Virus record (IMG/VR): IMGVR_UViG_3300031851_000015
Source: an uncultured virus (IMG/VR IMGVR_UViG_3300031851_000015)
Taxonomy: Duplodnaviria > Heunggongvirae > Uroviricota > Caudoviricetes
Reading direction: 5' to 3' (one strand)
Length of the DNA: 64,000 nt
Both the position numbers and the translations under genes were made by a program. The notes under the pieces are model-generated. The model was not told the origin of the DNA and did no database searches. It was given only the letters and a program-made list of their open reading frames with translations. This document shows, one piece after another, positions 1 to 64,000 of this stretch. The first letter of the stretch is position 1. Each line of letters opens with the position of its first letter.

Positions 1-49
1 CATTACGACAATTAAATAAATAGTAATAATTGTTAACATTATATCTTTC

Positions 50-96
50 AAAAAAAAAAAAAGTTTTATTAAACCCCCACCCCCGAAGGGGTGAGG
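50..96 (-). terminator. Rho-independent terminator (CACCCC-UUCG-GGGGUG stem, then a long U tract)
   Basis: Inverted repeat at 78-93 with a CGAA loop (UUCG on the minus strand) and an A run at 50-62, just downstream of the 106..357 gene. Confidence 0.8.
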
Positions 97-105
97 AAAA
101 ATTTA

Positions 106-357
106 TTATCCTTCTAAACGAGGATTAATTTTATCAAGTGTTTTAATCCAGTTACGGATTGATTTTACACAGCAACCTATTTCAAAGGCTACGCTATGGA
201 TATTTTCGCCGTTAACTACACGGCTTGCTGCAATTACACGATCGCCATTATTCCAACCTTTTGTTTTAGTTTTAAAGTAATAAGGTTGACCATGTTTAAT
301 CACGTAGTTGAAACTCTTTGTAAGTTCAGCGATAGTCGGTGTATTAGAAATAGTCAT
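106..357 (-). CDS. Small helix-turn-helix DNA-binding protein
   Basis: ATG at 357 with an AGGAGA RBS at 364-369; C-terminal ENIHSVAFEIGCCVKSIRNWIK resembles an HTH. Confidence 0.55.
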   Translation of the reverse strand: MTISNTPTIAELTKSFNYVIKHGQPYYFKTKTKGWNNGDRVIAASRVVNGENIHSVAFEIGCCVKSIRNWIKTLDKINPRLEG

Positions 358-491
358 TATAGTTCTCCTAGCTAGGGTTGATATCAGCTGTGCAGCTGAA
401 AAGACCCACTGCAAGCAATGGGCAAGTTAAACTACACAGGGAGGAGTTTCCATGAAACTCAAAATACTCTTCGAAAAGAGTATAAAGTCTT

Positions 492-677
492 TCACGTTGG
501 AGTATCAAAGTCACCTTGCATTTCTGCAATAGCATCAAAGATTTCTTCCATCTCAACTGTCGTATCAGGGCAGTCATCAGAATAGTCAACATAAGTATGT
601 GACCACTGTTCATCAATAGCTTTCACTAAGTTAGAGAAAGACATTGCTTCGTAGTATTCAGGTGTTTTTTTAGTCAT
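492..677 (-). CDS. Hypothetical acidic protein
   Basis: 61-aa ORF directly downstream of the 696-725 motif. Confidence 0.6.
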   Translation of the reverse strand: MTKKTPEYYEAMSFSNLVKAIDEQWSHTYVDYSDDCPDTTVEMEEIFDAIAEMQGDFDTPT

Positions 678-695
678 ATTTAACCCTTTATGGTA

Positions 696-725
696 TTCGT
701 TATAGATGCGTTATTTTTCTCACTT
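696..725 (-). promoter_or_regulatory. Class B putative promoter (AAGTGAGAAAAAYAACGCATCTATAAYGAA), copy 1
   Basis: 28/30 identical to 3201-3230; lies upstream of a minus-strand gene. Confidence 0.7.
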
Positions 726-1112
726 ATAGAAGATATGCTTACCAAGCTTAAACAACATAGTTTGATGTTTAGCCCAATAAGGTTTTACATAGTCTGCATG
801 ATAGTGAGTTGCGCCTTTTACGTCTAAGCTAATTTCATTATCAATAACCATTTGAGCAATCAATTGACTGTCCCTCCAAGCTATCCTATCAACCTTAGCT
901 TTAAATCTAGTAGGGTCATCATGTTTACCATCATGAGTCCAACTAAATTGTTTTTTATCCCAGACAACAGCACAAATATTGTCTGGGTGTTTTGGTGATT
1001 CAACACGGTTCATAGTAACTTCTGCGATAGCTACTTTCCCCATTAAATCTTCACCTCTACCTTCAAAGAAGATATTTAAAGCCAAACATGTGGCTGCTGC
1101 TGTAAGTAACAT
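720..1112 (-). CDS. Cell wall hydrolase, SleB/Hydrolase_2 family
   Basis: CLALNIFFEGRGE, V-MNRV, QFSW, GATHYHADYVKPYWA and GKHIFY motifs. Confidence 0.9.
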   Translation of the reverse strand: MLLTAAATCLALNIFFEGRGEDLMGKVAIAEVTMNRVESPKHPDNICAVVWDKKQFSWTHDGKHDDPTRFKAKVDRIAWRDSQLIAQMVIDNEISLDVKGATHYHADYVKPYWAKHQTMLFKLGKHIFYK

Positions 1113-1366
1113 TAGTCAATCATTCCTTTTTTGATTACTTCTTTACGTGTAAGCCAATTCATAAAGTTAAACAAATCTTCCATGCCCTCTAGCATTGTAG
1201 GGTTTGCCCAATTAGCTTGACCTTTGTTGTGCCATGAAACTTCAAACCAAGGTTCAAAAGTCCAAGAACATTTTACTACCGATATTTCGATATCATCAAA
1301 ATCTAGCAGGATTTGTTCATGGACGTCTCCCTCCATGACGGTAAAAAATTCATTAAACTCAGCCAT
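1112..1366 (-). CDS. Hypothetical protein
   Basis: 84-aa ORF with an AGGAG RBS, coupled to the downstream gene. Confidence 0.6.
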   Translation of the reverse strand: MAEFNEFFTVMEGDVHEQILLDFDDIEISVVKCSWTFEPWFEVSWHNKGQANWANPTMLEGMEDLFNFMNWLTRKEVIKKGMID

Positions 1367-1378
1367 GCTCTTGCTCCT

Positions 1379-1777
1379 TTAGCCGCCAGCGATTTCATTC
1401 CATATTCGTTTGTCCTTGTGCATAGTATAGCCTTCAGGACGGTAAAAGTTTTCCATATCTAAGGCTTCTTTGCGAGAAAGACCTTTATGTAGTACTTTTA
1501 AACCTATTTGTTCTTTTCTCCAAAACTTTTCTAACATTTGAAGAACAAATCTTTTCTTAGATCTAAGCCCTAAATTTACTTCACGTAACTCTAGTATATA
1601 ACGCTGAATAATATCATCATCAGTGTTATAAGGGCAAATACCTACATAGCCCCAACGAGGGCTTTTCCCATACCAACCTTGTGTGTTGCCAGTATAGAAA
1701 AAATGATATACTTTGTAATCTTTAGTTTTACAAGTTTCGTGATGAATTCGCATTTTATCAGAATACCATTTAGCCAT
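1379..1777 (-). CDS. GIY-YIG-like nuclease
   Basis: KVY...YVG motif pair, EALDME helix and terminal WNEIAGG; ATG at 1777 with a GAAAGGA RBS. Confidence 0.55.
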   Translation of the reverse strand: MAKWYSDKMRIHHETCKTKDYKVYHFFYTGNTQGWYGKSPRWGYVGICPYNTDDDIIQRYILELREVNLGLRSKKRFVLQMLEKFWRKEQIGLKVLHKGLSRKEALDMENFYRPEGYTMHKDKRIWNEIAGG

Positions 1778-1889
1778 TAAATATCCTTTCCCAAATATAA
1801 ACAAAAGGTGCTATAACAATTCCAAGAATTATAAAAAACACAATAACCAAGATAGTAAAAAGAAAATAGAAAAACAAAAACTCAACCAT
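1770..1889 (-). CDS. Small membrane protein (39 aa; not in the ORF track)
   Basis: MVEFLFFYFLFTILVIVFFIILGIVIAPFVYIWERIFNG; fills the gap and overlaps both neighbours. Confidence 0.55.
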   Translation of the reverse strand: MVEFLFFYFLFTILVIVFFIILGIVIAPFVYIWERIFNG

Positions 1890-2079
1890 TTTCTTTTTCC
1901 TCTTCAGTGCGAAAGTATTGAACTAATCTTAACTCATCAAGCTTAGAACGATATTTAGAAACAGAATCATACGCATCTGTGTATTCTATTTTATCTTTCC
2001 AATGTTCTATTTCTTGCAAGATATCTTCATCAGACCAAGGTTGATAAACAGCTAACAAATGTTTTCTCCAACTTTCCAT
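1882..2079 (-). CDS. Hypothetical protein
   Basis: 65-aa ORF with a GGAGG RBS. Confidence 0.6.
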   Translation of the reverse strand: MESWRKHLLAVYQPWSDEDILQEIEHWKDKIEYTDAYDSVSKYRSKLDELRLVQYFRTEEEKENG

Positions 2080-2433
2080 TTATACCTCCATCGCAGATTC
2101 AATTTCAACAATAGTTTTCTTATCGCCACCCGTAAAGGTGACGTAAGAATCATCTTCTGCCCAACAATGCAGATAAGACTCAAAAAAGTCTTTAGTAGGT
2201 TTGTATTCAGTAAATGTACCATGAATACTATCACCTTTACACAAACTTTGCACAGTCACTAAATGAGGAGGCACCTCATCAAAGACTAAGCATACTACCG
2301 CACCCTTAGAGTACATAGCAGCTTTTTCATATGACTCACACCAATGAGTTACGGAACGTACTTGTTTACCCTCAAGCAATTGTTGAGCCTCGGCACGAGT
2401 TGTGCCTCTATATAGTCTTAAAACAACAGTCAT
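2080..2433 (-). CDS. Putative ADP-ribosyltransferase-fold protein
   Basis: N-terminal LYRG strand, central THW-ES--KAA-Y segment and distal FTEY resemble the ART R-S-E layout. Confidence 0.4.
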   Translation of the reverse strand: MTVVLRLYRGTTRAEAQQLLEGKQVRSVTHWCESYEKAAMYSKGAVVCLVFDEVPPHLVTVQSLCKGDSIHGTFTEYKPTKDFFESYLHCWAEDDSYVTFTGGDKKTIVEIESAMEV

Positions 2434-2723
2434 GTTTTTCTCCTCTTGGTTGACGTTGTAAGTAAAGATGAAATAGCTCGAAATAATTCAGGCAAAAACA
2501 AACCTGTTATTACAAAACCATTTATAAATTCCATATCAGCATATTCTTCTGAAAAATGGAAATAATAAGCAATTGCTGCTACCCCAAGAACCGAAGGTAA
2601 TGCAGGTAGTTTTATATTAAAAGGTTTTCCAATAGTAAGCTGGAAGACTATTATAAATAAAAATCTTAAAGCAAAACCAAATAGAATTGCCCAAATGATT
2701 TCGTTTTCAAAGAAAGCTTGCAT
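2430..2723 (-). CDS. Membrane protein (about 3 TM segments)
   Basis: Hydrophobic segments; GAGGAG RBS. Confidence 0.6.
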   Translation of the reverse strand: MQAFFENEIIWAILFGFALRFLFIIVFQLTIGKPFNIKLPALPSVLGVAAIAYYFHFSEEYADMEFINGFVITGLFLPELFRAISSLLTTSTKRRKT

Positions 2724-2753
2724 TGTTTAACTCCTCGTTAAAAGCCCGTAGAA

Positions 2754-2773
2754 TAGGCGACCGAAGCCGCCTA
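2754..2773 (-). terminator. UUCG hairpin, probable weak terminator or processing site
   Basis: TAGGCGGC-TTCG-GTCGCCTA on the minus strand. Confidence 0.55.
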
Positions 2774-2783
2774 CTTTCAAATA

Positions 2784-3155
2784 TTAAACTTCACTATTTT
2801 CATTATAGAAATAGTTAGCAAATTTCCGCTCAAGCTCAGACGCTAAGTTTGAAGCAGATGCGTAAGTATCATATACAAACTCAGAAGTGTTTTCTGCAAC
2901 ATCGTACTCGTCAAAAACATAACACGTACCGTCTACGGCTAAAAGACTACCGCCAACAACTGCGCCAGTAACTGCGCCGTTAACAACTGCAATAGCAGGA
3001 TTTCCGGTAGCTACTAAGGCAATGCCACCAGATAACACAGCTGAACTTTTAACAGAGCCAGCAATGTCAACCCTTTCAACCCAGCTGCATATTCCAGCAG
3101 ACGCGGCAGTAGTAAGTGCAATAGTAGTAATGATAGATGCGATAAAAGTTTTCAT
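2784..3155 (-). CDS. Exported protein with a glycine-zipper-like hydrophobic region
   Basis: Signal peptide MKTFIASIITTIALTTAASA; GAVTGAVVGG repeats; first gene after the 3201-3230 motif. Confidence 0.6.
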   Translation of the reverse strand: MKTFIASIITTIALTTAASAGICSWVERVDIAGSVKSSAVLSGGIALVATGNPAIAVVNGAVTGAVVGGSLLAVDGTCYVFDEYDVAENTSEFVYDTYASASNLASELERKFANYFYNENSEV

Positions 3156-3200
3156 TTGGATTTCCTCTCTGGTTTCCACTTGGTTTACTGAACTTATTAG

Positions 3201-3230
3201 TTCATTATAGATGCGTTGTTTTTCTCACTT
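3201..3230 (-). promoter_or_regulatory. Class B putative promoter, copy 2
   Basis: Near-identical to 696-725; sits immediately after the tape-measure terminator, at the head of the small-gene block. Confidence 0.7.
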
Positions 3231-3250
3231 TTTTAGCTGACTTTTTTGAT

Positions 3251-3276
3251 AAAAAAGGCCACTCCGAAGAGTGACC
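3251..3276 (-). terminator. Rho-independent terminator ending the structural operon
   Basis: GGTCACTC-TTCG-GAGTGGCC-TTTTTT just after the TMP stop codon. Confidence 0.85.
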
Positions 3277-3282
3277 CTATAG

Positions 3283-6200
3283 TTATCTACCTTTGTAGTT
3301 ATTTTCTTTGTTGGTTGCATTAACCCCTGCAGAAATAGTAGGTAGCATTTTAATAATTTCTTGTCTTGTTTGGCGAGATACGTCACCACTAATTGACAAG
3401 TTAACTACGTTTTGTTGTTTGCTAGTATTGTCTTGATATGCCTTAACTTTATTAGCTGGAACTACTAATTCTCCTGGAGTTAGCATTGCAGGAACGCTAT
3501 CAACTCCTGCTTTAGAATAAGGAGTTGAAGGTACTATACCTCCGTTATTAAGTCCAAACAAACTTAGTCCTGTAGAAATTAAACTCATCCAGCCGCCACC
3601 TGCACCGCCTGAACCACCTGAACCGCCCATGCCCCCAAGGAGACTACTAATACTAGATGACAAATTTTCACTAAGACCACTAAAGAAAGGACCAATACTA
3701 CTTATTATATTGCCTAAACCTCCCCCTTCACCAGTACCACTAGTTATTTTTGAAATACCAGTTTTAATAGAGTTAATCATACCACCAAGAAGACCACCTT
3801 CACCAAATAAGGGAGAAGTAAGCTCTTCGCCTTCTTTAGCCATAGGAGAAGCTTTACCACCAAATTTAGATGCACCGCCGCCTAATTGTTGTAGTTGACC
3901 CATCATGCCTGTAGAAGTATATTCTCCAGATTCATCTTTTTCCATAGTACCAAACAAGCTATCAGTAAAACCTTGACTAAAAGAATTTAACCAATTAGTA
4001 GTAAAACTATCTATTAAGTCAATTTCCATAAAGTCGCCAGTGTTTAAAGCTGTTCTAAACCCATTTGCAAAGTCTTGTTTAATACCTTCAGCAAAAGTTG
4101 CCCCAGATGCTAACTCTTTAGCAGATAATGCATTTGCCTTTTTCTTTACTTCGTTTGACTTTTCTGTAATAGTAGTTTCTTGATTTATTAAATTATTTCT
4201 TTCAGCTTGTAAAGGAATTATTCTTTCATGTAAAACAAACATTTTAAGATCTTGAGCTTGTTCTAACACTTTTTGATCAGTATTAGTTTTAAGTGCTAAT
4301 TCTGCTTCTGCAAGTGTTAAACGAAATCTATACAATTGGTTATCTATTTCTTTTACTGCTTGTTGTACAGCTTTAGTTGCTTTTACACTTTGCAACGGAG
4401 TATCAACGGTATTAGCTTGTCGAGTTACTACGCCGCCTATACTTGCTCTACCTGAAGGATTACCCCCTGCAAATCCTGCAACCATTCCGCTATTAATAGC
4501 TTCAAGTATAGGTCTAAACTTAGAAGTTTGTTTTGCATTTACAACAAATTCTTTATTAGAAAGCATAGCAGGAATTTTGTCGTCAGTAGGACCACCTTCA
4601 CCTGTTACATACCCCCCTGTAGCAAACTTTTTAATGCGATTTTTTTTATCAAAGTAATCAAAAATAAAACTATTATTTTTAAACAACATTGAATTAACCG
4701 CATCTGCTCCGGTTTCAATAGCCCTACCTACAGAATTTTTAGGCATTTCTTTTGTTAATTGTCTTTTTGAATTAATTACTTTTTCTATAAAATCTTCATA
4801 ATTATCAACACCAAAAATTGAAACAGCTTTATTCATTAAATCATCATCCAATGTTTTATGTAAAGCCAAAATATAACTACCATGAGACTTAGAAATACTA
4901 TCATTTAAAACATCAGGGGGAGCAATAGACAGATCTTTTGCAAATAAATTTGCCCTTGTTTCACCACTTAGTACGTCACCTTTGTTATCAATCATAGCCA
5001 TCATGTCTGTATAATAACTATAAAGTTGTCCTTTATAAAATCCAGGTTCATAAGTGCTACCGCTTTTATCCCAATGTCCTGGATTTTTTATTGACATTCC
5101 TAAAAAGTCTAAAGCGTGTTTAGTTTCATGCAAACCAATATTATAACTAGTAAAGAAATCATAAAGACTATTAGTGTCTTCTAATTTTTTTGTATGCATT
5201 TCCATTAGAGGAATAGGAATACCAAAATCATCTGGATAACCAACACCCTCACCAATAGTTAACATACTACTCCATGGATTTGAAACACCAAAATCATAGA
5301 AAAATCCGCCTTCGTCATTTTCAAATCTATCAGCTATCTTATTTTTATAAACATCTAATTGTTTTTGAAATGCAGATCTTTTATAACCACTAACTTGCTC
5401 TATTGATTCATCATTAAAAGGAAGACTATCTAATATTGGTTTTGACTTGTCAAATCCTCCTCCATCAGGTGTTGCTCTGAGTGAAAGTTTATCTTTAATT
5501 CTTTCAAACGCAGACCTTTGATCAAATGGCCCCATTCTTGGAGGTAAATCTTCTCCTTGCATATGAGGAGGTAAAAGATTTTTATCTATTTTAGTTGGGT
5601 TAAATAAGCCATTACCTATGTAATGATCCAACATACCTTTAAAGAAAAAACCTGTTGCACCAATTCCTCCATATTTAAATGTATTCATAAATTGATCAAA
5701 AAGTCTTCTACGGTTTATTAAACTATAAAGCTCTCTAGTAGCACCAACCATAGGTCCAAAAAGTCCACCTAATCCTTTTGCAGATTTTTTAGGAGAAAAA
5801 GTACCTATGCCTGTTGCAAGATCCCACGCACCTTTTCCCATTCTATTAACGCCTTTACCAAATTTTATAGGCAAATCTGCGTAAGTTTTAATAGATCCAA
5901 AAGCTCCTCCGTAAACAGCTCCTAATATTGCTTCATTTGCACCATTAGCAATTGCTTTGTCAAGCTCAAAATCCCAATCAATTAATCCAAAAGGTTCTTT
6001 AACATTTTCATTAATCCAAGGTTCAAGATTGTCTTTTTTAACCCTACTATGATACATGTTTTTTATTATAGGAGTACCTCGTTGCTGCGTTTGATGAGCG
6101 AGATAAGTTAATCCTTTGTAGCCTGCTTGTGCTATTAATTTAGTAGAATCCCATGCAAATTGAGGCCATTCTATAGCTGTCTCAGGGAATTCAGGAACAG

Positions 6201-9200
6201 AAATACCTACGTGTTCTAACAATTCACCTAATTTAGGAAAAATTTCTTCAGGCTTATCAATGGCCCATTTAAGCGATTCCATAACACCTGTCATTCTTGA
6301 ATAGTTTTCAACATCTGATAATGTCTTAATACCAGTTGTATCTATTATATCTATAGCCGTAGTAGGGTTGCCTAAAGGTGCATCTGCAAGATGTGAAAGT
6401 CCCATACCCTCTAATACGTTTGGAATTTGATCAGAGGGTAATCCATTATTTTCAAAAAATTGAGTAAGACTAGTATTTTGCAAGTCATTAGCTTTTACAA
6501 AAGAATCAAATTTATCAAGAGCTAATAATGATGAATCACTTAATCCTCCTGAAAGTCCTCCTGTTATTTCAGGTAAAGAGCCAGCTAACCCACCTCCGCT
6601 TTTAAATTGAGGCATTTGACCTTTATTTAAGGCGTCCATAAAACTAGGACCAAACTTTTTAACTGCAGAAGCTTGTACTACATACTCTCCATTAGACAAC
6701 ATGTGGGGTATTTTGTCATCTTTAGGACCACCTGCTCCTGTAATTATACCTCCTGATGATTTATAAAAATCTTTATAATAGCCATAAAAAGGGTTCTGTT
6801 TATTCATTTGAGGAGGTAAAGAAATATCAAGATTTTCTGGTTTAATAGTACTTTGTAAAGTTCCTATTGCATCACTTAAACGCTTAATATCTGCTGCTGT
6901 ATTTGAAACCAACATTCCATTACGGAGTATATCGGCTCTAACTCTTTCTTGTTGTATTTTATTTGCAGTAAGTAAACCTTCGTTTCCAATAGGATTTTGT
7001 TTTAGTTCGCTTTCAATATCTACAAGACGTTGTAATCTTTGTTCTGCAGTTTCAAACAAATTTTGGTATCGAGTTAATTCTTTTTCTGCAACTCCAAGCT
7101 CACCTTGTTTTAATCTAATAGTACTTTTTGTAGCTTCTTGAGCTTCAACTGAATCAGCTACCGCTTTTGGATCTCCACCTGTATAATCTTCACCAAATAT
7201 AGCACCACGAAATCCTGCATAAATCTCTCTACCTAAGTCTTGAAAGGCTGATCTTATTTCAGAACTGATAAACAATTCATAAATAGACCCAGCAATTCCT
7301 GCTCCAATTACTGCATAAGGGTTTTTAATACCTGAAGTAAAAGCAATACCAGCACCTTTTGCAAAACCTATTGAAGTTTTTCTAATAATTTGAGAAAGAA
7401 TACTATCAGCTGCTGTTTCATCTAGCCCAAGTTTTATTTGACCTTCTTTTATAAATTCATCAGCGCCTGAAAATATAAAGTCTAAAGTAAAAGCAGCACC
7501 AAGACCTTTTAAAAACATTTTACCAAACTTTTTACCTTGCTCGGCTATTTTTGAACTATCTGACGCAATAACACCTAAAGTTAAACCTTCAAGTAATGCA
7601 AAAGCTACTGAATTTTTAGTAAACATATTACTTAATAAATGTAGTCCAAGCCCTATTATAGCACCAAGGCCACGGCCCGATGCAATAAATAAAGGAACAG
7701 CTATTGCTAAAGCGCCAGCAAAAGCATTAATAAAATTATTATTAAATTCTGTACCTTCAAACAAACCAGAAATAATACCTTTCCCAAGTGACGAAAGAAA
7801 AGCACTAATATTATTAACTATTTTCGAAGATCCTTCTTGATCTACGCCTAAAAAAGCTTCTTGAAGACTATCTACAATACCTTTAGAAAATTCTTCTATT
7901 TCTTTTTGTCTTTCAGGATCATCCGCAACGCCTTTCATAAAAGCTTGATAACTTCCAAAAGTTAAAAGAACAGGAAGACCTCTACTAAATGCGCCTTGTA
8001 CAACGCTAACTAAAGCAAGACCAGCACCAATAGCAGCAAGTTGTAAGGCTGCAGCAGTAGTTTCTGGAAATACTATTGCAAGACCTACACCAGTAGCAGC
8101 TGCTGCAAGCAGCCCTTTATTTTCATCTAAAAAGTCAAAACTATTTTGTAAAATACCTGGAGTTTTTACGCTAACTCCCGCTTCTATAAATACTTCTTTT
8201 CCAAAAACAGAATCTTCTATTTTTTTAATTTGATCGTTTATTTGTCGAGAAAGATCTGTATTAGCCTCTGGTATTAATCCTTTAATAAAATCTTTTGAAG
8301 ATGCAGCTTTTGCGTTTAAATCAAGAATTTTTGTTATTTCATCGTAATAACCTTTAAACGCTGTTGTTGACTTTTTTAAAATAGGCTCATAGCCACCTAA
8401 TCCGTCTACAGTTGCAGCAATTGAACTAGATACATTAGTTATTGCTTCCCCGATACTATTAAATAAAGGTGTAACGGTGTCTCTTAAACTTAAAATTAAA
8501 CTTATAACACTACCACTAAATTTAGTTAAGCCATTTAAAAATTTGTCTAATATTCCTTCATCATTTTCAATTTCCTTAGCATTAAGAGAAATTGGAACAA
8601 GTAAAGATTGAGATTGTGTTGGTTTTTTATCAAATAACGCTGAATACAATTCTTTAATATTTTCTACAAAGGTTTTAAGTGCTGTGCTTACTTTTGTAAA
8701 ATTTTCTTCAAATTTAGGAGGTAATTCAAATTGCCCAAAGAAAGAAGAAAAATCAAATTGTTTTGTATTTTTGTCGTAAAAGCCTTCAAAGGTGATTATA
8801 CCTTTAGCTTGTTCTAAAAAGTTATTAAAATTAGTTTTAAGATTTTCTGCTGCAGCAGCAGGATCAAATTTTACAGTAAAAATATTAGTTAATGGCTCAA
8901 ATGTTTTCTTAATATCACTAATAAATATTGCTGCTCTTAATTTATATAGCCTAAAAGTTACTTCAGCATTGTCTGTAAAATATTTTAAGCCTTTAGTAAT
9001 AGATTCAATTCCTGTAATAACTGCATTAGACCAGCCAGTATTTTTTGAAATTAAATTTAATGCACTTAATAATTGAAACCTTAAAGCATTACTTACTGAG
9101 TCTACTGTTTTCTCAATCAAAGTAAATTCTTGAGCAATTTCTGGAGCAGCTTTTTGAATAGCTTTTAATACGGCTTCAGTTGTTAGCTTACCTTCTGCAG

Positions 9201-9789
9201 CTGCGTCTCTAAGCTGACCAAAAGGAATACCAATACCATCAGCAATAGCTCTAGCAATACGAGGTGTTTGTTCTAAAACAGAGTTAAGTTCTTGCCCTCT
9301 AAGTTGACCTGAAGCTAAACCTTGACCAAATTGAACAATGGCTGCTCTAGCAGACTCAGAAGAAGCACCAGAAATAGTAACAGCTTGGTTAATTGTTCTT
9401 GTAACATCTAAAAGTTCTTTTGCGCTAGTGCCGCTTCCTCTTAAAGCTAACCCAAATCTGTTAAAAGTTTCTGCTGTAGTGCTAAACGAGACTCGTGTCT
9501 GAGATGATACTCGTGCTAAAGATTGCATAGTAGAGTTTAATTCTCTACCTCTGCCAGTAACAAGAGCAATTTTATTTTCCATGTTAGTAATAGAGTCAGA
9601 CGCTCTTGTAATGCCTTTTGTAAAAGATGCAAGGCTTAAAAACGCTGCACCCCCAATAGCTATTTTATTAAAAGCGCTTTGTAATCTTTTAGTAGACTGC
9701 TCAATATTACCAACAGATTTTTGTAACTTACCTAGATCTTGTCTAGCTTGAGTACTGTTACTGCGTACTCTAATTTCTACTCCACTCAT
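3283..9789 (-). CDS. Tail tape measure protein with an inserted HExxH metallopeptidase-like region
   Basis: N-terminal tape-measure domain (QFGQGLASGQLRGQELNSVLEQ); three GG-x-G--D-IPAML--GE-V motifs; HETKH at 5116-5130; follows the tail chaperones. Confidence 0.9.
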   Translation of the reverse strand: MSGVEIRVRSNSTQARQDLGKLQKSVGNIEQSTKRLQSAFNKIAIGGAAFLSLASFTKGITRASDSITNMENKIALVTGRGRELNSTMQSLARVSSQTRVSFSTTAETFNRFGLALRGSGTSAKELLDVTRTINQAVTISGASSESARAAIVQFGQGLASGQLRGQELNSVLEQTPRIARAIADGIGIPFGQLRDAAAEGKLTTEAVLKAIQKAAPEIAQEFTLIEKTVDSVSNALRFQLLSALNLISKNTGWSNAVITGIESITKGLKYFTDNAEVTFRLYKLRAAIFISDIKKTFEPLTNIFTVKFDPAAAAENLKTNFNNFLEQAKGIITFEGFYDKNTKQFDFSSFFGQFELPPKFEENFTKVSTALKTFVENIKELYSALFDKKPTQSQSLLVPISLNAKEIENDEGILDKFLNGLTKFSGSVISLILSLRDTVTPLFNSIGEAITNVSSSIAATVDGLGGYEPILKKSTTAFKGYYDEITKILDLNAKAASSKDFIKGLIPEANTDLSRQINDQIKKIEDSVFGKEVFIEAGVSVKTPGILQNSFDFLDENKGLLAAAATGVGLAIVFPETTAAALQLAAIGAGLALVSVVQGAFSRGLPVLLTFGSYQAFMKGVADDPERQKEIEEFSKGIVDSLQEAFLGVDQEGSSKIVNNISAFLSSLGKGIISGLFEGTEFNNNFINAFAGALAIAVPLFIASGRGLGAIIGLGLHLLSNMFTKNSVAFALLEGLTLGVIASDSSKIAEQGKKFGKMFLKGLGAAFTLDFIFSGADEFIKEGQIKLGLDETAADSILSQIIRKTSIGFAKGAGIAFTSGIKNPYAVIGAGIAGSIYELFISSEIRSAFQDLGREIYAGFRGAIFGEDYTGGDPKAVADSVEAQEATKSTIRLKQGELGVAEKELTRYQNLFETAEQRLQRLVDIESELKQNPIGNEGLLTANKIQQERVRADILRNGMLVSNTAADIKRLSDAIGTLQSTIKPENLDISLPPQMNKQNPFYGYYKDFYKSSGGIITGAGGPKDDKIPHMLSNGEYVVQASAVKKFGPSFMDALNKGQMPQFKSGGGLAGSLPEITGGLSGGLSDSSLLALDKFDSFVKANDLQNTSLTQFFENNGLPSDQIPNVLEGMGLSHLADAPLGNPTTAIDIIDTTGIKTLSDVENYSRMTGVMESLKWAIDKPEEIFPKLGELLEHVGISVPEFPETAIEWPQFAWDSTKLIAQAGYKGLTYLAHQTQQRGTPIIKNMYHSRVKKDNLEPWINENVKEPFGLIDWDFELDKAIANGANEAILGAVYGGAFGSIKTYADLPIKFGKGVNRMGKGAWDLATGIGTFSPKKSAKGLGGLFGPMVGATRELYSLINRRRLFDQFMNTFKYGGIGATGFFFKGMLDHYIGNGLFNPTKIDKNLLPPHMQGEDLPPRMGPFDQRSAFERIKDKLSLRATPDGGGFDKSKPILDSLPFNDESIEQVSGYKRSAFQKQLDVYKNKIADRFENDEGGFFYDFGVSNPWSSMLTIGEGVGYPDDFGIPIPLMEMHTKKLEDTNSLYDFFTSYNIGLHETKHALDFLGMSIKNPGHWDKSGSTYEPGFYKGQLYSYYTDMMAMIDNKGDVLSGETRANLFAKDLSIAPPDVLNDSISKSHGSYILALHKTLDDDLMNKAVSIFGVDNYEDFIEKVINSKRQLTKEMPKNSVGRAIETGADAVNSMLFKNNSFIFDYFDKKNRIKKFATGGYVTGEGGPTDDKIPAMLSNKEFVVNAKQTSKFRPILEAINSGMVAGFAGGNPSGRASIGGVVTRQANTVDTPLQSVKATKAVQQAVKEIDNQLYRFRLTLAEAELALKTNTDQKVLEQAQDLKMFVLHERIIPLQAERNNLINQETTITEKSNEVKKKANALSAKELASGATFAEGIKQDFANGFRTALNTGDFMEIDLIDSFTTNWLNSFSQGFTDSLFGTMEKDESGEYTSTGMMGQLQQLGGGASKFGGKASPMAKEGEELTSPLFGEGGLLGGMINSIKTGISKITSGTGEGGGLGNIISSIGPFFSGLSENLSSSISSLLGGMGGSGGSGGAGGGWMSLISTGLSLFGLNNGGIVPSTPYSKAGVDSVPAMLTPGELVVPANKVKAYQDNTSKQQNVVNLSISGDVSRQTRQEIIKMLPTISAGVNATNKENNYKGR

Positions 9790-9808
9790 ATGGACCTCCT
9801 TAATAAAA

Positions 9809-9854
9809 TTGCCCCCTAACGATTCTCTTATATTAGAGAGCCATCAGAGGGCAA
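9809..9854 (-). other. Long G-U-containing RNA hairpin (terminator or RNase III-type site)
   Basis: TTGCCCTCTGATGG...TCGTTAGGGGGCAA pairs on the minus strand using G-U. Confidence 0.55.
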
Positions 9855-9861
9855 AGTATTC

Positions 9862-10281
9862 TTAATCAGGGGTTGGTATGCCAATTTTAACTAGCACTTG
9901 TTCAATAAAGTATTTTGGTGCTTGTTTACTATGGCCATTATTTAGTACACTAATATAGTCTACATTATTAAATATTCTTCCTTCTTGCTTTGCATTGGGG
10001 TTAAGCCCTAAAGCAAGTGCTACTAGTGTTTTTTTATTACCAATCCCTAGTGCTTCTTTAATAAGCAAACCAGTATCTAAAGTTGGTCCTGAGATAGTTT
10101 TTTCATTTTCCCAACCTTGTCTAGCTTTACCAGTATCAACGGGAGTAACTATTTTAAGTTGTTCAGTAGCATAATCTATTTTTTCATGTATATCTGCAGT
10201 AGCAAGACTTGAAACTTCTTGTTCAATTCTTTTCATTTCTTTTTGAAAATCAGCTACATCAATATTTACTTTGATAGACAT
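9862..10281 (-). CDS. Neck/tail completion protein, HK97 gp10-like
   Basis: TPVDTG-AR-GW and NNVDYI--LNNGHSKQAP motifs. Confidence 0.8.
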   Translation of the reverse strand: MSIKVNIDVADFQKEMKRIEQEVSSLATADIHEKIDYATEQLKIVTPVDTGKARQGWENEKTISGPTLDTGLLIKEALGIGNKKTLVALALGLNPNAKQEGRIFNNVDYISVLNNGHSKQAPKYFIEQVLVKIGIPTPD

Positions 10282-10618
10282 TATTTCTGTCTCCAGTCTA
10301 AATTATCACCATCTCTAGCAGCTAACATTTTCTTAAGAAATTCGCCTTTAGGTACTGCTCTATCAGGTTCTTGTAATAGCTTTTTATTTGTATTTTCTTT
10401 TATAGCTTTTAAAGAAGGAAATAAGTTTTCTCCGGATTCTTTAACACCTTGTGCTTTTAAAAGTAAATATGTACGTTGGTCTTCTTGCCAACCAATTGGT
10501 CTTTTATGAAAAAATTCTATCCATCTAAGAAGTTCATTATAAGGCATTTCTTCTTTTAAAATATACACAGGCATTTTTAAATGATATGCAATTTCAAAAA
10601 GAGTTTCATCCTCTTGAG
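10281..10618 (-). CDS. Tail assembly chaperone, -1 frameshift extension (gpGT-like)
   Basis: Open -1 frame LTQEDETLFEIAYHLKMPVY... continues from the slippery site at 10622-10628. Confidence 0.75.
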
Positions 10619-10924
10619 TTAGTTTCCCTCAGAAGTTCCACCAGATAACCCAGAGAATTCAAGAATATTTTCTGATAATTCGTTTAATGCAGCAATAGGA
10701 AAAGTACTAAACTCTTCGTTACTTAAGTCTTCTGCACCTACTACAGCAATTTTAATTACACCGCGAAGGAGTTCTGTTTGAGAGTCTTCAGCTTTGCTCT
10801 TAGAAGTCTTTTTAATCATGTTTTGGACTTTAAGAACTTCACCTACTGACAATTGACGAACTTCAACTTCGTCTCCCATAAAAGGGAATTTTTTAGTAAT
10901 TACTTTTCCAACTAAATGTTTCAT
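10619..10924 (-). CDS. Tail assembly chaperone (gpG-like)
   Basis: Starts MKHLVG at 10924; lies between the tail tube and TMP genes; ends at G GGA AAC TAA. Confidence 0.75.
   Translation of the reverse strand: MKHLVGKVITKKFPFMGDEVEVRQLSVGEVLKVQNMIKKTSKSKAEDSQTELLRGVIKIAVVGAEDLSNEEFSTFPIAALNELSENILEFSGLSGGTSEGN
10622..10628 (-). other. Programmed -1 ribosomal frameshift heptamer GGGAAAC
   Basis: X XXY YYZ heptamer immediately before the stop codon; the -1 frame is open for about 110 codons. Confidence 0.85.
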
Positions 10925-10931
10925 ATTTTTC

Positions 10932-11171
10932 CTAACTAATCTTATCTTTTTCTGTAAATAAATCTGGGTTGTTTGCTTGAAAGTCGTCAAGCATTTTTCT
11001 GCACGTATGTAATACTGATAGGGTTTCCATAATTTCTTTTCCAATTTCTGAGTCACTATCAAAATCTTGAAAGCGCTCAAAACTCTTACGAATACTAATA
11101 TCTACACTTCGGCGCATGTGCCTAAAGGTGGTTCGCATTACAAACGTTTTACTAAACGGTTTGTCTGTCAT
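10932..11171 (-). CDS. Hypothetical protein in the tail module
   Basis: MTDKPFSKTF..., 79 aa. Confidence 0.6.
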   Translation of the reverse strand: MTDKPFSKTFVMRTTFRHMRRSVDISIRKSFERFQDFDSDSEIGKEIMETLSVLHTCRKMLDDFQANNPDLFTEKDKIS

Positions 11172-11194
11172 ACTATATCTTTCTAATAAGTTAA

Positions 11195-11218
11195 GGAAGC
11201 CCCAATTAAGGAGCTTCC
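11195..11218 (-). terminator. Hairpin after the major tail protein (attenuating terminator)
   Basis: GGAAGCTCC-TTAATT-GGGGCTTCC followed by TTAACTT. Confidence 0.6.
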
Positions 11219-11232
11219 AAAGTATTTTTAAT

Positions 11233-11763
11233 TTATGGTAGTGTAACTGGTCCAAAGAAATCAGACTGAGTTGACATAGTAACTGTAGCAGTTGTAGCGT
11301 CTGTCAACGCAGGATTTACTAGGATAGCTTCGATTTTACCCGTAAAGTAAAACTCTGTGTTACCATAAGATAACGCTGTATTTGCAGTGTCAAGACTTGC
11401 TGCAAGCGTAGTTGCTTGTGAACACATCATAAAGCGGAATGCACCTTGATTCCCAATAAGTGCATGGAAATCATCCATGTCATCAGGAATATAGTTAACA
11501 GTAACTTCAAGTGTTGGTGCGTCAGATTGACCTTGCACCTGAGAAGAAGTTGACTGACCATAAACAGGTACGTTTACGATGTTTGCAGGAGTACCAATTG
11601 AAGGGAATTCACGTACTGACGGAATTCGCTTAATAGCTGATGCATTTGCTGTTACAAACAAACCAGCGTACTCAGCAGCAGTGTCTACAGAAGCTGCAGG
11701 TGCTGCATTGTGAAAGTCTAGGTATGTAAAGATACCTGAACTCAAAGATGAAATATGAGCCAT
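11233..11763 (-). CDS. Major tail (tube) protein
   Basis: Size, position, and the VREFPSIGTPANIVNVPVYG...GQSDAPTLEVTVNY pattern typical of siphovirus tube proteins. Confidence 0.8.
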   Translation of the reverse strand: MAHISSLSSGIFTYLDFHNAAPAASVDTAAEYAGLFVTANASAIKRIPSVREFPSIGTPANIVNVPVYGQSTSSQVQGQSDAPTLEVTVNYIPDDMDDFHALIGNQGAFRFMMCSQATTLAASLDTANTALSYGNTEFYFTGKIEAILVNPALTDATTATVTMSTQSDFFGPVTLP

Positions 11764-11766
11764 TTG

Positions 11767-12168
11767 TTATTCTCCGTATATTTTAAATGGTATTATATAT
11801 TGTGCGCTATAAAGCGACTGATTAGCTGGGTCTAGCCCTTCTACATTTAAATAAGATTTTCCAAACTCTGTCTTATTAGTTAAAATTTTATTTTCAAATG
11901 AGTTGTCTAGTATATCTGATATTTGCATGATGCGAGTTTGTCCCTCACCTGCTTTAACAAATATTCTAACTATTAATAAACCTGAAAGGCTTTTATCACC
12001 GCCATAAGCTAAGTGATCAGAAGCACTAGGAAGAATATTAAATCGACAAAATTCATTACTGTTTGAGATTGAACCCTGATAATTTTCAGGATACATTGCT
12101 ATGTTATTACTTGTCCACGCAGTAGCAGCAAAAACACTATTAATATCTGCTAAGATGTTATGAAACAT
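11767..12168 (-). CDS. Tail terminator protein
   Basis: Position before the tube gene; SGLLIVRIFV--GEG motif. Confidence 0.65.
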   Translation of the reverse strand: MFHNILADINSVFAATAWTSNNIAMYPENYQGSISNSNEFCRFNILPSASDHLAYGGDKSLSGLLIVRIFVKAGEGQTRIMQISDILDNSFENKILTNKTEFGKSYLNVEGLDPANQSLYSAQYIIPFKIYGE

Positions 12169-12169
12169 T

Positions 12170-12505
12170 TTATGGTTCCTTTGTCAAAGTAGCTTCAATA
12201 GTGAAATCATTATCGGTGTGATCTGTTATATTGTAGACAACAGAGCCTACTGTTAACGTATCATAAACAGAAAGATCTATACCAGATTTTAAAATAGCTT
12301 TATAATTAAAGCCATCTCCTGCTGGTCTTTCTGAAGATTCAATTATAACTGATACTGTTGTTGAAGTAGTTGTACTTACAGTACCATCACTAGCAAAATC
12401 ATAACCTGTGACTGCTTTAGTTGATAGCGTAGCAGTCTTAACAAGATCTCCTGCTCTATCAAAAGCTTTATTAACAGCTGCAGTTACTTTTGCTGATAAA
12501 GACAT
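12170..12505 (-). CDS. Head closure/head-tail joining protein
   Basis: Position and beta-rich 111-aa size. Confidence 0.6.
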   Translation of the reverse strand: MSLSAKVTAAVNKAFDRAGDLVKTATLSTKAVTGYDFASDGTVSTTTSTTVSVIIESSERPAGDGFNYKAILKSGIDLSVYDTLTVGSVVYNITDHTDNDFTIEATLTKEP

Positions 12506-13011
12506 TAGTTAGCCCTCCACCATGAAGAACCCATACCCTCTACACCTCTTCGAATAAGATGGCGCAAAGGTTTAATTACAATATTAGGTGTAATTGAAGT
12601 TCTTGTAACATCCCCATTTGTATCAGATAAACTAATACTTCCAATAGAAATGCTTTCAAAGGTTTGAGTTGTTTGTGCTAACAAATCTTCATTGTTCAAC
12701 AAATGTAAAGCTTGTTCATAAACAGCAATTTTAACTTCATTAGGAATTTCTGACTCTGTAAATTTAACTTCTAAGTTTAATCTAGGATTATAATGGGAAG
12801 TGTTTTTACGAGGCCATGCCAGAGCTTGGGAAGAACTAACAGCAGAACCAATCCAAGAACGATTGTCTATAAGCTGTGTAGCTGTTACTAATGCATCTTC
12901 TTTTAAAGTCTCTGCTGCGTTAGTCCAATTAGCACTATCGATGCGAGTTTCAAAGTAAGTATCTGCAGCAGCAACGGCAACATAACTATTAGTATTTAGA
13001 ACTAAAGCCAT
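12505..13011 (-). CDS. Head-tail adaptor (DnaT-like annotated family)
   Basis: NSYV---AD-YF, QALAWPR and IP-EVK-A motifs; directly after the major capsid gene. Confidence 0.75.
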   Translation of the reverse strand: MALVLNTNSYVAVAAADTYFETRIDSANWTNAAETLKEDALVTATQLIDNRSWIGSAVSSSQALAWPRKNTSHYNPRLNLEVKFTESEIPNEVKIAVYEQALHLLNNEDLLAQTTQTFESISIGSISLSDTNGDVTRTSITPNIVIKPLRHLIRRGVEGMGSSWWRAN

Positions 13012-13028
13012 TAGTTCCTCCTAACTTA

Positions 13029-14147
13029 TTATGAGTGGAAGACTGGCAAAATGCCCAAGTTCAATGCGCTCATTTTACGAGTCCAAGAAGCAGCTGCTGC
13101 ATAGTTTGCGTTTGTAGCAAATGCGTTAGTTGCACCTGACCAGTCATAACCCATTGGGTGCATGATAAAGCCATAACGATACCAAATGTTAGTCGAACCA
13201 CCACCAGTGTAAGAGGCCGCATTGCGATCTACTTCAACAGGAGTTGGAACACTTACAGGAGCAGAAGTAATTGCAGCTGGTTTGATCAAGAAAGAACACT
13301 TAGTTGAGCGAGCATTAAGGTCTCCTGATGCAGCACCAGAAATCATTTGGTTTGCACGAGTCATAACCAAACGGAATTTTCCACCAAACACGGTTTGGAA
13401 CTCAAGGTTGCCATCTTGTACACGGGTTTCGTCTACCAAGTTAGCAGCACGCATTTCAGCCATTGTTTCAGGTGAAGTTACGAGATACATAAAGTCAGGT
13501 TCGTAGTCTTTGAAACCCATACCCAACGCTTTAAACAAGCGTTCACCACGAGCAGCACCCGTAGCAGTTGAGTCAAACAAAGCACGCTGATCAGATGCGC
13601 CTGTTGCAGCTGCACCAAATTCACCAAGAGCGTTAACGTCTACAAAGTGACCAGTGTTGGAAGCATCGCCATCTGTGTCAAATGCAATGTAACCACCTGC
13701 GCCTGAACCACCTTTGTCACCAAGAGTAACTTCGCTAAGTGCTACACCTTTAAGGCAAGACAACAAAGCATTACCTTCGTCATCACCACGTACTTGTGCA
13801 AAGTCACGAGCAATTTTGGCAAGACCATCTTGGCGTGAAACTACTTCTTGCAAATTAACTTGTTGCGCACCAAATGTACGAACAGTTTTAACGTAATCTG
13901 CAATGTCAGTTGTGATATCAGTGTAAGTACCATCTGTTGCACTTGACAGCGATGGAACGTTGATGTTAGCTGAAAGTGGCTTGTAGTAACGGAACTGACC
14001 AATAAACGATTCACCGTTAGCATTAATATCGTCACGTTGTCCTACAATACCTGAAGAGTTTAGTTTCTTTTCAGTTGTGTATGCTTCGTCTGCGTAAGCA
14101 GAGATAGCCAACGCTACGTTTTGAAAGTCTGTATTTGTAATAGCCAT
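13029..14147 (-). CDS. Major capsid protein
   Basis: 372 aa; follows the scaffold gene; PVEVDRNA...GG and MHP-GY-W motifs. Confidence 0.85.
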   Translation of the reverse strand: MAITNTDFQNVALAISAYADEAYTTEKKLNSSGIVGQRDDINANGESFIGQFRYYKPLSANINVPSLSSATDGTYTDITTDIADYVKTVRTFGAQQVNLQEVVSRQDGLAKIARDFAQVRGDDEGNALLSCLKGVALSEVTLGDKGGSGAGGYIAFDTDGDASNTGHFVDVNALGEFGAAATGASDQRALFDSTATGAARGERLFKALGMGFKDYEPDFMYLVTSPETMAEMRAANLVDETRVQDGNLEFQTVFGGKFRLVMTRANQMISGAASGDLNARSTKCSFLIKPAAITSAPVSVPTPVEVDRNAASYTGGGSTNIWYRYGFIMHPMGYDWSGATNAFATNANYAAAASWTRKMSALNLGILPVFHS

Positions 14148-14176
14148 TTTATATTTCCTTGTATATAACTATCTTA

Positions 14177-14851
14177 TTAATAATTAAAACTACCTAGTTG
14201 CCCTTTGGCAGCAAGATTTAACACTTCTTGTGTTGACATCTCACTAAGTGGTTTGTTTTCATTAGTGTTTGAGACACCTGCTGGTGCCGCTGTACCCGCC
14301 CCTGAGTTAGCTTTAACTCGAAACAGGAATGAGTTATCTTCATTATCTGAGTAAGAGGTAATAAAGTCTTGAATAGTAGTGCCTGACTTATGAACCCAAC
14401 TACCGTTGTCATTCTGAACAAGTTGCTCAACAATATCACGGTAAGCTAGTTGACGACTACGATCATTACGGAAATCTAAACTACCAAGCAATGAGTTAAC
14501 AACGCTATCTCGATTTAACTTAGTATTCTCTTCTTCGTAGACTTTTAGTTTAGCTTCAAGATCAGCAATTTTCATTTCTGATAATTCTTGAAGTTTTCCT
14601 TCTTCTTCTAGCCGCTTCATCGTTTCTTGTTTTTGTTGTTGTTCGATTTCAGCAGCTTTCTTAAGAGCCTCGTCTCGCTCTTTAGCCATGCGGTCAACAT
14701 TAGACTTCATTTTAGAAAGTCTATTGGCAACCTCCTGTTCAATTGGATCAACCGTTTCAGATGTTTCCTCCTGAACATTTTCTTGTTCATTAGTCTCATT
14801 GGACTCTGTTGCAGTTACTTCTTCTTCAACTACTGTATTTTCTTCACTCAT
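14177..14851 (-). CDS. Capsid scaffolding protein
   Basis: Acidic N-terminus, coiled coil and FLF...SGAG tail; immediately upstream of the major capsid gene. Confidence 0.8.
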   Translation of the reverse strand: MSEENTVVEEEVTATESNETNEQENVQEETSETVDPIEQEVANRLSKMKSNVDRMAKERDEALKKAAEIEQQQKQETMKRLEEEGKLQELSEMKIADLEAKLKVYEEENTKLNRDSVVNSLLGSLDFRNDRSRQLAYRDIVEQLVQNDNGSWVHKSGTTIQDFITSYSDNEDNSFLFRVKANSGAGTAAPAGVSNTNENKPLSEMSTQEVLNLAAKGQLGSFNY

Positions 14852-14936
14852 AATATTTTCCTTTCAAGCACAGCTTGAGGTTAATGTTTAATTTTGATTC
14901 ACAGAATCTAAAAAGGTCATAGGCTATTACAAATAA

Positions 14937-17900
14937 CTATGGCCCGATACCATACCAATCCTGCCCGTCTTTGAGCGGGGCTAGTATGTCTTTTCTTGTT
15001 ATTTTATTAGGAGGGTCAATAAGACCCTGATCTTTAGCTTCTCTAAGAAGCCTTTGGTAAGTTCTATAAGACATCCCTTGTCTGCGCATTTCTCTAAGGG
15101 TTTTTCTTATAGTATCGCCTTCTAGGGCATCTGCATAGATGGTCCTTAAAGCATCTTTTGCACGTCTTGCTTCACCTATATTAGTAAAGAAAGCATCGTG
15201 AATTGTTCCACTGTCTACGTTATTTTTACGCGCCCATAAATGAAAGCGCCTAACTATAACAGCATCGTTACTGTGGTTTCCATTAACACCTAACCCAATC
15301 CTAGCATCATTAAGAGAGCCTTTGCCTAAAAGCTTTCCATCTTCAGCACTAGATTCGTATATGTTAGATATTTTTCTGTTTGTAACCGGATCTCTAAATT
15401 CAATACGCTCTTGAATTTTAGGACGGTATCTTTGTGTCATTATCTTGCCATCAAATGTAACCCACGGAATATCAACTTTTTGAGTTTCTTCAACGTAGGC
15501 TTTAGCAACTTGTTTCCAATAGTTAATGAAATTATCAGTAACAGGTGCTCTATCAGCAAGATTTTTAGACATAATTCTAGATATTTCTGAGAACTCTTTT
15601 GGCCCAATAATACCCCTGCGAGCATTAGTAAGCTTATTAACAAAGTCACCAACATCAGGATGTATGTCTTGAGCTTGTTTTAATAGTGTACGACCAACGG
15701 GTTCGTTCTTATTAATTAACTCTACAAGTTCACTTCTAAAGCTTTTAAGTTCTTCTACTGTACCTGTTGCGCCTAAGCGTTCAGCTACTTTAATTTTACC
15801 GTCAACAACTCTTAGGTTAGTACCTAGATTATCTTTAGTAACTGTTATGAAGCCTTTTTCGTCAAGTACTTTAGACAACTTATTAGCCACGTTAGCGGTT
15901 TTCGTAGCAGCTCCAGCACCATAAAATGATACCATGTTTTGAGCTTTGGCTGCTTTAGCAAGATCTTCCCATGTAAGATTAGCATCTCTGAGTGCAGGTA
16001 TTTTAAGAAATTCTGGGTCATTAACTGTATCCATTGCAACTAAGTCATAAAGACGGTTTTTTTGAGTTGTAGCTAAAACATTTGAGGCTTGAGATACTGC
16101 CCTGTCGCCTGTAGAAAGCCCGATGATTTGAGCTCCACTAGATGAGGCATCATTTTCAATCATAAGTTTTGTTTTATAACTAGTAAGAGGTTTGCCTTGT
16201 TTAAGGTGTTTATCTATTCTAGCATATTCAATTGCCATTCTACCCATCTTAGGTACTTCTGGTCCTTCTAAACCTCGTATTAACGGGTGTTCGAGAAACT
16301 CTCTAAGACGTCTATCTCTTTGAGTTTTAGACATCATAATATTACCTAGCTCAATAATCTTAGCTTCATTACGTTTAAATATAGCATTACGACCTGCTTG
16401 AGTAAGTGCTTCAGTTCCTGGGCCGATTAAAGCTCCCATTTGAATTCTAAGTTCATCTAAAGCTTCAGTGCTCATATTAACAGCTTTACCTGAATTAAGA
16501 AAAGGTCTAACTAGTTCGCCGCCCGTAGGTGTAAGATATCCTCTGTGATATACTCGCCCCCTAGAATCAATAAACGCTTGAGTCCTAAAATTTTTCCCTC
16601 TTTGAGCATGATACTTAGCAGTAGACATAAGTCCATAACCTTGTTCTCCTCGATTTAAAATTTCATGACGAAACTCATTAATACTGTCATAGTACTTGGA
16701 TCTCCCTCTAGGATCTCTGAATCTAGCAATATCGTCCATAAACCCGAAGAACTCGTTATCAACTCCATATTCAACATCCATTACATGATTAAGCATTTGA
16801 GCCATCTCACGATCAATTTGTTTAGGATCATAATCTGGAAATTTATCTCTAGAAATTAAAGGTATTCCTGTTTCATTACCTCTAGCATCTACGTATGTCT
16901 TTTTATTAGCTTTTACATAAAGCCTATCTCGATCATATATAGTTCCAAGTCTTCTAGCAATAGTAACTTTACGTTCTGATTCTTGAAGTTTAAGTAAAGT
17001 TTTATCTACAACAATTACTTCTCTAGAAATACTATCTGCCCAACCACCTGAAGCTCTACCTGTATCTAAATCTAAAACACCTCTTCGAGTTTTACCTCTA
17101 AATTGAACTTTAATAAGACCTTGATCTACCATAAAGTCAAGTATTTTAGATCCTTCTTTATGAAAGTCTTGCAAAGTATGTTTAGTAAAGGGTATGATAT
17201 TTTCAAAGTCTTTAGAAAATTTTTTACCAATATTGATGGCTAAAGTGTCATAATCAGTGGATTGACCTGACGCCACTAGCTTAGCAATATTAGTTAAACT
17301 ATCTAAAGCTTTTTCATCAAATAATTTAGAAGTAGGTTTTTTGTTTATAATTAAAAACTCAGCATCTAAAAGTCTACGTATAGTTTCTCTATTACGAGCA
17401 GCTAACTTAGTAATCAAAGAGTCAGAAGGTTCAGTTACTAGCTTTTGTAATTTTAAAAGTTTAGCAAAACCAGAATCTTTTTTTAATTGCTTAATAAGTT
17501 GTTTTTTATTAGGGTATTTATCAGTGAACTTTTTAAAATAAATTCTTAATGGCGCTCTGCCTTTAAAGAACATTTTAGTGGCTAATTTTTTACCTTCAGT
17601 TCTACGCCATGCATCAATAAATCTTTGATCTTTTAGCTGGCTATCAATTAGGTTTTCAAAAGTATAATACTTACCCATAATTTGAACTTGAGGTTTGTCT
17701 TGAGATAAATAACTAACAAACATTTCAGAACGCTTGCGAGATCGTGTATCTAACAGCCTAGAAACGTTTTGAACAGCAAATCTATTTTCTGCTCTTAGTA
17801 CAGCCGAAACATCATTCCAAGGTTTTTTATCTTTAGCATAACGTTCAAATACAACTCTTAAGTTTTCAATTACAACAGTTTGTTGATTAACTGAAACTTT

Positions 17901-19292
17901 GTCATCTAATCCTGCAGCAATGCTTTCAATAAAATCTTTTTCATCTTGTTTAAGAAGTTTAGAATTACGCATAAAGTCAATACGTTCTTGATACAAGTTA
18001 AAATCAGGATCATAAATGTTATTGTTTTTAATTTCACCTGTTAACGGATCAGCACTAAAATTACGTTCATCAAACTCATTACCTACTCTACGTCTCGAAG
18101 CAGTTTTACCTGCAAGACTAGTACCTTTATAGTCTGTTAAAGACATAGTTTTAGAGTAGTCATCAGCATCAAGCAAAAACATTTGTCTTACTAAAGCTTT
18201 TTGTTCTGGTGATCTTATCATAGAACTAGGGCGTTTAGCTTGAATATCTACTGCTTGTTCTCTGAGTTTTTGTTTAGGTGCGAATATAGCAGTAGCATTA
18301 GTAGCTTTATTTCTTAAAGCCTGAATAGATAATGCTTTACCTTTAGGTGTAACATACTGTTCAGCTTTAAGCTTTCCTTGTCTAAATAGATTAGCTTGGT
18401 CCATCCCTCCAAGAAGTTTGGCTTGAATATCATAAGCTTGACGCTTTAGCCATGCTCCATAAGACTCTACTTTAGGCGCAACACCGGAAAGTGATTCTTC
18501 TTTCTTTTTAGCAAGATTTGTCTTATTAAGTCTATTAGTAGTTTCTTTTTGAAGCTCTTCTTTAGACTTTAATACAGGCACCAAAGAACTACGACAATTC
18601 CAATGCAAAGGAGGAGTAAAGCGTCTATCGCTAACATCGTAAATTTTTCCATTATGATAAGAACAAATAGGGCTAGTACGACTATCAAGCACAGCAGTAA
18701 ACACATAGCCTTTAACTACATGAGAATTTGCCTCTACAACTTTATTTAAAGCTGTCGTTTGAGTACTAGTTATAGAAGTTCTAGTTAAGGTTTTAGCTTG
18801 ATGTTCAGTAAGCTTAGTAGTTTTAAGCACGTTGTTAATAATATCTTTAGGTGCTTCGCCTTTAGCAAGCCCTGCTTTTACTTTAGATTGTATTCTAACA
18901 AGCTCACCTGCTGAAATGTTTTTCATATTTTGAGTAACTGTTTTAACACCTTTAATATTTGATCCAGTTATTTCAGCAAGTAGTTCTTTACTACGTGGTT
19001 TTGAAACCTTATAGAATTTGTTTAGTTCTTTGTTTAAGTTGTCCGAATGAAAGTCCAGTTGAGATGTTGAAAATTCTTTTAGAGAGCTAGTTTGATGAGT
19101 TAACATTTCTCGACCAAAGCGATTTACTTCAGGAGTAACATCATTAGTTAGTCTCTCTGAAAGAATGTCTCTTAAACGCTTCCTATGCCTACGCATAATA
19201 CGTCTGTTTTGTAACTGTACGCCTTCTTCGTATAATCTTACGTCAGTCATATGATCAACAATACGATCATAAAGTTTTAAGTTGATATCCAT
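14937..19292 (-). CDS. MuF/SPP1-gp7 head morphogenesis protein fused to a T7-like single-subunit DNA-directed RNA polymerase
   Basis: N-terminal FTAVLDSRTSPIC...PPLHWNCRS (MuF); C-terminal DSRGRVY, NDASSSGAQ (motif A), KAQNMVSFYG (motif B), WVTFDG, NHSNDA and IHDAF (motif C). Confidence 0.92.
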   Translation of the reverse strand: MDINLKLYDRIVDHMTDVRLYEEGVQLQNRRIMRRHRKRLRDILSERLTNDVTPEVNRFGREMLTHQTSSLKEFSTSQLDFHSDNLNKELNKFYKVSKPRSKELLAEITGSNIKGVKTVTQNMKNISAGELVRIQSKVKAGLAKGEAPKDIINNVLKTTKLTEHQAKTLTRTSITSTQTTALNKVVEANSHVVKGYVFTAVLDSRTSPICSYHNGKIYDVSDRRFTPPLHWNCRSSLVPVLKSKEELQKETTNRLNKTNLAKKKEESLSGVAPKVESYGAWLKRQAYDIQAKLLGGMDQANLFRQGKLKAEQYVTPKGKALSIQALRNKATNATAIFAPKQKLREQAVDIQAKRPSSMIRSPEQKALVRQMFLLDADDYSKTMSLTDYKGTSLAGKTASRRRVGNEFDERNFSADPLTGEIKNNNIYDPDFNLYQERIDFMRNSKLLKQDEKDFIESIAAGLDDKVSVNQQTVVIENLRVVFERYAKDKKPWNDVSAVLRAENRFAVQNVSRLLDTRSRKRSEMFVSYLSQDKPQVQIMGKYYTFENLIDSQLKDQRFIDAWRRTEGKKLATKMFFKGRAPLRIYFKKFTDKYPNKKQLIKQLKKDSGFAKLLKLQKLVTEPSDSLITKLAARNRETIRRLLDAEFLIINKKPTSKLFDEKALDSLTNIAKLVASGQSTDYDTLAINIGKKFSKDFENIIPFTKHTLQDFHKEGSKILDFMVDQGLIKVQFRGKTRRGVLDLDTGRASGGWADSISREVIVVDKTLLKLQESERKVTIARRLGTIYDRDRLYVKANKKTYVDARGNETGIPLISRDKFPDYDPKQIDREMAQMLNHVMDVEYGVDNEFFGFMDDIARFRDPRGRSKYYDSINEFRHEILNRGEQGYGLMSTAKYHAQRGKNFRTQAFIDSRGRVYHRGYLTPTGGELVRPFLNSGKAVNMSTEALDELRIQMGALIGPGTEALTQAGRNAIFKRNEAKIIELGNIMMSKTQRDRRLREFLEHPLIRGLEGPEVPKMGRMAIEYARIDKHLKQGKPLTSYKTKLMIENDASSSGAQIIGLSTGDRAVSQASNVLATTQKNRLYDLVAMDTVNDPEFLKIPALRDANLTWEDLAKAAKAQNMVSFYGAGAATKTANVANKLSKVLDEKGFITVTKDNLGTNLRVVDGKIKVAERLGATGTVEELKSFRSELVELINKNEPVGRTLLKQAQDIHPDVGDFVNKLTNARRGIIGPKEFSEISRIMSKNLADRAPVTDNFINYWKQVAKAYVEETQKVDIPWVTFDGKIMTQRYRPKIQERIEFRDPVTNRKISNIYESSAEDGKLLGKGSLNDARIGLGVNGNHSNDAVIVRRFHLWARKNNVDSGTIHDAFFTNIGEARRAKDALRTIYADALEGDTIRKTLREMRRQGMSYRTYQRLLREAKDQGLIDPPNKITRKDILAPLKDGQDWYGIGP

Positions 19293-19319
19293 TTAGTACT
19301 CCTCTGAGTAGTAAAATGT

Positions 19320-19769
19320 TTAAAATTTTGATAGAAACCTTGCAATGTGATGTACAAAAGGTAACATTGTAAGTGCCATTAATAAATTTAAGCCTGTATG
19401 AGCTATTGCTATTCTTAGCGTATCACCCTTAGGCATTCCGTCAGATACTAGCAAACCTGCTAGCCAAATAGTTCCTGTAGTTCCAATGTTTGCCCCCAGT
19501 ACCGCTGCTACAGCAGCAGGTAAAGGAACAACCCCTGAAGCTACTAGCGCAATAATTGCAGTAGTAGAAAGAGAAGACGACTGCCAAAGCAGTGTCATTA
19601 TAATTGCTCCAAAGAACATATAAATCGGATTAGCAATAAACCAATTTAAATGGTCTACATTACCTATCGACTTCATTCCTCCGGAAAACATTTTAAGCCC
19701 TACATAAAATACTATAAGGCCAACTACGATTTGTAAGTAATTGTTTGTTAGTACCTGTAAATAATTCAT
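19320..19769 (-). CDS. Na+/phosphate cotransporter family protein (single repeat)
   Basis: QSSS and GANIGTT signature motifs; hydrophobic. Confidence 0.85.
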   Translation of the reverse strand: MNYLQVLTNNYLQIVVGLIVFYVGLKMFSGGMKSIGNVDHLNWFIANPIYMFFGAIIMTLLWQSSSLSTTAIIALVASGVVPLPAAVAAVLGANIGTTGTIWLAGLLVSDGMPKGDTLRIAIAHTGLNLLMALTMLPFVHHIARFLSKF

Positions 19770-19771
19770 AA

Positions 19772-21343
19772 CTATTCTTCAATATCTATCTGTGGATCAG
19801 CGCTAGTTTGAACTGCTAACGGATCAGTTTGTATTTCTTCAATTGCTTCTTCATCGCTGTAATCAGCTGGTAAGAAGTCATTGTACTTAGCAATGTTAAT
19901 CCAAGTTGAACGGCTAATAATCCCTGATTGATACCACTCAGAAACAAGGCGCATAGCACCTTCACCACCTACAATAGGAGAAAAGTCACTAGACATTTGG
20001 AATTCTAAGTCATCACCTGTATACATAGTGTTGTAATACCAGTTAAGCATAAATGCCATTACTTCGCGAATAGTACCTGAGACTTTAGCGTTAAGTGTAC
20101 CTAGCTGTGCTGTCTGAGAAGCATTACGGATTTCTAGTGCTACACCTGAAGCTGCTTGCTCTGGTGAAAGCATTCGAATACCCATCTTAGCCATTTCTTC
20201 TACTGTACCTTGAATAGCCTTTTCCATGTCGCCTAAAGCTGACGTAGGTGTTTCAAGTACAGTAATAGATTCGTCTTTGCGTACTCTAAGCCAAGTACCT
20301 AACCCTGCGTTTACGATGTCGTCAAATTCCTCGTCTGTCATATCTGATTGTACAACAGGGGTATAAGTAGCAGCACCGTAAAGCAAATGGTTTCTTCTCG
20401 ATACTTTATTATAGAGAGAAACTTCACGATCAACTAGCGGCATAAGAACAGGTTCAACCGGTTCATATTGACCGTTAAGAGGCCAAGCGGGAATACGCAT
20501 TAAGCGTTCACCAAACATAGTTGGATAAACTGTATTAACTTTTGTAAAACCTATTTCGCTAACTGATTCTTTGTATTCTTGAGATATATCACCATTAAGA
20601 ACTTTAATTTCATTGTTAGTATCTGGGTGTTCATAGTAGTCTAATACAAGACGACCTGATTCATCAATGTAGTGATCACAGACTGTGTCTACATAATCAG
20701 GATGCCAAGGATTTTCTGGTTTATACTTTTCTACTAAGTAACGAGTAACCCAACGAGTTAAAGTCTTTTGTCGTGTAATAGGGTGAGTAGATAGCTGAAT
20801 GTTAATAACGTTTTCAGCTTCAATTACTACTGGATACGGCTTAATCATAGCCCGTTCTTCAGGAGTTAAATTATCATACTCTTGTTCGCTAACTTGTGGC
20901 CTATCTACATAAACCCAAGCTCTTGATGTTTGAAGTTCTTCCCAGAGAGCATTATCAAGAAAGTTAAATAACGATCTACCGTCTAGTGTAAAATCATTTT
21001 TAAGCCAGTCTTTAGCATCATCTGGTAGTTCTTCTGGAAGTTTTAAATGAGAGTCTTTACGTAATAAAGCACTAATAAGTACCTTACAGTATTGAGCTGT
21101 CAAACCTGGAAGTTCTGACTCTGAACGATAAAAGTCATACTGTCGTTGGCTCATGCTAGGTGAAAAAGGAATAAGTAAGTTTTTATATTCCGGTTCTAAA
21201 TATTCATCGTGTGCTTTAACGTTATCTTGTCCTTGCAGAACCGCCCTTGACCGTTTCCAAAGTGGTTTCATAGAATGATAACTTGCACTTGGATCGGCAA
21301 CAGACTTTTTAACACTTTTAGTTGGTTTAGTTAACTGTGCCAT
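19772..21343 (-). CDS. Portal protein
   Basis: 523 aa; heads the capsid module; resembles DUF4055/SPP1-type portals. Confidence 0.8.
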   Translation of the reverse strand: MAQLTKPTKSVKKSVADPSASYHSMKPLWKRSRAVLQGQDNVKAHDEYLEPEYKNLLIPFSPSMSQRQYDFYRSESELPGLTAQYCKVLISALLRKDSHLKLPEELPDDAKDWLKNDFTLDGRSLFNFLDNALWEELQTSRAWVYVDRPQVSEQEYDNLTPEERAMIKPYPVVIEAENVINIQLSTHPITRQKTLTRWVTRYLVEKYKPENPWHPDYVDTVCDHYIDESGRLVLDYYEHPDTNNEIKVLNGDISQEYKESVSEIGFTKVNTVYPTMFGERLMRIPAWPLNGQYEPVEPVLMPLVDREVSLYNKVSRRNHLLYGAATYTPVVQSDMTDEEFDDIVNAGLGTWLRVRKDESITVLETPTSALGDMEKAIQGTVEEMAKMGIRMLSPEQAASGVALEIRNASQTAQLGTLNAKVSGTIREVMAFMLNWYYNTMYTGDDLEFQMSSDFSPIVGGEGAMRLVSEWYQSGIISRSTWINIAKYNDFLPADYSDEEAIEEIQTDPLAVQTSADPQIDIEE

Positions 21344-21356
21344 TATTTATTTTCCT

Positions 21357-21644
21357 TTACCACTTTACTTTATTCGCCCAATATGCAGCAGACATTTTGC
21401 CTTTGGCTATATTAGTAGCATGACGAGCTTTCCAAGCTAATCTACGAGATTTATATTTATCAGATTCATTTGCTTTCTTTGGAGAACCTACTGCTCCTTG
21501 AGATCCAAATCTAATAGTTTTAATTGTATCACCAGACTTAGCCACAACAATATGAGACTTAGTTGGATGGTTAGGAGTACGTTTAGGCTTATTAAAGCCA
21601 GAAACTCCAGCACGAGTAAGTCGTGAGTCTTTCTTTTGAGCCAT
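21357..21644 (-). CDS. Conserved basic phage protein
   Basis: KSHIVVAK-GD-IKTIRFG...SAAYWANKVKW, a pattern I recognise from marine phages. Confidence 0.7.
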   Translation of the reverse strand: MAQKKDSRLTRAGVSGFNKPKRTPNHPTKSHIVVAKSGDTIKTIRFGSQGAVGSPKKANESDKYKSRRLAWKARHATNIAKGKMSAAYWANKVKW

Positions 21645-21732
21645 AACGATTTCTTTCTATTAATAAAAATAATATACATTAAAATAAACTTTAAGGTATA
21701 CTTTAAAGTATATTATAAATAAACCTAGGCGG

Positions 21733-21754
21733 TTATTCTTAAACGTCAGGTATT
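21733..21754 (-). promoter_or_regulatory. Class A T7-like phage promoter (AATACCTGACGTTTAAGAATAA)
   Basis: Identical 22-mer at 21825-21846 and 49598-49619; upstream of the head operon. Confidence 0.85.
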
Positions 21755-21759
21755 GTGAA

Positions 21760-21777
21760 GAAGCCCCGAAGGGCTTC
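21760..21777 (-). terminator. UUCG hairpin between the tandem promoters
   Basis: GAAGCCC-TTCG-GGGCTTC followed by TTC. Confidence 0.65.
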
Positions 21778-21824
21778 CTCTGAATAGAGACTGTCAGATG
21801 TTTAATCTGTCTCTTTGTTATCTT

Positions 21825-21846
21825 TTATTCTTAAACGTCAGGTATT
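21825..21846 (-). promoter_or_regulatory. Class A T7-like phage promoter
   Basis: Same 22-mer, abutting the stop codon of the 21846..22199 gene. Confidence 0.85.
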
Positions 21847-22199
21847 TACTTTTTGCCAAAAAACTTACTAACACCTCGCATACCAATACTAGCACTAACA
21901 ATACCTCCAAGAGAATATTGATACCACGCTGGCATAGCTTCAAGGGCTGCAAAGCCTTGAGAAACAATAACATTACCCCAATCACCACAGAAGGCTAAAA
22001 TCAGAGGTATTGAAAATAATAAAGTAATCCACTCGTCTTTCCACGAGTTTTGAGTAGCTTTAATTGCTTCAATATCCCAATCAATTTCACCTGTAGCTTG
22101 CTTAACTTTAATTTCGGCGTTAGCCTTTTGTACAGCAACTTTACCATCTAGGTAAGTAGTAGCTAAACCACCAACAGCACCTAAAATTTGTCCTATCAT
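21846..22199 (-). CDS. Holin-like membrane protein
   Basis: SWKDEW motif plus TM segments; adjacent to the endolysin. Confidence 0.6.
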   Translation of the reverse strand: MIGQILGAVGGLATTYLDGKVAVQKANAEIKVKQATGEIDWDIEAIKATQNSWKDEWITLLFSIPLILAFCGDWGNVIVSQGFAALEAMPAWYQYSLGGIVSASIGMRGVSKFFGKK

Positions 22200-22651
22200 G
22201 AGGCTAACTCAAAGTGAGGACCATCAATAAATGGGCGTCTATTTTGTGATCTTCGAGTATCAATGTAAGACATCATAGCAGCTTCTGCTGTACCTTCCCA
22301 AGAGCGAATGTCAGGGATATGCCAAGCAGCACCCCAACGTATTGGAACACCTTCTGCTATAGCTGCTTCTTTCATAGCGTCTGCAAGATCATCATAAACA
22401 TTTAACTCCCAACAACCTTTACCGTCTACGTAAGCCATAAGATCTACAGCATTACCATCAAGGTGTTTTGATTTTAATGTTTGAGACTTACCTGCAGCAA
22501 CAAGTTTCTTTTGTTCTTCAAGTGTTCTAAGTCCGTACACAACACCAAAATCTACTTTAGTAAGCTGGATAGCTTTGTGTACAACATTAACCAAGTTATG
22601 ATTGACGCCTTCTAACTTGTCTAAACTTCTTTTACTTAATTTAAAACTCAT
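22196..22651 (-). CDS. Endolysin, peptidase M15 (L-Ala-D-Glu) family
   Basis: F-LS-RS---L-GV, GLRT-EEQ, SKHLDGNAVD, IRWG--W and DGPHFEL motifs. Confidence 0.9.
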   Translation of the reverse strand: MSFKLSKRSLDKLEGVNHNLVNVVHKAIQLTKVDFGVVYGLRTLEEQKKLVAAGKSQTLKSKHLDGNAVDLMAYVDGKGCWELNVYDDLADAMKEAAIAEGVPIRWGAAWHIPDIRSWEGTAEAAMMSYIDTRRSQNRRPFIDGPHFELAS

Positions 22652-22652
22652 A

Positions 22653-22865
22653 TTAATGTCCTTTATGTTTTTCATTACCAAGCCATACAGCAAAGCAGCC
22701 TGTTAGTGCGCCCATGCACACTGAAACTAAGCCACTCTGCTGTACTGTAGGATCTGGTAATGACATGTACCAATGCACAGATTGATATGTTAAAACTGTA
22801 ACAGCTAACATCATTAACCGAGGCATAATTTGCCACTGTAAAATTCGTTCCATTGCTATTGCCAT
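22653..22865 (-). CDS. Small 2-TM membrane protein (lysis module)
   Basis: Two hydrophobic helices; next to the endolysin. Confidence 0.6.
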   Translation of the reverse strand: MAIAMERILQWQIMPRLMMLAVTVLTYQSVHWYMSLPDPTVQQSGLVSVCMGALTGCFAVWLGNEKHKGH

Positions 22866-22889
22866 TTATTTTTCCTTAATTTTGTTATT

Positions 22890-25800
22890 TTAAACTACAA
22901 CAGTAAGCATTACTTTACGGGGGTTAGCATAATTATTACCAGTAGGATCACTAATATTAAAAGAAAAGGCCGTTGAACTCATAGAGTATACGTCTATACA
23001 CGTTCCAACCGAAGGACTGTAGCCAGTTGCTACGCTACCAGCATAAGTAATTGCATAATTAGCGTTAGGCATGGGTGTAACAAATGTAGCAGTATATCGG
23101 CCACTTGCAATCTTATAAACACTAGCAATATTACTTGAGCCATTAATTGTAGCATTTGTTGCGTCAGATCCATTTCCAACAAAATTAACCCAAGCTCTAG
23201 TTCCAAAGGGGTTTAAAAGAACTTCATTTGCACCTACTGTTGTAACGGAATATTTTAATAGACCATCCCCGCCCGTGCCGCCGCCGCTGCCGCCAACGCC
23301 GCCGCTACCTATACGATAATACAGTCGAATTTCCCCACTAGAAAACTTAGGATTACCAGTATTATCTGCTAATGTTGTATCATTACCACCAACTGAAAGT
23401 ACTTCGCTGTCGGCTGTAACTTGAGCACCTGCTCGACCTCCAGCACCACCTTTTCTTGAACTAGCATCCCAATCTGGTGATCGACCTCCTCTACCGCCGC
23501 CGCCAGAGCCTTGAGAGCCATTACCACCGGCAGAAGTAGAACCACCTCCATAGCCACCTGCAGCATAAATTGAGGCTTGTCCGGGGTCTCCTCTAAAAGT
23601 ATCTACCCCTGGACCAGTTGCACCTGCGCCCCCCAAACAAGTAGTTGAGCTTATTATGCTTGTGTAATCGCTAAAAGAACCTCCAGTAGTTGTTCTTGCT
23701 ACTAAGATAAAGTTACTTTGAGTACCTGCTGATCCTGGATTATGGCTTGAATTTGCCTCTCCAGCACCTCCACCGCCGCCGCCAATAGCTTCAACAGATA
23801 CTTCTATTGCATTAGGATCAATTTTTACATAGTTCCAAGTATCTCCTGAAATAGTTTCAGTTCCTCCAGAAGAATTAAAATTAGTACCACTTGTTGCATG
23901 AGAAGCAGTGCTACTTAAAACATTTCCAGTATATCCAGTTTTTTCACCTTGTTTAATAGTAGGGTTTTCTAATATAGTCTCTTTTGCAGTAAATTTAACA
24001 CCGTGTTTAAACGTTGTTGAATTGATTTCTTTATCGCCTTTTGTAGCAAGAGCAAATTCTAAATCAACTGCACTACTACCAGTTCCACTTGGAAGAGGGT
24101 TTCCTAAAAATATTCCATTAGTGTCATCATCGGGAGAAGTTTTGTTAACTTTATAACCACCTCCTTGACCAAATTCAACCATATCATTAATATTTAATTG
24201 TGTTACATCAATTTTTAAAGCGCTTAAGTGTTGAATAATTGCTTCTCTAGATATTAAAAGTTCTGACACAATAGGTTGTTCAAAAACAATTGCGTCATCT
24301 GTCCAAACATTTGAATTATAAACAGACCAATTTGAATTTGAACTTGGATTACTTGTTCCAGACGATATATCATCAGTAGCAATATAAGTGTTGCTGTTAT
24401 AGCTTATTAAATCTCCTTTAGCATAAACAGTATTAAAAACCCAATCTGAAGATGCTAATCTAGTTTGCCATTTTCTAGTAGTATGATGTATAGTGTCAAT
24501 TGTAACCTTGTCATTTGCAGTTATTATATTGTTTAATATAAACTGATCGGAGAGTCTTATAGTAGAAGTTGGGCTATTAACCGCTATAAAGTCATTAAGT
24601 CCAAGTTCTTGAACAGAGTTGTCTGATGATTTTTCATAAAATACTCTAGTATCATTAGCAGGGCGATAACCGTTTTGTATAGTAAAACTAGGATCTGCTA
24701 AAAATGCACTTACATTAGATATAGTAAATTCATTATTACTAGTGTTTGCATTTGTATTATTATTTTTTAAAACAAACCTATTAAATACATTTGAATCTTT
24801 AGGAATAATCAACATTGCTTGTGATAGATCAGCATTAGAAGCTGCATCGTATTCAGCAGATGTGGGAGTTGCAATTGAAGGTAAAGGTAAATAATTAGCT
24901 TTAAGAAAGGCTCTATTTAATTTTGCTTGAACAGCATCAGTATTAGTAGTAAAATCTGTAGTAATATCAGAAGGATCTAAAAAGATATCTGAACCATTTA
25001 TACTAACAATAGTACCGTCAGATCCTGAATTGCCTTTTAACTCATGGTGTAAAACAATATCTATAGGATTAGGGTCCGCTGAACCAGGAAAATCAACTGT
25101 TGTAGCTCCTGGACCACTTTCATTTGAATTATAGCTGAATTCTATTAATGCCACATATCTAGAAATATCTGCATCAGTAGAATAACTTACATAATCAACA
25201 TTAACAACATCAAATACAACTTTAATACCTTCTCGGATAATAGCAATTTGATCATCTTGTTTTAAGGTGGTTATACTGTGATATTTATCATGAGAAGTTT
25301 GTTCTTCTTCTGAGGGAGTTATTAAAAATAAATGACTAGCTTCATGAATAGGATCTCCTATTGCATCTGTAGCATTATTAAAAGTTAGACTCCCTAAAGT
25401 ATAAAGAAAATTGTTACTAGGCTGATTTAATGTAACAGATCCTCCCGTTCCTGTGTTAAACGCAGCGTATTGCCCTCCAGTTGAATAACCAGTTTGACCA
25501 TTAAACCCCCAATTGCTAAAATTAAGTGGGTTATTATTAGGGTAACTAGAAGCCTTTAAATAATAATCATCGTATCTAATAGATGAATGTCTAGGAGAAA
25601 ACTCTATAGATCTAATAAACTTTTGAGTTTTTGAAAAATTAAACCAGACACCCTCATTAGTATATCCATTAAAACTGTATTGTATTAAAGTTTCAGGTGC
25701 TCTAGCTTCAAGATGTGAAACATCAGGCATTGTTGCAATATTTCCAGAAATAGTAATATCACTAGTTTGAGGGTGTGTTGCAGGAGTGTTAGATTCAAAA

Positions 25801-28800
25801 AACCCTGCTGAACTAACAGTAATTCTATATTCACCATTTCCTTGATTACTTGCAACAGGAGTTAATAAAGTATTACCTTGATAAAGCCTAATTTCAGTTC
25901 CTGATCCTGCATAAGAAATTCCTACTCCACTAGGATAACAAGGAATTGTATGAGTTTCATTACTTAAAACTGCAGTAATTGCATCGCTACCTTCTTTGAT
26001 TTTATGAATTGTAATAGAATCACTAATACCGTCTGCGGTAGCTGTTACTATATATTTTTCTGCATTTCCAAAGTTAGCCGCAGTTAATGATCTAGTATTC
26101 CCTGTACCTGTTAAATTACTAATTACATTAGTTCCATTTTCATCTACTGCTGTAAAAGTCGCGCTTCCAGTAGTGTTTTGTAACTTAGCTGTAAACGTAA
26201 TTGTTTGACTAGACGGTACGGGTATAGCATTATTACTAGTATCTACATTTTTATCAAAAGTAAATACTTGCGAGTTTGCTGTTATTTGAACTGATTTAGC
26301 AGGTGTTCCTGAAATTCCTTGTTCACCATCTAAAACAATAGACATAGAGGCAGTAATTTTAGAAATAGAATTTAAATAATTATAATCAATTTCTAATATT
26401 GCACTTTTTAAACTTACACTTGCAACAGAGCTTAATCTAGAAGTATTAAGTTCATCGGTAATATCTCCATCTCTAGTAGTTACTGACGTACTCCAGCTAT
26501 CTGAACTTCTAGCAACTCTGTACCTTCTTTTAGCAACAATATCAGTTCCTTGATAGAATACCGCATCAAAATCTAGATGTCCTGCACTATAAGTAGAATT
26601 ATCAACATCTTTGTTAATTGTTTGAGACGTAACAGGAATAATAGTTCCTGTAACTGGTATTGGATTTTTTCTAAGTATTTCAGAAATACTTGGAGCAGCT
26701 CCATCTAAAGTGTCAATCCGAGGGTCAAACCATAATACTTTGTTTTCAATAGCACTATTATCATTATAATAAAAAGCTCTCATTCTTAAGTCAGCAACAG
26801 CCGCTAAAGAAGAATCTGTAATTGTATAGTCTGCGAATCCAGTTAAAACTTTTTCTCCAGTTTCAGCATCCCATAGACCTGAATCAGGATGAACAGTATT
26901 AACATAACCGCTGGATTGATAAGGATTAACATGACTTACTAATAAATACCATCTATCATTTTGAGGCAAGTCAAAATTACTTTTAAAATAAGGGTTGCCA
27001 GTAGAAACACCGTCAGTTGATCTAGTTATATTTCTAGCAGAGCCTCCTGCTATTCTATTATAAACTCCCCAATATCTTCCACCCGTAGTTGTTGAAGTTG
27101 GATTTTCAAAGTTTTCTTGCTTAATAAAAACAGACAATCTATGTAATTTAGTTGAATCTATTTCAGTAGCAGGTCCATAAAATCCACCGTCATGAGCACT
27201 ACTCGTATCTTTATTAACTGATTTCCAAATAATAGACTCCCCACCAAAAGGATCTGTGTCTACTTCTCTAATATTTTCTGATGTTTCACCAGTACTATCC
27301 CAAAGACCGCCCCCAACAGTGTTATCTCCTGTTCCTGCAGTCCAAGGTATAAATCCTTGATTTAATAAAGTATTTGCAGTAATTTCAGAAAGAAGTTGAG
27401 GTTCTCCCCAAGTATAGTTACCTGTGTTATTAGTTCTACTACCGTCACTTGCCCAGATATTTTTTACTTTAGTAGGCAACGTAGTAGACCATCCTGTTGG
27501 TATTCCAGAACTTGCCGAAGGAGTTGTTGGTTTATTTTCACTAGCTATATATATTCTTGCTAATCCGTCACCCTCTAGTCCATCGGCTACGGTAAATGTG
27601 TTTGTTATTGTATTGCCGTTACTGTCTGGTTGATCATAGGTAACTGTAACGGTTTCCCCAGATTTAGTTATAGAATCAATACCTATACCATCATCTACAG
27701 TAGCAGTACTATTATCGTCAAAAGTAACAGTCAATGTATCACCTGATTTAGCAACAGAACTTATACCATTAACTGTAAAAGTATCATCACTCCCAGAGTC
27801 ATAAGTAACAGTAACAGTTTCTCCAGATTTACTTACTCCAGTAATTGATCGACCGTCTGTTCTTTGAGCATAAATAACAGGAGTTCCAAAAGTAACTTCT
27901 GCGGCAGTTTCTAAAGCAGATCCTGATGCTACACCAGAAGACCTATAAACAATATCACCGTCAGAGCCTAATGCGGGTGCTGATCTTGACCAACCACTAG
28001 TAGGATGAGTTAAAGTGTCATTAGTAAAATTATAAGTAGGTGAAGTTGCAGGTGCATGTCCCGCATTACTGTTAAGCCTATATATTACAATTTCTGCTAC
28101 AGCTTCACCTTCTACTCGAAAAGGATCTGACCAAGTAAAACTTGTAGCACCTGCTGCTTTAGCACCGTTTGCTGCGTATAATAATCCTGTACCAGTAGCA
28201 TCATCAGCATTATCATACCAAGGGCCACTTGAAGTTATATCTGAATCAGTTGGTGCAGTAGTTAGCGCTGTAGCACTTCTTTGAAAAACGATATTAGTAG
28301 AAGCACCAGTAATTCCTGTATCACCTAGTCTAGATAAACTAAAAGATTGAGTCTTAGTAATAGTAAAGCTTTCACCTAATAATGTTTTACCGGTAATTGT
28401 AAAAGTAATACTAGCAGTATCTGCAGTCATAGCTGTTAAAGCAGCTACAGAGGCGTTATTAGTTGAGTCTGATATAGCTCCTACTGTACACCCTGTTGCA
28501 GCAGCAGTTACTGTAAAGTGACCATTAGCCGTTCCTGTACCGTCATAATCTAACTGAGTAGTACCTTCAAAAACTGAAATGAGGGTTCCGCTACCTGTGA
28601 AAATAGTAGGATTTCCGCTATTAGGCGCAGTCAAAGTATGACTTTCATTAGAAAGTATTGCAGTTAAACCACCAGAACCCTCTATTTGAACCCAAGTATA
28701 GTCGCCAATAGTTGTAGAATCTGCTGCAGTATTATCACTATAAGTGCCAATATAAGTACCTACATCTTCACCGTTATTACCAGTAAATGTAGTTCCGTTA

Positions 28801-31592
28801 TCATTAGAATATTTAATATGAAGATAAGCATTATCACCGTCTTCTACCGTATATTCTATTCCTTCCTCTGGTACATACTTAACCCCTGCTGCATAAGTAA
28901 AGGAATTTGCACCGTCAGCTTTAGTTCCATATCTAATATATTTTACACCGGAAGGAATAGCATCAGTATAAGTTGAATCATCAGCACTATATTGAACATT
29001 AACTGAGGTACCACTTACAGCATCTTGAAGGCGATATATAGTTATACTATCACTAACATTACTATCAGCTGTTACAGTTATTGTTACTGAATCATTTGTT
29101 CCAAAATTAGCACTTGTTAACGTTCTAGTATTTCCTGTTCCAGTAAGCGTTACAGAAGGGCTAGTAGTAAAAGTAGCATTAGTATCTGTAGTATTTTGCA
29201 AAGCTGCTGTTAATGTTATACTTTGATTGCTAGGTGTTGCAGCTCCTTGAGAGTTAAAAGTAAAGGTTTGGCTTGTTGCACCTACAGAGATAGCTTTAGA
29301 ATTAATCCCTATAAATCTTGTAAAAGTAATACCTGACGTTATAGGGAGAGTTGGCAGGTCACTATTATATACGTAATAAGCAACAAAAGGTTTATTTACA
29401 CTAAAAGTATAACTTTGAGAATTACTGGCAGCGTTTACTGAATCAGCGTAAATAATAGCTACTCTGCTAACTGTAATTAAAGTTAAACTTTGGTTAGATA
29501 ACTCTACTCTTTCCGATTTTAATCCTGTAATATTTCTAGATCTTACTGAAAAGGTGTAATCTCCTGTTTTAAGACCTGTTATATCAAAACTGTTAGTAAC
29601 ACTTGTACCTAAAGTTTGAAAGTCAGCAATATCCCAATCTGAAGAGCTTGCGCTAGGTGTACTATTACTGTTATTTGTTTTTGCAACATAGTTCTGATTG
29701 TTATATCGAACCATATCTCCAATAACATAATTTCCGCTATTAGTCCACACAGTACCGACTCTTTGAGCCTCAATTATATACTCAACTACAGAAGCATCAT
29801 CTGCTGCTGTCCAAGAAAGTTTTCCTGAAGCTGTTCCTGTAATGTCTGATGTATTAGAAAAAGTTAAACTTGTTGGAACACCTACTTTAAAGTCAAAATC
29901 AGGTCTAACTACGTAAGATAAATCATTAGGTACATTCCATGCTAAAATATTAAAATCAAATCTAAAAGCAGAAATATCAACTGAAAAATCACTATTAACC
30001 TTAATAGATTCTACTCTAAATATTTCATTAGAAATACTCATAGTAGGCATATTAACTTTAATAATATCTCCAGGTTCTACAGTAAGTCCTTCTTTGTTAA
30101 TTGAAAAAGTTATTGTATAAAGATATCTAGATTTTCTTACTTGTTGTTCTGCTAAAGCTTGTGCATGATACTTACTAGTAACTCCATCACCTTGTAAAGA
30201 AGTTGTTAACGGTTGGTTATTGTCTTCTGTCAAGTAAGTTTGATGTACGCTACTATTTGTTGGAGGCCAAGTAAAAGTATCATCTTTAAAGTTTTCAAAT
30301 TCATTATCAAAACTAACTGTTACTTGATTAAATCTATCTTGTGCTTTTGGAAATACTAGTTTAACAGATTCACGTACTATGTTATCTTCATCAAACGTAT
30401 GAGTAATTAAAGCATCTTGTTGAGACTGTGTTTGTGGATAAGATAAAATAAGTTTATACTTACCTTGAGGCGTCCAAACAAGATCGGACAAGCCCATTGT
30501 ATTAAGAATACGCTCAATATTATTTCGAATAGTTTCTTCAGTACTTAAAGTAATGTTACACTCATAAAGAGAAATAGTATCTGTAGCGGGTGCAGTAGTT
30601 AAAGTGTAACTTGCAGTAATATTAGGCGTAGATCCTGATTGAGTCTGAGTATATAAGTTATCATTAGTTTCGTCATAGTATAAATACCCAGCCATATAAG
30701 GCTCAATATCAGTAGTAGGAAAATCATTTTGTGATGTGTAAGAAAAGATAGGCTTTACATCATTAACTTCACCACCAATAGTAGCACCTGTTAAAACAGG
30801 GGTATCACAAATATCTGCTGCATTATAAAAAGATTCTAAGTCTACGTCATTAGTAGTTAACCCTCTGCCAAAGTCATTGTTTAACAAATAATCTAATAAA
30901 CACAAAGAAGGGTTATTAGAGTAAGTATAACTTGAATTTAAAGAGTAAGTATAACCGCTTTCAGAAGAACCACTGCGAGTAACAGCGCGTACTTTTCTTC
31001 CCTTAACAATATAAGCCATCGAAGGAATACCGCTGTACTGTGGCTCATCTCTATTTAGTTTAAAAAAGTTACTAACATGAGCACAACCAGAAAAATTATT
31101 AGTGCTAGGAAAACCAAAAGCAGTTGCCGTTGCATCTGACGTTCCTCCAGTTGTATGAATATGAAATCTATGATTAAAAGAAGATTTGTTCTCTTTCATT
31201 TCTTTAGTATAACCACGATAGTCAATTTCATTAACTAAAATATGTTTTACACTTTCAATACCATCATGACACAAAGCTGTTTGAACAGCAAGAAATTCAT
31301 TTTTAGATCCAGTTTTTGCATTGTTATCAAAACTTGTTTCTAATTGTTGATTAGAATTTAAACTAACAGATGGATAAGAAGATTTTACTTTATAGTTACA
31401 ATGAATTCCACCTATTCTTTGCTTTCCATAAACAACAGGCAAAGGTGCAGAACTTCCAGAAACAGTAAACTTTTGCCCTTTACGAGCATCAGCCGCTGCC
31501 TCCATTTTCTTTTTCATTTTTTCAGCTTGTTTTACTTGATAAACAATAGAGGCTGCGGTAACTACCGCTTGAATAATTGCTAATGTACCCAT
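22890..31592 (-). CDS. Tail tip/host-specificity protein (lambda J-like central fibre, 2900 aa)
   Basis: PLPVVYG, VKGRKV and SNNPSLCLLDYL--GRG motifs; FN3-like segment; two CBM-like W----Y--GD-V-YN---Y repeats; Gly-rich C-terminus. Confidence 0.85.
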   Translation of the reverse strand: MGTLAIIQAVVTAASIVYQVKQAEKMKKKMEAAADARKGQKFTVSGSSAPLPVVYGKQRIGGIHCNYKVKSSYPSVSLNSNQQLETSFDNNAKTGSKNEFLAVQTALCHDGIESVKHILVNEIDYRGYTKEMKENKSSFNHRFHIHTTGGTSDATATAFGFPSTNNFSGCAHVSNFFKLNRDEPQYSGIPSMAYIVKGRKVRAVTRSGSSESGYTYSLNSSYTYSNNPSLCLLDYLLNNDFGRGLTTNDVDLESFYNAADICDTPVLTGATIGGEVNDVKPIFSYTSQNDFPTTDIEPYMAGYLYYDETNDNLYTQTQSGSTPNITASYTLTTAPATDTISLYECNITLSTEETIRNNIERILNTMGLSDLVWTPQGKYKLILSYPQTQSQQDALITHTFDEDNIVRESVKLVFPKAQDRFNQVTVSFDNEFENFKDDTFTWPPTNSSVHQTYLTEDNNQPLTTSLQGDGVTSKYHAQALAEQQVRKSRYLYTITFSINKEGLTVEPGDIIKVNMPTMSISNEIFRVESIKVNSDFSVDISAFRFDFNILAWNVPNDLSYVVRPDFDFKVGVPTSLTFSNTSDITGTASGKLSWTAADDASVVEYIIEAQRVGTVWTNSGNYVIGDMVRYNNQNYVAKTNNSNSTPSASSSDWDIADFQTLGTSVTNSFDITGLKTGDYTFSVRSRNITGLKSERVELSNQSLTLITVSRVAIIYADSVNAASNSQSYTFSVNKPFVAYYVYNSDLPTLPITSGITFTRFIGINSKAISVGATSQTFTFNSQGAATPSNQSITLTAALQNTTDTNATFTTSPSVTLTGTGNTRTLTSANFGTNDSVTITVTADSNVSDSITIYRLQDAVSGTSVNVQYSADDSTYTDAIPSGVKYIRYGTKADGANSFTYAAGVKYVPEEGIEYTVEDGDNAYLHIKYSNDNGTTFTGNNGEDVGTYIGTYSDNTAADSTTIGDYTWVQIEGSGGLTAILSNESHTLTAPNSGNPTIFTGSGTLISVFEGTTQLDYDGTGTANGHFTVTAAATGCTVGAISDSTNNASVAALTAMTADTASITFTITGKTLLGESFTITKTQSFSLSRLGDTGITGASTNIVFQRSATALTTAPTDSDITSSGPWYDNADDATGTGLLYAANGAKAAGATSFTWSDPFRVEGEAVAEIVIYRLNSNAGHAPATSPTYNFTNDTLTHPTSGWSRSAPALGSDGDIVYRSSGVASGSALETAAEVTFGTPVIYAQRTDGRSITGVSKSGETVTVTYDSGSDDTFTVNGISSVAKSGDTLTVTFDDNSTATVDDGIGIDSITKSGETVTVTYDQPDSNGNTITNTFTVADGLEGDGLARIYIASENKPTTPSASSGIPTGWSTTLPTKVKNIWASDGSRTNNTGNYTWGEPQLLSEITANTLLNQGFIPWTAGTGDNTVGGGLWDSTGETSENIREVDTDPFGGESIIWKSVNKDTSSAHDGGFYGPATEIDSTKLHRLSVFIKQENFENPTSTTTGGRYWGVYNRIAGGSARNITRSTDGVSTGNPYFKSNFDLPQNDRWYLLVSHVNPYQSSGYVNTVHPDSGLWDAETGEKVLTGFADYTITDSSLAAVADLRMRAFYYNDNSAIENKVLWFDPRIDTLDGAAPSISEILRKNPIPVTGTIIPVTSQTINKDVDNSTYSAGHLDFDAVFYQGTDIVAKRRYRVARSSDSWSTSVTTRDGDITDELNTSRLSSVASVSLKSAILEIDYNYLNSISKITASMSIVLDGEQGISGTPAKSVQITANSQVFTFDKNVDTSNNAIPVPSSQTITFTAKLQNTTGSATFTAVDENGTNVISNLTGTGNTRSLTAANFGNAEKYIVTATADGISDSITIHKIKEGSDAITAVLSNETHTIPCYPSGVGISYAGSGTEIRLYQGNTLLTPVASNQGNGEYRITVSSAGFFESNTPATHPQTSDITISGNIATMPDVSHLEARAPETLIQYSFNGYTNEGVWFNFSKTQKFIRSIEFSPRHSSIRYDDYYLKASSYPNNNPLNFSNWGFNGQTGYSTGGQYAAFNTGTGGSVTLNQPSNNFLYTLGSLTFNNATDAIGDPIHEASHLFLITPSEEEQTSHDKYHSITTLKQDDQIAIIREGIKVVFDVVNVDYVSYSTDADISRYVALIEFSYNSNESGPGATTVDFPGSADPNPIDIVLHHELKGNSGSDGTIVSINGSDIFLDPSDITTDFTTNTDAVQAKLNRAFLKANYLPLPSIATPTSAEYDAASNADLSQAMLIIPKDSNVFNRFVLKNNNTNANTSNNEFTISNVSAFLADPSFTIQNGYRPANDTRVFYEKSSDNSVQELGLNDFIAVNSPTSTIRLSDQFILNNIITANDKVTIDTIHHTTRKWQTRLASSDWVFNTVYAKGDLISYNSNTYIATDDISSGTSNPSSNSNWSVYNSNVWTDDAIVFEQPIVSELLISREAIIQHLSALKIDVTQLNINDMVEFGQGGGYKVNKTSPDDDTNGIFLGNPLPSGTGSSAVDLEFALATKGDKEINSTTFKHGVKFTAKETILENPTIKQGEKTGYTGNVLSSTASHATSGTNFNSSGGTETISGDTWNYVKIDPNAIEVSVEAIGGGGGGAGEANSSHNPGSAGTQSNFILVARTTTGGSFSDYTSIISSTTCLGGAGATGPGVDTFRGDPGQASIYAAGGYGGGSTSAGGNGSQGSGGGGRGGRSPDWDASSRKGGAGGRAGAQVTADSEVLSVGGNDTTLADNTGNPKFSSGEIRLYYRIGSGGVGGSGGGTGGDGLLKYSVTTVGANEVLLNPFGTRAWVNFVGNGSDATNATINGSSNIASVYKIASGRYTATFVTPMPNANYAITYAGSVATGYSPSVGTCIDVYSMSSTAFSFNISDPTGNNYANPRKVMLTVVV
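29327..29349 (+). promoter_or_regulatory. Antisense class A promoter-like site (TAATACCTGACGTTATAGGGAGA)
   Basis: First 14 nt are identical to the class A consensus, but on the opposite strand and inside the tail-tip CDS. Confidence 0.4.
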
Positions 31593-32158
31593 TATACTTT
31601 ACCCCACTTAAGATTAATTTCACTGTCTTCGTAAAGGCTATCAAAAGAAGTATCAACTGAACTTATTTGATCCATACCGTCTTTAGAAACCATTGTTACA
31701 TTAATTTGATCTAAATCTGCCATAGGAGAAGTTCCTTCAAGTAGGGCTAATTTAGTATCCCAATTGTTTTCAATAGAAGGACCATCAACAAAACCCGAAT
31801 ACAAACTAATTATATCTTCTGTAGCAGTTAAGGGTTGATCAGTAGCAGGATCAATAATACCCACCCTAACTTTCATAGGCGATCCAATTACTCCTGATTT
31901 AAAGTGAGCAGCAAATTGATCTGAGATATCAGTAATAACTACTTTATAAGCTTCTCTATCTAAAACAGAAGAAAAGTTAGGAGGTTCAAATTCAAATAAA
32001 CCGCCGTCTGCTATATAAGTATTACTATTCCAAGTAATATTTCTATTATAGCTAGTAAAGTAATAATTAGTAGAGCCAAAGGTTAATTCAATTAAAAAGA
32101 AATATTTAAATCTTTCTGCGCTAATTGCAGTTGTAACTGCTGAACTAAACTCTCTCAT
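31592..32158 (-). CDS. Tail tip/baseplate hub-associated minor tail protein
   Basis: Position between the distal tail and J-like genes; MR-FS...LIEL-F...KWG pattern. Confidence 0.65.
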   Translation of the reverse strand: MREFSSAVTTAISAERFKYFFLIELTFGSTNYYFTSYNRNITWNSNTYIADGGLFEFEPPNFSSVLDREAYKVVITDISDQFAAHFKSGVIGSPMKVRVGIIDPATDQPLTATEDIISLYSGFVDGPSIENNWDTKLALLEGTSPMADLDQINVTMVSKDGMDQISSVDTSFDSLYEDSEINLKWGKV

Positions 32159-32772
32159 TATAATGCCTCAATTAAATTAACTGTACCAATATTAGAAAGA
32201 ATACCGTCTGTATAAGTAATACCCATTTGATTATCAATGCTCTTAAAGTAACTTATAACGCAATCATCACCTGTCTTAATAGTATTATTAATAGCCAAAG
32301 AAGATAATAAGTTTGGATAAATATTTAAAGTTTTATCTGCCGAGCCTGTAAAATCTAAAGCACTAGTAGTTATATAGACTTTAGAGTGATTGCTAAACTT
32401 TATAAAAGAACCTTTGGGTAATTTACCTGTTACATTAGAGCTATTATTAACAAGAACAGAAGAAGACCCTGCTGTTGCAATAGCAGCAAGATTTAATGTA
32501 AGATTATTTAAAGTATTTGTGTTAGCCTCTTTGACTAGCTGTGGCATAATCATTGTATCAGAAGTATCAAAGTTTACTATAGTACTTAAAAATAATTCTG
32601 CTGCTTTATCTTGATCTGATAAAACATTAAAGCTTAACTCCCAACGTTGATGATCTTGAGAAGCTCTTTGAGTCTTTAATGAGACTGTTGTCATGTCAAA
32701 GTGAGGTTCATTTGACGATATTGTAATTGGTGCAAGTATTTCAGCACCTTGATAAAAATAAGTTTTTGCCAT
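32158..32772 (-). CDS. Distal tail protein
   Basis: QRWELSF, GSFIKFSNHSKVY and IYPNL motifs. Confidence 0.65.
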   Translation of the reverse strand: MAKTYFYQGAEILAPITISSNEPHFDMTTVSLKTQRASQDHQRWELSFNVLSDQDKAAELFLSTIVNFDTSDTMIMPQLVKEANTNTLNNLTLNLAAIATAGSSSVLVNNSSNVTGKLPKGSFIKFSNHSKVYITTSALDFTGSADKTLNIYPNLLSSLAINNTIKTGDDCVISYFKSIDNQMGITYTDGILSNIGTVNLIEAL

Positions 32773-32775
32773 TTT

Positions 32776-33213
32776 TTATTTCCTTGGTCTAGCTAACTCT
32801 AAGTGTCTTTCTAAAAATAGTACTTGTCTATTTTCACATACACCTAAATTGTCTTCACGAGTAAGATGCCAAAAGCCATCTCCCGCAATCATTGCCGACC
32901 CTTTTTCAAAAGCAATATCACCTAGCTTGGGTCTTCTACTAGGGATGTATTCATAGCCACAATATTCGGCATAAGTTTTTAGAGTATGTCCACTCTTTAA
33001 TAACTGATGAAGCCACTCTCTTGATGACTTCCAACGAGTAGTAAACAAGTCTCTAGCTTTACTTTTTCCTCTGAGTTCTAAATCGTACTCAGCAAACAAA
33101 GCGAAACAATCATTTACACCTCTTGTATATTCTTTGCAAGCATTAGTTAACTGATTTATAGTATCAGTAGCCCGTTGCAAGGCTGTTAACATTTCTTCTT
33201 CTGTATAATACAT
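32776..33213 (-). CDS. NlpC/P60-like tail-associated protein (DUF6950-like)
   Basis: G-NDC-LF and P-LGDIA motifs. Confidence 0.55.
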   Translation of the reverse strand: MYYTEEEMLTALQRATDTINQLTNACKEYTRGVNDCFALFAEYDLELRGKSKARDLFTTRWKSSREWLHQLLKSGHTLKTYAEYCGYEYIPSRRPKLGDIAFEKGSAMIAGDGFWHLTREDNLGVCENRQVLFLERHLELARPRK

Positions 33214-33239
33214 CTTACTATCTCTCTGCTACAGAGTGC

Positions 33240-33308
33240 CACAGAGAGCAACGATAAAGCTTATTGGATAATTACCCCCATTCATAAACCTTAACGCTAC
33301 TCTCTGTG
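33240..33308 (-). other. Long imperfect RNA hairpin (RNase III-site-like)
   Basis: About 28-bp stem on the minus strand with several G-U pairs; intergenic after phoH. Confidence 0.6.
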
Positions 33309-33314
33309 CCTCTT

Positions 33315-33998
33315 TTATAACTTTTCTTTAATAAACATTCTTACTAGATCTGCTACAATATCACTACGAACAATATCATCTACCGTAAACTTAACTACAG
33401 GTAGTGGTATATAGTTCTTTTTAATTAAGGCACAAAACTTTAATAAGTCTTGTCCTTTACGCACATCTGATTGTGCTGGATCTCCCATAAGTACTAACTT
33501 AGAATTTTCCCCCAGCCGAGTACTAATTGCTTTAAGTTCATCGATCGAAAGGTTTTGAGCTTCGTCTACAAGTACTAAAGAGTTCTCAAAAGAACGCCCC
33601 CGTATTGTTTCAATAGGTTGAATTTCAATTTCACCTTTATTAATCATGTACTTATACTTTTCTTTACCGAAAGCCCGTTCAAATACTTCAAGCATAGGTA
33701 AAAGCCAAGGGGTCATTTTTTCTTGAATAGTTCCAGGAAAATGACCTATACTCTTACCTGTAGGTACGTTAGCACGAGTAATTACAATTTTCTCATAACC
33801 GCCTTTTTGGTAAAGATGTGAGACCGTTCCTGCACTGCAGAAGGTTTTTCCGGTTCCAGCGCAACCAATAGTAACAGTAATAGGATAGACTTTAATAGAG
33901 CGAATGAGTTTATCTTGCTTTTCATTCTTTGGTATGACATGGAATCCTATCCTGTGTATATTATTTTTAGTAGCATAACGAGATTTTCTTTTGCTCAT
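33315..33998 (-). CDS. phoH: PhoH-like ATPase
   Basis: GCAGTGKT Walker A; IRGRSF, DEAQN, GDPAQSD and DIVRS motifs. Confidence 0.95.
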   Translation of the reverse strand: MSKRKSRYATKNNIHRIGFHVIPKNEKQDKLIRSIKVYPITVTIGCAGTGKTFCSAGTVSHLYQKGGYEKIVITRANVPTGKSIGHFPGTIQEKMTPWLLPMLEVFERAFGKEKYKYMINKGEIEIQPIETIRGRSFENSLVLVDEAQNLSIDELKAISTRLGENSKLVLMGDPAQSDVRKGQDLLKFCALIKKNYIPLPVVKFTVDDIVRSDIVADLVRMFIKEKL

Positions 33999-34019
33999 TA
34001 AGAGTCCTTTTTATTTTAA

Positions 34020-35108
34020 TTAAAGATATTGAACTATAATAACTCCGGCTGTTCCTGCTCCACCTGATCTTAACGCTCCGCTTTCTTGAGCCATCCCACC
34101 GCCGCCAGCACCAAAATTTGTACCAGCGTCACCGTTTATAGAGGTTCCACTTGAATGTTCATTTCCAGCGCCTCCTCGAAATGTCCAAGCGGAACTAAAG
34201 TTGCTCGCAGCGCTAATACCAGAGGGGAGATTTGGCAGAGGGCTATCTTCTCCATATCTTTGACCACTACCAGTAACTATAAGCCCGTCAAAGTCTCCTG
34301 TGTCTGATCCAAGGCCAAAGTTTACTGAGCCGCCACCAGAAGCCTGTGACCCGTCACCCCCGATAGAAAACCCTATACTTACGCCGCCAGTATAATTCTG
34401 ATCACCGCCAGACCCTGTTCCACCTACAGAGGCACCACAGCCGCCCCATTGACCTCCAAGAGTGCTAGTTGAATTTTCTCCAGGCATACCAGTGGTATTT
34501 GCATTATTTCCTAAAGTTCCTTGCCTTGAACCAAAGCCTCTTGAACCACCAGTTGCGGATATTGTTGTTCCAGAGTTAGGATTGAATGTTGTAGTGCCAC
34601 CATTCCTGCCTGATCGTGCTGTTCCTCCCCCTGAAGCTCCAGAGGATGCTGCGCCAGCCGCTCCGATTGAGATAGAAGCACTTGTTGTAGATGAGTAAGT
34701 GTATGTTCTAACAGCCACCCCGCCAGCACCGCCACCTGAAGCAACCTTTTCACGACCACTGTCTGTAGACGCAGATCCACCGCTACCGCCGCCGCCAACA
34801 ACCCAAACTTTTATCTGAGTTGCCCCTGATACGGTTGCTCTAGACCAACTTGTCCCAGAAGTTAAAATATCAGTCCGTAAAGGGAATTCACTATCAACAT
34901 AAAAAACAGTGCCATCACCTAACGTAATAGGTTCCAATCCACTATTTGGATCACCAAAAAACTTTACACGACCATTTATTTTAAGGAGAGAAGATCCAGA
35001 AAAACTATTAGGATATGTCGAAGTAAGAGTAGACAGAGAATTAACATCTACGATTCCTGAACTACCATTTCCACCAATTTCATTATGTTTAACACTGATC
35101 CCTGCCAT
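34020..35108 (-). CDS. Glycine-rich tail fibre-associated protein
   Basis: VWVVGGGGSGG, GGGAGG and G-AGVIIVQY motifs. Confidence 0.7.
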   Translation of the reverse strand: MAGISVKHNEIGGNGSSGIVDVNSLSTLTSTYPNSFSGSSLLKINGRVKFFGDPNSGLEPITLGDGTVFYVDSEFPLRTDILTSGTSWSRATVSGATQIKVWVVGGGGSGGSASTDSGREKVASGGGAGGVAVRTYTYSSTTSASISIGAAGAASSGASGGGTARSGRNGGTTTFNPNSGTTISATGGSRGFGSRQGTLGNNANTTGMPGENSTSTLGGQWGGCGASVGGTGSGGDQNYTGGVSIGFSIGGDGSQASGGGSVNFGLGSDTGDFDGLIVTGSGQRYGEDSPLPNLPSGISAASNFSSAWTFRGGAGNEHSSGTSINGDAGTNFGAGGGGMAQESGALRSGGAGTAGVIIVQYL

Positions 35109-35110
35109 AG

Positions 35111-35470
35111 TTATTCTACAATATAATTTGGTATAGGTTGTACTTCTACAAGCTCTTCAACCGTGGTGGCAGCTGTAATGTCTGAATGCGCAGGGGCATC
35201 TCTTAATACTTGTTTATCATTTACGATTTGAGTAGTATCACTACCTGCCTCAAGCGCCCTCATATACGCCGTATCTAATTCTGCGAGCTTGTCTTTGCGA
35301 CCTTTTCTTATTTTATCACGCCAAATTTCTTTAGCATTTTCGAGATTTACAGAAATTACAGCCGTATCTGTATCAGCTTGCCACGCTTCACGAAATTGTC
35401 TGTAACCAGTAATGGTATAATCAGCGGCATTATATTCTGTAGCGCCAATTTTAATAAATGTTTGTGTCAT
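35111..35470 (-). CDS. Tail fibre assembly-like protein
   Basis: R---L-ELD--YMRALE...KQ-LRDAP motif. Confidence 0.6.
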   Translation of the reverse strand: MTQTFIKIGATEYNAADYTITGYRQFREAWQADTDTAVISVNLENAKEIWRDKIRKGRKDKLAELDTAYMRALEAGSDTTQIVNDKQVLRDAPAHSDITAATTVEELVEVQPIPNYIVE

Positions 35471-35533
35471 AGAATTACTCCTAAAGTAAAAAATTAAAGG
35501 CGGGTGTAAGATAGTCTACCATAGGTTTGATAC

Positions 35534-35896
35534 TTAATTACCTACAGTCATGTTACATGCACGAGTAATATCCGACCAACCACTATCCCACTGCCACTGT
35601 ACAAATTGGCTTGTAGTTCTGAGATTATCAGTTCCACAAGTATTTCCAGAGGTTATGCCTCTATAGGTAGAGGTATTGGGGTGACAGTTTGTTGTAACTA
35701 AAGAATAATTCGCGTTGCTGTAGGCGGTGCTTATATTGACAGTTGTTTTTCCCACGGCTGTATCTGCTATGCTAGATATGTTTTCAGAGTCATCTATGTG
35801 TTGCGTTCCGTCTACACCCCACGTTAGCCAAGATTTTGCTGGATAAAGACCCGCGCCACTTGTAGTTTGAAACGCATTTGCTTTAAGTGTACTCAT
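35534..35896 (-). CDS. Small fibre-tip domain protein (MSTLK... paralog 1)
   Basis: Resembles 36298..36672 and the C-terminus of the 2900-aa tip protein. Confidence 0.6.
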   Translation of the reverse strand: MSTLKANAFQTTSGAGLYPAKSWLTWGVDGTQHIDDSENISSIADTAVGKTTVNISTAYSNANYSLVTTNCHPNTSTYRGITSGNTCGTDNLRTTSQFVQWQWDSGWSDITRACNMTVGN

Positions 35897-36285
35897 GCTG
35901 CCATCTCCCAAGCGTTACGAAACTGCCTATCACTTGGCACTTCCTCTGTACGCACAATCTTAAACATTGGGCGATTATGCTCTTCGGCCCAGCACTTGCG
36001 AGGCAAGTCTTTCATACATAAATATTCCATAGCTTCTTCTTCCGTTAAAGTTCCAATGCGGGGCGCAGTCCATTGCAAAGCATGTTTGTCTGGATCGTGC
36101 TTAAACGTGTTATGACGCCCTTCATTAATAGCTTGTTGTTCATCGTCTTGAAGTTGCCAATACACCCAAATAGGCGGCAAGTTACCAGCCATAGCTTCAT
36201 CTAGCCAATTTTGTGAAGGAACAAGCACTTTAGTTGGCTCATCAAGGGCATCAGGGTCATCAAAAATTACTCTGTATTTTGTCAT
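35893..36285 (-). CDS. Fibre-associated hypothetical protein
   Basis: EEAMEYLCMKDLP...PSDRQFRNAW pattern; located in the fibre cluster. Confidence 0.6.
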   Translation of the reverse strand: MTKYRVIFDDPDALDEPTKVLVPSQNWLDEAMAGNLPPIWVYWQLQDDEQQAINEGRHNTFKHDPDKHALQWTAPRIGTLTEEEAMEYLCMKDLPRKCWAEEHNRPMFKIVRTEEVPSDRQFRNAWEMAA

Positions 36286-36297
36286 TTTAAATGCTCT

Positions 36298-36672
36298 TTA
36301 CTCTGTTGTTATCATGTATAAATAGCTCGCATCAGTCTGCTCCCCACCATCGTGATCAATAGCAAAAATAGGTATGTTCGAAGTTGTGCTTGCTCCTTGA
36401 AAAGTTTCGTGGTCATACGAGTTGTTTTGAGATGCATAATCAGTAATATTATCACCCCCTGCGGATACAGTTGAGTGTGCAGCATTGCTCATTGCAGTAG
36501 AAAAATTTACTCGATAACGACCTAATCCCATGTCAGTAATTGTGCTAACATTTCTATCGTGGCGTATAGAGACAGTTCCTGTGCCGTTCCAATTGCAGCA
36601 AGCTGTGTTAACACTATAAGTGCCGCCGTTAGTTGTTGATTCTTCTATAGTGTTTACTTTTAATGTACTCAT
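36298..36672 (-). CDS. Small fibre-tip domain protein (MSTLK... paralog 2)
   Basis: NWNGTGT-SIR---NVS-ITD-G-GRY-VNF-TAM-NA motif. Confidence 0.6.
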   Translation of the reverse strand: MSTLKVNTIEESTTNGGTYSVNTACCNWNGTGTVSIRHDRNVSTITDMGLGRYRVNFSTAMSNAAHSTVSAGGDNITDYASQNNSYDHETFQGASTTSNIPIFAIDHDGGEQTDASYLYMITTE

Positions 36673-36893
36673 TCGCCTAAAACCCTTTCAATTAAATTTA
36701 GCAATAAATGTCGATTACCTGTACTATCGGTAATATATTCTCTTCCAGAAGAATTAACAATTTTTACAGAATCAAAAATTAAAAGACCATTTATAAAATC
36801 AATACCTGGAATATAATCTGAAAGTTCTTGCGGGGTAATTGTAACATTACCCCATTGAAGACCGTGATCTGATGAAATATAAATATCAGCCAT
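36669..36893 (-). CDS. Hypothetical protein
   Basis: Short ORF coupled to its neighbours. Confidence 0.5.
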   Translation of the reverse strand: MADIYISSDHGLQWGNVTITPQELSDYIPGIDFINGLLIFDSVKIVNSSGREYITDSTGNRHLLLNLIERVLGE

Positions 36894-39800
36894 TATACCA
36901 CCGTCCAAGCTTCACCATCTCCAATTGTAACAGTAACACCACTGTTAATTGTAATTGGACCTGCTGACATAGCGTTCTTGTTATTTGTAATTGTATAGTT
37001 TGAAGTAACAGCTTGATTGTTTTCCCAGAAAATATCATCTTCAGCACCAGCCGAAATACCGGTTACTGTGCCATTAAAAGTAGTGTTTCCGCTTACAATT
37101 AAATTGTTTGCAACAGTTGTATTTGTGTTATTTACTTCTAGTCGCTCTGTTCCACCTGTAACAACACGCCACTGATCGGCATCATGAAACTGCATGTAAG
37201 TGTTAGTGTCGCCGTGGTGGAACAACTGATCGCATCCGTAGATGTCGTAGTTGTTCATATCTAAGTGGCGAGCCATTTCAAGATAAGTCGCACCTGTGGT
37301 GAAGTTAGCGACATTATTGTGGTAGAGCGTAACTCCACCGTTTTCTTGCATCTGCACAGCCCACTCGTTATTTTCATCATCATAAAAACCAGCCGTTGAG
37401 CCATCGGTCATAAATGACCAGCGACCTTCATTTGAGCTATTACGAATTTGCAAGCCAGCCCAAGTAGAAGTTGATGATGTAATTTGCAGCAAATCTGCGC
37501 GGTCTGTGCTTTCAGATAAAATAACCTCTGAGCCCATATTTATTTGATTAACATTATCAATCGCATTGTTCTTCATATCCAGCGTGGATGCGCTGAGAGA
37601 CATCTCAACGACATTGTTTATGCGCCATTCATGGAGGCTGTCTCTAGCGATGCGATAGGCCCAGTCTGCTTGATCGTCTAAAAAGCCAATCTCATTACTG
37701 TGAGTACCGTAAATAGAGCCATAAAGATCCCCGTCACTCGCCTCTAATCTTACATTAACTGGTTGAGTAGCGGCGTGTGATCTGAACCTAAAGTTACCAC
37801 TCTCTTGGTTATTAAAAGCTAAATAACCATCAGTTTGCCAGCGAATATATGCCTTGTCAGTAGTACCTTCTTGCCAGCGAATGTAAGGATTGTTTGAGCC
37901 TGACAGCACTATCTTTTCGTCACTAGTAGAAACGACTTGCAAACCACCAGGATTATGCGGATTGGCATCAACGTCACCAACAGTCAGACCCGTTACACCC
38001 ACCCCGCCAGATAGAGTGCGTAGGCGTTCGCCGCCGTTTTGGAACAATTGCAAATACGGGCTTGAAGTGTCGCCACGCATATAAATCATTGCGTGATTAG
38101 TGCCTTCAGCGTCCTCATTTTGAAAGTAAGTATTTTTGCCATGATTTACGTTCGTAAAGTAAGTGTGGCTGTTACTTGAATTATGGTAAATTCTAAAGTC
38201 TGCACCATTACCCAAGCGGATTTCTTTATTGTCTTGCCATTCTGTGTGTGCGCTTACGTTGTCATCTGCATCACTTCTCAAGAAGCTACTGCTATCAACA
38301 CCGTCAAGTAAATCAGCATCTAAACCAGAGCCAGTACCGTCATTTGTACTATGCCAAACTTTACTAATGGTAGGTGTCACAGAGTTTTCTGTATCGCCTG
38401 TAATACTTATAGTCCAAGGATCATAGGTATCAGCTACAGTCGTTTGATAGCCCCTTGTCATATTATGGACACGAACACCTGTGTAATTATTATTAGCTAT
38501 AGAAATATAGGCTTTACCGTTTGCATCCCTACCTACAACTATATCAGGATTTCCCCCGCCTGAATAAAGGCAAGTAGGAAGGTACCACTGGTTAGTGCTA
38601 GGGTACATGTACCCACCAACCACATAAGTGTGGATTGTATAGCCAGAGTAAACTGAAACAGTGATTTGAAACATATGAGCGCTGTTCGTAGCAAATGGAG
38701 CGGTACATCTAATTCTTCCTGAACTGCTACCTGTAGTGCCATAAGTTGCTAAAGTTGCTCCAAATTTTGTATGGTCTTTCCCGTCTAAAGTTTCAGCATC
38801 AACATCAGACACAGCCAGAGTAACATTCGCAGAGCCATCCCAGCTTACACTGCCAGATGCGTCACCAGAAAGTGACAGCGTTCTAGATGTAGTCCATTTA
38901 TCAGCGTTGGGGTGGTAGCCATCGTGAAAAACTCTTTGGCTATTAACATAGTGTTCACCTGTGGAGTTAATGATACCATGTGAACCGTTTAAAAATATCC
39001 TTGCATCACCATCAGCGGCAACATACAACCCCCAACCACTATTATTTCCTGCATCTAAAGCCCCCGTCATAAATGAGGCGGTATTTTTAGAAAAACCTAT
39101 TCCATAAAAATTATTTAATGTGGCGTCATTTGGATTATAACTTGAGCCAATACTATAGATTGGATTTGTTTTAAGTGAGTTTACTGCTACGTTGTTATAA
39201 GAGCCTTCTAAATGGCCTGAGTGGTGGTTTAATCTTCGTAAATGATACCCAGCGGCTGGTTGAATATCTCTCCCCGTAAGCGTACCCGTCATAGTACCGC
39301 CAGCTAGAGGTAGTTTGGTGCTGTCAGCTACAGTAATATTGGCAGAGCCGTCAAACGATACACCATTAATGGTTCTTGCAGTTGTTAGGGTGTCAGCATT
39401 TGGGTGGTAAGTATCATGGAAAACACGATCCCAAGATGTCATGCTGTTGTTATTCTTGGAACGTAAATAGAGATCGTTACTGTGAAAATCGTGGTATTGC
39501 TGAATACCCCAACTGGAACTGTCCCATCCTGCGCTTAATATTAAGCCATCAGTTGCGCCTGACGGATCGTCACTAGCCGTAGAAACATCCCAGGTACGGA
39601 TACTGGCCTTAGATGTTTGGACTAGACTATCTGCATTGCCTGTGTGTCTTGCACCAACAGTAACGTATTGATTATCTAAGGCGCTATCATTTAGGGTTAC
39701 ACTTAGCGTAGCATTAGCTGAACCATCCCAAGAGACACTACCAGATGCTTCCCCTGAAAGAGTTAATGTACGGGATGTAGTCCATTTGTCTGCGTTGGGG

Positions 39801-40927
39801 TGGTAGTTGTCCATAAAAACACGCTGCCAAGACCCCCAAGATGCGCTACTCCCATGTTTCCCTCTATGATAAAGCTTATTATCACTATAAGAAAATAACT
39901 GAGTTTTGTAATTCGCATCACTACCACGCATGTGAATGATGGTTCCAGCGTTATTGTCAATAGGTTGGTTTGTAGACGCACTACTGTTCCCATAAAAACC
40001 CTGTATAGTCAGGTTGTTTGCGTCTGTGCTGCCTATAGATATCTGGCCTTTAGCAAACCGCCCGTCTGCTTCTGTCTCAGTGTAATAGCGCCCATCATGG
40101 TTATGACTGTCATTCGCCACCGTAGCAGCTAGTGAAGCATTTCCAGAACCATCCCAGCTTACAGAGCCAGTGACATCTCCTGTCAAAGATAATGTACGAG
40201 ATGTAGTCCATGCATCTGCGTTGGGATGGTAGCCATCGTGGAACGCCCTAACATCATCTGACGGACCGCTGCCTTCATTAAGTATTAGTTGGTGAGATGC
40301 ATTTATCTTTGCTCTATGGACGCCATCATTATCATCATATGCCATGTAGAAAATGCCATCGCCTACACCTACAGAATAGCGAGTTTCTGAGCTTCCAGCG
40401 CCATCACCTCTAAAGTGTAAAACACCATAGCCACCACCACCATCTATAGAAACTTCTGTATTGCCATACGTTGCATCACCCCAGCTTGCATCTGTTGCTG
40501 TGCCGCCAATACCTAAATGACCCGTTATAGTCCCGCCAGTTAAAGGCAGTTTAGTAGCAATTGAATTAGTGACAGTAGTGCTAAATGAAGCATCATCTCC
40601 TAAAGCTGCTGCTAACTCGTTGAGAGTATTAAGAGTTCCTGGAGAAGAATCTATAAGAGCTGCAATAGCATCGTCTGTATAGCCAGTATAATAACTTCCG
40701 TGTTGACCATCTAATAAATCAGAATCTAATCCAGAGCTGACCCCATCAACTGTTTTAATACTTGTAAGAATACTAGAAGCAGAAGGATTAGCCTCTGCTC
40801 CTGTTGAAACTCCGTCTAATTTATTACCGTCAGAAGTTAAATTTCGCCCATCAACAGTACCGCCTACTGTAATATTTCCGGTTACATTTAAACCGTTTTT
40901 TACCTTAAAATCATGATTATTTGCCAT
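36893..40927 (-). CDS. Long tail fibre protein (1344 aa, modular repeats)
   Basis: LNTLNELAAALGDDA and SGLD-DLLDG motifs; four RVFHD-YHPNAD-WTT-RT repeats. Confidence 0.85.
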   Translation of the reverse strand: MANNHDFKVKNGLNVTGNITVGGTVDGRNLTSDGNKLDGVSTGAEANPSASSILTSIKTVDGVSSGLDSDLLDGQHGSYYTGYTDDAIAALIDSSPGTLNTLNELAAALGDDASFSTTVTNSIATKLPLTGGTITGHLGIGGTATDASWGDATYGNTEVSIDGGGGYGVLHFRGDGAGSSETRYSVGVGDGIFYMAYDDNDGVHRAKINASHQLILNEGSGPSDDVRAFHDGYHPNADAWTTSRTLSLTGDVTGSVSWDGSGNASLAATVANDSHNHDGRYYTETEADGRFAKGQISIGSTDANNLTIQGFYGNSSASTNQPIDNNAGTIIHMRGSDANYKTQLFSYSDNKLYHRGKHGSSASWGSWQRVFMDNYHPNADKWTTSRTLTLSGEASGSVSWDGSANATLSVTLNDSALDNQYVTVGARHTGNADSLVQTSKASIRTWDVSTASDDPSGATDGLILSAGWDSSSWGIQQYHDFHSNDLYLRSKNNNSMTSWDRVFHDTYHPNADTLTTARTINGVSFDGSANITVADSTKLPLAGGTMTGTLTGRDIQPAAGYHLRRLNHHSGHLEGSYNNVAVNSLKTNPIYSIGSSYNPNDATLNNFYGIGFSKNTASFMTGALDAGNNSGWGLYVAADGDARIFLNGSHGIINSTGEHYVNSQRVFHDGYHPNADKWTTSRTLSLSGDASGSVSWDGSANVTLAVSDVDAETLDGKDHTKFGATLATYGTTGSSSGRIRCTAPFATNSAHMFQITVSVYSGYTIHTYVVGGYMYPSTNQWYLPTCLYSGGGNPDIVVGRDANGKAYISIANNNYTGVRVHNMTRGYQTTVADTYDPWTISITGDTENSVTPTISKVWHSTNDGTGSGLDADLLDGVDSSSFLRSDADDNVSAHTEWQDNKEIRLGNGADFRIYHNSSNSHTYFTNVNHGKNTYFQNEDAEGTNHAMIYMRGDTSSPYLQLFQNGGERLRTLSGGVGVTGLTVGDVDANPHNPGGLQVVSTSDEKIVLSGSNNPYIRWQEGTTDKAYIRWQTDGYLAFNNQESGNFRFRSHAATQPVNVRLEASDGDLYGSIYGTHSNEIGFLDDQADWAYRIARDSLHEWRINNVVEMSLSASTLDMKNNAIDNVNQINMGSEVILSESTDRADLLQITSSTSTWAGLQIRNSSNEGRWSFMTDGSTAGFYDDENNEWAVQMQENGGVTLYHNNVANFTTGATYLEMARHLDMNNYDIYGCDQLFHHGDTNTYMQFHDADQWRVVTGGTERLEVNNTNTTVANNLIVSGNTTFNGTVTGISAGAEDDIFWENNQAVTSNYTITNNKNAMSAGPITINSGVTVTIGDGEAWTVV

Positions 40928-40941
40928 GGTTCACTTTCCCC

Positions 40942-43900
40942 TTAAGCATTAATTAATGTTTGAACCACTGAGTAAGTAGTTGAAGTTGCTGAAGCTGCTG
41001 TGGCTAGCAACCTAACATTTCCTGAGCTAATGTCAACATCATAAGTTGCTAAGGCTGAGCCGCCTGTATTTACAGTGCCATATTCAGTGGCAACTGCAGT
41101 AGTTCCATCATGGGCTATTAATAACTCTGAAATAGTAATATTTACCCCTGTCTTAGCAGTAACAATATATTTAGCTGCTTCATAATTTGTTGAAAAAGTT
41201 GCAATAGCAGTTTGAGTTGTAGAAGATGTATTAGAAGATACTGTAGTAATATCTGCATCGTTTAAAGTCAATTTATCGCTGGTCAAAGTTCCAGTGACGT
41301 CTACACCTGTGCTAGTAGTGGCGAGTTTAACAGATGCGTCATAAAATATTTCTACTTGAGCATCTTTATAGATTTTAACCATGTTGTCAGAACCTGCTTG
41401 AAGGTTCATAGTTGATCCATTAGTGGTTAAATATAAATTACCTGTTCCCTCGTCTTTGATATAGCTGTCTGACCCATCATGGTAAATTTGCAAATCAGAA
41501 CCAGCCCCGAATATGGCTTTACCACTATCAGCAAATAATACGTTTCCACTAAATTGTGTTCCAGAAGGATTAGTAGTAAGTCTAAGAGAGTTTTGGTAAT
41601 ATAATTTAGTCTGATAATTTGCTAATTCAATGTATTTAGCATTATTTGATCTAGTTAACATTACTACAATATCAGCCCAAATATAATTTATTGTATTAGT
41701 TGCTGATTCCCAGTAATTAGCACGAAAGCCGCTAGTAGCATTTTCATGATATACTTGTAAATCTGTACTATTGCCAAATTTTATTCTTTTCTGTGCTCCG
41801 CTTGGATTAACTGTATCTCCAAATACGAGATTACCAGTCATAGTGCCACCAGCTTTTGGCAATGCTGCATCAGCAGTAGTACCTTGTGCGGCAGTAGCAT
41901 AATCACTTGAATCAAATGCTTTAACTTGGGCTAAGTTAGTTACTTCAGAGTCCATTAAAGCACCTGCAGCAGTTACATTAGTTGTATCTGTTACATCTGC
42001 AGAAGCCTCAATTCCGTCAATTTTAGTTTTATCTGCTGCAGACATTAATCCTGATGCAGAAGTGGTAGCAGCACTATAAACAGTATCGCTATCATCTACC
42101 CATGCATAATCACTACCATTCCATGATAAAATTTGGTTAGTACCTGCCGAAGACTGATTAAGATGTGTATCTACGTCACTATTAGCGTATCCTGCAGGAA
42201 CACTTGCCCAATCATAATCACTACCATTCCAAGACAAATACTCTCCGTTTGAGGCTGTAGAAGTATTTAAATGAGAGTCTACATTACTATTGCCGTATTG
42301 AGCGCTTCCCGAAATTTGAAGAGAGTTACCTGCATCATTATAGTTTAAAGTAATGCCTGTTCCAGCTGTAAGTAATCCACCTACAACATCTTGGATCGCC
42401 TCTGTTGTAGCTGCTGTTGGATTCCATTGGGTACCATCATAAACTTTAAGAGATCCCCCACCTATATTAAAGTACAAAGCACCTGTTACAAGAGCATCAC
42501 CATCATTGTCAACAGTTGGGTCTGACGACTTAGACCCCAAGTAACGATCATCAAAGTTATCTAAAGCTGTTTCAGCTGCTGTTTGAGCAGTCTGGGCGGC
42601 TGTAGCACTTGATGCTGCATTGGTTTCGGAACTTGCAGCTGCCGTAGCACTACTAGCAGCATTAGTTTCTGCAGTTTCTGCGTTAGTTTCTGCAGTTTCT
42701 GCGTTAGTTTCAGCAGTCTCTGCAGCAGTTTTAGCAGTCTCTGCAGCGACCTTTGAAGTATTAGCAGCAGTTGCAGAGTTAGAAGCGTTAGTAGCACTTG
42801 TAGCCGCAGCAGTAGCGGAGTTCCCAGCGTTAGTTGCAGAAGTAGACGCGCTCGTAGCACTAGTAGTAGCTGAAGTAGCAGCGTTAGTAGCCGTTACAGA
42901 AGGTGCTTGCCACGCAGAACCACTATAAAATTTAATTACATTATCGGTGCTATTATAATACATAGCGCCTTCTACTAAAGCATTTCCGTCATTGTCAACT
43001 GAAGGATCAGAACTTTTAGTTCCTAAGAACTTATCATCGAAGTTATCAAAAACTAATTCAGTTGCAGCTTGTGCAGTTTGTGCTGCTGTAGCAGACGTAG
43101 CGGCATTAGTAGCAGAAGTTGAAGCGCCGCTTGCAGAAGTAGCAGCATTAGTAGCTGAAGTAGATGCCCCACTAGCAGAAGTAGCAGCGTTAGTCTCAGA
43201 AGTAGCTGCATTGGTAGCTGAAGTTGCCGCTGATGTTGCACTAGAAGCAGAGGCCGTTGCTGAGTTACTTGCATTAGTTTCTGAAGTTGCAGCTGCCGTA
43301 GCAGAATTACTAGCATTAGTTTCGCTAGTAGCAGCATTAGTTTCGCTTGTTGATGCCGCACTTTCAGAGTTACTTGCATTTGTAGCTGAAGTAGCAGCAG
43401 CCGTAGCGCTATTACCAGCATTAGTTTCTGAAATAGCTGCATTAGTTTCTGCAGTCTCTGCAGCTGTCTTAGCTGTATTAGAAGCAGTAGCAGAATTTGC
43501 AGAGTTAGTTGCCGAAGTAGCTGCTGCTGTAGCTGAATTTGCTGCATTGGTTTCTGAAGCAGTAGCATTAGTAGCACTTGTAGAGGCACTGCTTGCGCTT
43601 GAAGCAGCAGCTGTAGCTGAATTCCCTGCGTTTGTTTCTGATGTAGCTGCATTGGTAGCACTTGTAGCTGCTGCTGTAGCTGAATTTGCTGCATTGGTTT
43701 CAGCAGTTTCTGCGTTAGTCTCTGCGGTCTCTGCAGCTGTTTCGCTTGCAGCCGCTGATGTTGCAGACCCCGCTGCTGCTGTTGCGGAGTTACTTGCATT
43801 AGTCGCTGAAGTAGCTGCCGAAGTAGCGCTATTACCTGCATTGGTTTCTGCTGTTTCAGCCGCTGTCTTAGCAGTTTCAGCCGCTGTTTTAGCTGTATTA

Positions 43901-45285
43901 GAAGCAGTAGCAGAGTTTGAAGAATTGCTAGCTGAAGTTGCTGCATTAGTTTCGCTTGTAGCTGCATTGGTAGCACTTGTAGCTGCGTTGCTTGCTTGAG
44001 TAGTTGCCGTACTAGCACTATTAGACGCACTGGTTGCTGAAGTAGCTGCGTTAGTTTCAGATGTAGCAGCATTATTAGCTGACGTTAAAGAAGAGGCCGC
44101 TGAAGTAGCTGCATTGGTAGCACTTGTAGCTGCTGCTGTAGCACTGTTAGAAGCTGCAACACTAGGTGCTTCCCAAGCTGTTCCATTATAAAATTTAATA
44201 GCATTGCTTGTACTGTTGTAGTACATAGCCCCTTCTACTAAGGCATTACCGTCATTGTCAACTGTTGGATCTGATGTTTTAGTGCCTAAAAATTTATCAT
44301 CAAAATTATCAAACAATAACTCTACTGCTGCTCTATCTGTTGCGGTATCAGTTTTATAATTAAGAGCATCAGCTGCAGAAGAACTAGCCGATGTTGCGCT
44401 ATTAGCTGCACTTACAGCATTTGCTGCTGCATTAGAAGAATGATTTCCTGCTGTAGTAGCTGAATTAGCCGCTGCTGTAGCAGAGGAACCTGCGCTAGAT
44501 GCACTGTTTGCAGCATTAGTTTCAGAAGTAGCTGAAGCAGTTTGGCTAGCTGTTGCGCTAGTAGCAGAATTAGAAGCAGACGTAGCAGATCCCGCAGCTG
44601 CAGTAGCACTGTTACCTGCATTAGTTTCTGAAGTAGCTGCGTTGGTTTCACTAGTTGCTGCATCCGCTGCTTTCGTAGTAGCCGTTGAAGCACTCGCTGA
44701 AGCATTAGTAGCACTTGTGGCTGCATTGGTTTCGGCAGTTTCAGCGTTAGTTTCTGCTGTTTCAGCTGCGACCTTAGAAGTGTTAGCTGCTGTCGCGGAA
44801 GTAGCCGCTGATGTAGCCGAAGTAGCTGCTGCAGTAGCACTGTTAGCTGCATTAGTAGCTGATGTAGTTGCTAATGCAATAGGATATTGCCAAGTATTTA
44901 CGTTGTATACGCCTAAAGCAGAGGTTGTAGTATCAAAGTACATAGCTCCGTTTTGAAGAGCATTACCATCATTATCGAGGCTAGGTGCTGAAGATTTAGA
45001 TCCTAAAAACACATCATCAACAGTATCTGCCGCTGTTTCTGTAGCGACCTTTAAAGCAGTAATAGACGCAATTAAATTAGCACCGCCAAGGTTTACGTCT
45101 TGTATTTGTTGTCCTGCTGAGTTACTTATTATTACGTGAAAATCTCCATTACTATCAATAGAGGCATTTGTGATAGAATCACCTTTAGCACCTTGACCAC
45201 CTGTTCTAGACAAAGTAAGGTTAACATCTTGTGATGTGCTTGTTAAGGCGTAGTTGTTTCCATTAATTGTAATAGCATAAGACAT
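40942..45285 (-). CDS. Ala/Thr/Ser-rich coiled-coil side tail fibre (1447 aa)
   Basis: AATSATN/AETAETN heptads punctuated by four DD-FLG-K-SDP-VDNDG-AL--GA-Y knots. Confidence 0.8.
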   Translation of the reverse strand: MSYAITINGNNYALTSTSQDVNLTLSRTGGQGAKGDSITNASIDSNGDFHVIISNSAGQQIQDVNLGGANLIASITALKVATETAADTVDDVFLGSKSSAPSLDNDGNALQNGAMYFDTTTSALGVYNVNTWQYPIALATTSATNAANSATAAATSATSAATSATAANTSKVAAETAETNAETAETNAATSATNASASASTATTKAADAATSETNAATSETNAGNSATAAAGSATSASNSATSATASQTASATSETNAANSASSAGSSATAAANSATTAGNHSSNAAANAVSAANSATSASSSAADALNYKTDTATDRAAVELLFDNFDDKFLGTKTSDPTVDNDGNALVEGAMYYNSTSNAIKFYNGTAWEAPSVAASNSATAAATSATNAATSAASSLTSANNAATSETNAATSATSASNSASTATTQASNAATSATNAATSETNAATSASNSSNSATASNTAKTAAETAKTAAETAETNAGNSATSAATSATNASNSATAAAGSATSAAASETAAETAETNAETAETNAANSATAAATSATNAATSETNAGNSATAAASSASSASTSATNATASETNAANSATAAATSATNSANSATASNTAKTAAETAETNAAISETNAGNSATAAATSATNASNSESAASTSETNAATSETNASNSATAAATSETNASNSATASASSATSAATSATNAATSETNAATSASGASTSATNAATSASGASTSATNAATSATAAQTAQAATELVFDNFDDKFLGTKSSDPSVDNDGNALVEGAMYYNSTDNVIKFYSGSAWQAPSVTATNAATSATTSATSASTSATNAGNSATAAATSATNASNSATAANTSKVAAETAKTAAETAETNAETAETNAETAETNAASSATAAASSETNAASSATAAQTAQTAAETALDNFDDRYLGSKSSDPTVDNDGDALVTGALYFNIGGGSLKVYDGTQWNPTAATTEAIQDVVGGLLTAGTGITLNYNDAGNSLQISGSAQYGNSNVDSHLNTSTASNGEYLSWNGSDYDWASVPAGYANSDVDTHLNQSSAGTNQILSWNGSDYAWVDDSDTVYSAATTSASGLMSAADKTKIDGIEASADVTDTTNVTAAGALMDSEVTNLAQVKAFDSSDYATAAQGTTADAALPKAGGTMTGNLVFGDTVNPSGAQKRIKFGNSTDLQVYHENATSGFRANYWESATNTINYIWADIVVMLTRSNNAKYIELANYQTKLYYQNSLRLTTNPSGTQFSGNVLFADSGKAIFGAGSDLQIYHDGSDSYIKDEGTGNLYLTTNGSTMNLQAGSDNMVKIYKDAQVEIFYDASVKLATTSTGVDVTGTLTSDKLTLNDADITTVSSNTSSTTQTAIATFSTNYEAAKYIVTAKTGVNITISELLIAHDGTTAVATEYGTVNTGGSALATYDVDISSGNVRLLATAASATSTTYSVVQTLINA

Positions 45286-45732
45286 TTAGCTTGCCTCCGT
45301 AGGAGAGTAGCGTACTTCTACAAGGCCACGCATAGGTTTCCAAATTTGTTGTGCTGTTCCTACACCCGTGTCTTTAATTTCAAGACCTATAAAACCATAA
45401 ACAGGTTTATCAGGAATAGGGTAAGTTCCCCATGTATCTATTAAGTCATGTGGAATAACAATTTCGAATTGATTATCTGTAGGGGTACTATCAAGAATAG
45501 TTAAAGTAGTAATAACAGGATTACTAGAGTCAACATCAGTGGGTGTAGCTCCAGTTCCTTGAGTGTTATTACCTTCTACTACTTTAGCAGTAATGGTGTA
45601 GCCTGATAAGTTAGTAAGCCAACCTACAGTAATATTTAATCTTGTTTGTTCACCTTTTACGACAGATGCAAGTATAGCACCATCATCTGTTATTAAGTCT
45701 TTTGACTTAGATGTTATATTTGAACGTGGCAT
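45286..45732 (-). CDS. Virion structural protein (possible fibre anchor)
   Basis: Beta-rich 148-aa ORF directly upstream of the fibre genes. Confidence 0.5.
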   Translation of the reverse strand: MPRSNITSKSKDLITDDGAILASVVKGEQTRLNITVGWLTNLSGYTITAKVVEGNNTQGTGATPTDVDSSNPVITTLTILDSTPTDNQFEIVIPHDLIDTWGTYPIPDKPVYGFIGLEIKDTGVGTAQQIWKPMRGLVEVRYSPTEAS

Positions 45733-45774
45733 GTGTAGTTTCCTTTCTACCGATCCTCAGATGGGCATTAAAAG

Positions 45775-46155
45775 CTATTTCTTTTTATTTAATTTCTTTT
45801 TAATCTTTTTCGGTTGTTGGGAAACTTTCTTTCCCTTTGCAAGATCAGCTCGCTTTTTTCGAGTGGTGGCGGCATACTCAGCTTTGGTAAGCTTGTTGCG
45901 CTCTGCTTTAGGAAGATAACGCTCACCAGTAGCGTTTTTACCACTAATGCTATTCTTCCCACTCTTTGTCCCCCAATCTTGCTTAGTCCATTTAGTCATA
46001 GACTTTTGGGCTTTAGTTTTTGAGCCTGTGTACTTGCCGCCTCTTTCTTTATAGATCTTAGCGGCAAGTTGCATTGCTCTAGCAGAATGCCCACCCATAC
46101 GAGACACTGCTGTTTTCTTTGCGCTTTCCCATAAGCGTGGATTTGATCTGCCCAT
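45775..46155 (-). CDS. Highly basic phage protein
   Basis: HSARAMQLA---YK--GG-Y, KWTKQDWGTKSG and TGERYLPK motifs. Confidence 0.7.
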   Translation of the reverse strand: MGRSNPRLWESAKKTAVSRMGGHSARAMQLAAKIYKERGGKYTGSKTKAQKSMTKWTKQDWGTKSGKNSISGKNATGERYLPKAERNKLTKAEYAATTRKKRADLAKGKKVSQQPKKIKKKLNKKK

Positions 46156-46156
46156 T

Positions 46157-46225
46157 TTATTTTTTGCCGCCTTTTTTAGGTGGACGACCGCGTTTAGTTC
46201 CGTAAGTACCTTTACCTGATGGCAT
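46157..46225 (-). CDS. 22-aa AT-hook-like basic peptide (not in the ORF track)
   Basis: MPSGKGTYGTKRGRPPKKGGKK with a GGGAGA RBS; fills the gap between two genes exactly. Confidence 0.7.
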   Translation of the reverse strand: MPSGKGTYGTKRGRPPKKGGKK

Positions 46226-46227
46226 AG

Positions 46228-46524
46228 TTATCTCCCGCTATATGTTGCTTTTGATTTTCCAGTAACTTTTTTAAATTTTCTTCTAGCCGCAGCTGAGGCT
46301 TTTTGAGCTTTTGCTAAAGCTGCTTTTTGAGCTTTTGACCCCCAACTTTGATTTGCATCCGGTGTTGCGCTAGATCCTGTTATTCGAGATGGTTTTTGAA
46401 ATTTAGGGGTAAATCCTCTTAAATTAGCTCTGCCACCTGTCATGCTTTCTTTTTGAAGAAATGCTCGTCTTTCTGCAGCAGTCATTTTATTTAGTGGTTT
46501 TTGTTTTTTACGACCTTTAGCCAT
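46228..46524 (-). CDS. Highly basic protein
   Basis: K/R/A-rich; AQKAALAKAQKASAAARRK. Confidence 0.65.
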   Translation of the reverse strand: MAKGRKKQKPLNKMTAAERRAFLQKESMTGGRANLRGFTPKFQKPSRITGSSATPDANQSWGSKAQKAALAKAQKASAAARRKFKKVTGKSKATYSGR

Positions 46525-46536
46525 TCTTTTATTCCT

Positions 46537-46800
46537 TTATCTTTTTCTATTAGCAATAGCAGCTGCTTTTTGAGCTTTTTTTAGTGCTGCTTTTTGTTTT
46601 GGGCTCATTGGTTTTGATGCTGTTCTCATAGCTTTAGTAGGTTTATAACGAGCATCACCTTGAACCATTTCTGCAATAGATACATTAGGCATAAGTTTTT
46701 TACCTAAAGAAAAAGGATTTCCAGCTAGCTTACGAGCCATTCTAAGAATTTCACGGTCTTGTTTTAATTTGGCCCGTAGTTGTTCTGTATACTTACCCAT
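46537..46800 (-). CDS. Highly basic protein
   Basis: K/R/A-rich; KQKAALKKAQKAAAIANRK, similar to its neighbour. Confidence 0.65.
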   Translation of the reverse strand: MGKYTEQLRAKLKQDREILRMARKLAGNPFSLGKKLMPNVSIAEMVQGDARYKPTKAMRTASKPMSPKQKAALKKAQKAAAIANRKR

Positions 46801-46815
46801 AGTAAGTCTCCTTTA

Positions 46816-48144
46816 TTAAAAACTAAACCCGCGCTTAACGACCTTAGTTCCTGCTCTAATTGGGTACAGATATTCTACTGCATAACGCAGGGCATCCGTC
46901 CAGTGTTCAATACCTTCCTTCTTATCAATCGTAGCACTATCTGGGTTAGACTCTACCCACTGTGTACGCTCTAGAGACCTTATTGTATTAACACACTTAG
47001 GGTGTATAAGCATGTCAATATCACCATTGGCGTTCTTAAACTTTTTATTTACAGCTGCTACTGAGTCTACAATCGGTGGAGCTTTGCTATGTGCTCTGGT
47101 GACGATCTTGTTTGTCTCTAGGATTTTAAAATCGGTAACACCGACAGCAGCTGAAGTTTTTCTCGCCCTCCCAGAAGGATCCGGATAGCTAATGATACGA
47201 TGACCATTGTACTTTTCCGTAAGCGCCCTTGCTAGGGTTTCAGTATCGGGATGTCCTTGCATCTCATCTAAGATGTGTATTTGACTACCCCTAATTGCGA
47301 AGATGACTGATGCCATAATACCAACGTTAAAGTCGATAGCTACATGAACATCTTCTTCGTCTTGGAATGAAGGAAGTGTTTTGTCTATATGATCCTTGCG
47401 GTTAAATGTATAGAATACATTAGTGCCAGAGTCTTCGAAGCTTGCAGTATACTCTCTGGCAAACTTTAAAGGATCAAGTGTTAGTTTTACTCTCTCAATT
47501 TCTTCTTCATCAAGGAAAGGAGAGTCGTGATATGTGTAATGATAGTTTTTCCAATCTTCATCAGAATCTTGTCTGTTATACATCTCATAAAAATAATCAT
47601 ACCCTTTGGGAGTGCTAATAATAAGCGCTCTACCTGAGTTAGCCCCAAACTTTTTAGCGTTCTGAGGAGACCAACGAGTACTCACACAAGGTTGTATAAT
47701 AGATTCCCAAGACTCCTTGAGATTCATACCTGCACCCTTCCATGATGTAACCTCATCAGCTACTACAAAGTATTGACCTGTACCACGCATACGCTGTGAT
47801 GCCTCATATGACCATAACTTTAGTTGTACATTTCTAGGAAACCAGAACGTACCAGCAGCCTTAGATGCTTTATCAGCAAAGTCCTCCATGCCTAACTGCC
47901 AAGCTATTAGTGGATAGTAAATATCTACTGCCTGAGAGTAAGTAGGTGCTATTAGTGCTACGTTCTTATTAGGTACTGACTCGTCTAATTCCATTAACTC
48001 TTGTACTGCTACGATAGCTGCTGTTGCTGCTAGGTATGACTTACCAAAACCACGACTAGCATTAACTACTGCATATCTGCAAGACTTATCTACGAACAGA
48101 TCTCTGATAACATCAGACTGTCCTTCATGTAAATTAATTTCCAT
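46816..48144 (-). CDS. terL: Terminase large subunit
   Basis: ASRGFGKS Walker A, VVADE Walker B, ISTPKG, IDFN, YPDPSG and HWTDALRY nuclease motifs. Confidence 0.95.
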   Translation of the reverse strand: MEINLHEGQSDVIRDLFVDKSCRYAVVNASRGFGKSYLAATAAIVAVQELMELDESVPNKNVALIAPTYSQAVDIYYPLIAWQLGMEDFADKASKAAGTFWFPRNVQLKLWSYEASQRMRGTGQYFVVADEVTSWKGAGMNLKESWESIIQPCVSTRWSPQNAKKFGANSGRALIISTPKGYDYFYEMYNRQDSDEDWKNYHYTYHDSPFLDEEEIERVKLTLDPLKFAREYTASFEDSGTNVFYTFNRKDHIDKTLPSFQDEEDVHVAIDFNVGIMASVIFAIRGSQIHILDEMQGHPDTETLARALTEKYNGHRIISYPDPSGRARKTSAAVGVTDFKILETNKIVTRAHSKAPPIVDSVAAVNKKFKNANGDIDMLIHPKCVNTIRSLERTQWVESNPDSATIDKKEGIEHWTDALRYAVEYLYPIRAGTKVVKRGFSF

Positions 48145-48153
48145 AACTATTCT

Positions 48154-48618
48154 CTAATTTAATGTTGTTAACCATACAAAGCCTGTGAGACAGCCTAGCA
48201 AGAATATTAATAAAAATACTCCAGCACTCCACTCAATTATAGACTGTTTGAGTTCCATCTTACGAAACTCATGGTCTTTTTTCTTTTTACGAATCTCTGC
48301 TTCAATACCTAGAAGCTCTTCCCAGTGTGATGGGCCATAAGCAACACAAATAAAGTCTTTTAACTCTTTACGCATTGCTTCTTTTTTCTTTTGTGCAGCA
48401 AATAATTGCATAGCTTGTGCTTCTGTACCACCTCCTAAAGCTTTATACCAAGGTGGATTATCTGTTTGTTTCTGAGCAAAGTCTATGTCAGCCATAGCAC
48501 CTGCCCATTGAGAGAGTTGACCTCCCATGTCTTGTAAGTCTCTACCTATACTGATGCCTTTTTTGATAGCGTTAAACGCAGCCGAGGCTCCAGCAATAGC
48601 AGTAATTGGATCTATCAT
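48154..48618 (-). CDS. Membrane-anchored hypothetical protein
   Basis: MIDPITAIAGA N-terminus and a C-terminal TM segment. Confidence 0.65.
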   Translation of the reverse strand: MIDPITAIAGASAAFNAIKKGISIGRDLQDMGGQLSQWAGAMADIDFAQKQTDNPPWYKALGGGTEAQAMQLFAAQKKKEAMRKELKDFICVAYGPSHWEELLGIEAEIRKKKKDHEFRKMELKQSIIEWSAGVFLLIFLLGCLTGFVWLTTLN

Positions 48619-48661
48619 AGTATTCCCCTAGCTGTTATTAGTGCTATCAGGGATATATCTG

Positions 48662-48928
48662 TTATCTAATCTGTCGGTCTTGTTCCATCATATCTCTGAT
48701 GGCCTTTATATTCTCATCCATACGTACCATAGTCAAAGCTTGAGATTGAACTATATCTTCTAAAGCTTCTAAGCGAACCTCTTGGCGCATTAAGTCTCTA
48801 GTATTATTTTGTATAGCATTATCTAAGCTAGATACATACCATACAAGAGCTATTGTTTGAAATAAGATGGCTAAAATAAATGTTACAGGCACACTCTTAG
48901 AGAGATGCCAAGGATCTGAATCACTCAT
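48662..48928 (-). CDS. Membrane/coiled-coil hypothetical protein
   Basis: MSDSDPWHLSKSVP, then a TM segment and a coiled coil. Confidence 0.6.
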   Translation of the reverse strand: MSDSDPWHLSKSVPVTFILAILFQTIALVWYVSSLDNAIQNNTRDLMRQEVRLEALEDIVQSQALTMVRMDENIKAIRDMMEQDRQIR

Positions 48929-49289
48929 CGTCTTTTTCCTTATTATTAGTGAGTAATATAGAAATAGGCTTCTTTTCAGTAACCTCTTGCTCGATCTTAT
49001 CAGGGATTTTCTTATAGCCATACATCATTAAGTTATTAATGAGAGTGCCTTGAGTAGCTACTAGTTGAGCATATGCACCACCACCTAAAGGTGTTTTACC
49101 GCTGTGATGATGAGCTAACTGCTCTTCAATATAGTTATACTTCTTAACCATCATCTCAATAGGGTCAAATTGAAGCTCTTCAAGCTTTCTAACAGACGCC
49201 ATAGAGTTAATATTCTTAGACCCTTTAGGACGACCAGCGCCTTCACGCCGACCACCCATTTGAGGCTTAGTCGGATTCGGATTAGCCAT
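48921..49289 (-). CDS. terS: Terminase small subunit (putative)
   Basis: GGRREGAGRPKGSKN motif and FDPIE--V; lies upstream of terL. Confidence 0.65.
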   Translation of the reverse strand: MANPNPTKPQMGGRREGAGRPKGSKNINSMASVRKLEELQFDPIEMMVKKYNYIEEQLAHHHSGKTPLGGGAYAQLVATQGTLINNLMMYGYKKIPDKIEQEVTEKKPISILLTNNKEKDDE

Positions 49290-49441
49290 TTTGTTCAGTC
49301 CTTCTTTCTGGAATGTTTTTCAATTGAAATTTTTTATAATTCTTTTCATATATTTAAAAGAATACTATAATAACTTATTGAAAACATTTAATTTCTTATT
49401 TATAACCAACCAATACAAAAGTATAGTTTTTAATACTTACA

Positions 49442-49603
49442 CTAAGGATACCAAAGTGATATCAATAACCCCCCGTGCTGTATACACAGAGAGTGTAGAG
49501 AGGATACTATCGGGGGGCATTTAGAGCATTCTCTTTCAAGTATCAGTAGAGAAGTCCTAGATATCACTTTGGCAGAGCCTTAGCAAAGTTATTAAGTTTA
49601 TTC
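49442..49603 (-). ncRNA. Putative structured RNA or leader (three-way junction) from the class A promoter
   Basis: 13-bp perfect inverted repeat (49451-49463/49560-49572) enclosing two hairpins, in a 300-nt non-coding gap. Confidence 0.5.
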
Positions 49604-49620
49604 TTAAACGTCAGGTATTA
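49598..49620 (-). promoter_or_regulatory. Class A T7-like phage promoter (TAATACCTGACGTTTAAGAATAA)
   Basis: Aligns gap-free to the T7 promoter, with G at the +1 position (49603); heads the packaging/fibre operon. Confidence 0.85.
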
Positions 49621-49623
49621 TTT

Positions 49624-49906
49624 TCAGACAGAAATATCAAGAACTTCTCCTTGAAATAATCGTTGTCTTTCGTAGTAAGTATTGTTTTGTTGTTTTTGTA
49701 GAGTCATTAGCTCTTCAGCTTTTTCTCTCCAATTTTTTTCTAAAACCTTTTGAGCTCTTTTCTCTTGAGCTGTTATCATTTCTTCTCTAGTCTCTCGATA
49801 AGCACCATCTTCTGGCATCATAGCTTCATTATAAGGTTTAAAGACTATGTTGTCATGTGTTTCGAAAGGCATATTGGGAAGAGGCATGTGAGATATTAAT
49901 GTCATA
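49624..49906 (-). CDS. Hypothetical protein
   Basis: MTLISHMP... with an AGGA RBS. Confidence 0.55.
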
Positions 49907-49919
49907 GCTTTCCTATTTG

Positions 49920-49987
49920 AAAAAAAAAAAAATAAATCCCCACACCCCTCCAACCACCCCCAAAGGAGCAGCTAGAGAGATGTGGGG
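49920..49987 (-). terminator. Strong terminator: 23-bp stem (7 G-U pairs) plus a long U tract
   Basis: 49938-49960 pairs fully with 49965-49987 only as minus-strand RNA. Confidence 0.85.
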
Positions 49988-49994
49988 GAAAAAT

Positions 49995-50357
49995 TTAATA
50001 AGAGAAGATACTATCTTTAATTTCTAGACCAACAAAGATATTACTTGCAATATCATCTGTATCAAAGTCTGTTAGGTTTGTTTTAGCAAAAGCTTGTGTG
50101 CTGTTACCTAATGCATAACCTAGTTTTAAAGAAGGAGTAAATTCTTCTGCATCATCGTCATAGGTAATTACACCGTGTAGTGATACAGCATTTACACCAA
50201 CAGTATAAGAACCATAGTAAGATACATCTTTAGTGCCTTCGTAATTAACACCTAGTGCAGCGTTATTATAAGCGAATTCTACGTGAGGTGTGATGGTTGG
50301 ATACTCATCTACCTTTTCAATTTGTGCTGCTAGTGCAACGCCAACTAGTAAGTCCAT
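49995..50357 (-). CDS. Putative small beta-barrel/outer-membrane protein
   Basis: Alternating hydrophobic beta strands with aromatic residues (LGVNY, SYYGSY, LKLGYAL, FVGLEI). Confidence 0.45.
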   Translation of the reverse strand: MDLLVGVALAAQIEKVDEYPTITPHVEFAYNNAALGVNYEGTKDVSYYGSYTVGVNAVSLHGVITYDDDAEEFTPSLKLGYALGNSTQAFAKTNLTDFDTDDIASNIFVGLEIKDSIFSY

Positions 50358-50376
50358 TTTATTTTCCTTTGTTAAA

Positions 50377-50583
50377 TTAGGGTATGTATCCCTCTGTACT
50401 GGCAACATAGCCAGCAAAATAAGAGTATCGAGGATCCCATCGGAGTTTATACTCTTGCTTGTTAAATTCTACTACCATGATGTCATGGTCCATAGGGTCT
50501 TTTGAGCTTTGCATTTCAACAAAGTCTACGAGTAAGTAGCTAAGATTTTGGTTGTAAGGTATAAAAGTTTCAGTAGTATTCAT
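50377..50583 (-). CDS. Hypothetical protein
   Basis: 68-aa coupled ORF. Confidence 0.55.
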   Translation of the reverse strand: MNTTETFIPYNQNLSYLLVDFVEMQSSKDPMDHDIMVVEFNKQEYKLRWDPRYSYFAGYVASTEGYIP

Positions 50584-50993
50584 TACACTTCTTCCAATAC
50601 AATAAACTTTACGTTATAAGGGTTAGGGAGCTTTTTAACATCATCTATATGATCTTTAGAGACCACCATAACTTCTACTAAAGGCTCTTCTACAAACCCT
50701 ACGTGATGACGAGTATCCCAACGATACATAGAAAAGCTTCTTTGACCAATCTTACGATTAATATTAGAAAGTCTAGACTCATTAGGATCAGTGCAAATAA
50801 TAGACATATCAGGGTGTTTCCATAAGTAATCTATTAAATGCTCTGTAAACTCATCTACTCCATAAATAGCACAAACTCCTAACTCTCCGTACTTTTTGTA
50901 ATAATCATCAGCAGAAGTTTTAGGGTTATGTTTTAGCTTTATCTTAGCGGGTCTACCTGCCTTCTTTTTAGTCGGCTGTTTCGTTGTTGTCAT
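50583..50993 (-). CDS. Hypothetical protein, possible degenerate Rossmann fold
   Basis: CAIYG...HPDMSIICTDPNESRL resembles a Gfo/Idh/MocA N-terminus; basic KKKAGRP leader. Confidence 0.45.
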   Translation of the reverse strand: MTTTKQPTKKKAGRPAKIKLKHNPKTSADDYYKKYGELGVCAIYGVDEFTEHLIDYLWKHPDMSIICTDPNESRLSNINRKIGQRSFSMYRWDTRHHVGFVEEPLVEVMVVSKDHIDDVKKLPNPYNVKFIVLEEV

Positions 50994-51204
50994 TTGATTC
51001 CAATGATTCTTTGAGTTGAGCAACAATAGCATTACGACCTGCATCTACATAAGCTAACTCTGCTTGAAGAGCCTGAGCTTTATTACCTGCAGTTTGAATT
51101 ACAATTAACATGTTTTGTTGTGGTGGTGTCATGTCTTCAATAATATAAGACTTATCGTCTAAAGTGATTGTTGCTTTTTGTTGTTCTTGAAGTTGTTCAG
51201 TCAT
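50968..51204 (-). CDS. Hypothetical coiled-coil protein
   Basis: TITLDDKSY-IEDMT--Q pattern. Confidence 0.6.
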   Translation of the reverse strand: MTEQLQEQQKATITLDDKSYIIEDMTPPQQNMLIVIQTAGNKAQALQAELAYVDAGRNAIVAQLKESLESNDNNETAD

Positions 51205-51412
51205 TTTTTAATTTCTCTCTTAATTCTTGATATCCCCCAGTTAACTTTAATACTACTGGTACAGTGCTCATTCCTAGATCTAACTTAATTAAATCCATAT
51301 AGTGTGGGTTAATAGTAATGTCTTTATATACATAAGGAGTATTAGTACTATCCAAAAGGTTAATTGCTTGAGTACAATGTCCACATTTCTCTCGCCCTAA
51401 TACTAAATACAT
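51197..51412 (-). CDS. Glutaredoxin
   Basis: CGHC, TVP and GGY motifs. Confidence 0.85.
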   Translation of the reverse strand: MYLVLGREKCGHCTQAINLLDSTNTPYVYKDITINPHYMDLIKLDLGMSTVPVVLKLTGGYQELREKLKND

Positions 51413-51579
51413 TATTCTTCCTCATCTTCTTCAGAGGCAGCTAAACAAGCCATAAACCCTGCTTCAAACAAAACATGAAATATATCATTTAATGAGTTAT
51501 CAGAGTTTAAATCAAATCCATCTTCCATAAATTCATTAAAATACTCTAATACTACAGCATCTAATTCTTCAGGTGTCAT
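51412..51579 (-). CDS. Small acidic protein (55 aa; not in the ORF track)
   Basis: MTPEELDAVVLEYFNEF...EEDEEE; fills the gap with overlaps. Confidence 0.55.
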   Translation of the reverse strand: MTPEELDAVVLEYFNEFMEDGFDLNSDNSLNDIFHVLFEAGFMACLAASEEDEEE

Positions 51580-51778
51580 TTCTTTTTCCTGTTTTCATTT
51601 TATCTTTTTCTAACCAAATTAAGTGGCTAATATCACCACGGCTTAACCCAATGTCTTGAAGAGTTTGATCGTCTAAGCTATTAAGCTGTTTAATAGTCTC
51701 TCGATGTGCTCTCCAGGTTTTTAAGTATTTAACGTATCGAACAATAATATGTTCTTTTAAGTATTTAAGCATTATCAC
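51569..51778 (-). CDS. DUF1127 (YjiS-like) family protein
   Basis: WRAHRETIKQLNSLDDQTLQDIGLSRGDI signature. Confidence 0.85.
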   Translation of the reverse strand: MIMLKYLKEHIIVRYVKYLKTWRAHRETIKQLNSLDDQTLQDIGLSRGDISHLIWLEKDKMKTGKRNDT

Positions 51779-51950
51779 TCCAAGCTATGCACTTCCAATC
51801 GTGTGCAACCCATCTACGTTCTTCAACATAAGCAATACCAAATCCTATTTGTTTTAAACATTCTTCTTCAGATGCAAACAAAGCAGGATTAGCAAAACTT
51901 CTGCATTCGGTTCCTTCTATAGTACATGCTAATATAATTGCAGTAAACAT
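51765..51950 (-). CDS. Small Cys-containing hypothetical protein
   Basis: MFTAIILAC...C...F-SEEEC...C pattern. Confidence 0.6.
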   Translation of the reverse strand: MFTAIILACTIEGTECRSFANPALFASEEECLKQIGFGIAYVEERRWVAHDWKCIAWSDNA

Positions 51951-51962
51951 TTATTTTCCAAT

Positions 51963-52076
51963 CTAAAATGGTAGCCACCCTAGCCAAGCAAGAAAGTATA
52001 GTCCGACCCACGTATTAACTATACTTCCTGCAATAAAGCCAAATGCATACCCTATTAATTTAAAGGCATTATCCAA
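51963..52076 (-). CDS. Small membrane peptide (37 aa, TTG start; not in the ORF track)
   Basis: GGAG RBS; MDNAFKLIGYAFGFIAGSIVNTWVGLYFLAWLGWLPF. Confidence 0.45.
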   Translation of the reverse strand: MDNAFKLIGYAFGFIAGSIVNTWVGLYFLAWLGWLPF

Positions 52077-52260
52077 TTTTATACTCCGATTTAAGGGCTA
52101 TAATATCCATAATATATTCATTACAAGCATCCCAATTAGTAAATACTTTTTTAGTATTATTATAATCACCATCTTCAGTTCGACCACTATAGTTTAATAC
52201 ATAACCATTTTCACAAAAGTCTACAGAAAAATCAGATACTTCTTTTACAATCTTATTCAT
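52069..52260 (-). CDS. Hypothetical protein
   Basis: 63-aa ORF. Confidence 0.55.
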   Translation of the reverse strand: MNKIVKEVSDFSVDFCENGYVLNYSGRTEDGDYNNTKKVFTNWDACNEYIMDIIALKSEYKIG

Positions 52261-52806
52261 TTATATCTCTCTTATATCATAATTAAATTTTTTAAAATCT
52301 TCTTCAAACAAGTTACTAATTAAACTTTTAGCATAATCGTCATAATAATCTTTATAATTATACGTAGGTTGACTGTTAACTTTAGTTGAAGTTAATTTTA
52401 CTTTAATGAAATCTTCTAGGTCTTTTAATTCTGTTTCTAATTTAAAAAATTTTACTTTATTATTTTTATTAGATTTAATAAATTTATTTTGAGAAGTATT
52501 TATAGTCCAATTATCATTATCTACATCTTTCCAATAATCTTTAAAAGATAGTTTACTAGAAGTATATAACCATTGGCTAACTGCCCTGCTATAAGGATTT
52601 CTTACTATTGTAATAAATTTATTAGTATTAATTTCAGATTCCCACATATATAATGGGTAATGTTGGGTTCCTATTTTAAAATTTAAATCTAAAGCATACC
52701 GATAAGGCTCTTGAATATTTTTTAATTGCATTCTACAATTATATTTTAAATTAGTACCACTAGTTTTTGGTATATGAATAAAAGCCCATTTGTCTGTATA
52801 TATCAT
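52261..52806 (-). CDS. Sulfotransferase family protein
   Basis: FIHIPKTSGT (5'-PSB) and VRNPYSRAVS (3'-PB) motifs; ATG at 52806. Confidence 0.85.
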   Translation of the reverse strand: MIYTDKWAFIHIPKTSGTNLKYNCRMQLKNIQEPYRYALDLNFKIGTQHYPLYMWESEINTNKFITIVRNPYSRAVSQWLYTSSKLSFKDYWKDVDNDNWTINTSQNKFIKSNKNNKVKFFKLETELKDLEDFIKVKLTSTKVNSQPTYNYKDYYDDYAKSLISNLFEEDFKKFNYDIREI

Positions 52807-52807
52807 A

Positions 52808-52830
52808 TTATTCTTTAACGTCAACTATAT
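52808..52830 (-). promoter_or_regulatory. Degenerate class A promoter (ATATAGTTGACGTTAAAGAATAA)
   Basis: The 3' 16 nt match the consensus; sits at the nrdJ/sulfotransferase junction. Confidence 0.5.
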
Positions 52831-54696
52831 TTCACAACCACCTGCACCGCAAGCTAGTGTTTGAGCACCTTCAGTTTCATCTTCAAATTCATAGTTAGGA
52901 AGCAAAGAAAAGTCTACTTCAGGGAAAGCATGAACCGCTTTAATATACTCTTGCTCAGTGCAAGGCGAATAAGGAGCTTGTGCATAAGTATGCTCACTGT
53001 AAGGCAAGAAACTAATGCCAGTTACGTTATCAAAGTTCTTGAATACCCAATCACCTACCTCTAGCCATTCATGTTCTTTCACATAAATAGTTACTGAAAC
53101 TGAGTGTTCAGACCACCAAGTTTGATAAGCCAACCAGTTTTCAAGCTGCTCGATAGCTGTTTGTTCGTTAGCTAGTGTAGCACCTGTTGGTGATTTAATT
53201 GGAAAGTAAAATACAGTAGTACGCTCTAAGTTCATAGCGTCTGGTTCGTTAGGTACACCTTGATCTTTAAGAAGTTGTGTTAAAGGATCATTGTTTGACT
53301 GACGAACAGATCGAATATAATAAGGGGCAAAGCGACCATGAATGCCACTAGCGCTGTCAACAAGCTGGCTAACAGTACCACTTGGCTTAACTGTAGTAAT
53401 AGCTGTAGCGGGGTTAATAGAAAGCCTTTCGGAATAGTCTCTATTAGTTTGAATAGCAACATCTTTCATTTCCTTTAACAGCTTTGGATCAGGATTTTGT
53501 AACAATTTACAGTCCTGAATACCAGTTAAGCTTACACCTAGTAAGCTTTCTTCTTCACAATTCTTTTGCCATACTTTACGAACATATTTAAAGTCTGTTA
53601 GAGATGCTTGAAACGTACCAAGAATAGTAGCAATACGTACTTTACGCTTGAGATCTTCTTCTGTGTCATCTACTCGACATACTACTTCCGATAAGTTGCA
53701 GAGTTGTCCTGAACGCAATAAGATTTCTGCACAAGGATTAGTGCCACGAATTTGTGAACTATCTCTGCGACCCCCGTTAGTATTGCGTTGAGCGCCATAG
53801 CGACTATAAATACCACGCTCACCAGAGCCTGATTTCTTAAGCGCTAACCACTCTTCCATGAATACATCCATAGAAGGCTTTTGATCATAAGCAGCAGAGT
53901 TATTAGCCAAAGCACGTTGTGAGTTATTTTCCCACCACATACCTGATTTAGCATCCCGCACTTCTGGGTCTGTAAGATCACTTAAAGAAATTAAAGCAGA
54001 GCGGCGTACACCGCCTACTACAACAATCTCTGCAATTTTACACACAATATCGTGTACTTCAATAGGGCGTAGTTTACGACCTGCTGCGTTCTTAAACGTA
54101 GTTGTTACAAACTCAAATAAACGTTTAAGAGGTTCAGGGCCAGAAGCCCGACCACCCATAGTTTTAAGACGAGCACCTTCTGGTCTAACTTTAGAATAAT
54201 CCCATTCATGTTCATTTCCTAAATATAAATCTGCTACAAGTTTACGTAATCCTTTTGCCCAACCTTCAGCACTATCTTCAATAGAAATAGTACGTTCTGT
54301 TTTAACAAATTGATCGTTAATAATAGGTAGTTTATTTACAGCACTAGCTTCAGCTGAAAAGCCTACACCTGTACCAGCCATAAGAATATAAAGTATTTCA
54401 TCAAATACTCTAGGATGATCAACTTCTACAAAGCTACAGTTATAGCCTCGGAAGTGATTTTTTGATAGTGCGTCTCCAGCACTCCACATAGAGCGCATAG
54501 AGGGCATGACTTCTTTGTTGTATACAGCATCATGCACCTCTTGGAATTCCGCATCAGTAATAACATTATTACCAATTTGTTCTTTCCAAAATCCGATGAG
54601 TCTATCTACAGTTTCGTTCCACGTTTCGCGCCGATTCCAGTCAGCTATAAAACGTGAGTATCGTGAAAGATGGATAAAGTCTTCGTAAGCTTTCAT
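52825..54696 (-). CDS. nrdJ: Class II (adenosylcobalamin-dependent) ribonucleotide reductase
   Basis: YNCSF, GGVRRSA, TNPCAEI, CNLSEV, TVKPSGT and C-terminal CGAGGCEI motifs; no beta subunit nearby. Confidence 0.92.
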   Translation of the reverse strand: MKAYEDFIHLSRYSRFIADWNRRETWNETVDRLIGFWKEQIGNNVITDAEFQEVHDAVYNKEVMPSMRSMWSAGDALSKNHFRGYNCSFVEVDHPRVFDEILYILMAGTGVGFSAEASAVNKLPIINDQFVKTERTISIEDSAEGWAKGLRKLVADLYLGNEHEWDYSKVRPEGARLKTMGGRASGPEPLKRLFEFVTTTFKNAAGRKLRPIEVHDIVCKIAEIVVVGGVRRSALISLSDLTDPEVRDAKSGMWWENNSQRALANNSAAYDQKPSMDVFMEEWLALKKSGSGERGIYSRYGAQRNTNGGRRDSSQIRGTNPCAEILLRSGQLCNLSEVVCRVDDTEEDLKRKVRIATILGTFQASLTDFKYVRKVWQKNCEEESLLGVSLTGIQDCKLLQNPDPKLLKEMKDVAIQTNRDYSERLSINPATAITTVKPSGTVSQLVDSASGIHGRFAPYYIRSVRQSNNDPLTQLLKDQGVPNEPDAMNLERTTVFYFPIKSPTGATLANEQTAIEQLENWLAYQTWWSEHSVSVTIYVKEHEWLEVGDWVFKNFDNVTGISFLPYSEHTYAQAPYSPCTEQEYIKAVHAFPEVDFSLLPNYEFEDETEGAQTLACGAGGCEI

Positions 54697-54702
54697 AGTA
54701 AG

Positions 54703-54948
54703 CTACTCCTGTTCGTTTTCGTTAAAATATTTAAATGAATCCAACGGTTTAACCACTGGTTTTTTCTTTTTAGGTTTTGATTTAGGCTTTAATACCTCTG
54801 AATACCACATAGTGCTAATAACATCTAATGCGGCTTGTGGGTATAGTTTTCTAATATTAGGATTAAGAAGCCATTTATCAAAGTCTTCGTTTGAAAACCC
54901 TTTTTTCTTAAGCGAGTTATAAACCGCTGTCATTGTTTGAGTATACAT
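54703..54948 (-). CDS. Hypothetical protein
   Basis: 81-aa coupled ORF. Confidence 0.55.
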   Translation of the reverse strand: MYTQTMTAVYNSLKKKGFSNEDFDKWLLNPNIRKLYPQAALDVISTMWYSEVLKPKSKPKKKKPVVKPLDSFKYFNENEQE

Positions 54949-55202
54949 TAATGCATATTCCTTTTTGATTGTAAGTGTGAATTCATTATCGTGTCTGCAA
55001 AATAATAAAACCTGTCACCTAACTCTGTACTTTGTTCGTTAATGTTGTGAAAAGAATTAACTATCTTTTCTATAAAGTCCATTACATTAGGATTAATTTC
55101 TGATACATCTGCACCACCATCTAGTAGTTGCAATATTATAGACATCCAAAACTCGTCTGGTGGAGAATCAAACTCGCTCAAAGTTCTCTTCGTTGAATTC
55201 AT
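54948..55202 (-). CDS. Hypothetical protein
   Basis: 84-aa ORF overlapping the helicase end. Confidence 0.5.
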   Translation of the reverse strand: MNSTKRTLSEFDSPPDEFWMSIILQLLDGGADVSEINPNVMDFIEKIVNSFHNINEQSTELGDRFYYFADTIMNSHLQSKRNMH

Positions 55203-56808
55203 CGGAACCCTTTCTTAATCTGCCTGTGTCAAAGTTATAAAACATAGAACCTGATGGGCCAGTTAAGCCTGTGTATCTACATTTAAGAACTTTAGTCCTA
55301 ATAGTATTTCTTTCTTCTTCACTTTCTGAACCTACGTTTCTAGCAAAAGCAATAATATCCATACTAATTTGTTTAATACTACCAGAGCCACGAATATCAT
55401 CCATAGAGGGTAGTTTACCTTCTTCAAAGCTTTTACCTTTGTTATCTGTTTTACGCAAATGGCTAATAAGACCTAGCCATACGTTATACTTCTTAACCAA
55501 CCGTAAAAGGTCATTCATAATTTTATCTATCGCTTCATTTCCGGTGAGTCCTTCAGTTCCTTCAGAAGCAAGTATAGTAATGTGGTCCACAAAGAGATAC
55601 TTACAACCGCTAAGACACATATACTCAAGAAAATCCATGATGGAGCCATCAGATATAGAACCTTGATGATCAAGGACCATAACACGGTTATCACTGAAAA
55701 TAGTATCAAATCCTTCTTTAAGTTCATCTATAGGGATCTCCTCTTTGGCAGGGTTTCTACTAAGAGCCATTCCAGACATTTTTCTTGCAGTTTCAGCGGG
55801 ACTTTCTTCCAGACTGATAAGGCCGATTTTATCTTCAGTTCTTTCAAGAAGATGTACAGCAATTTCCCGAAGAAGCGTACTTTTACCTGATCCGGTTCCG
55901 CTAGTCCAGAGAGTGATTTCTCCGAATCGCATACCCTTAAGCTTCTCATTAAGACCTTCCATAAAGTCGGGATAAGGTACAGATTCAATTTCATTGTAAG
56001 CCTCCAGTTGAGTCCATAGTTCATCTTTAGTAAGAATACCTGCAGGTGTGTAGTCTACAGCATCGTAGATCACTTTTAATACTTTGTCAGGGTCTTTTAT
56101 CCAAAGATCACTAGCATCTTTCTCTGATGATTTAGCTATCTTAATCTTATCATAACCTATTATACGAGCAGCTTCTTTTACTGCTTTTTCGCCAGCTTCG
56201 TCCTTATCAAGCCATAAAATAACTTCATCAAAGTTACGAATCCAATCACGACATTCGATAAGATCTCGTATAGAACTAGCACTACGAATACTAACCACAG
56301 GATAAAAAGTTTTATACTTCTTATACCAAGCTGATTGGACTGCCATAGCATCTAGCTCACCCTCCGTTATTACTAATCTTTTACCACCGTTGTAGAGTTG
56401 TTGTCCAAATAGTCCACCTTTAACGGTACCACATGAGGTAAAGGTTTTGGGTAGATCTCTGACTTTGTAACCGGAGATCTTGTTGCCCACATAATAAGGA
56501 TAGTAATGGCTAGAAATATCTCCGTCGATATTATAAGATACTTTAACACCGTAATGCTCCGATACTTGTTTATAAATGTTTCTTTCTTTAAAGCCACGTA
56601 TCGGATAGTCTTCTGTAATTTCTTCTACCGTATCATTATTAACTGCTACCCATTGTGTTTCTACTGGTTGCATGTTGCCCTCCTTTGGGGCAGGGAAAGA
56701 GGCTCTACAAGAAAAACAAAATGCAGAGCCTTCTTCATAAATTTGTTTGGCATCTGAACTGCCACACTTTTCACATGGTTGATTACGAGTGACTATTGTC
56801 CCCATCAT
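55168..56808 (-). CDS. DNA primase-helicase, T7 gp4-like
   Basis: Zn finger CEKCGSSD...CFSC, TOPRIM ITEGELDA/LDKD, GTGSGKST, VDHI and IRGSGSIKQ motifs. Confidence 0.95.
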   Translation of the reverse strand: MMGTIVTRNQPCEKCGSSDAKQIYEEGSAFCFSCRASFPAPKEGNMQPVETQWVAVNNDTVEEITEDYPIRGFKERNIYKQVSEHYGVKVSYNIDGDISSHYYPYYVGNKISGYKVRDLPKTFTSCGTVKGGLFGQQLYNGGKRLVITEGELDAMAVQSAWYKKYKTFYPVVSIRSASSIRDLIECRDWIRNFDEVILWLDKDEAGEKAVKEAARIIGYDKIKIAKSSEKDASDLWIKDPDKVLKVIYDAVDYTPAGILTKDELWTQLEAYNEIESVPYPDFMEGLNEKLKGMRFGEITLWTSGTGSGKSTLLREIAVHLLERTEDKIGLISLEESPAETARKMSGMALSRNPAKEEIPIDELKEGFDTIFSDNRVMVLDHQGSISDGSIMDFLEYMCLSGCKYLFVDHITILASEGTEGLTGNEAIDKIMNDLLRLVKKYNVWLGLISHLRKTDNKGKSFEEGKLPSMDDIRGSGSIKQISMDIIAFARNVGSESEEERNTIRTKVLKCRYTGLTGPSGSMFYNFDTGRLRKGSDEFNEENFERV

Positions 56809-56977
56809 CTGCTCCTATATGTGCTGTGAATTTAGACATTTCTTGAAACAATAAAAAGAATATAATACTTGTAATAGGATTAACTAAGTGATAACCCATA
56901 ATTTCTGAGACTAAAGTAAAGGCTAATAAACCTACACTTACAATCCACAGGGCTACTGCCATTGGTGATACTTCCAT
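56783..56977 (-). CDS. Small membrane protein
   Basis: Two hydrophobic segments. Confidence 0.55.
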   Translation of the reverse strand: MEVSPMAVALWIVSVGLLAFTLVSEIMGYHLVNPITSIIFFLLFQEMSKFTAHIGADDGDNSHS

Positions 56978-57441
56978 TATAAAAACCTTTTCTTTAATAC
57001 ATTAACATACCTCTTGGTTTTTGTAGTAGGAAACTCTTTTGGTACAAACCTAATAGCAGCAATTTGTCTATTGTAAAACCTAGGTGTAACATTGTCAGGT
57101 AAATACTCTGTCATACAATCAGATAACATTTGAAGGTAAGCTTCTGCATAATACAGTCCACCTTTAGTTTTATAAAGGTCTACAATCTCAAATCTAAAGT
57201 TATCTTTTTTGTACTTGCCAATATCTTGTTTTAAAGCTTTAGAAGAACCTACATAGGTTTTCCATGTCATTGCTTTACCATAAGTCCTAGACTTCTTTTT
57301 ACCACCATGCCAAAATTGTTTCTTTCCAATATAATACTGTTTAGTAGCTAAATTTTCTATACAATATACAAAGCCAAACCAATCACTAGGATCAAACTTT
57401 TTATTATATTCCCAGTGACCCTTATCTGTTAACATAAGCAT
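56977..57441 (-). CDS. GIY-YIG family endonuclease
   Basis: GFVYCI-N----QYYIGKK, W--Y-GS, YAE and FYN motifs. Confidence 0.75.
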   Translation of the reverse strand: MLMLTDKGHWEYNKKFDPSDWFGFVYCIENLATKQYYIGKKQFWHGGKKKSRTYGKAMTWKTYVGSSKALKQDIGKYKKDNFRFEIVDLYKTKGGLYYAEAYLQMLSDCMTEYLPDNVTPRFYNRQIAAIRFVPKEFPTTKTKRYVNVLKKRFL

Positions 57442-58135
57442 TATACTTTTCTTTTGGCAGAATAAAATGATCGTCTTGTTTACGCCAGATATGCAATAGC
57501 TTGCCATTCGCTAACATATGAGCGTGACCTTCATCAATGTAAAAATCATTGTATGCCTTACAAACAATTTCTTTTCGATGCGCAGGTAACGTTGTACCTT
57601 CAAGCATTTTTTCAGCTTTCTTAGGTCCAATTTTAGGAATACCTGGGATATTGTCTACACTATCACCCATAAGTAATTGTTTCCAATAGAAATAATCAGC
57701 ATAGTCTTTGTCAATTATATAAGTTTCTTTTTTACGAGGATTGTAGTGAAGACCTTCAATGCAGTCTAAGTCCTTATCTACAGTAACAATTGCATAAGGT
57801 TGTTTACATTCGTTGGCCCAAATGCGAACCATGTCATCAGCTTCACAATTATCTGTTAGTATACAACCTTCATACTCGTTTACAACATCTGATTTCAAAT
57901 CTAAGAACCAGTCTGGTCTTGTAGATTTTGACTTTGATCGATTAGCTTTATACTCAGGGTATACGTCTACTCTAAAGTTATCAGGACCACCTAAGGCCAT
58001 AACATAATCAGTTGTAAATAAGTCTTCTAGTATAGCAGTAAAAAGACTATCAAAGTTTTCTCGTGCTTCTTCTTTGGTTTCTGCACCCCATATACTCATG
58101 TATAGTAGTACATCACCATCAACAATAGCTAACAT
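57422..58135 (-). CDS. 5'-3' exonuclease, T7 gp6-like
   Basis: VDGD, YKANR, EADD, DKDL and GDSVDNIPG--KIGPKKA motifs. Confidence 0.92.
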   Translation of the reverse strand: MLAIVDGDVLLYMSIWGAETKEEARENFDSLFTAILEDLFTTDYVMALGGPDNFRVDVYPEYKANRSKSKSTRPDWFLDLKSDVVNEYEGCILTDNCEADDMVRIWANECKQPYAIVTVDKDLDCIEGLHYNPRKKETYIIDKDYADYFYWKQLLMGDSVDNIPGIPKIGPKKAEKMLEGTTLPAHRKEIVCKAYNDFYIDEGHAHMLANGKLLHIWRKQDDHFILPKEKYNAYVNR

Positions 58136-58150
58136 AGTAGCTCCTTTATA

Positions 58151-58173
58151 TTGTTCTTTAACGTCAGGTATTA
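58151..58173 (-). promoter_or_regulatory. Class A T7-like phage promoter (TAATACCTGACGTTAAAGAACAA)
   Basis: 21/23 identical to 49598-49620; directly upstream of the AAGGAG RBS of the exonuclease. Confidence 0.85.
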
Positions 58174-58174
58174 T

Positions 58175-58342
58175 TTACTCTTCGTTTTCTTCGGCTTCTA
58201 TGCCTCTGCGAACTAACTCAAGAAAACCCATGTTAAAAATTTGAGCAAAAGTTTCTTTGTCAAGATCTAACTCTAATGTTGCAGATCCATCTTCATGTTC
58301 ATCAATAGAAGCTACATGAATGCTGTATACTTTACTTTCCAT
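58175..58342 (-). CDS. Small acidic protein (55 aa; not in the ORF track)
   Basis: MESKVYSIHVASIDEHEDGSATLELDLD... Confidence 0.6.
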   Translation of the reverse strand: MESKVYSIHVASIDEHEDGSATLELDLDKETFAQIFNMGFLELVRRGIEAEENEE

Positions 58343-58589
58343 TTAATGCCCTCTTTTCAAGCTTGTTAATGTTTCTTAGCATAATATCATCTAAGTTTAA
58401 TCCTGCATTATCAGTTAAAACAGTAACATACCATAATACATCACCTAGCTCATCAATAAGATTCTCACGGCTAGTAGCATTACATACTTCTTCTACTTCT
58501 TCACGAATACCTGCTTTTAAGTTGTCAGCGTGTACGTGGGTGTCACCATAAAATTGAACAGCTAATGATTGATATAATTCGTTATTCAT
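58332..58589 (-). CDS. mazG: MazG-like nucleotide pyrophosphohydrolase
   Basis: EEVEEV...LIDELGDVLWY...NINKL--R motifs. Confidence 0.8.
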   Translation of the reverse strand: MNNELYQSLAVQFYGDTHVHADNLKAGIREEVEEVCNATSRENLIDELGDVLWYVTVLTDNAGLNLDDIMLRNINKLEKRALNGK

Positions 58590-58828
58590 TTTTTATCCTT
58601 AATAAGCTCTAATTTAAATAAACCTTCAGGGCTGTTAACAGCAGCAACAATATCAAGTAATTGTTGAAACGTCATTACGACAACATCAAACTCGTTTTTG
58701 TATTCTTGCCACTGTCTAACAAACACAGTAGAATTATCACCAATAATAACTTGAACGTCTTCTTGGTCATCATCCTCTGACATAGTAGTTATAACAGCAT
58801 CGTCATCAATAAACTCTACTGTATACAT
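58586..58828 (-). CDS. Hypothetical protein
   Basis: 80-aa coupled ORF. Confidence 0.6.
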   Translation of the reverse strand: MYTVEFIDDDAVITTMSEDDDQEDVQVIIGDNSTVFVRQWQEYKNEFDVVVMTFQQLLDIVAAVNSPEGLFKLELIKDKK

Positions 58829-59115
58829 TATTCTTCCTCTTCTTTTTTTGCTGCTGTATAACCATCATCCCAACCATCGTCATAACCGTCTTCACGACCG
58901 TTTTCAAAACCGCTTTCATAGCCGTTTTCGTACCATTCTTCTGCTTCTGTACTTTTTTGACTTGTTGTAATTTCAATGCAATCAGCTTCTAAATCTTCAA
59001 TATCTTTTATTAAATCTCGACTTAGCTCAATACCTTGAAATTTAAGCTCTTCAAAAAATTTACTGAAATGGTTTTGAATCATAACTTCCATAGATGTAGT
59101 AATACTCATTGGCAT
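58828..59115 (-). CDS. Hypothetical protein with (G-x-E/D-x)n repeats
   Basis: YENGYESGFENGREDGYDDGWDDGY. Confidence 0.6.
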   Translation of the reverse strand: MPMSITTSMEVMIQNHFSKFFEELKFQGIELSRDLIKDIEDLEADCIEITTSQKSTEAEEWYENGYESGFENGREDGYDDGWDDGYTAAKKEEEE

Positions 59116-59333
59116 GTCTCCTTATTAGCCTTACGAAGTCTTTTATTATAAGCGCGTTTAATCTTTTTTAAGTCTCCTCTTTTAAAGTTAAGAAATTTAC
59201 GAGATTTGCTAAAAGCATCCATCTCAGCTCCAGACTTTAAAGGAACTCGTTTGATCATTTATTCATCTCACTTATTACTATCCACATAAATCCTAAAATT
59301 AAAAATAGTAAAATAGAGCCGCCCATAAATGCT

Positions 59334-59489
59334 TCAGTCATTATTAACTCCTATGCATGGTAACAGTATTGTTTGCTTACAATACTTTGGATAGTCATCG
59401 TATGTCATAGCTATAAGTACGGGTGGTGCTGCAATTAATAAAACAACAATTGCTGCTGCTTTAATTGCTCCATCAATATTACCCCTCAT
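59334..59489 (-). CDS. Small membrane protein (51 aa; not in the ORF track)
   Basis: MRGNIDGAIKAAAIVVLLIAAPPVLIAM...; AAGGA RBS. Confidence 0.5.
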   Translation of the reverse strand: MRGNIDGAIKAAAIVVLLIAAPPVLIAMTYDDYPKYCKQTILLPCIGVNND

Positions 59490-59503
59490 CTTTTTCCTTT
59501 TCT

Positions 59504-59767
59504 TTAATCAGTGTAGTTGGGTTTAACTTTGTAGTGCTCATGAATACTCTTCTTTACGTTAGATTTCATACGTTTAACTTCTAACGCGTGTTGATACTCA
59601 GGTTTATCTAATAAAACTTCCATAAACTCTTCAATAGCTTTTACTCTAGCTTCTAAAGATTTTTTAGGAAAATTACCAAAAGGGTCATGCATATTAGCCA
59701 TCGATCTTTCTTTAGCTCTATTTCTTTCTTCATCGTCAAAAGGTCTAATGAACGTCATAATAGTCAT
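59504..59767 (-). CDS. Hypothetical protein
   Basis: ORF overlapping the polymerase end; start position uncertain. Confidence 0.5.
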   Translation of the reverse strand: MTIMTFIRPFDDEERNRAKERSMANMHDPFGNFPKKSLEARVKAIEEFMEVLLDKPEYQHALEVKRMKSNVKKSIHEHYKVKPNYTD

Positions 59768-61589
59768 CTCCTATTTTACAATCACCACAAGTCATAATGT
59801 TAATACCATATTGTTTAGGGGCGTCTTCAAAGCATTTAATAATGATTTCTTTAGCTTGTTTTGCCTCGTTTTCTTTAACTTCTACAGTATGTTCATCATG
59901 ATAAAACAACAAATGTTTAAAATCAATCTTATTTTCTTTTAAACGTTTATCAATAAGGTCAACAGTAGCTTTCATAACTACTGCTTCAGCACCTTGAATA
60001 AGATAGTTAAGAGCTTTATGTTTTTCAGATGGATCTAAACATATCTTTCTATCATCCAAGCCTGGAATAAATCCTTGTTTTTCTATTAATCCATTGACTT
60101 TATCAACTAGCTTAGCTAAAGCAGGTAAAGCTTTTTTATATCGATGCATAGCTGATCTTGCTTGACTTACTGTTTGATCAATATACCCACTAAGTTTTTG
60201 AGCACCAGCACCATAAAGATAAGCAAAGATAAATCGTTTAGCTTGATCACGGGTGCAGCCAATAATATCTGCATTCATTTGATGGATATCACCGTTAAGC
60301 ACTGTATCAGTAAACTTAGAATCATCCATGTAGTGTGCTAAGAGACGAAGCTGACAAGCAGCTGAATCAGCACTAACAAGTTTATAGCCGCTAGGGGTAA
60401 CAAAAAGTCTCCTAAATTCGGGACCAAGGGTTGCTTTTCCTGAAGGGAGGTTAGCAATGATTTTGTGGGTTTGTCGAAAAGTAGGTGTACCAATATTAAA
60501 AACGTCACCATGTAACCTACTATTATTATCCACATGCTCAAACCACCCTTCAAGTATTGATTTACGAGATCTAAGAGTATAATACTCCATTAATGATTGT
60601 CCCACTTCCCCAAGTGGTTCCAAGGAATTATCGGAGAGTTTTGGAGATACCTTGATGAATTCTCCATTGACTCTTTTCCAATTCCATTCGTCCGGTTTCC
60701 ATCCGATTGAATAGAGGTAACGTTTAACCGTATCAGTATTACCAATGTCACCAATAACAAAATCAATCCGAGAGTAATTAGCCCAAACGGGGCAAGTATC
60801 AACAGTGGTGCCATCAGGAAGCCCAAACCAACGCTGTATGTGCGAACTAAGTCTTCCTGCCTTCGTGTAAGTCGGTTTCTTTTCGATTGCATAGCGTTTT
60901 CCTGTAATTGGTTCGTGTTCTTTCTTTGTATCAGGATCAACTACTTTTACAGAAGCACTTAGTTTAGGATTAATAAAGTCAGAAATAATCTTCATCTTTT
61001 TATCAATTGTAACTAATAAATCTTCTGCGGCTGATTTATCAAATTTCCAACCATTCTGGCATTGCTCTACCATAATCTTATCTAGATTCATTTCAGAGCG
61101 TAATGCTTTTAATACTGCTTTTGACTTAGTATTTTTAACGTAAGTCTGTAATTCTTTTAACAAGTACTTGTAAACTTTAGTACCAAGACGAACATCTTGT
61201 TGCATGTATACAAACATTTCTTCGTTAAATTCTTCAAAGCCCGATGAATAATCCCCTTTATTATCGTTAAAGAATTCACCCCATATCTTTAAAGAATGGC
61301 CAAATCCAAATCTACGATAGTTAAGGACTTGAGACATAACTTTAGTACAATGTACTGTGGCTTTAGGTTGCCAACCTGTTAGTTTAGTTAAAGCAGGAAT
61401 ATCATAGCCAAAAGCATTATGAGCCACAATAGTATCTGCTTTATCTAGTAGTTCTAAGAACTCATTAAGCTGATGAGGTCGAAACCAGTATTCTTTACCA
61501 GTATCGACATCGATAGCACCAGCGCAATGAAACTTAGACAGTTTTGGCAGAAGATTATCTGCCTCTATGTCAAAGACTAGTCTCATCAA
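59745..61589 (-). CDS. DNA polymerase, family A (T7 gp5-like) with 3'-5' exonuclease
   Basis: FDIEAD, HNAFGYD and YMQQDV exonuclease motifs; SADSAACQLR (A), RDQAKRFIFAYLYGAG (B) and YHDE (C). Confidence 0.95.
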   Translation of the reverse strand: MMRLVFDIEADNLLPKLSKFHCAGAIDVDTGKEYWFRPHQLNEFLELLDKADTIVAHNAFGYDIPALTKLTGWQPKATVHCTKVMSQVLNYRRFGFGHSLKIWGEFFNDNKGDYSSGFEEFNEEMFVYMQQDVRLGTKVYKYLLKELQTYVKNTKSKAVLKALRSEMNLDKIMVEQCQNGWKFDKSAAEDLLVTIDKKMKIISDFINPKLSASVKVVDPDTKKEHEPITGKRYAIEKKPTYTKAGRLSSHIQRWFGLPDGTTVDTCPVWANYSRIDFVIGDIGNTDTVKRYLYSIGWKPDEWNWKRVNGEFIKVSPKLSDNSLEPLGEVGQSLMEYYTLRSRKSILEGWFEHVDNNSRLHGDVFNIGTPTFRQTHKIIANLPSGKATLGPEFRRLFVTPSGYKLVSADSAACQLRLLAHYMDDSKFTDTVLNGDIHQMNADIIGCTRDQAKRFIFAYLYGAGAQKLSGYIDQTVSQARSAMHRYKKALPALAKLVDKVNGLIEKQGFIPGLDDRKICLDPSEKHKALNYLIQGAEAVVMKATVDLIDKRLKENKIDFKHLLFYHDEHTVEVKENEAKQAKEIIIKCFEDAPKQYGINIMTCGDCKIGDDYYDVH

Positions 61590-61767
61590 CTTTCCTCATT
61601 TCTTTAGCCATACTATAAAGAAGAAACGCCATTTGATCTCCATTGTTTTCATGAATATTTTTTAGCCAAAACTGTGAAGCCCAATACTCTAAAGAGTCTG
61701 CTAGGCTCGAATAGCTAGTTTCATCCATTTCAAAACTTAATTTTTCAAGATCTACGGTATTGCTCAT
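61570..61767 (-). CDS. Hypothetical protein
   Basis: 65-aa ORF with a GGAGG RBS. Confidence 0.55.
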   Translation of the reverse strand: MSNTVDLEKLSFEMDETSYSSLADSLEYWASQFWLKNIHENNGDQMAFLLYSMAKEMRKVDETSL

Positions 61768-61903
61768 CCATTACCTCCACTTCGGCTTCTTTATAAAAAT
61801 CATATGCCTCGTACGCTCTGGCTACTGCACTTGCAATAGAATGATCGGGATGTTGGTTACGATACATTCTTGCTATTCTCTTAATAAAACTATAATCAAT
61901 CAC
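61745..61903 (-). CDS. Hypothetical protein (52 aa, GTG start; not in the ORF track)
   Basis: MIDYSFIKRIARMYRNQHPDHSIASAVARAYEAY...; fills the gap. Confidence 0.45.
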   Translation of the reverse strand: MIDYSFIKRIARMYRNQHPDHSIASAVARAYEAYDFYKEAEVEVMDEQYRRS

Positions 61904-62183
61904 CTAATAGATCTCCTAATAATAAATGTGCATCATTAATCTTTTTAAATACTTCATCTACTGTATGAGATTCATAGTCTCCAGTTTCATGCAAGTAATG
62001 CAACGCAGAAGATAAAGACTTTTGTACTCGTTTTAAATCTGGTTTAACTTTTTCCAAAGCTTCTTTTTGCTCATCATAACCTGAATCCCAATTATCAATT
62101 TCTTCTTGAGTTAACATTTTAGTACCTCCAAAGTCCATATTTTCTACAAAATCAGGCCACGTATTCGTATTCTGTGTCATCAT
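61896..62183 (-). CDS. Hypothetical protein
   Basis: ORF; start position uncertain. Confidence 0.5.
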   Translation of the reverse strand: MMTQNTNTWPDFVENMDFGGTKMLTQEEIDNWDSGYDEQKEALEKVKPDLKRVQKSLSSALHYLHETGDYESHTVDEVFKKINDAHLLLGDLLGD

Positions 62184-62364
62184 CGTACTCCATAATTACT
62201 TCAACACATTCTACTCTTGCATTTCTTTTTTCTGCTTTCATTTTCTGAAAATATCTTTGTATTTCTTCTAAACTAAAAGAACTATCTATTTCTTCCCAGT
62301 AGCGCTCAACACAACCACACTCTTTAGTTGTTTCAAGAAATTCATGTATAGTGTAATATATCAT
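62152..62364 (-). CDS. Hypothetical protein
   Basis: 70-aa coupled ORF. Confidence 0.5.
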   Translation of the reverse strand: MIYYTIHEFLETTKECGCVERYWEEIDSSFSLEEIQRYFQKMKAEKRNARVECVEVIMEYDDDTEYEYVA

Positions 62365-62903
62365 TTAGGTAGATCTCCTAATACTTTTACTAGACGATTA
62401 GCATACCATTCAATCTTTTTTGCATCTTGCAAGGCAGCGTCCTTTTTACCTATTCTCATAGCATACTTAAAAATATGACCTAACAAATGAGCCTTAACGC
62501 CTCTGTGTTGTTTAAGAATATACTCCATAAGGTCTATATACTCTAGCCCTTCAGGGAATCTTTCGTAAGCAGAGTTAGGTATCATTTTGTAGTGTTTAGG
62601 ATTAATAATAGCATCTTGGTCATCATCTGACATTTTATCAAAGTCACCATGAAAATCTACTTCTTGCATTTCTTTTATAATACGTTTTTCTACTCTGTTC
62701 ATTAATAAGTACCTCGACCAATCTTCAATATATTCTTTATTATTAGCGGAATAAACTAACACATCATTAAAATCAAAAACTTTAATGAGAGAGTTATGTT
62801 GGTTAGATTGCCAATAAGACCAACAATCAATAGCTCTTTGCCATTCTTCGCCATCATAATCTGGATTTTGCATAGCAGGAGTTCGATAAACTCTATATTG
62901 CAT
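62361..62903 (-). CDS. DUF3310 (T7 gp1.7-like nucleotide kinase) domain protein
   Basis: INPKHY, G---KYAMRIGKK and QDAKKIEWY motifs. Confidence 0.75.
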   Translation of the reverse strand: MQYRVYRTPAMQNPDYDGEEWQRAIDCWSYWQSNQHNSLIKVFDFNDVLVYSANNKEYIEDWSRYLLMNRVEKRIIKEMQEVDFHGDFDKMSDDDQDAIINPKHYKMIPNSAYERFPEGLEYIDLMEYILKQHRGVKAHLLGHIFKYAMRIGKKDAALQDAKKIEWYANRLVKVLGDLPK

Positions 62904-63072
62904 TAGCTTTCCTTTTTTGTATATAACGTTTTAATTCAGACCTATTTTTAAAGCCATAAACTTGAGCAGCTCTTTGTTCTGCATCATAGCGAGAATAACC
63001 TGCGTCATACTCAAGTATTGCTGCTCTCTCTTCGTATAGATCATCTAGTTGTTCAGCTGATAGTTCGTCCAT
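62893..63072 (-). CDS. Hypothetical protein (59 aa; not in the ORF track)
   Basis: YEERAAILEYDAGYSR-DAE--A motif. Confidence 0.6.
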   Translation of the reverse strand: MDELSAEQLDDLYEERAAILEYDAGYSRYDAEQRAAQVYGFKNRSELKRYIQKRKANAI

Positions 63073-63433
63073 TAAAAACCTCTATAACTGGCTTATCGCC
63101 ACTTTGAGTTAAAACCGCCATATCTGCACTATAAATTCTTTCTTCTGTATCTGTAAATACAAAGTGTTCGTGCTTATATGGATTATAAGTAACAAACCTG
63201 CGATTTCCACTTGGAATAATATAATCTAACAACTCTTCACCTCGTACAAAAGCATGTACATTTTTTACTTTTTCTTTTAAAACTTTTAATCGTCCTGCTT
63301 GCCGTACAGCAAACGTTGGTGATATAATCACTACACCGAGAGTATGACGGATTACTTTTCCGTAGTCATCTTTCTGTCGGGACTTAACTGAAAATAGTTG
63401 TTTATGTAAGTTGTAATATACTTCAATTTTCAT
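63053..63433 (-). CDS. Conserved phage protein
   Basis: VYYNLHK--FS, V-QAGR-KVL-EK-KNVHAFVRG and VTYNPYK motifs. Confidence 0.7.
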   Translation of the reverse strand: MKIEVYYNLHKQLFSVKSRQKDDYGKVIRHTLGVVIISPTFAVRQAGRLKVLKEKVKNVHAFVRGEELLDYIIPSGNRRFVTYNPYKHEHFVFTDTEERIYSADMAVLTQSGDKPVIEVFNGRTIS

Positions 63434-63627
63434 GAATCATACTCTTTTACTAGTTGTGATTTTCTACTAATTTGCCAAATGTCTATAGAACTTATATCAC
63501 TCTCTTTAATAAGCATTTCTGCTATTTCTTCTGCTTTGTCTATACTAGAAGAATAATCATAAAATCCCCCATTAACTTCAATTTCGTAATAAAATTCTTC
63601 TATAATTTCTTCATCCTGCATGTTCAA
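63430..63627 (-). CDS. Hypothetical protein
   Basis: Acidic 65-aa ORF. Confidence 0.5.
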   Translation of the reverse strand: MNMQDEEIIEEFYYEIEVNGGFYDYSSSIDKAEEIAEMLIKESDISSIDIWQISRKSQLVKEYDS

Positions 63628-64000
63628 TACAAGCCTCCACTGCTTCTGCTAAAGTTTCATGAATTTCTGTTGCCATTGCTGTCATAAAAGGATTTAAAGT
63701 ATCAATAGGAGCTACCCACATAATAATTACTTTATTCTTCATATGAGCAAACATTACTTCCGCAGCAGTACCTTGACCTTTAACTCCTGGTAGGTCTCGC
63801 ATATCAACAAGTACTACTTCACAGCGAGCTATATCTCTTAAATCTTGTTTAAAGATTCTGTTAGCAATATTGCGATCCAATCCCCTATCATTAAGTATTT
63901 GCTCATGATAGCTAATGCGCCTAGTAGGATCAAGCACTTTAATATCAGAGTCTCCAAGTTTATCGTGAGCATACCAACGCCATGATTTCATGTCTTGAGC
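63611..64000 (-). CDS. Nucleoside 2-deoxyribosyltransferase-like protein (5'-truncated by the window edge)
   Basis: WR...LDP-RR, DL-DI--C-VVLV and GTAAEV-FA---NK motifs; frame is open to the window end. Confidence 0.7.
   Translation of the reverse strand, partial: AQDMKSWRWYAHDKLGDSDIKVLDPTRRISYHEQILNDRGLDRNIANRIFKQDLRDIARCEVVLVDMRDLPGVKGQGTAAEVMFAHMKNKVIIMWVAPIDTLNPFMTAMATEIHETLAEAVEACIEHAG

What the first reader, a model, noticed from the sequence alone, without database searches (positions are those of the whole stretch)
696..3230. Second, unrelated 30-bp motif (class B) heading the early-type genes: possible two-promoter or two-polymerase cascade
Seen in sequence: AAGTGAGAAAAAYAACGCATCTATAAYGAA at 696-725 and 3201-3230 (28/30 identical). 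One copy follows the terminator that closes the structural operon. It contains a TATAAT-like box, but only 13 nt separate that box from the GTGAGA, and the whole spacer is conserved, which is atypical of sigma70 promoters. Like class A it ends in an AT-rich stretch followed by GAA. Inference: it is either a strong host-RNAP early promoter or the real target of the virion-borne MuF-RNAP. In the second case class A would be read by another RNAP encoded outside this window (an N4-like cascade). The window cannot tell which motif belongs to the MuF-RNAP.
Basis: partly seen in the sequence, partly recalled or inferred. Interest (0 to 1): 0.75.

Follow-up and report, generated by a model that had tools for sequence, protein, structure and literature searches.

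The report
Early promoter for capsid-borne phage polymerase
The repeated 30-base motif is very probably the early promoter of a marine phage that carries one RNA polymerase inside its capsid and encodes a second one just downstream, giving a two-polymerase gene-expression cascade of a kind not yet described for this phage family.

Summary
The motif occurs twice, on the minus (coding) strand, at 696-725 and 3201-3230, 28 of 30 bases identical, with 0 matches expected by chance.

It is the core of a ~34-bp element (-31 to +3): A-tract, S-Y-GAGA, 8-nt spacer, GCATCTATAAT, G. I found 106 distinct sites of this element in related marine viral contigs and in the roseophages DSS3_VP1/PM1 (Naomviridae). 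Every credible site lies on the coding strand in the 0.4-6.6 kb upstream of a second, T7-like polymerase gene (RNAP2). In a 96%-identical contig RNAP2 starts 85 nt beyond window position 1.

Class A is a separate T7-sized promoter. It first appears just after RNAP2 and heads the replication and structural operons.

- **Sigma-70:** class B has no -35 box and no TG extension, and it is conserved through its spacer.
- **Start site:** a covarying hairpin begins at the last base of TATAAT, so the start must lie there.
- **Co-variation:** three class B variants (GCATC, GTATC, GGGG/CCCTC) track three specificity-loop variants of the MuF-RNAP. Class A variants track the RNAP2 loop.

Best reading (about 0.6): the capsid-delivered MuF-RNAP fires class B, the early genes and RNAP2 follow, and RNAP2 then fires class A. 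No transcription data exist, so the polymerase assignment is inference.

The parts
3201..3234 (-). Class B promoter copy 1 (full consensus: A6-GTGAGA-AAAACAAC-GCATCTATAAT-GAA); inferred start at G3203
   Evidence: 54.6 bits; follows the terminator and lies 48 nt upstream of the ATG at 3155
696..729 (-). Class B promoter copy 2 (weaker: CTATAA replaces the A-tract, TATAAC replaces TATAAT); inferred start at G698; overlaps the TGA stop of the hydrolase gene
   Evidence: 41.2 bits; homologous copies in L001, L003, L020 and L089
3255..3278 (-). Intrinsic terminator closing the structural (tape-measure) operon, directly upstream of class B copy 1
   Evidence: conserved position in relatives
3189..3204 (-). 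5' stem-loop TGAACT-AATA-AGTTCA that begins at the last T of TATAAT
   Evidence: the first paired base is at -1 or -2 in 82 of 106 sites, with at least 9 compensatory stem variants
720..3155 (-). First early operon: 8 small ORFs (2784-3155, 2430-2723, 2080-2433, 1882-2079, 1770-1889, 1379-1780, 1112-1366) ending with the SleB-type cell wall hydrolase 720-1112
   Evidence: PF07486, E = 1.4e-23; homologues of VP1 gp093 and gp091
106..677 (-). Second early operon: 61-aa ORF 492-677 and 84-aa ORF 106-360
   Evidence: no Pfam hit. The helix-turn-helix look of ORF 106-360 is my reading of the sequence only.
50..96 (-). Strong terminator (GC stem plus 13 T) between the early operons and the RNAP2 gene
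   Evidence: the same arrangement lies upstream of RNAP2 in most of the 32 relatives printed
1..39 (-). Start of a tiny hydrophobic leader ORF that precedes RNAP2. In the 96%-identical contig L029 the RNAP2 ATG lies 85 nt beyond window position 1.
14937..19292 (-). MuF-RNAP (1451 aa): N-terminal MuF head-protein domain fused to a divergent T7-like RNA polymerase; proposed reader of class B
58151..58172 (-). Class A promoter (AATACCTGACGTTAAAGAACAA) upstream of the 5'-3' exonuclease gene
49598..49619 (-). Class A promoter ahead of a 334-nt structured leader and the terminase region
21733..21846 (-). Two tandem class A promoters (21825-21846, 21733-21754) ahead of the portal / MuF-RNAP / capsid operon

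Best explanation
Class B is the early promoter of a Naomviridae-like marine siphophage. It is read by the phage's own capsid-delivered polymerase, the MuF-RNAP encoded at 14937-19292.

Proposed sequence of events:
1. The MuF head-protein domain takes the polymerase into the capsid, and it enters the cell with the DNA (inferred).
2. The polymerase recognises the ~34-bp element. Its specificity loop reads GCATC at -11 to -7, TATAAT is the melting segment, and the upstream GAGA and A-tract are extra contacts (inferred).
3. It starts at the G directly after TATAAT, at window G3203 and G698. The resulting RNAs often begin with a protective stem-loop (inferred from geometry).
4. These transcripts cover the small early genes. 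By reading through the terminator at about 50-96 they reach the gene for a second, T7-like polymerase (RNAP2), which starts 85 nt outside the window.
5. RNAP2 then reads the T7-sized class A promoters (58151, 49598, 21825, 21733). These head the replication and structural genes, including the MuF-RNAP gene for the next generation.
For: **Promoter anatomy**
- 106 distinct sites in diverged contexts share a block from -31 to +3, and information collapses on both sides of it.
- The sites lie after terminators, on the coding strand, 20-70 nt before start codons.

**Distribution, in a sample anchored on RNAP2 rather than on the motif**
- I examined 72 loci; 43 of them have at least 3 kb upstream of RNAP2.
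- 40 of those 43 carry 1-5 sites within 0.36-6.6 kb upstream of RNAP2.
- The other 3 carry a variant form.
- The only 5 hits elsewhere are 2-mismatch matches inside coding sequence.

**Position of class A**
- In the loci and genomes I looked at, no intergenic class A site lies between class B and RNAP2.
- Where a class A-like site was recognised, the first one lies 8-200 nt after the RNAP2 stop codon.

**Both polymerases look real**
- RNAP2 against T7 RNAP gives E = 4e-62.
- The C-terminal 752 aa of MuF-RNAP model at pLDDT 83 and match T7 RNAP by Foldseek at E = 5e-17.
- Motifs that I read, from recall of T7 RNAP, as the catalytic motifs A, B and C are invariant in 26 homologues.
- The family profile aligns to T7 RNAP 724-841, which includes the specificity loop.

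**Not a sigma-70 promoter**
- Neither copy passes the sigma-70 scan.
- There is no -35 box and no TGn extension.
- Conservation extends outside the hexamers.

**Start-site geometry**
- The first paired base of the stem-loop is at -1 or -2 in 82 of 106 sites, with at least 9 compensatory stem variants.
- The RNA must therefore start at the end of TATAAT. A sigma-70 start would fall some 6-8 nt further downstream.

**Double dissociation between the two promoter-polymerase pairs**
- Class B has three types: GAGA/GCATC, GAGA/GTATC and GGGG/CCCTC. Each is uniform across all copies within a contig.
- These types match three MuF-RNAP loop types: Q-x-R-I..G-R, Q-T-S-I..R-M and Q-V-R-I..G-Q.
- Class A has at least 5 types, which follow the RNAP2 loop.
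- G011 against the window: MuF-RNAP is 70% identical and class B is the same type. RNAP2 is 54% identical and class A is a different type.
- G011 against G007: RNAP2 is 61% identical (the closest pair for G007) and class A is the same family. MuF-RNAP is 50% identical and class B is a different type.

**Phyletic control**
- Pelagibacter phage Kolga has an RNAP2 homologue, but its MuF protein carries a peptidase-like domain rather than an RNAP. It has no class B site above 10 bits.

**Precedents read in papers (passages or abstracts)**
[quoted passage not shown] The two polymerases use two distinct motifs (PMC10770324).
- MuF domains carry effector domains that are likely delivered into the host cell (PMC5512222).
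Against: - There is no transcript 5' end, no rifampicin test and no virion proteome for any member. The DSS3_VP1 paper describes mass spectrometry only for nucleosides.
- The metatranscriptome contigs I laid on the region break at the shared motif and show no start site.
- The element contains a perfect TATAAT, invariant in all three variants, which a host sigma-70 could use.
- Class B is far more conserved than class A, although MuF-RNAP is no more conserved overall than RNAP2. That could point to a more conserved reader, such as the host enzyme.
- The co-variation rests on only two promoter-type changes among about 7 lineages with both polymerases in hand. The variant lineages are also the most divergent overall.
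- The residue-to-base mapping leans on a remote alignment to T7 RNAP and on recalled T7 contacts.
- Expression of RNAP2 requires read-through of a strong terminator.
- One 2-mismatch class A-like match lies inside the VP1 hydrolase gene, between class B and RNAP2.
- dU-DNA is shown only for DSS3_VP1/PM1. Homologues of the VP1 Dcd and Dtm enzymes were not found in the window.
Confidence: 0.6

Rival explanations
1. Class B is a strong early promoter for the host RNA polymerase (the T7 paradigm). Host sigma-70 holoenzyme uses TATAAT, helped by the upstream A-tract, to express the early genes and RNAP2. The MuF-RNAP would then have another role or an unidentified target.
For: - A perfect TATAAT is invariant in all three class B variants.
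- An A-rich tract lies upstream.
- T7-like phages express their RNAP gene from host promoters (established knowledge).
- Class B is more conserved than class A, as might be expected for a conserved host reader.
Against: - There is no -35-like hexamer at 16-18 bp and no TGn extension. Neither copy passes the sigma-70 scan.
- High information at -31 to -17 and at -11 to -7 is not expected for sigma-70.
- The covarying stem-loop starts at -1, whereas a sigma-70 start would fall inside it.
- GAGA to GGGG and GCATC to CCCTC or GTATC change together in every copy of a contig, in step with the MuF-RNAP loop.
- This reading would leave the MuF-RNAP without any conserved target. Classes A and B are the only repeated intergenic motifs I saw in the window.
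Confidence: 0.17
2. The assignments are swapped or shared. RNAP2 reads class B (autoregulated early expression after a weak host start), and the MuF-RNAP reads class A.
For: - Both polymerases are T7-like, and both motifs end in an AT-rich stretch followed by a purine start.
- Class B sites are physically linked to the RNAP2 gene.
Against: - There is a bootstrapping problem, because RNAP2 lies downstream of class B with no other promoter in view.
- Class A is the size of a canonical T7 promoter, and its variants follow the RNAP2 specificity loop.
- Class B type follows MuF-RNAP rather than RNAP2. G011 and G007 have their closest RNAP2s and the same class A family, yet different class B types.
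- An injected polymerase reading class A would switch on the structural genes at once.
Confidence: 0.06
3. Class B is not a promoter. It would be a protein-binding operator or an RNA leader / processing element carried within read-through transcripts from the structural operon.
For: - Downstream of many copies lies an inverted repeat that could serve as an operator.
- Some contigs have further conserved motifs nearby: TACGGGCTTTG, and an inverted class-A-like half-site.
- An 84-aa early ORF that looks to me like a helix-turn-helix protein lies in the same region (no Pfam hit).
Against: - The sites directly follow strong terminators and precede ribosome-binding sites.
- The orientation is strictly that of the genes. 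Opposite-strand hits total 1, a chance match.
- The inverted repeat varies in sequence and loop length with compensatory changes, which fits an RNA structure better than a fixed operator. It is absent from about a quarter of sites, including the window copy at 696.
- Without class B no promoter is visible for the early genes or for RNAP2.
Confidence: 0.07

Closest known systems
Thermus phage P23-45: tape-measure-fused virion RNAP plus non-virion RNAP gp64 (PMC10770324; passages read)
   Same: - It is a siphovirus.
- A polymerase is fused to a virion structural protein.
- The virion enzyme transcribes a small set of pre-early genes that includes the gene for a second phage RNAP.
- Two dissimilar promoter motifs are used, one per polymerase.
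- Relatives lacking the virion RNAP lack its motif.
   Different: - The P23-45 enzymes are two-barrel RNAPs related to cellular RNAPs. Here both are T7-like single-subunit enzymes.
- The fusion partner here is the MuF head protein, not the tape measure.
- P23-45 late genes use host RNAP. Here class A also heads the structural operons.
- The P23-45 system was shown experimentally. This one is inferred.
Coliphage N4 (Schitoviridae): virion vRNAP, then RNAPII, then host RNAP
   Same: - A capsid-delivered T7-like polymerase starts the programme.
- The early genes include a second phage RNAP.
- The early promoters are highly conserved (recalled knowledge; reviews listed).
   Different: - N4 vRNAP is a 3500-aa protein and recognises a DNA hairpin upstream of the start on single-stranded template. 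Class B is a linear 34-bp element. Its hairpin lies downstream and is optional.
- N4 RNAPII has two subunits. RNAP2 here is a single 717-aa chain.
- N4 late genes use host RNAP.
T7-group promoters (T7, T3, SP6 class II/III)
   Same: - A contiguous conserved block ends at the start site.
- It has a TATA-like melting segment and a purine start.
- A specificity-loop region lies at about -11 to -7.
- Transcripts begin with a stem-loop.
- Class A fits this pattern in size, about -17 to +5.
   Different: - Class B extends to -31 with a second conserved block (A-tract plus S-Y-GAGA) and an 8-nt variable gap.
- In T7 the early genes, including the RNAP gene, are read by host RNAP.
dU-DNA phages AR9/PBS1 with virion and non-virion RNAPs (PMC5449584, abstract seen)
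   Same: - The nearest cultured relatives, DSS3_VP1 and PM1, have dU in place of dT (PMC8323127).
- AR9 also injects a virion RNAP for its early genes and uses a second RNAP later.
   Different: - The AR9 enzymes are multisubunit beta/beta'-like RNAPs of a jumbo myovirus.
- dU content is unknown for the window phage.
- No dependence of class B on dU has been tested.

Membership tests
Promoter of a T7-like single-subunit phage RNA polymerase | The phage encodes a single-subunit RNAP with intact catalytic motifs | tested here: met
   - MuF-RNAP: PF00940 at 28.6 bits against a cut-off of 22. Motifs I read as A, B and C are invariant. The profile hits T7 RNAP at E = 3.4e-5, and the fold matches T7 RNAP at E = 5e-17.
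- RNAP2: T7 RNAP at E = 4e-62.
Promoter of a T7-like single-subunit phage RNA polymerase | A contiguous conserved block of about 20 bp or more, in gene orientation, in intergenic DNA, repeated in the genome | tested here: met
   The conserved block runs from -31 to +3 in 106 sites. In the RNAP2-anchored sample all credible sites are on the coding strand.
Promoter of a T7-like single-subunit phage RNA polymerase | Transcription starts at the 3' edge of the block, usually at a purine | tested here: inconclusive
   The evidence is geometric only. The covarying stem-loop begins at -1 or -2 in 82 of 106 sites. The laid RNA contigs show no start.
Promoter of a T7-like single-subunit phage RNA polymerase | Promoter variants co-vary with the polymerase specificity loop | tested here: met
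   Three class B types match three MuF-RNAP loop types. Class A types follow the RNAP2 loop. The G011 / G007 / window comparison is discordant in the expected way. There are few independent events.
Promoter of a T7-like single-subunit phage RNA polymerase | The cognate polymerase initiates at it | not testable with these tools
   This needs in vitro transcription or in vivo 5'-end mapping.
Bacterial sigma-70 promoter | -35 and -10 hexamers 16-18 bp apart, or an extended -10 (TGnTATAAT) | tested here: not met
   TATAAT is present, but neither copy is called by the sigma-70 scan. The sequence 17 bp upstream is AAAAGT or ATAAGT, and the bases before TATAAT are ATC, not TGn.
Bacterial sigma-70 promoter | Start site about 6-8 nt downstream of the -10 hexamer | tested here: inconclusive
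   Such a start would fall inside the conserved 5' stem-loop. No start site has been measured.
N4-type virion-RNAP hairpin promoter | A DNA hairpin (short stem, 3-nt loop) upstream of the start in every promoter (feature recalled) | tested here: not met
   The inverted repeat begins at -1 and runs downstream, with loops of varying length. By the energy criterion (MFE of -3 kcal/mol or lower) 36 of 106 sites lack a stable one, including the window copy at 696.
Virion-RNAP to non-virion-RNAP cascade (N4, P23-45, AR9/phiKZ) | One RNAP is a virion component | tested here: inconclusive
   The N-terminal MuF domain scores E = 3.9e-14, and the gene sits between the portal and capsid genes. No virion proteome exists.
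Virion-RNAP to non-virion-RNAP cascade (N4, P23-45, AR9/phiKZ) | The second RNAP gene lies in the region headed by the early motif, and the two motif classes partition the genome | tested here: met
Virion-RNAP to non-virion-RNAP cascade (N4, P23-45, AR9/phiKZ) | Early transcription is independent of host RNAP | not testable with these tools
   This needs a rifampicin time course.

The most novel reading that the evidence does not exclude
A globally distributed group of marine siphophages (Naomviridae and relatives, at least some with dU-DNA) may run their whole programme without host RNA polymerase, using two T7-like enzymes.

- A MuF-fused polymerase delivered from the capsid would read a 34-bp bipartite early promoter.
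- A free T7-like polymerase would read a 17-22-bp promoter.
- The two promoter-polymerase pairs have diversified independently, into at least 3 class B types and at least 5 class A types.

That would be a natural library of mutually orthogonal single-subunit polymerase/promoter pairs.
Probability: 0.4. Interest if true: 0.8.

Novelty: new variant of a known kind. Interest (0 to 1): 0.72.

Why it matters
- **Virion polymerases.** Virion-packaged RNA polymerases are known from N4-like, crAss-like, jumbo and P23-45-like phages. A T7-like polymerase fused to the MuF head protein of ordinary-sized siphophages, with its own long bipartite promoter and a second T7-like polymerase downstream, is not described in any paper I could find. 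My searches covered only the held open-access library.
- **Size of the family.** The search found 280 proteins at E <= 0.001, and the 120 listed are 52-98% identical to the query. The cultured members are abundant roseophages with dU-DNA.
- **If confirmed.** It would explain how these phages start transcription. It would add a new way of delivering a polymerase. It would also supply several naturally diverged polymerase/promoter pairs for studying specificity-loop recognition and for orthogonal expression tools.
- **For annotation.** The two motifs give a direct map of early versus middle/late transcription units in this phage family.

Tried and rejected
- **Whole genome of the window:** not held.
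- **Nucleotide search of window 1-12000 against phage records:** no match.
- **Public RNA runs.** 24 runs were listed. I laid the 4 best holders, all kept as contigs.
  - The contigs come from related strains.
  - They also cover the tape-measure gene, so DNA carry-over cannot be excluded.
  - They break at the shared motif (loose ends at 3201/3202 and 3233/3234).
  - They give no information on transcript starts or expression.
- **MuF-RNAP as a single sequence against PDB sequences:** no polymerase hit. Only the family profile and the predicted fold showed the T7 relationship.
- **PHROGs scan of 10 early ORFs:** only the hydrolase matched. Pfam gave nothing for ORFs 106-360 and 492-677.
- **Rfam and tRNA scans of the window:** nothing.
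- **EBPR siphovirus 1** (MuF-RNAP 29% identical, split by an HNH gene).
  - No class B site above 10 bits.
  - No separate RNAP2 in the 50 of 54 kb examined.
  - Its only abundant repeat is a coding 15-nt tandem, not a promoter.
- **N4-style hairpin promoter:** considered and rejected. The hairpin is downstream and optional.
- **T4 MotA-type middle promoter** (activator box about 13 nt from the -10): considered and rejected. No such factor is known to be injected, and the conservation is continuous.
- **dU argument:** homologues of the DSS3_VP1 Dcd and Dtm enzymes were not found in the window, so I give it little weight.
- **Supplementary files:** I did not open the supplements of the DSS3_VP1 papers. 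They might hold virion or transcript data.


Full report
**Observation.** The 30-mer matches exactly twice in the window, at 696-725 and 3201-3230. Both copies are on the minus strand, and none is expected in 100 shuffles. All substantial genes are on the minus strand. The copies differ at 2 of 30 bases.

The 3201 copy lies just downstream of an intrinsic terminator (minus strand 3278-3255). That terminator ends the 2168-aa tape-measure gene 3283-9789. The copy sits 48 nt before the ATG at 3155. The 696 copy overlaps the TGA stop of a SleB-type cell-wall hydrolase gene (720-1112, PF07486, E = 1.4e-23) and lies 21 nt before the ATG at 677.

**What the window is.** It is a 36.8% GC siphophage. 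Read along the minus strand, the gene order is as follows:
- replication genes: family A DNA polymerase, MazG, 5'-3' exonuclease, primase-helicase, ribonucleotide reductase;
- terminase, then fibres and distal tail genes;
- portal;
- a 1451-aa protein combining a MuF head-protein domain (PF04233, E = 3.9e-14) with an RNA polymerase domain (PF00940, 28.6 bits against a cut-off of 22);
- capsid and tail genes, ending with the tape measure.

The MuF-RNAP is 62% identical over its full length to the 'head morphogenesis' proteins of roseophages DSS3_VP1 and DSS3_PM1 (Naomviridae). These are the only close cultured relatives. They replace dT with dU (PMC8323127, passages seen). Neither that paper nor the 2025 paper on their dU enzymes mentions RNA polymerase, RNAP or MuF. 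The first uses 'promoter' and 'transcription' once, about an intron; the second has none of these words.

**The motif is an island conserved in diverged contexts.**
- The exact 24-nt core occurs in 20 IMG/VR stretches.
- A pattern allowing the DSS3_VP1 variant occurs in 76 stretches, with unrelated flanks.
- Among 50,697 phage records only DSS3_VP1 (3 places) and DSS3_PM1 (2 places) hold it.

To avoid circularity I collected sites by the 9-mer CATCTATAA alone, which gave 115 hits with enough flank. Of these, 106 have GAG at the fixed offset. Of the other 9, 3 are slight variants and 6 are unrelated coding matches.

The logo is informative from -31 to +3, counting the G after TATAAT as +1. It reads A5-6, G/C, T, GAGA, AAA(A), W, Y, A, A, N, GCATCTATAAT, G, A. 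Information is near zero outside this block.

Other copies in the same contigs show that the 8 nt between GAGA and GCATC vary in sequence (AAAACAAC, TTTTTGGG, AAATTGGA, AAGCTAGC) but not in length. The element is therefore bipartite with a fixed gap.

A weight matrix built from these sites finds only the two known sites in the window (54.6 and 41.2 bits). It finds two in DSS3_VP1, and none above 10 bits in Pelagibacter phage Kolga or EBPR siphovirus 1.

DSS3_VP1 has a separate 732-aa 'RNA polymerase' (gp080, 42,436-44,634). It lies downstream of the small genes that follow the tape measure.

Homologues lie next to class B in 41 of the fetched loci rows. Contig L029 matches window 1-1779 at 95.8% identity. 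There the RNAP2 ATG is 85 nt beyond window position 1. RNAP2 is a plain T7-like enzyme (T7 RNAP E = 4e-62, aligned over T7 402-883).

Upstream of RNAP2 most of the 32 relatives printed show a GC-rich hairpin with a long T-run. In many of them a tiny hydrophobic ORF and a further hairpin before the ribosome-binding site follow, and there is no class A or class B copy. The window holds that terminator at about 50-96 and the start of the tiny ORF at 39.

**Distribution of the two motif classes.**

In DSS3_VP1:
- Class B sits at 35,795 (directly after the tape-measure terminator) and at 36,242.
- A core-only copy (GCATCTATAATGA) lies after another terminator at 67,793.
- Class A reads ATAGGKTRCGTTAAAGAGGGG and gives 17 matches at up to 4 mismatches. 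All are on the coding strand and several lie inside ORFs.
- No intergenic class A site lies between 35,795 and 45,926. One 2-mismatch match lies inside the hydrolase gene at 38,533.

In the window:
- Class A (AATACCTGACGTTTAAGAATAA) is at 58151, 49598, 21825 and 21733, with a weak fifth at 52811.
- Classes A and B are the only repeated intergenic motifs I saw among the 20 intergenic gaps of 35 nt or more.

In a sample anchored on RNAP2, and so blind to class B (80 loci; 8 with no upstream DNA were dropped, 72 examined):
- 43 loci have at least 3 kb upstream of RNAP2.
- 40 of those 43 carry 1-5 class B sites 0.36-6.6 kb upstream of RNAP2 on the coding strand.
- The 5 hits elsewhere (4 downstream, 1 on the opposite strand) are 2-mismatch matches in coding sequence, without the A-tract or TATAATGA.
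- The 3 loci without a hit carry a variant, described below.

Where a class A-like site was recognised, the first one lies 8-200 nt after the RNAP2 stop, in front of a conserved gene that begins MAILKN.

**Is it a host promoter?** The element has a perfect TATAAT. It has no -35-like hexamer at 16-18 bp and no TGn extension. The sigma-70 scan of 1-4000 sites against 11.5 expected, and neither class B copy is among them. Conservation covers about 34 bp, including bases between and upstream of the hexamer positions.

Directly after TATAA there is usually a stem-loop. The first paired base is at -1 in 65 and at -2 in 17 of the 106 sites. At least 9 different stems show compensatory changes: GATAC/GTATC, GATATA/TATATC, GATAAA/TTTATC, GAACT/AGTTC, GAACC/GGTTC, GATAGA/TCTATC and others. 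Loop lengths vary. The window copy at 3204-3189 is TGAACT-AATA-AGTTCA.

A structure conserved in this way works as RNA. That requires a start at or before the G after TATAAT. This is the geometry of T7-type promoters, not of a sigma-70 -10 box, whose start would fall 6-8 nt further on. This is inference, not measurement. In addition, 24 of the 106 sites do not begin a stem at -1 or -2, among them the window copy at 696.

**Is the MuF-RNAP a real polymerase?**
- As a single sequence it finds nothing relevant in the PDB.
- The search for homologues found 280 proteins at E <= 0.001. The 120 listed are 52-98% identical, and nearly all are about 1450-1600 aa with the same two domains.
- In an alignment of 26 of them the motifs NDASSSGAQ, K..M..YGAG and IHDAFF are invariant. 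From memory I read these as T7 motifs A, B and C.
- The family profile hits T7 RNAP at E = 3.4e-5. It aligns T7 724-841, which includes the specificity loop, and the D-x-RGR-x-Y motif near T7 421.
- An AlphaFold model of the C-terminal 752 aa has pLDDT 83.4 and pTM 0.78. By Foldseek it matches T7 RNAP (E = 5e-17, about 800 aligned columns) and mitochondrial RNAPs.
- The MuF domain and the gene's place between portal and capsid suggest packaging. MuF domains are known carriers of effector domains likely delivered into the host cell (PMC5512222, passage). No virion proteome is available.

**Which polymerase reads which motif?** The only leverage available is co-variation.

Class A differs strongly between lineages:
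- CCTGACGTTAAAGAA in the window type;
- GGGTGCGTTAAAGAGGGG in VP1;
- AGGG(T/G)ACGCTAAAG in G002-G005;
- CCTAATGACCAAAGG or TTATGACTAA in L040, L058, L062, L045, L244, L235 and L231.

The RNAP2 segment aligned to the T7 specificity loop changes with it.

Class B keeps one form through all those lineages except two:
- Genomes G002-G005 and their relatives have GTATC in place of GCATC at every copy.
- Contigs L244, L235 and L231 have GGGG in place of GAGA and CCCTC in place of GCATC at all 6 copies.

The MuF-RNAP loop follows the same three classes:
- Q-[EQAD]-R-I-x-F ... G-R-[KRLM] with canonical class B. This holds for the window, VP1, L062/G011, L073, L082, L093 and G010.
- Q-T-S-I-E-F ... R-M-V-R with GTATC, seen as 14 distinct loop sequences from the P0088-type loci. 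Class B was checked directly in four of those genomes, G002-G005.
- Q-V-R-I-D-F ... G-Q-K with CCCTC, in G007.

In the HMMER alignment the changed residues stand opposite T7 R746 and R756. From memory these are base-contacting residues of the T7 loop.

The pairwise identities dissociate the two systems:
- G011 and the window share class B and have 70% identical MuF-RNAP C-terminal parts. Their RNAP2s are 54% identical and their class A types differ.
- G011 and G007 have the closest RNAP2s (61%) and the same class A family. Their MuF-RNAPs are 50% identical and their class B types differ.

So class B type follows the polymerase encoded 16-20 kb away in the head module, not the polymerase gene next to it.

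The weaknesses are these:
- There are only two class B changes.
- Both changes are in generally divergent lineages.
- Only about 7 lineages have both proteins in hand.

**Phyletic control.** Pelagibacter phages Kolga and Aegir have an RNAP2 homologue (32% identical). Kolga's MuF protein carries a peptidase-like domain instead of an RNAP. Kolga has no class B site. This mirrors the argument used for P23-45 (PMC10770324), but it is a single comparison.

**Mechanism proposed.**
1. The capsid-delivered MuF-RNAP fires class B at G3203 and G698.
2. The early transcripts cover small membrane and unknown proteins, the hydrolase and an 84-aa ORF that looks to me like a helix-turn-helix protein.
3. Those transcripts read through the terminator at 50-96 into RNAP2.
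4. RNAP2 fires class A for the replication and structural genes, including the MuF-RNAP gene itself.

Shown computationally: the element, its extent, its distribution, the two polymerases and the co-variation. Inferred: promoter activity, the start site, packaging, the polymerase assignment and terminator read-through. I put about 0.6 on the whole chain, 0.17 on a host sigma-70 early promoter, and less on swapped assignments or a non-promoter element.

**Comparison with the known.** The logic is that of N4 and, most closely, of P23-45. [quoted passage not shown] The dU phage AR9 also pairs a virion RNAP with a non-virion RNAP (abstract).

The differences here:
- Both enzymes are T7-like single-subunit polymerases.
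- The carrier is the MuF head protein.
- The early promoter is a linear bipartite 34-bp element, not an N4 hairpin.
- Class A also serves the structural genes.

Searches for DSS3_VP1, Naomviridae, MuF with RNA polymerase, virion RNA polymerase with siphovirus, and siphophage with single-subunit RNA polymerase found no description of this system. Those searches cover only the held open-access library, and I did not open supplements.

**Verdict.** I rate it a new variant of a known kind. It is of high interest to phage transcription specialists and directly testable with a cultured host-phage pair.

Noticed in passing
window 3236-3250 (minus strand), between the terminator and class B copy 1; L021 35,770-35,788: An inverted class-A-like half-site lies just upstream of the first class B copy, and it changes with the lineage's class A. 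On the opposite strand the window reads AGCTGAC, against class A CCTGACG. DSS3_VP1 reads GGGTGCGTT, identical to the 5' half of its class A. It could be an RNAP2 binding or roadblock site, or a silent antisense promoter. I did not see it in the G003-type or L040-type lineages.
   Followed up: partly
window 2740-2750 (minus strand); many loci: The motif TACGGGCTTT(G/T) recurs. In the window it follows a hairpin between the first and second early genes. In relatives it lies 5-20 nt upstream of class B in either orientation (TACGGGCTTTG or CAAAGCCCGTA). Its function is unknown.
   Followed up: no
window 49290-49623 (minus strand): A 334-nt gene-free stretch directly after the class A promoter at 49598 folds into a long stem structure (-78 kcal/mol, z = -4.7, 0 of 100 shuffles as stable). 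It has no Rfam match. It may be a class-A-driven non-coding RNA or a structured leader.
   Followed up: partly
window 1-105 and L029 4286-4400: RNAP2 is preceded by a strong terminator in most of the 32 relatives printed. In many of them a tiny hydrophobic ORF (MLTIIAIYLIVVMI... in L029) and a conserved hairpin before the ribosome-binding site follow. This looks like an attenuator or translational control of polymerase dosage.
   Followed up: partly
window 106-360 (minus strand): An 84-aa early ORF directly before the RNAP2 terminator looks to me like a helix-turn-helix protein (..SIHSVAFEIGCCVKSIRNWIKTL..). A similar C-terminal sequence is printed before RNAP2 in DSS3_VP1. It has no Pfam or PHROG hit. 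It is a candidate transcription cofactor or switch.
   Followed up: partly
window 21733-21846 (minus strand): Two identical class A promoters lie 92 nt apart, separated by a terminator-like hairpin (GAGGAAGCCCTTCGGGGCTTCTTC). They precede the portal / MuF-RNAP operon.
   Followed up: no
window 1774-1885: Contigs from all four laid public runs skip 112 nt here, which removes the 39-aa ORF 1770-1889. This is an insertion/deletion polymorphism among related strains.
   Followed up: no
window 40942-45285 (minus strand): A 1447-aa ORF is built largely of degenerate 21-nt (7-residue) repeats, with dozens of copies at 60-80% identity. It has no Pfam match and lies next to a T4 gp36-like fibre gene.
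   Followed up: no
window 19320-19769 (minus strand): A 149-aa ORF between the portal and MuF-RNAP genes matches the Na+/Pi cotransporter family (PF02690, E = 2.2e-14). With the PhoH gene at 33315-33998 it suggests phosphate-related auxiliary genes.
   Followed up: no
L021+L022 (DSS3_VP1) 67,793: A core-only class B copy (GCATCTATAATGA, without the GAGA / A-tract half) follows a terminator. It lies upstream of gp032 and the NAD-salvage genes. It may be a weaker or differently regulated early promoter.
   Followed up: no
L094 (EBPR siphovirus 1) 25,723-31,141: A distant MuF-RNAP (28-40% identical) is split by an HNH endonuclease gene. No separate RNAP2 and no class B site were found in the 50 of 54 kb examined.
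   Followed up: partly

Follow-up and report, generated by a model that had tools for sequence, protein, structure and literature searches.

A single gene in the 64,000-nucleotide stretch of DNA analysed here (the window), which comes from a marine long-tailed phage (siphovirus), encodes a MuF-type head protein fused to a T7-type single-subunit RNA polymerase (RNAP). Comparisons of sequence and predicted structure suggest that this protein is a capsid-loaded, ejected early transcriptase acting in a two-polymerase relay, a reading to which a probability of roughly 0.65 is assigned.

Architecture of the Fusion Gene

The sequence-only reading had described one uninterrupted 1451-aa frame in the order portal, Na/Pi gene, fusion, scaffold and major capsid. 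The list of open reading frames and the translation agree with the first point, placing the frame on the minus strand, and Pfam and PHROGs agree with the second. The gene, its modules and its neighbours are:

14937..19292, minus strand: MuF-linker-RNAP gene, a single uninterrupted frame of 1451 aa plus stop, carrying both Pfam domains
18273..19292, minus strand: MuF/SPP1-gp7-type head-morphogenesis module, residues 1-340 (PF04233, phrog_241, AF2 and BFVD)
18582-18893, minus strand: Pfam Phage_Mu_F core (PF04233), residues 134-237
17664..18272, minus strand: helical linker domain, residues 341-543 (AF2 models)
14940..17663, minus strand: T7-type single-subunit RNA polymerase module, residues 544-1451 (structure alignment, Foldseek, family profile)
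19772-21343, minus strand: portal (phrog_145, E 3.8e-53), directly upstream of the fusion in the same late operon
19320-19769: Na/Pi ORF, between the portal and the fusion gene
14177-14851: scaffold, after the fusion gene
13029-14147: major capsid, after the scaffold

The overall genome layout is T7-like, with early genes, RNAP, DNA metabolism and structure.

Pfam finds Phage_Mu_F (PF04233) at residues 134-237 (E 3.9e-14, 53.8 bits) and RNA_pol (PF00940) at residues 1035-1414 (E 8.4e-7, 28.6 bits), both above the gathering cut-offs of 29.6 and 22 bits, respectively. PHROGs assigns the protein to head morphogenesis (phrog_241, E 1.8e-52) and to RNA polymerase (phrog_414, E 5.5e-24). As expected in the sequence-only reading, the N-terminal part is matched by Phage_Mu_F and the C-terminal part by a T7-type RNAP. 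The MuF signature, claimed at about 18590-18710, is found at window positions 18588-18695, with AVLDSRTSPIC at residues 200-210 and PPLHWNCRS at 227-235; the module residues D203, C210, P227, P228, H230, C233, R234, and S235 are invariant.

The AF2 model of residues 1-545 (MuF and linker) has a pLDDT of 86.1, and that of residues 341-1451 (linker and RNAP) a pLDDT of 84.1 and a pTM of 0.76. The linker is folded with confidence in both models. It lies outside the RNAP structural matches, which begin around model residue 204 (residue 544), and a PDB Foldseek search with it gave no match at E<=0.001. The MuF model has 97 fold matches in BFVD at E<=0.001. Of the 50 of these that were listed, many bear the name of a phage minor capsid or head morphogenesis protein, and in two MuF is joined to other cargo, in Xanthomonas phage Xp12 to an ADP-ribosyltransferase and in the other case in a Zeta-toxin-domain protein.

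The RNA Polymerase Module

The RNAP had been placed in the last ~550 residues. Its landmarks do lie there and in the order claimed, beginning with DSRGRVY (909-915), but the module is larger, comprising ~900 residues (544-1451, corresponding to T7 ~34-883). The catalytic motifs are:

16128..16154, minus strand: motif A, NDASSSGAQ, residues 1047-1055; D1048 aligns to T7 D537 (HMM)
15918..15947, minus strand: motif B, KAQNMVSFYG, residues 1116-1125; K1116/Y1124/G1125 align to T7 K631/Y639/G640
15261..15464, minus strand: specificity-loop region from WVTFDG (1277-1282) to NHSNDA (1339-1344), residues 1277-1344; aligns to T7 ~739-787
15189..15203, minus strand: motif C, IHDAF, residues 1364-1368; D1366 aligns to T7 D812 (HMM)

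The module's best structural match is T7 RNAP, with Z 30.8 and an rmsd of 3.3 A over 520 residues in VIA-align (model 208-1109 on T7 RNAP 42-882). The N4 mini-vRNAP aligns to the same model with Z 17.0, and the predicted fold is thus far closer to T7. Foldseek also retrieves T7 RNAP (E 1.1e-20), as does the family profile run against PDB sequences (E 1.1e-24, three colinear blocks); N4 vRNAP is absent among the 19 PDB sequences matched by this profile. The models indicate that the module is complete, with a counterpart of the T7 N-terminal domain. The likeness to T7 RNAP (PF00940) extends over the entire fold including that domain, palm motifs A and C, the K, Y and G of motif B and the specificity-loop region, which is well conserved among lineages and forms beta strands in the AF2 model. 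The fusion differs from T7 RNAP in the low identity (13-17%), in having Ala1112 at the position of T7 R627, in being free of Cys after the MuF motif, in being preceded by 543 residues that make up head protein and linker, and in being encoded in the head operon.

In addition to the motif A, B and C residues listed above, the family HMM pairs H1340 with T7 H784. D1048, K1116, Y1124, G1125, D1343, and D1366 are invariant in all 48 sequences compared, down to 17% identity, and H1365 is kept in 43 of the 48. Lys1113, adjacent to Ala1112, is nearly invariant.

Distribution and Cysteine Content

An assembly artefact as the source of the fusion is ruled out by its recurrence in metagenomic clusters and in 278 IMG/VR contigs encoding a relative. 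The RNAP part matches 432 metagenomic clusters (E<=1e-5). Among the 120 of these matches that were listed, MuF is present in 115, 97 with both precomputed Pfam domains and 18 with MuF only; the other five are short proteins of 817-1180 aa. MuF is also found in 12/12 distant representatives at least 1264 aa long (~25-48% identity), and 38 of the 80 loci scanned have a full-length portal upstream of the fusion gene. Cellular genomes gave matches at only two loci, both within one MAG, and neither prophages nor a toxin domain were found. Among isolates, the roseophages DSS3_VP1 and DSS3_PM1 (Naomviridae, Noahvirus) come closest, with 62% identity over the full length. Their homologues, gp108 (YP_010105321.1) in DSS3_VP1, have the same synteny and carry no annotation beyond 'head morphogenesis' or 'minor head protein-like'. 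DSS3_VP1 differs in having the dU-pathway enzymes Dcd and Dtm, which the present lineage lacks, and a tRNA-Asn in the slot held here by the Na/Pi ORF. The MuF-RNAP fusion is both real and old. No paper describing it as a capsid-loaded early transcriptase was found, and the words 'RNA polymerase' do not occur in the main text of the DSS3_VP1 paper.

No Cys at all occurs in the 1197 residues that follow the MuF motif, and 39 of 43 evaluable family members likewise have none after MuF, while the canonical RNAPs described below have 7-11 Cys each (n=9). Virion proteins encoded in the window contain 0-0.54% Cys, compared to 1.3-1.65% in RNR, primase-helicase, DNA polymerase, and PhoH, and 0.68% in the large terminase. 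Judged by deduced Cys content, the fused RNAP resembles the virion proteins and not the intracellular enzymes of the same phage.

A Second RNA Polymerase and Two Promoter-Like Classes

A canonical T7-like RNAP of about 720-730 aa is also encoded in nine of the ten records that are at least 65% complete. G001 and DSS3_VP1 each contain a canonical frame (PF00940, E 3e-88 and 1e-82) and a fused frame; in DSS3_VP1 the former is annotated as gp080. All 20 further records have the fused frame, and the canonical RNAP was found in seven of the eight that are at least 65% complete, including both 100%-complete ones, and in one of the 12 that are less than 65% complete. The canonical RNAP matches T7 RNAP with E 4e-62, but the fused RNAP only with a BLASTP E of 0.022. 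As shown by G001, the canonical gene starts ~76 nt outside the window, beyond its left end (position 1). The idea that a late-operon RNAP is delivered by MuF is supported, but since the canonical RNAP lies just beyond the window it was missed in the sequence-only reading, and so was the relay logic.

Two classes of promoter-like elements, E and M, were found in the window and are shared with DSS3_VP1:

3205..3228, minus strand: E-type promoter-like element 1, GTGAGAAAAACAACGCATCTATAA, immediately following the terminator of the tape-measure gene
3255-3278: tape-measure terminator
700..723, minus strand: E-type promoter-like element 2, GTGAGAAAAATAACGCATCTATAA, inside the early region
21733..21754, minus strand: M-type promoter-like element, AATACCTGACGTTTAAGAATAA, upstream of the portal
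21825-21846, 49598-49619, 52808-52829, and 58151-58172, coding strand: further M-type copies

E occurs in 15 copies in eight of nine related records, every copy on the coding strand, and reversed-pattern controls gave no matches. In the records with E it lies upstream of the canonical RNAP gene, always at a distance of a few kb, heading the early operon that leads to this gene, and in each record where the flank was read one copy follows the hairpin and T-run of the late-operon terminator. A terminator-like hairpin lies between element 2 and the canonical RNAP gene, which may therefore need a promoter of its own. In the complete record G006, E was not matched at <=3 mismatches.

M is present in the window in four copies at <=3 mismatches, with none expected (100 shuffles). 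Counts on the coding versus the other strand are 5 vs 1 for the M core in the window, and for M 9 vs 1 in G001, 5 vs 0 in G008, and 14 vs 0 in DSS3_VP1. G004 has a variant, CCAGGGGACGCTAAAG, in five copies at up to four mismatches, on the coding strand only. In G001 and G004 a copy stands directly after the canonical RNAP gene. M-type elements are common to the middle genes and the late operon, and M is a lineage-specific class that begins just behind the canonical RNAP gene and is also found in front of the portal.

Proposed Function and Alternatives

In the proposed relay, the MuF module would bring the fusion, a minor head protein, into the capsid interior close to the portal as heads are assembled, while the C-terminal ~900 residues would constitute a complete, catalytically competent T7-type RNAP. 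The protein would be synthesised late, as part of the head operon that M-type promoters precede; a few copies would be packaged and, when the next cell is infected, exit the capsid together with the DNA. Acting as first transcriptase, the protein would read the E-type promoters heading the early operon, which would lead to expression of the canonical RNAP. This enzyme would next read the M-type promoters that serve replication and structural genes, the fusion gene included. Packaging, ejection, activity, and the pairing of polymerases with motifs are all inferred, position and logic being what links E with the fused and M with the canonical RNAP. When variation in the specificity loop is set against that in the motifs, phylogeny acts as a confounder.

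That MuF acts as a capsid-loading and ejection tag delivering the RNAP, as first suggested from the sequence, is supported by several independent computational lines. These are the complete RNAP with catalytic residues invariant across a deep family, the portal-adjacent MuF fold that elsewhere bears other enzyme cargo, the gene's place in the late head operon, which M-type promoters precede, the separate canonical RNAP in the same phages, the conserved non-sigma70 E element heading the early operon, and the Cys-free polymerase, as in virion proteins. Counted against it are that a 1451-aa protein must traverse the siphovirus tail, the Ala1112 substitution, the missing E match in G006, and the terminator-like hairpin after element 2.

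The early genes of T7 are transcribed by the host enzyme. It is conceivable, if rather unlikely, that the fusion is packaged and ejected while host RNAP reads E in the same way, leaving the fused RNAP to transcription-driven genome entry, replication priming or other promoters. E ends in a perfect TATAAT with an A-rich tract upstream and may therefore be a host promoter that works through its -10 box and this A-rich element; the T7-like layout fits with this, and no result pairs E with the fused enzyme. However, E has no -35-like hexamer at 16-18 nt, and a sigma70 scan of the window called neither E site (11 sites vs 10.5 expected by chance). The ~25 nt, including GTGAGAAAA, that are common to 35% GC phages and the high-GC-host roseophage DSS3_VP1 exceed the needs of a host promoter, and a complete, conserved promoter-specificity loop has been retained.

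It is considerably less probable that the fusion stays unpackaged as a late intracellular RNAP, for instance for the late genes with which it is expressed, its MuF-like part being otherwise employed. The late operon is preceded by M-type promoters for which the canonical RNAP is available, the 0/1197 Cys is virion-protein-like, and both the fold of MuF and its place next to the portal are conserved. An inactive relic serving as a purely structural or ejection protein would agree with the great divergence (phmmer with the single sequence found no RNAP in the PDB) and the lost R627 equivalent, but is hardly credible when the tested metal- and NTP-binding residues are invariant and the whole T7 fold is kept.

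Comparison with Known Systems

MuF proteins are described as head components fused to enzymatic domains that are likely delivered into the host (PMC5512222, in excerpt). The fusions of the SPP1 gp7/Mu F family likewise combine a portal-adjacent N-terminal MuF with a variable C-terminal enzyme (PMC5512222, PMC5576092, both in excerpt). The present fusion differs from the MuF polymorphic toxins in that its cargo is a complete RNAP; the word 'polymerase' does not occur in PMC5576092.

The gp50 protein of coliphage N4 (Schitoviridae) is a T7-family single-subunit RNAP that the capsid carries and that, once ejected, transcribes the early genes, and RNAPII (gp15/gp16) takes the next gene class, like the canonical RNAP is proposed to do here (PMC5512222, PMC13434306, PMC11445570, all in excerpt). 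Virion RNAP modules of the N4-like type are, in the excerpted text, reported only in N4-like phages, and the podovirus protein gp50 has ~3500 aa, its RNAP domain being central, and contains a zincin-like peptidase region (PMC5512222). The fusion, in contrast, has 1451 aa and an N-terminal MuF carrier and belongs to a siphovirus, and the second RNAP consists of one full-length chain whereas that of N4 is a split heterodimer. In the Thermus siphovirus P23-45 a virion structural protein with RNAP transcribes the first genes, including that of a second, non-virion RNAP (PMC10770324, in excerpt). Its enzyme is a two-barrel RNAP on the tape measure, while the one described here is a T7-type right-hand RNAP on the head-interior MuF.

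The second RNAP, the two promoter-like classes and the Cys-free fused polymerase are new here. Since a separate canonical RNAP is present, the fused RNAP would not be needed as a general phage transcriptase, and as judged from the genomes it fits a dedicated 'first round' role beside the canonical enzyme.

The MuF-RNAP fusion gene and its surroundings

The fusion gene is found in the head region of the window, where all large ORFs lie on the minus strand. Its product consists of a MuF module (residues 1-340), a linker (341-543) and a T7-type RNA polymerase (RNAP; 544-1451).

Head and tail genes of the window
19772-21343, minus strand: portal (Pfam/PHROGs)
19320-19769, minus strand: Na/Pi-cotransporter-like ORF of 149 aa between the portal and the fusion gene (PF02690, E 2.2e-14)
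14937..19292, minus strand: MuF-RNAP fusion gene, a single uninterrupted ORF of 1451 aa
14177-14851, minus strand: scaffold, the next gene after the fusion gene (PHROGs)
13029-14147, minus strand: major capsid (Pfam/PHROGs)
after the major capsid, minus strand: adaptors, tail tube and a 2168-aa tape measure (Pfam/PHROGs)

The sequence-only reading had described the order portal, Na/Pi, fusion, scaffold and major capsid, and this agrees with the Pfam and PHROGs annotation. Every motif it quoted is also found in the translated ORF. The MuF motifs are AVLDSRTSPIC (residues 200-210) and PPLHWNCRS (227-235), and those of the polymerase are DSRGRVY (909-915), NDASSSGAQ (1047-1055) and KAQNMVSFYG (1116-1125), followed towards the C-terminus by WVTFDG (1277-1282), NHSNDA (1339-1344) and IHDAF (1364-1368). 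In Pfam, Phage_Mu_F (PF04233) matches residues 134-237 (E 3.9e-14, 53.8 bits against a cut-off of 29.6) and RNA_pol (PF00940) residues 1035-1414 (E 8.4e-7, 28.6 bits against a cut-off of 22). PHROGs assigns the protein to both head morphogenesis (phrog_241, E 1.8e-52) and RNA polymerase (E 5.5e-24).

A model of the N-terminal 545 residues (pLDDT 86.1) matches no solved structure in the PDB at E<=0.001, but has 97 matches in BFVD at the same threshold. Many of the 50 BFVD matches listed bear names of phage minor capsid or head morphogenesis proteins, and two are MuF proteins carrying other enzymes, namely an ADP-ribosyltransferase of Xanthomonas phage Xp12 and a Zeta-toxin-domain protein. By its HMM match, its portal-side gene position and its minor-capsid fold, the N-terminus of the fusion belongs to the MuF / SPP1 gp7 family.

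RNA-library contigs from three studies cover the fusion gene, although such contigs cannot show transcription, strand or starts; one of them is 2456 nt long and covers 14610-17065 with six differences. No pile-ups of starts or ends over the gene were reported in the contigs of these studies. In one RNA-library contig, 19319 is directly connected to 19773, which shows a variant without the 149-aa Na/Pi ORF, and DSS3_VP1, one of the nearest isolates, has a tRNA-Asn in the equivalent slot. The space between the portal and the fusion gene seems to be a site where accessory genes are variably inserted. A further phosphate-related gene of the window is PhoH (33315-33998).

Fold and catalytic residues of the polymerase module

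The structure of residues 341-1451 was predicted with AlphaFold2 using a 48-sequence alignment (pLDDT 84.1, pTM 0.76). As the sequence-only reading had anticipated for the polymerase part, T7 RNAP complexes rank first in Foldseek (E 1.1e-20, about 1000 aligned columns). VIA-align matches model positions 208-1109 to T7 RNAP 42-882 with Z 30.8 and an rmsd of 3.3 A over 520 aligned residues, while the same model gives Z of about 26-28 with mitochondrial RNAPs and 17.0 with the N4 mini-vRNAP. Since the alignment to T7 spans this range, residues ~544-1451 make up a complete T7-type polymerase including an equivalent of the N-terminal domain. The earlier assignment to the T7 type therefore stands, but its extent, given as the last ~550 residues, was too short. 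Residues 341-543 form a separate helical domain in the model.

A single-sequence search of the PDB with the whole fused protein returned no RNAP, but a family profile searched against PDB sequences recovers T7 RNAP (E 1.1e-24), the alignment consisting of three colinear blocks. In this sequence-profile alignment, which is the basis for equating the catalytic aspartates, D1048 corresponds to T7 D537 (motif A), D1366 to D812 (motif C) and H1340 to H784, while K1116, Y1124 and G1125 correspond to K631, Y639 and G640 of motif B / the O-helix. Residues D1048, K1116, Y1124, G1125, D1343 and D1366 are invariant in all 48 aligned sequences, down to 17% identity. The position of T7 R627 is taken by Ala1112 and varies between A, Q, S and T across the family; the neighboring Lys1113 is at least 90% conserved in the 48-sequence alignment. 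The specificity-loop region aligns to T7 697-857 in the profile. Three family members (P0129, P0138 and P0141) are 1821-2073 aa long and match the polymerase part of the fused protein in two or three separate stretches, as would be expected if their polymerase contained large insertions, perhaps inteins or additional domains.

Distribution of the fusion

A search with the RNAP part (residues 850-1451) gave 432 clusters at 90% identity (E<=1e-5). Both precomputed Pfam domains are present in 97 of the 120 clusters listed and MuF alone in 18, so that the fusion recurs in 115; the remaining five have only RNA_pol and, at 817-1180 aa, are short. When 50%-identity representatives were searched exhaustively, 137 matched at E<=1e-3. 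MuF is present in all 12 long distant representatives scanned, and two of these, about 25% identical to the fused protein, match RNA_pol more strongly (E about 1e-25). At least 278 IMG/VR contigs encode a relative, and among 80 loci scanned, 38 have a full-length portal upstream of the fusion gene. The fusion, recurring across metagenomic clusters and IMG/VR contigs, is thus not an assembly artefact. No confirmed locus in IMG/VR was obtained for the deep-branch member P0214.

Only two loci, both in one MAG, were found in 185,579 species genomes, and this near-absence from cellular genomes indicates a family of free and apparently lytic phages. Among annotated phages the closest are DSS3_VP1 and DSS3_PM1 (Naomviridae, Noahvirus), whose homologue is 62% identical over its full length and annotated as 'head morphogenesis' or 'minor head protein-like'. 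Naomviridae and their relatives have been linked in print to roseobacters and possibly to Pelagibacter. A homologue with 29% identity is encoded in two pieces by EBPR siphovirus 1 (JF412302.1 25771-31144), gp47 (1052 aa, 'head protein') and gp49 (431 aa), separated by the HNH endonuclease gp48. The latter has short non-coding flanks and the break is near the polymerase palm; the split looks like a homing-endonuclease or intron-type insertion.

Cysteine content

The only two cysteines of the fused protein, C210 and C233, belong to the MuF motif, and the following 1197 residues have none. The same absence after the MuF motif is seen in 39 of 43 evaluable family members, the other four having one or two; four more members could not be evaluated by the regular expression and were left out. 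The canonical RNAPs, that is, the second and separate T7-like polymerases of the same phages, have 7-11 cysteines each (n=9). Cysteine is absent also from the tape measure (0/2168), the tail fibre (0/1447) and the scaffold of the window, and makes up 0.38% of the portal and 0.54% of the capsid protein. The corresponding figures for enzymes are about 1.6% for the ribonucleotide reductase, primase-helicase and DNA polymerase, 1.3% for PhoH and 0.68% for the large terminase. By these counts the polymerase module has the composition of a virion protein.

The canonical RNA polymerase

The virus record nearest to the window, G001, has 25% of the sampled 31-mers in common with it. Both G001 and DSS3_VP1 encode, besides the fused RNAP, a canonical one of 722-735 aa (PF00940, E 3e-88 and 1e-82), which in DSS3_VP1 is gp080, annotated 'RNA polymerase'. 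The canonical RNAP matches T7 RNAP at E 4e-62. The window is circularly permuted relative to G001 (blastn), and about 3.3 kb is absent between window positions 64000 and 1. Judged from G001, this segment holds exactly the canonical RNAP gene, which starts about 76 nt beyond window position 1. In 20 further long records the fused frame is always present, and the canonical RNAP is found in seven of the eight that are at least 65% complete, including both that are 100% complete, against one of the 12 that are less complete. It was not detected in EBPR siphovirus 1, a partial 54-kb record in which only the split fused RNAP was detected. A recent duplication of the canonical RNAP is ruled out, since it matches the fused one only at a BLASTP E value of 0.022; the two are old paralogues.

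Promoter-like elements

Two classes of promoter-like elements were found, E near the early region and M before replication and structural genes.

Terminator and promoter-like elements of the window
3278-3255, minus strand: terminator hairpin after the tape-measure stop
3228-3205, minus strand: E element copy 1, GTGAGAAAAACAACGCATCTATAA, directly after the tape-measure terminator
723-700, minus strand: E element copy 2 (0 expected by chance)
21733, 21825, 49598, 52808 and 58151, coding strand: M element, five copies, AATACCTGACGTTTAAGAATAA

The E pattern GTGAGAAAA-N5-GCATCTATAA (also given as GTGAGAAAA-N5-GCATCTATAATGA) is found at up to three mismatches in eight of nine related records. The 15 copies all lie on the coding strand and precede the canonical RNAP gene by a few kb, and reversed-pattern controls gave none. 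The consensus of the aligned copies is AAAAGTGAGAAAA..A.G.ATCTATAATGA, and in every record with the flank read, one copy lies directly behind a terminator hairpin and T-run. In window positions 1-100 (minus strand), just upstream of the off-window canonical RNAP gene, a strong hairpin (CCTCACCCCTTCGGGGGTGGGGG) and a T-run precede GATATAATG; these may represent a terminator and, behind it, an E-core-like promoter that lacks the GTGAGAAAA part. A comparable core-only copy is found near 67793 in DSS3_VP1.

The M element, also given as AATAGGGTGCGTTAAAGAGGGG, has two of its copies (21733 and 21825) just upstream of the portal, and G001 has an additional copy directly behind the canonical RNAP gene. 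In DSS3_VP1 the form is ATAGG(G)TG(A/C)CGTTAAAGA, with 14 copies on the coding strand against none on the opposite strand; three are just upstream of the portal and three at 1.3-1.9 kb downstream of the RNAP gene. A separate variant, CCAGGGGACGCTAAAG, is found in the complete record G004, in five copies at up to four mismatches, all on the coding strand and one directly behind the RNAP gene. Judged by these motifs, E is conserved family-wide, while M has a GACGYTWAAGA core around which it varies by lineage. Each of the two has a TATA/TAAAG-like stretch at its end, which may resemble promoters of the T7/T3 type.

Between lineages, the specificity loop is 59-93% identical in the fused RNAP (overall 53-86%) and 34-87% in the canonical one (overall 51-82%), so that in both the loop tracks the overall identity. 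The E variants GCATC and GTATC pair with two loop variants, but the pairs are also two clades.

The window encodes two cell-wall hydrolases. One, in the putative early region, is a SleB-type Hydrolase_2 (720-1112, minus strand) with E copy 2 directly behind it, and the other, in the late region, is an M15 peptidase endolysin (22196-22693, minus strand). The same two are found in DSS3_VP1.

Nucleotide metabolism and other genes

In DSS3_VP1 DNA, dT is replaced by dU, according to PMC8323127 and PMC12697855. A need for a virion RNAP because of a dU genome, as in AR9/PBS2, is unsupported for the lineage of the window. The Dcd of DSS3_VP1 matches PF00383 at E 8.6e-27, but G001 has no PF00383 or HD match, and tblastn with Dcd and Dtm of DSS3_VP1 against the window and G001 gave nothing at E<=1. 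The ribonucleotide reductase also differs, being a single protein in the window and separate alpha and beta subunits in DSS3_VP1; such differences in the nucleotide-metabolism modules are consistent with the absence of dU-pathway genes.

Other genes of the window
52825-54696, minus strand: ribonucleotide reductase, single protein of 623 aa with a B12-dependent (class II) insertion domain
40942-45285, minus strand: tail fibre gene, 1447 aa, largely degenerate 21-nt (7-aa) repeats, especially at 42560-44830
56977-57507, minus strand: SegE-like GIY-YIG homing endonuclease (PF19835, E 5.3e-30)

The tail fibre repeats occur in dozens of copies with 60-80% identity, and the local GC content is 0.41-0.45 against ~0.35 in the rest of the window. 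The SegE-like gene lies between those for the primase-helicase and the 5'-3' exonuclease and overlaps the start of the latter.

Proposed role and relation to known systems

From the observed architecture, fold and conservation, the presence of two RNAPs, the classes and positions of the motifs and the cysteine depletion, we infer packaging, ejection, activity and the assignment of polymerases to promoters as follows. The fusion would be produced late, from the head operon behind M promoters, incorporated into proheads by its MuF module, and leave the capsid with the DNA. In the new cell the fused RNAP would initiate at E, at the head of an early operon that leads to the canonical RNAP gene, and the canonical RNAP would next read the M promoters of the replication and structural genes. 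The interpretation as a MuF-tagged, virion-delivered RNAP is supported in silico. The wider reading, that MuF serves in general as a module for capsid loading and ejection and here delivers a complete T7-type RNAP that reads E and triggers a canonical RNAP acting on fast-evolving M promoters independently of the host RNAP, is given a probability of about 0.45, slightly below even.

Two observations count against this relay: the complete record G006 has no E match at up to three mismatches, and a terminator-like hairpin lies between E copy 2 and the canonical RNAP gene. The 3' end of E is moreover a perfect TATAAT, so recognition of E by the host RNAP is possible; a sigma70 consensus scan called 11 sites against 10.5 expected, none of them at E.

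Virion RNAPs are known in several architectures, namely N4 gp50, those of crAss-like phages, the multisubunit enzymes of phiKZ/AR9 and the tape-measure fusion of P23-45. The fused protein does not belong with the N4-like virion RNAPs in size, domains, tail type or fold. N4-like gp50 is a protein of ~3500 aa in which the RNAP domain is central and a zincin-like peptidase region is also present, while the fused protein has 1451 aa and only MuF and RNA_pol in Pfam. N4-like phages are podoviruses, whereas the tail module of this phage, which includes a tape measure, is of the siphovirus type, and its fused RNAP resembles T7 RNAP (Z 30.8) more closely in fold than it does N4 mini-vRNAP (Z 17.0). 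PMC5512222 describes N4-like virion RNAP modules as confined to N4-like phages. Nor is the protein a MuF polymorphic toxin: these have a C-terminal toxin domain and an adjacent immunity gene and are found in temperate phages and prophages, while here a full RNAP is followed by the scaffold gene, and cellular genomes yielded just the two loci.

No paper describing a MuF-RNAP fusion was found in the literature searched. The term 'RNA polymerase' does not occur in the main text of PMC8323127, PMC12697855 or PMC12669031, the figures or supplements of which may label the canonical RNAP, and 'polymerase' does not occur in PMC5576092, on MuF toxins. What would be new for a virion-carried RNAP is MuF as the carrier, a siphovirus as the type of virus, and a T7-like rather than N4-like polymerase.

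The annotation 'head morphogenesis' currently conceals the polymerase in databases, and the cysteine-free signature may perhaps be usable as a sequence marker for injected phage proteins. If the proposal is true, the fusion adds a compact architecture, an ordinary head-interior MuF protein with a full T7-type polymerase in a long-tailed phage, to the virion RNAPs, and would be the first T7-type virion polymerase outside the N4-like podoviruses. It would also provide two new orthogonal polymerase-promoter pairs, and the injected RNAP might in addition help to draw the genome in. The prediction can be put to a direct test in DSS3_VP1, a cultured member that grows on Ruegeria pomeroyi. PMC12669031 describes Naomviridae-like marine phages as abundant. 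The proposal would explain how infection starts and predicts a fully phage-encoded, two-step transcription with readable promoter sequences, and Naomviridae and their relatives, marine siphophages that are abundant as a group, would then be independent of the host RNA polymerase.

Follow-up and report, generated by a model that had tools for sequence, protein, structure and literature searches.

Class A sites at gene junctions

The window, the whole 64,000-nucleotide stretch of DNA analysed here (IMG/VR record IMGVR_UViG_3300031851_000015), belongs to a Naomviridae-like marine siphophage. It carries five copies of a motif termed class A, two of a second motif termed class B, and the gene for a MuF-RNAP fusion. 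The features are as follows.

58151..58173, minus strand: class A copy TAATACCTGACGTTAAAGAACAA, predicted +1 G at 58156; 37.8 bits
52808..52830, minus strand: class A copy with degenerate upstream half, predicted +1 G at 52813; 29.2 bits
49598..49620, minus strand: class A copy, predicted +1 G at 49603; 36.4 bits
21825..21847, minus strand: class A copy, the upstream one of two in tandem; +1 G predicted at 21830; 36.7 bits
21733..21755, minus strand: class A copy, the downstream one of the two in tandem; +1 G predicted at 21738; 34.6 bits
14937..19292, minus strand: MuF-RNAP fusion gene, 1451 aa, in the operon behind the tandem class A pair
3255..3278, minus strand: hairpin and T-run terminator, directly after the tape-measure gene
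3201..3228, minus strand: class B motif GTGAGAAAAACAACGCATCTATAATGAA, opening the early region; candidate early promoter distinct from class A
696..723, minus strand: second class B motif of the early region, upstream of the free RNAP gene beyond window position 1
44073..44095, plus strand: antisense class A look-alike within the repeats of a tail-fibre gene; 27.4 bits
29327..29349, plus strand: antisense class A look-alike TAATACCTGACGTTATAGGGAGA inside a J-like tail gene

An exact-match scan of the window found the 22-mer AATACCTGACGTTTAAGAATAA three times on the minus strand (21733-21754, 21825-21846 and 49598-49619), and a further minus-strand copy with two mismatches lies at 58151-58172; at up to three mismatches there were four matches, against 0.00 expected from 100 shuffles. 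The 16-nt core TGACGTTWAAGAAYAA occurs in five mismatch-free copies, all on the minus strand and including that of the degenerate site (52808-52823), and the same five were recovered by a repeat finder as repeat family D6. A first-pass annotation had described these five minus-strand copies as a repeated T7-like promoter lying at gene junctions in the coding direction, and both their positions and their placement are confirmed. All five are on the coding strand, co-oriented with the gene blocks, each just 3' of the upstream stop codon and ahead of the next gene, and the +1 G predicted for each of them falls in the non-coding 5.1% of the window (P ~3e-7, from a crude ORF cover). A motif scan of the whole window used a PWM trained on 17 distinct sites from the window clade; it sets the five sites (29-38 bits) apart from the next-best coding-strand site (8.1 bits). 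The consensus, TAATACCTGACGTTWAAGAAYAA, spans -17 to +6, and the information content across the 17 sites is high from -16 to +6, so that class A is a contiguous asymmetric element of ~23 bp without a -35/-10 split.

The copy at 58151..58173 lies 20 nt after the stop codon of a MazG-like gene and 20 nt before the ATG of a 5'-3' exonuclease gene, with an AAGGAG Shine-Dalgarno sequence between copy and ATG. In the 52808..52830 copy the upstream half overlaps the end of the ribonucleotide reductase gene, which accounts for its degeneracy; this site is also present in the close relative G001. On the 3' side of the 49598..49620 copy a conserved structured leader is followed by the packaging genes (large terminase, 46816-48144). 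The tandem pair precedes the portal / MuF-RNAP / head operon, its downstream member lying ~90 nt before a 95-aa gene that in turn precedes the portal gene. RNA-library contigs of the phage cross class A sites, although as assembled contigs they cannot show transcript ends.

The terminator at 3255..3278 closes the late operon and divides it from the early region. Ahead of the free RNAP gene, this early region is marked by class B, a separate conserved motif. Class A is the only other conserved promoter-like motif and is absent from the early region. Within the window clade only class B motifs precede the free RNAP gene, and the free RNAP therefore cannot be the sole reader of class B.

Two plus-strand look-alikes of class A had been overlooked in the first-pass annotation. 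That at 29327-29349 consists of an exact 13-mer of the upstream half of the motif followed by ATAGGGAGA (expected 0.03), with a different initiation region; no plus-strand counterpart was found in G001, where the tail-gene stretch aligns partly and weakly. The look-alike at 44073..44095 is also present in G001 and may have arisen by chance, as the repeat unit resembles part of the motif.

Conservation of class A in related phages

Seven related genomes (G001-G006 and the roseophage DSS3_VP1) keep class A on the coding strand at matching junctions, and further IMG/VR loci carry it too, with variants specific to clades. The close relative G001 shares 25% of sampled 31-mers with the window and aligns at 90-97% over most of it. 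Counts of GACNNTWAAGAR on the coding and non-coding strands were 6/1 in G002, 9/0 in G003, 5/1 in G004, 6/0 in G005 and 7/0 in G006, and a reversed-pattern control gave 0-3 matches. In DSS3_VP1 all 8 of 8 sites within one mismatch of TGACGTTWAAG are on the coding strand. Among the shared junctions are the one ahead of portal, the one ahead of the exonuclease gene and the one that follows the free RNAP gene. At the last of these G001 has a sixth coding-strand copy, previously overlooked, ~200 nt after the free RNAP gene and just outside the span of the window. In several relatives a Shine-Dalgarno sequence stands right at class A +3, with the start codon 14-15 nt downstream.

DSS3_VP1 and DSS3_PM1 (Naomviridae, Noahvirus) have the same gene order as the window phage, the same two polymerases, and both class A and class B; identities are 62% for MuF-RNAP (~62% between the window and DSS3_VP1) and 56-57% for the free RNAP. 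They differ in the class A variant, which is ATAGGTKACGYTAAAGAGGGGG with GG at -12/-11 and K in the polymerase loop, whereas the window has CC and the free RNAP of its clade relatives has E.

A free-standing T7-like RNA polymerase

A second, free-standing T7-like RNAP is encoded in relatives G001-G006 and in DSS3_VP1 and DSS3_PM1. In DSS3_VP1 it is DSS3VP1_00056, annotated 'RNA polymerase'. The G001 enzyme (716 aa) is 57% identical to it and matches T7 RNAP in the PDB with E = 4e-62, with an alignable specificity loop and a C-terminal FAFA. Window position 1 corresponds to G001 4371 and window 63611-64000 to G001 690-1079, and on the circular map the G001 free RNAP gene lies within the ~3.3 kb between these two ends, so that the window is without exactly this gene; by synteny, it stops 88 nt short of it. 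Judged from this relative, the genome from which the window comes presumably carries a free RNAP gene of its own. The family is large: a search of the protein collection gave 721 relatives of the free RNAP and 315 of MuF-RNAP.

Covariation between the specificity loop and the promoter

In the free RNAP the residue aligned to T7 N748 tracks promoter position -11: where this base is C the residue is E, and where it is G the residue is K. The comparison covered 41 distinct loop/site pairs, drawn from 55 usable loci out of 80, and gave 23 E/C pairs, 11 K/G, one L/T and one exception; the remaining 5 come from loci in which the expected site is present and the extra match is a weak second one. R stands at the 746 equivalent, and C at -7, throughout; the exception (locus L149) has E with a -11 G and E at its 746 equivalent. 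The number of independent events behind this covariation is few, perhaps 1-3 clade splits. For T7-like RNAPs, published rules (as given in PMC11880802) link residue 748 to promoter position 7 (D to C, N to G, K to G) and residue 746 to position 11 (R to C, in 91% of pairs), and the 748/-11 and 746/-7 pairings of the free RNAP agree with them.

The loop of MuF-RNAP behaves differently. Across 31 family members its 748 equivalent is E in 19, D in 4, S in 4, Q in 2, R in 1 and T in 1, and it is acidic in G002 (P0095) and DSS3_PM1 (P0062), where -11 is G and the free RNAP has K. In the window phage both enzymes have R...E at the 746/748 equivalents (for the free RNAP, as seen in the window-clade relatives), and discrimination between them therefore rests on other clades and on a very divergent loop alignment.

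Assignment of class A to a polymerase

Sequence comparison points to class A as the middle/late promoter of the phage's free-standing T7-like RNAP, an assignment we consider probable. The early region, which begins at the terminator behind the tape-measure gene and runs as far as the free RNAP gene, would be switched on from class B, read either by virion-delivered MuF-RNAP or by the host enzyme, and its expression would yield the free RNAP. At every class A site this enzyme would take the G of T(T/A)AAG as its start, and transcription from these sites would cover the replication block, the packaging/tail block and the portal / MuF-RNAP / head / tail block, stopping at the 3255..3278 terminator. 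The start at the predicted +1 G, and the pairing of each motif with its enzyme, are points that we infer. A fuller scheme is possible, and we put it forward tentatively: MuF-RNAP would enter with the DNA and read the invariant class B, the free RNAP so made would read class A at the middle and late genes, including the gene for the next generation's virion polymerase, and the host polymerase would be largely dispensable.

The first-pass annotation had instead suggested MuF-RNAP as a reader of class A that would transcribe its own gene in positive feedback. In this version the enzyme would be packaged in the head and would serve the replication, packaging and head genes. MuF-RNAP retains catalytic motifs, and a profile comparison with T7 RNAP (E = 5e-5 over T7 residues 722-841) indicates that its loop region is T7-like; its R...E at 746/748 in the window phage fits -7 C and -11 C, and the operon that contains it is driven by the tandem class A pair. 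We nevertheless consider this reading unlikely. The 748 equivalent remains E or D in G002 and DSS3_PM1 despite -11 G, there would be no promoter class from which the free RNAP could bootstrap, and the early region, where one would expect a virion enzyme to act first, has no class A sites. No solved RNAP was matched in a single-sequence search with MuF-RNAP. Given that the relatives have a second RNAP whose loop co-varies with the motif, MuF-RNAP as the class A reader is not supported; the positive feedback on its own gene falls with it, the MuF loop showing no covariation with the motif. The broader proposal, that the motif is the cognate promoter of a phage single-subunit RNAP, is supported, since class A is asymmetric, co-oriented, junctional and ~23 bp long, with a +1 G and a clade-specific specificity region. 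A new orthogonal RNAP-promoter pair likewise remains plausible, with the free RNAP in place of MuF-RNAP.

Class A might also be some other strand-specific junction signal, for example one that binds a phage regulator or one at which RNA is processed or transcription pauses, which we regard as quite improbable. Strongly structured RNA (z = -5.2 and -6.7) lies behind two class A copies and could mark processing sites, and clade covariation would be expected for any phage-encoded reader. The motif itself, however, is one asymmetric block conserved from -16 to +6 in which no shared hairpin or inverted repeat was found, including a hairpin of the N4 type, and the single-strand DNA folds of four class A copies are weak and all different in structure (0 to -3.3 kcal/mol, z from -2.4 to +0.9). 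The Shine-Dalgarno sequence at +3 in several relatives fits a transcript 5' end, and the variable positions follow the residue-base rules of T7-like RNAPs.

Reading by the host multisubunit RNAP, redirected by a phage-encoded factor, is highly improbable. The late genes of phage N4 work in this manner, by the account in PMC4496689, and many small early-region ORFs without a family match could encode such a factor, but class A is without -35/-10 anatomy and a scan of 54 ORFs turned up no sigma-like protein. Sigma-70-like sites are at shuffle level in number (11 vs 10.5 ± 3.6; 8 vs 5.9 ± 2.4), and no match to the sigma-70 consensus (-35/-10 hexamers, 16-18 nt spacing) coincides with any class A site. 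Moreover, the core motif is common to phages that differ widely in G+C (37% vs 47.5%). The identical R...E of the two enzymes in the window phage would allow both to read class A in the window clade, the virion enzyme priming and the free enzyme amplifying, but this has a very slight chance of being correct, as it fails in clades where the two loops differ and leaves the conserved class B without a role.

Comparison with known phage transcription systems

One of the nearest known counterparts is the T7/T3/SP6 type of promoter with its single-subunit RNAP (Autographiviridae). In a T7-type promoter, binding takes place over -17 to -5 and initiation over -4 to +6, as outlined in PMC4496689; class A is likewise contiguous, asymmetric and ~23 bp long, with binding and initiation regions. 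It is AT-rich from -17 to -13, varies in a specificity block over -12 to -10, is conserved over -9 to +3 and has a +1 G. As in those phages its sites lie at gene junctions, co-oriented with the genes, and the proposed reader is T7-like, with loop residues that follow the 746/748 rules. The core is different, being CTGACGTT and not GACTCACT. The free RNAP is compact (716 aa vs 883 in T7), its N-terminal part is not alignable with that of T7, and the genome here is that of a long-tailed siphophage with a second, MuF-fused RNAP.

The gapless alignment of the motif to the T7 consensus, noted in the first pass, is by itself not above background over 18 positions, and in a comparison of the window with the T7 18-mer the class A sites fall outside the best T7 look-alikes. 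The DSS3_VP1 variant shares 12-14 of 18 positions, in register, with an 18-mer that is the SP6 promoter string. The top two matches to this 18-mer in the DSS3_VP1 genome (14/18) are class A sites, and four other positions reach 13/18.

In N4, as described in PMC4496689, a cascade runs from the virion RNAP to RNAPII and then to host RNAP. The arrangement proposed here would resemble it in having two phage-encoded T7-family polymerases, one of them in the virion, with promoter types used in sequence. There are several differences: the N4 virion RNAP reads hairpin promoters, whereas class A is a duplex-type 23-mer without a hairpin; N4 RNAPII is a cofactor-dependent heterodimer with a minimal promoter from -7 to +2; and N4 late genes are transcribed by the host enzyme, whereas class A covers late virion genes. 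N4-like virion RNAP modules have been reported only in N4-like phages and prophages, almost always fused to a metallopeptidase (PMC5512222, as far as that account goes), whereas the virion enzyme here is fused to MuF.

Significance

The class A mechanism is in itself ordinary for a T7-like polymerase; the two-polymerase setting is less so. In the literature searched we found no description of class A promoters or of this setting, and a term search of the main text of the Naomviridae paper (PMC8323127) gave 0 occurrences of 'RNA polymerase', 'RNAP' and 'MuF'. If the relay from class B to class A is true, the E/C and K/G combinations of loop and promoter found in nature would already amount to orthogonal pairs, and the promoters of relatives with dU-DNA would function on uracil-containing DNA. 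If class A is correctly assigned to the free RNAP, the compact 716-aa T7-family polymerase and its distinct 23-bp promoter would be candidate orthogonal expression parts. The MuF-fused polymerase would then stand at the start of the infection programme and not in a self-feeding loop, and the motif would map transcription across a phage family that is widespread in the sea and in fresh water.

Class A sites at gene junctions

Class A, the repeated T7-like motif of about 23 bp, is with high probability the promoter of a phage single-subunit RNA polymerase (RNAP). The window carries five copies on its coding strand:

58151, minus strand: 22-mer with two mismatches; predicted +1 G at 58156
52808, minus strand: 16-nt core; predicted +1 G at 52813
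49598, minus strand: exact 22-mer; predicted +1 G at 49603
21825, minus strand: exact 22-mer; predicted +1 G at 21830
21733, minus strand: exact 22-mer; predicted +1 G at 21738

The 16-nt core TGACGTTWAAGAAYAA is exact at all five sites, and a repeat finder returned the identical five copies as one family (D6). Shuffles gave a chance expectation of 0.00 for the 22-mer matches. When the window was scanned with a PWM built from 17 distinct class A sites of the window clade, the five scored 29-38 bits and the next coding-strand site 8.1 bits. Every site has a stop codon closely upstream and the next gene downstream, and the predicted +1 G lies in non-coding DNA in five of five cases (P ~3e-7, with a non-coding fraction of 5.1% taken from crude ORF cover). 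The 22-mer and core matches, the stop-codon context and the non-coding +1 G confirm the coordinates, strand and junction placement claimed in the first-pass annotation.

The long ORFs of the window are all on the minus strand, and PHROG and Pfam scans indicated a siphovirus-type phage. In the direction of transcription (high to low coordinates) a first block encodes DNA polymerase, a MazG-like protein, 5'-3' exonuclease, primase/helicase and ribonucleotide reductase; the next block downstream encodes the large terminase, tail fibres, PhoH, a J-like tail protein and endolysin; a third comprises portal, a 1451-aa MuF-RNAP (a polymerase fused to the MuF head protein), scaffold, major head protein and tail genes, with the tape-measure protein last; and small ORFs form the final block. 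With the 'minor head protein-like protein' of two Naomviridae roseophages, DSS3_VP1 and DSS3_PM1, the MuF-RNAP shares 62% identity, and with its counterpart in EBPR siphovirus 1, 29%. Neither tRNA genes nor, at gathering thresholds, Rfam families were found in the window. A GIY-YIG SegE-like homing endonuclease gene (56977-57507, minus strand) lies between the exonuclease and primase/helicase genes, and a tail-fibre gene of 1447 aa contains long arrays of 21-nt (7-residue) repeats (42595-44830), which also give rise to long frames on the opposite strand.

Six RNA-library runs contain part of the stretch, all as contigs. Contigs from four of them (X14, X16, X17 and X18, compared over 48000-59500) span 49603 and 58156, but as contigs carry no ends, strand or level they bear neither for nor against the promoter reading. 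Of the sampled words of 48800-58500, 44-99% were present in each of at least 13 runs whose label is probable DNA metagenome. For the cultured relatives, dU-for-dT DNA is reported as the reason why amplification has to precede sequencing (PMC12669031).

Conservation and clade variants of class A

Class A recurs in related genomes (G001, the closest, to G006), with a preference for the coding strand. The pattern GACNNTWAAGAR gave coding/non-coding strand counts of 6/1 in G002, 9/0 in G003, 5/1 in G004, 6/0 in G005 and 7/0 in G006, and its reversed control gave 0-3 matches in the same genomes. DSS3_VP1 has eight sites within one mismatch of TGACGTTWAAG, 8/8 on the coding strand. The junctions that recur among the relatives precede portal (frequently with two copies in tandem), exonuclease and the packaging genes, or follow the gene for the free RNAP, a free-standing T7-like enzyme. 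The variants of the motif are clade-specific.

Class A variants and the genomes that carry them
AAT[AT][CG]CTGACGTTWAAGAA: window, G001, G004, G005
...CTGACCTTWAAGAA: G003, G006
TACCAGGGGACGTTAAAGAA: G002
ATAGGTKACGYTAAAGAGGGGG: DSS3_VP1

Positions -9 to +3 are nearly fixed, and changes between clades fall at -12 to -10 and at -6. This distribution of fixed and variable positions is like that of T7-family promoters, for which a binding region from -17 to -5 and an initiation region from -4 to +6 are described (PMC4496689). G003 (2165-2175) and G006 (21625-21635, both in oriented coordinates) have an extra class A copy some 240 nt ahead of the free RNAP gene; if the free RNAP reads class A, this copy would provide autoregulatory positive feedback.

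The first-pass annotation had aligned class A to the T7 promoter without gaps. With 12/23 positions matching, the alignment is not distinct from background, and as it is no evidence by itself we left it out of the argument; the first 18 letters of the T7 promoter likewise have better matches in the window than the class A sites. When the whole DSS3_VP1 genome was compared with an SP6 promoter 18-mer, the two best matches (14/18) were class A sites, with four unrelated positions reaching 13. This 18-mer and 'SP6 promoter' co-occur in 71 papers. The likeness may modestly favour the register that places +1 at the G.

A probable free RNAP gene beyond the window edge

DSS3_VP1 has a separate gene annotated 'RNA polymerase' between its tape-measure and DNA polymerase genes, and G001 (60.8 kb, the nearest record) encodes a homologue 57% identical to it. 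In the PDB the G001 enzyme matched T7 RNAP (E = 4e-62); its specificity loop can be aligned, and it has the C-terminal FAFA. In a BLAST comparison, window position 1 corresponds to G001 4371 and window 63611-64000 to G001 690-1079, so that about 3.3 kb is missing from the window on the circular map. By synteny the absent stretch is the one that in G001 contains exactly the free RNAP gene (2136-4283). It also contains a further class A copy, which lies about 200 nt past the stop codon of this gene and about 55 nt ahead of a conserved gene.

Specificity-loop covariation and the reader of class A

Published rules for T7-like RNAPs relate residue 748 to promoter position 7 (D to C, N to G, K to G) and R746 to C at position 11, the latter in 91% of pairs (PMC11880802); position 7 was taken as -11, which is our own reading, checked against T7. 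In a HMMER alignment T7 R746, N748, R756 and Q758 correspond to R, E, I and K in the G001 free RNAP. Loops were paired with pattern matches in the 450 nt past the free RNAP stop codon for G001-G006, DSS3_VP1 and 80 IMG/VR loci found with the RNAP alignment. After exclusion of IMG/VR loci with no loop anchor (17, through a contig-end cut or divergence), with less than 300 nt downstream (4) or with no match (4), 41 distinct loop/site pairs were obtained from 55 usable loci.

E at the 748 equivalent occurred with C at -11 in 23 pairs (CCT 22, CCC 1), K with G in 11 (GGG 9, GGT 1, AGT 1) and L with T in one. Five E pairs with other triplets were weak second matches in loci that all have a CCT site as well. 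The one exception, locus L149, combines E with GGG, and its 746 equivalent is E, not R; all other pairs have R at the 746 equivalent and C at -7. Two clades have C instead of G at -6, and in them the residue two positions past the Q758 equivalent is N or R instead of Q. As predicted pairs, class A and the free RNAP obey the published 746/748 rules in the T7 register.

Although a single-sequence search with the MuF-RNAP matched no solved RNAP, a profile of 31 family members matched T7 RNAP over residues 722-841, loop included (E = 5e-5), and hhalign aligned the MuF-RNAP and free RNAP families over 519 columns (16% identity, E = 0.0044), which argues that the MuF-RNAP is T7-like too. The same profile gave no match to N4 vRNAP.

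The first-pass annotation had raised the possibility that the MuF-RNAP reads class A and would thereby transcribe its own gene. The MuF-RNAP of the window has R...E at the 746/748 equivalents; since both enzymes do, these positions leave the two indistinguishable in the window phage. Elsewhere the suggestion is not supported: in G002 and DSS3_PM1, whose class A sites carry G at -11 and whose free RNAPs have K, the 748 equivalent of the MuF-RNAP stays E (P0095, of G002) or D (P0062, of DSS3_PM1). Across the 31 members this residue is E in 19, D in 4, S in 4, Q in 2, R in 1 and T in 1. On a very divergent loop alignment and few independent clade splits, class A appears to be tracked by the free RNAP and not by the MuF-RNAP. 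We therefore consider the free T7-like RNAP the probable reader of class A, and the MuF-RNAP an unlikely one. A non-promoter signal recurring at gene junctions is a somewhat poorer candidate still, set beside the covariation of the motif with a polymerase loop. Least probable are a redirected host RNAP (sigma-70-like matches are at shuffle level) and reading by both phage enzymes, whose 748 equivalents agree in the window phage and differ in G002.

Two distant relatives have one polymerase each. EBPR siphovirus 1 has a MuF-RNAP (~28-29% identity). Its record, a partial one of 54.5 kb, contains no free RNAP, and neither class A nor class B (a separate early-region motif) was found on the coding strand. 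Pelagiphage Kolga has a free RNAP (32% identity) and a 633-aa MuF protein with no polymerase domain; k-mer counts and inspection of upstream regions found no recognisable repeated promoter motif. Both are too distant to decide the reader of class A. In EBPR siphovirus 1 (L017 25771-31144) an HNH endonuclease gene (gp48) interrupts the MuF-RNAP homologue, leaving it as gp47 and gp49.

Class B and the early region

The region behind the tape-measure gene contains three features:

3278-3255, minus strand: strong hairpin and T-run terminator, 3' of the tape-measure gene
3201-3228, minus strand: class B, GTGAGAAAAAYAACGCATCTATAAYGAA, directly after the late terminator
696-723, minus strand: class B, further into the early region

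Class B has the form AAAAAGTGAGAAAA-N5-GCATCTATAATGA, is nearly invariant across clades, and was found in G001-G006 and DSS3_VP1 (35806 and 36253, with a partial copy at 67790), in these relatives mostly between the tape-measure and free RNAP genes. In the window clade it is the sole motif upstream of the free RNAP gene, and class A starts directly after that gene; the free RNAP is therefore not the sole reader of class B. As a candidate early promoter, class B might serve the virion MuF-RNAP. No hairpin shared among class A copies as single strands was found, which argues that they are not N4-type hairpin promoters.

Look-alikes and structured elements

The earlier inventory holds for the five coding-strand copies, but it overlooked two look-alikes on the other strand, listed here with a structured element:

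29327-29349, plus strand: class A look-alike in the J-like tail gene; upstream-half 13-mer exact, then ATAGGGAGA (0.03 expected)
44073-44095, plus strand: class A look-alike (27.4 bits) in a repeat of a tail-fibre gene; the repeat unit is partly motif-like
49410-49603, minus strand: conserved structured element, about 170 nt long, immediately 3' of class A copy 49603 and 5' of the packaging genes

The start region of the first look-alike is TATAGGGAGA-like, and the second is also carried by G001. Both may be antisense promoters or relics, and 44073-44095 may also be a chance match. The structured element has 43 predicted pairs, nine with compensatory changes (among four sequences, two of them near-identical), and an MFE z-score of -6.7; a search of 49250-49650 against Rfam with E values up to 1 had no match. 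Possible roles are those of a leader RNA, a processing site of the RNase III type or, at the DNA level, a packaging signal. The 76 nt separating the tandem class A copies (21755-21830, minus strand) are predicted to form two hairpins (-25.9 kcal/mol, z = -5.2), the second G+C-rich with a UUCG loop. G001, G002 and G006 also have the tandem pair ahead of portal.

Contigs from three RNA-library runs skip a 526-bp segment (52273-52798), and a 9-nt repeat marks the junction. G001 lacks the segment, which includes the greater part of a 187-aa ORF that weakly matches sulfotransferases. The segment is an insertion/deletion polymorphism directly behind class A copy 52813.

Comparison with known systems

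On the features testable by sequence, class A belongs with the T7, T3 and SP6 promoters; unlike them it has a new core sequence, a compact polymerase of 716 aa and a long-tailed phage setting. We found no description of class A promoters in literature on DSS3_VP1 RNA polymerase, on Naomiviridae, on MuF with single-subunit or virion RNAP, or on siphovirus phage-specific promoters. The terms 'RNA polymerase', 'RNAP' and 'MuF' are absent from the main text of the DSS3_VP1/DSS3_PM1 paper (PMC8323127), and a promoter-mining study that covers T7-, phiKMV-, KP34- and Syn5-like RNAPs does not contain 'siphovir' in its text. In the N4 cascade a virion RNAP is followed by a second phage RNAP (PMC4496689). 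The overall two-RNAP scheme is similar to that proposed for the window phage, which differs from N4 in promoter type, in its MuF fusion and in the use of a phage enzyme for virion genes. Virion RNAP modules of the N4 type are reported from N4-like phages and prophages alone, fused in nearly all cases to a metallopeptidase domain (PMC5512222). Class A itself is as expected of a T7-like polymerase; the real interest lies in the two-polymerase setting and in the natural specificity variants.
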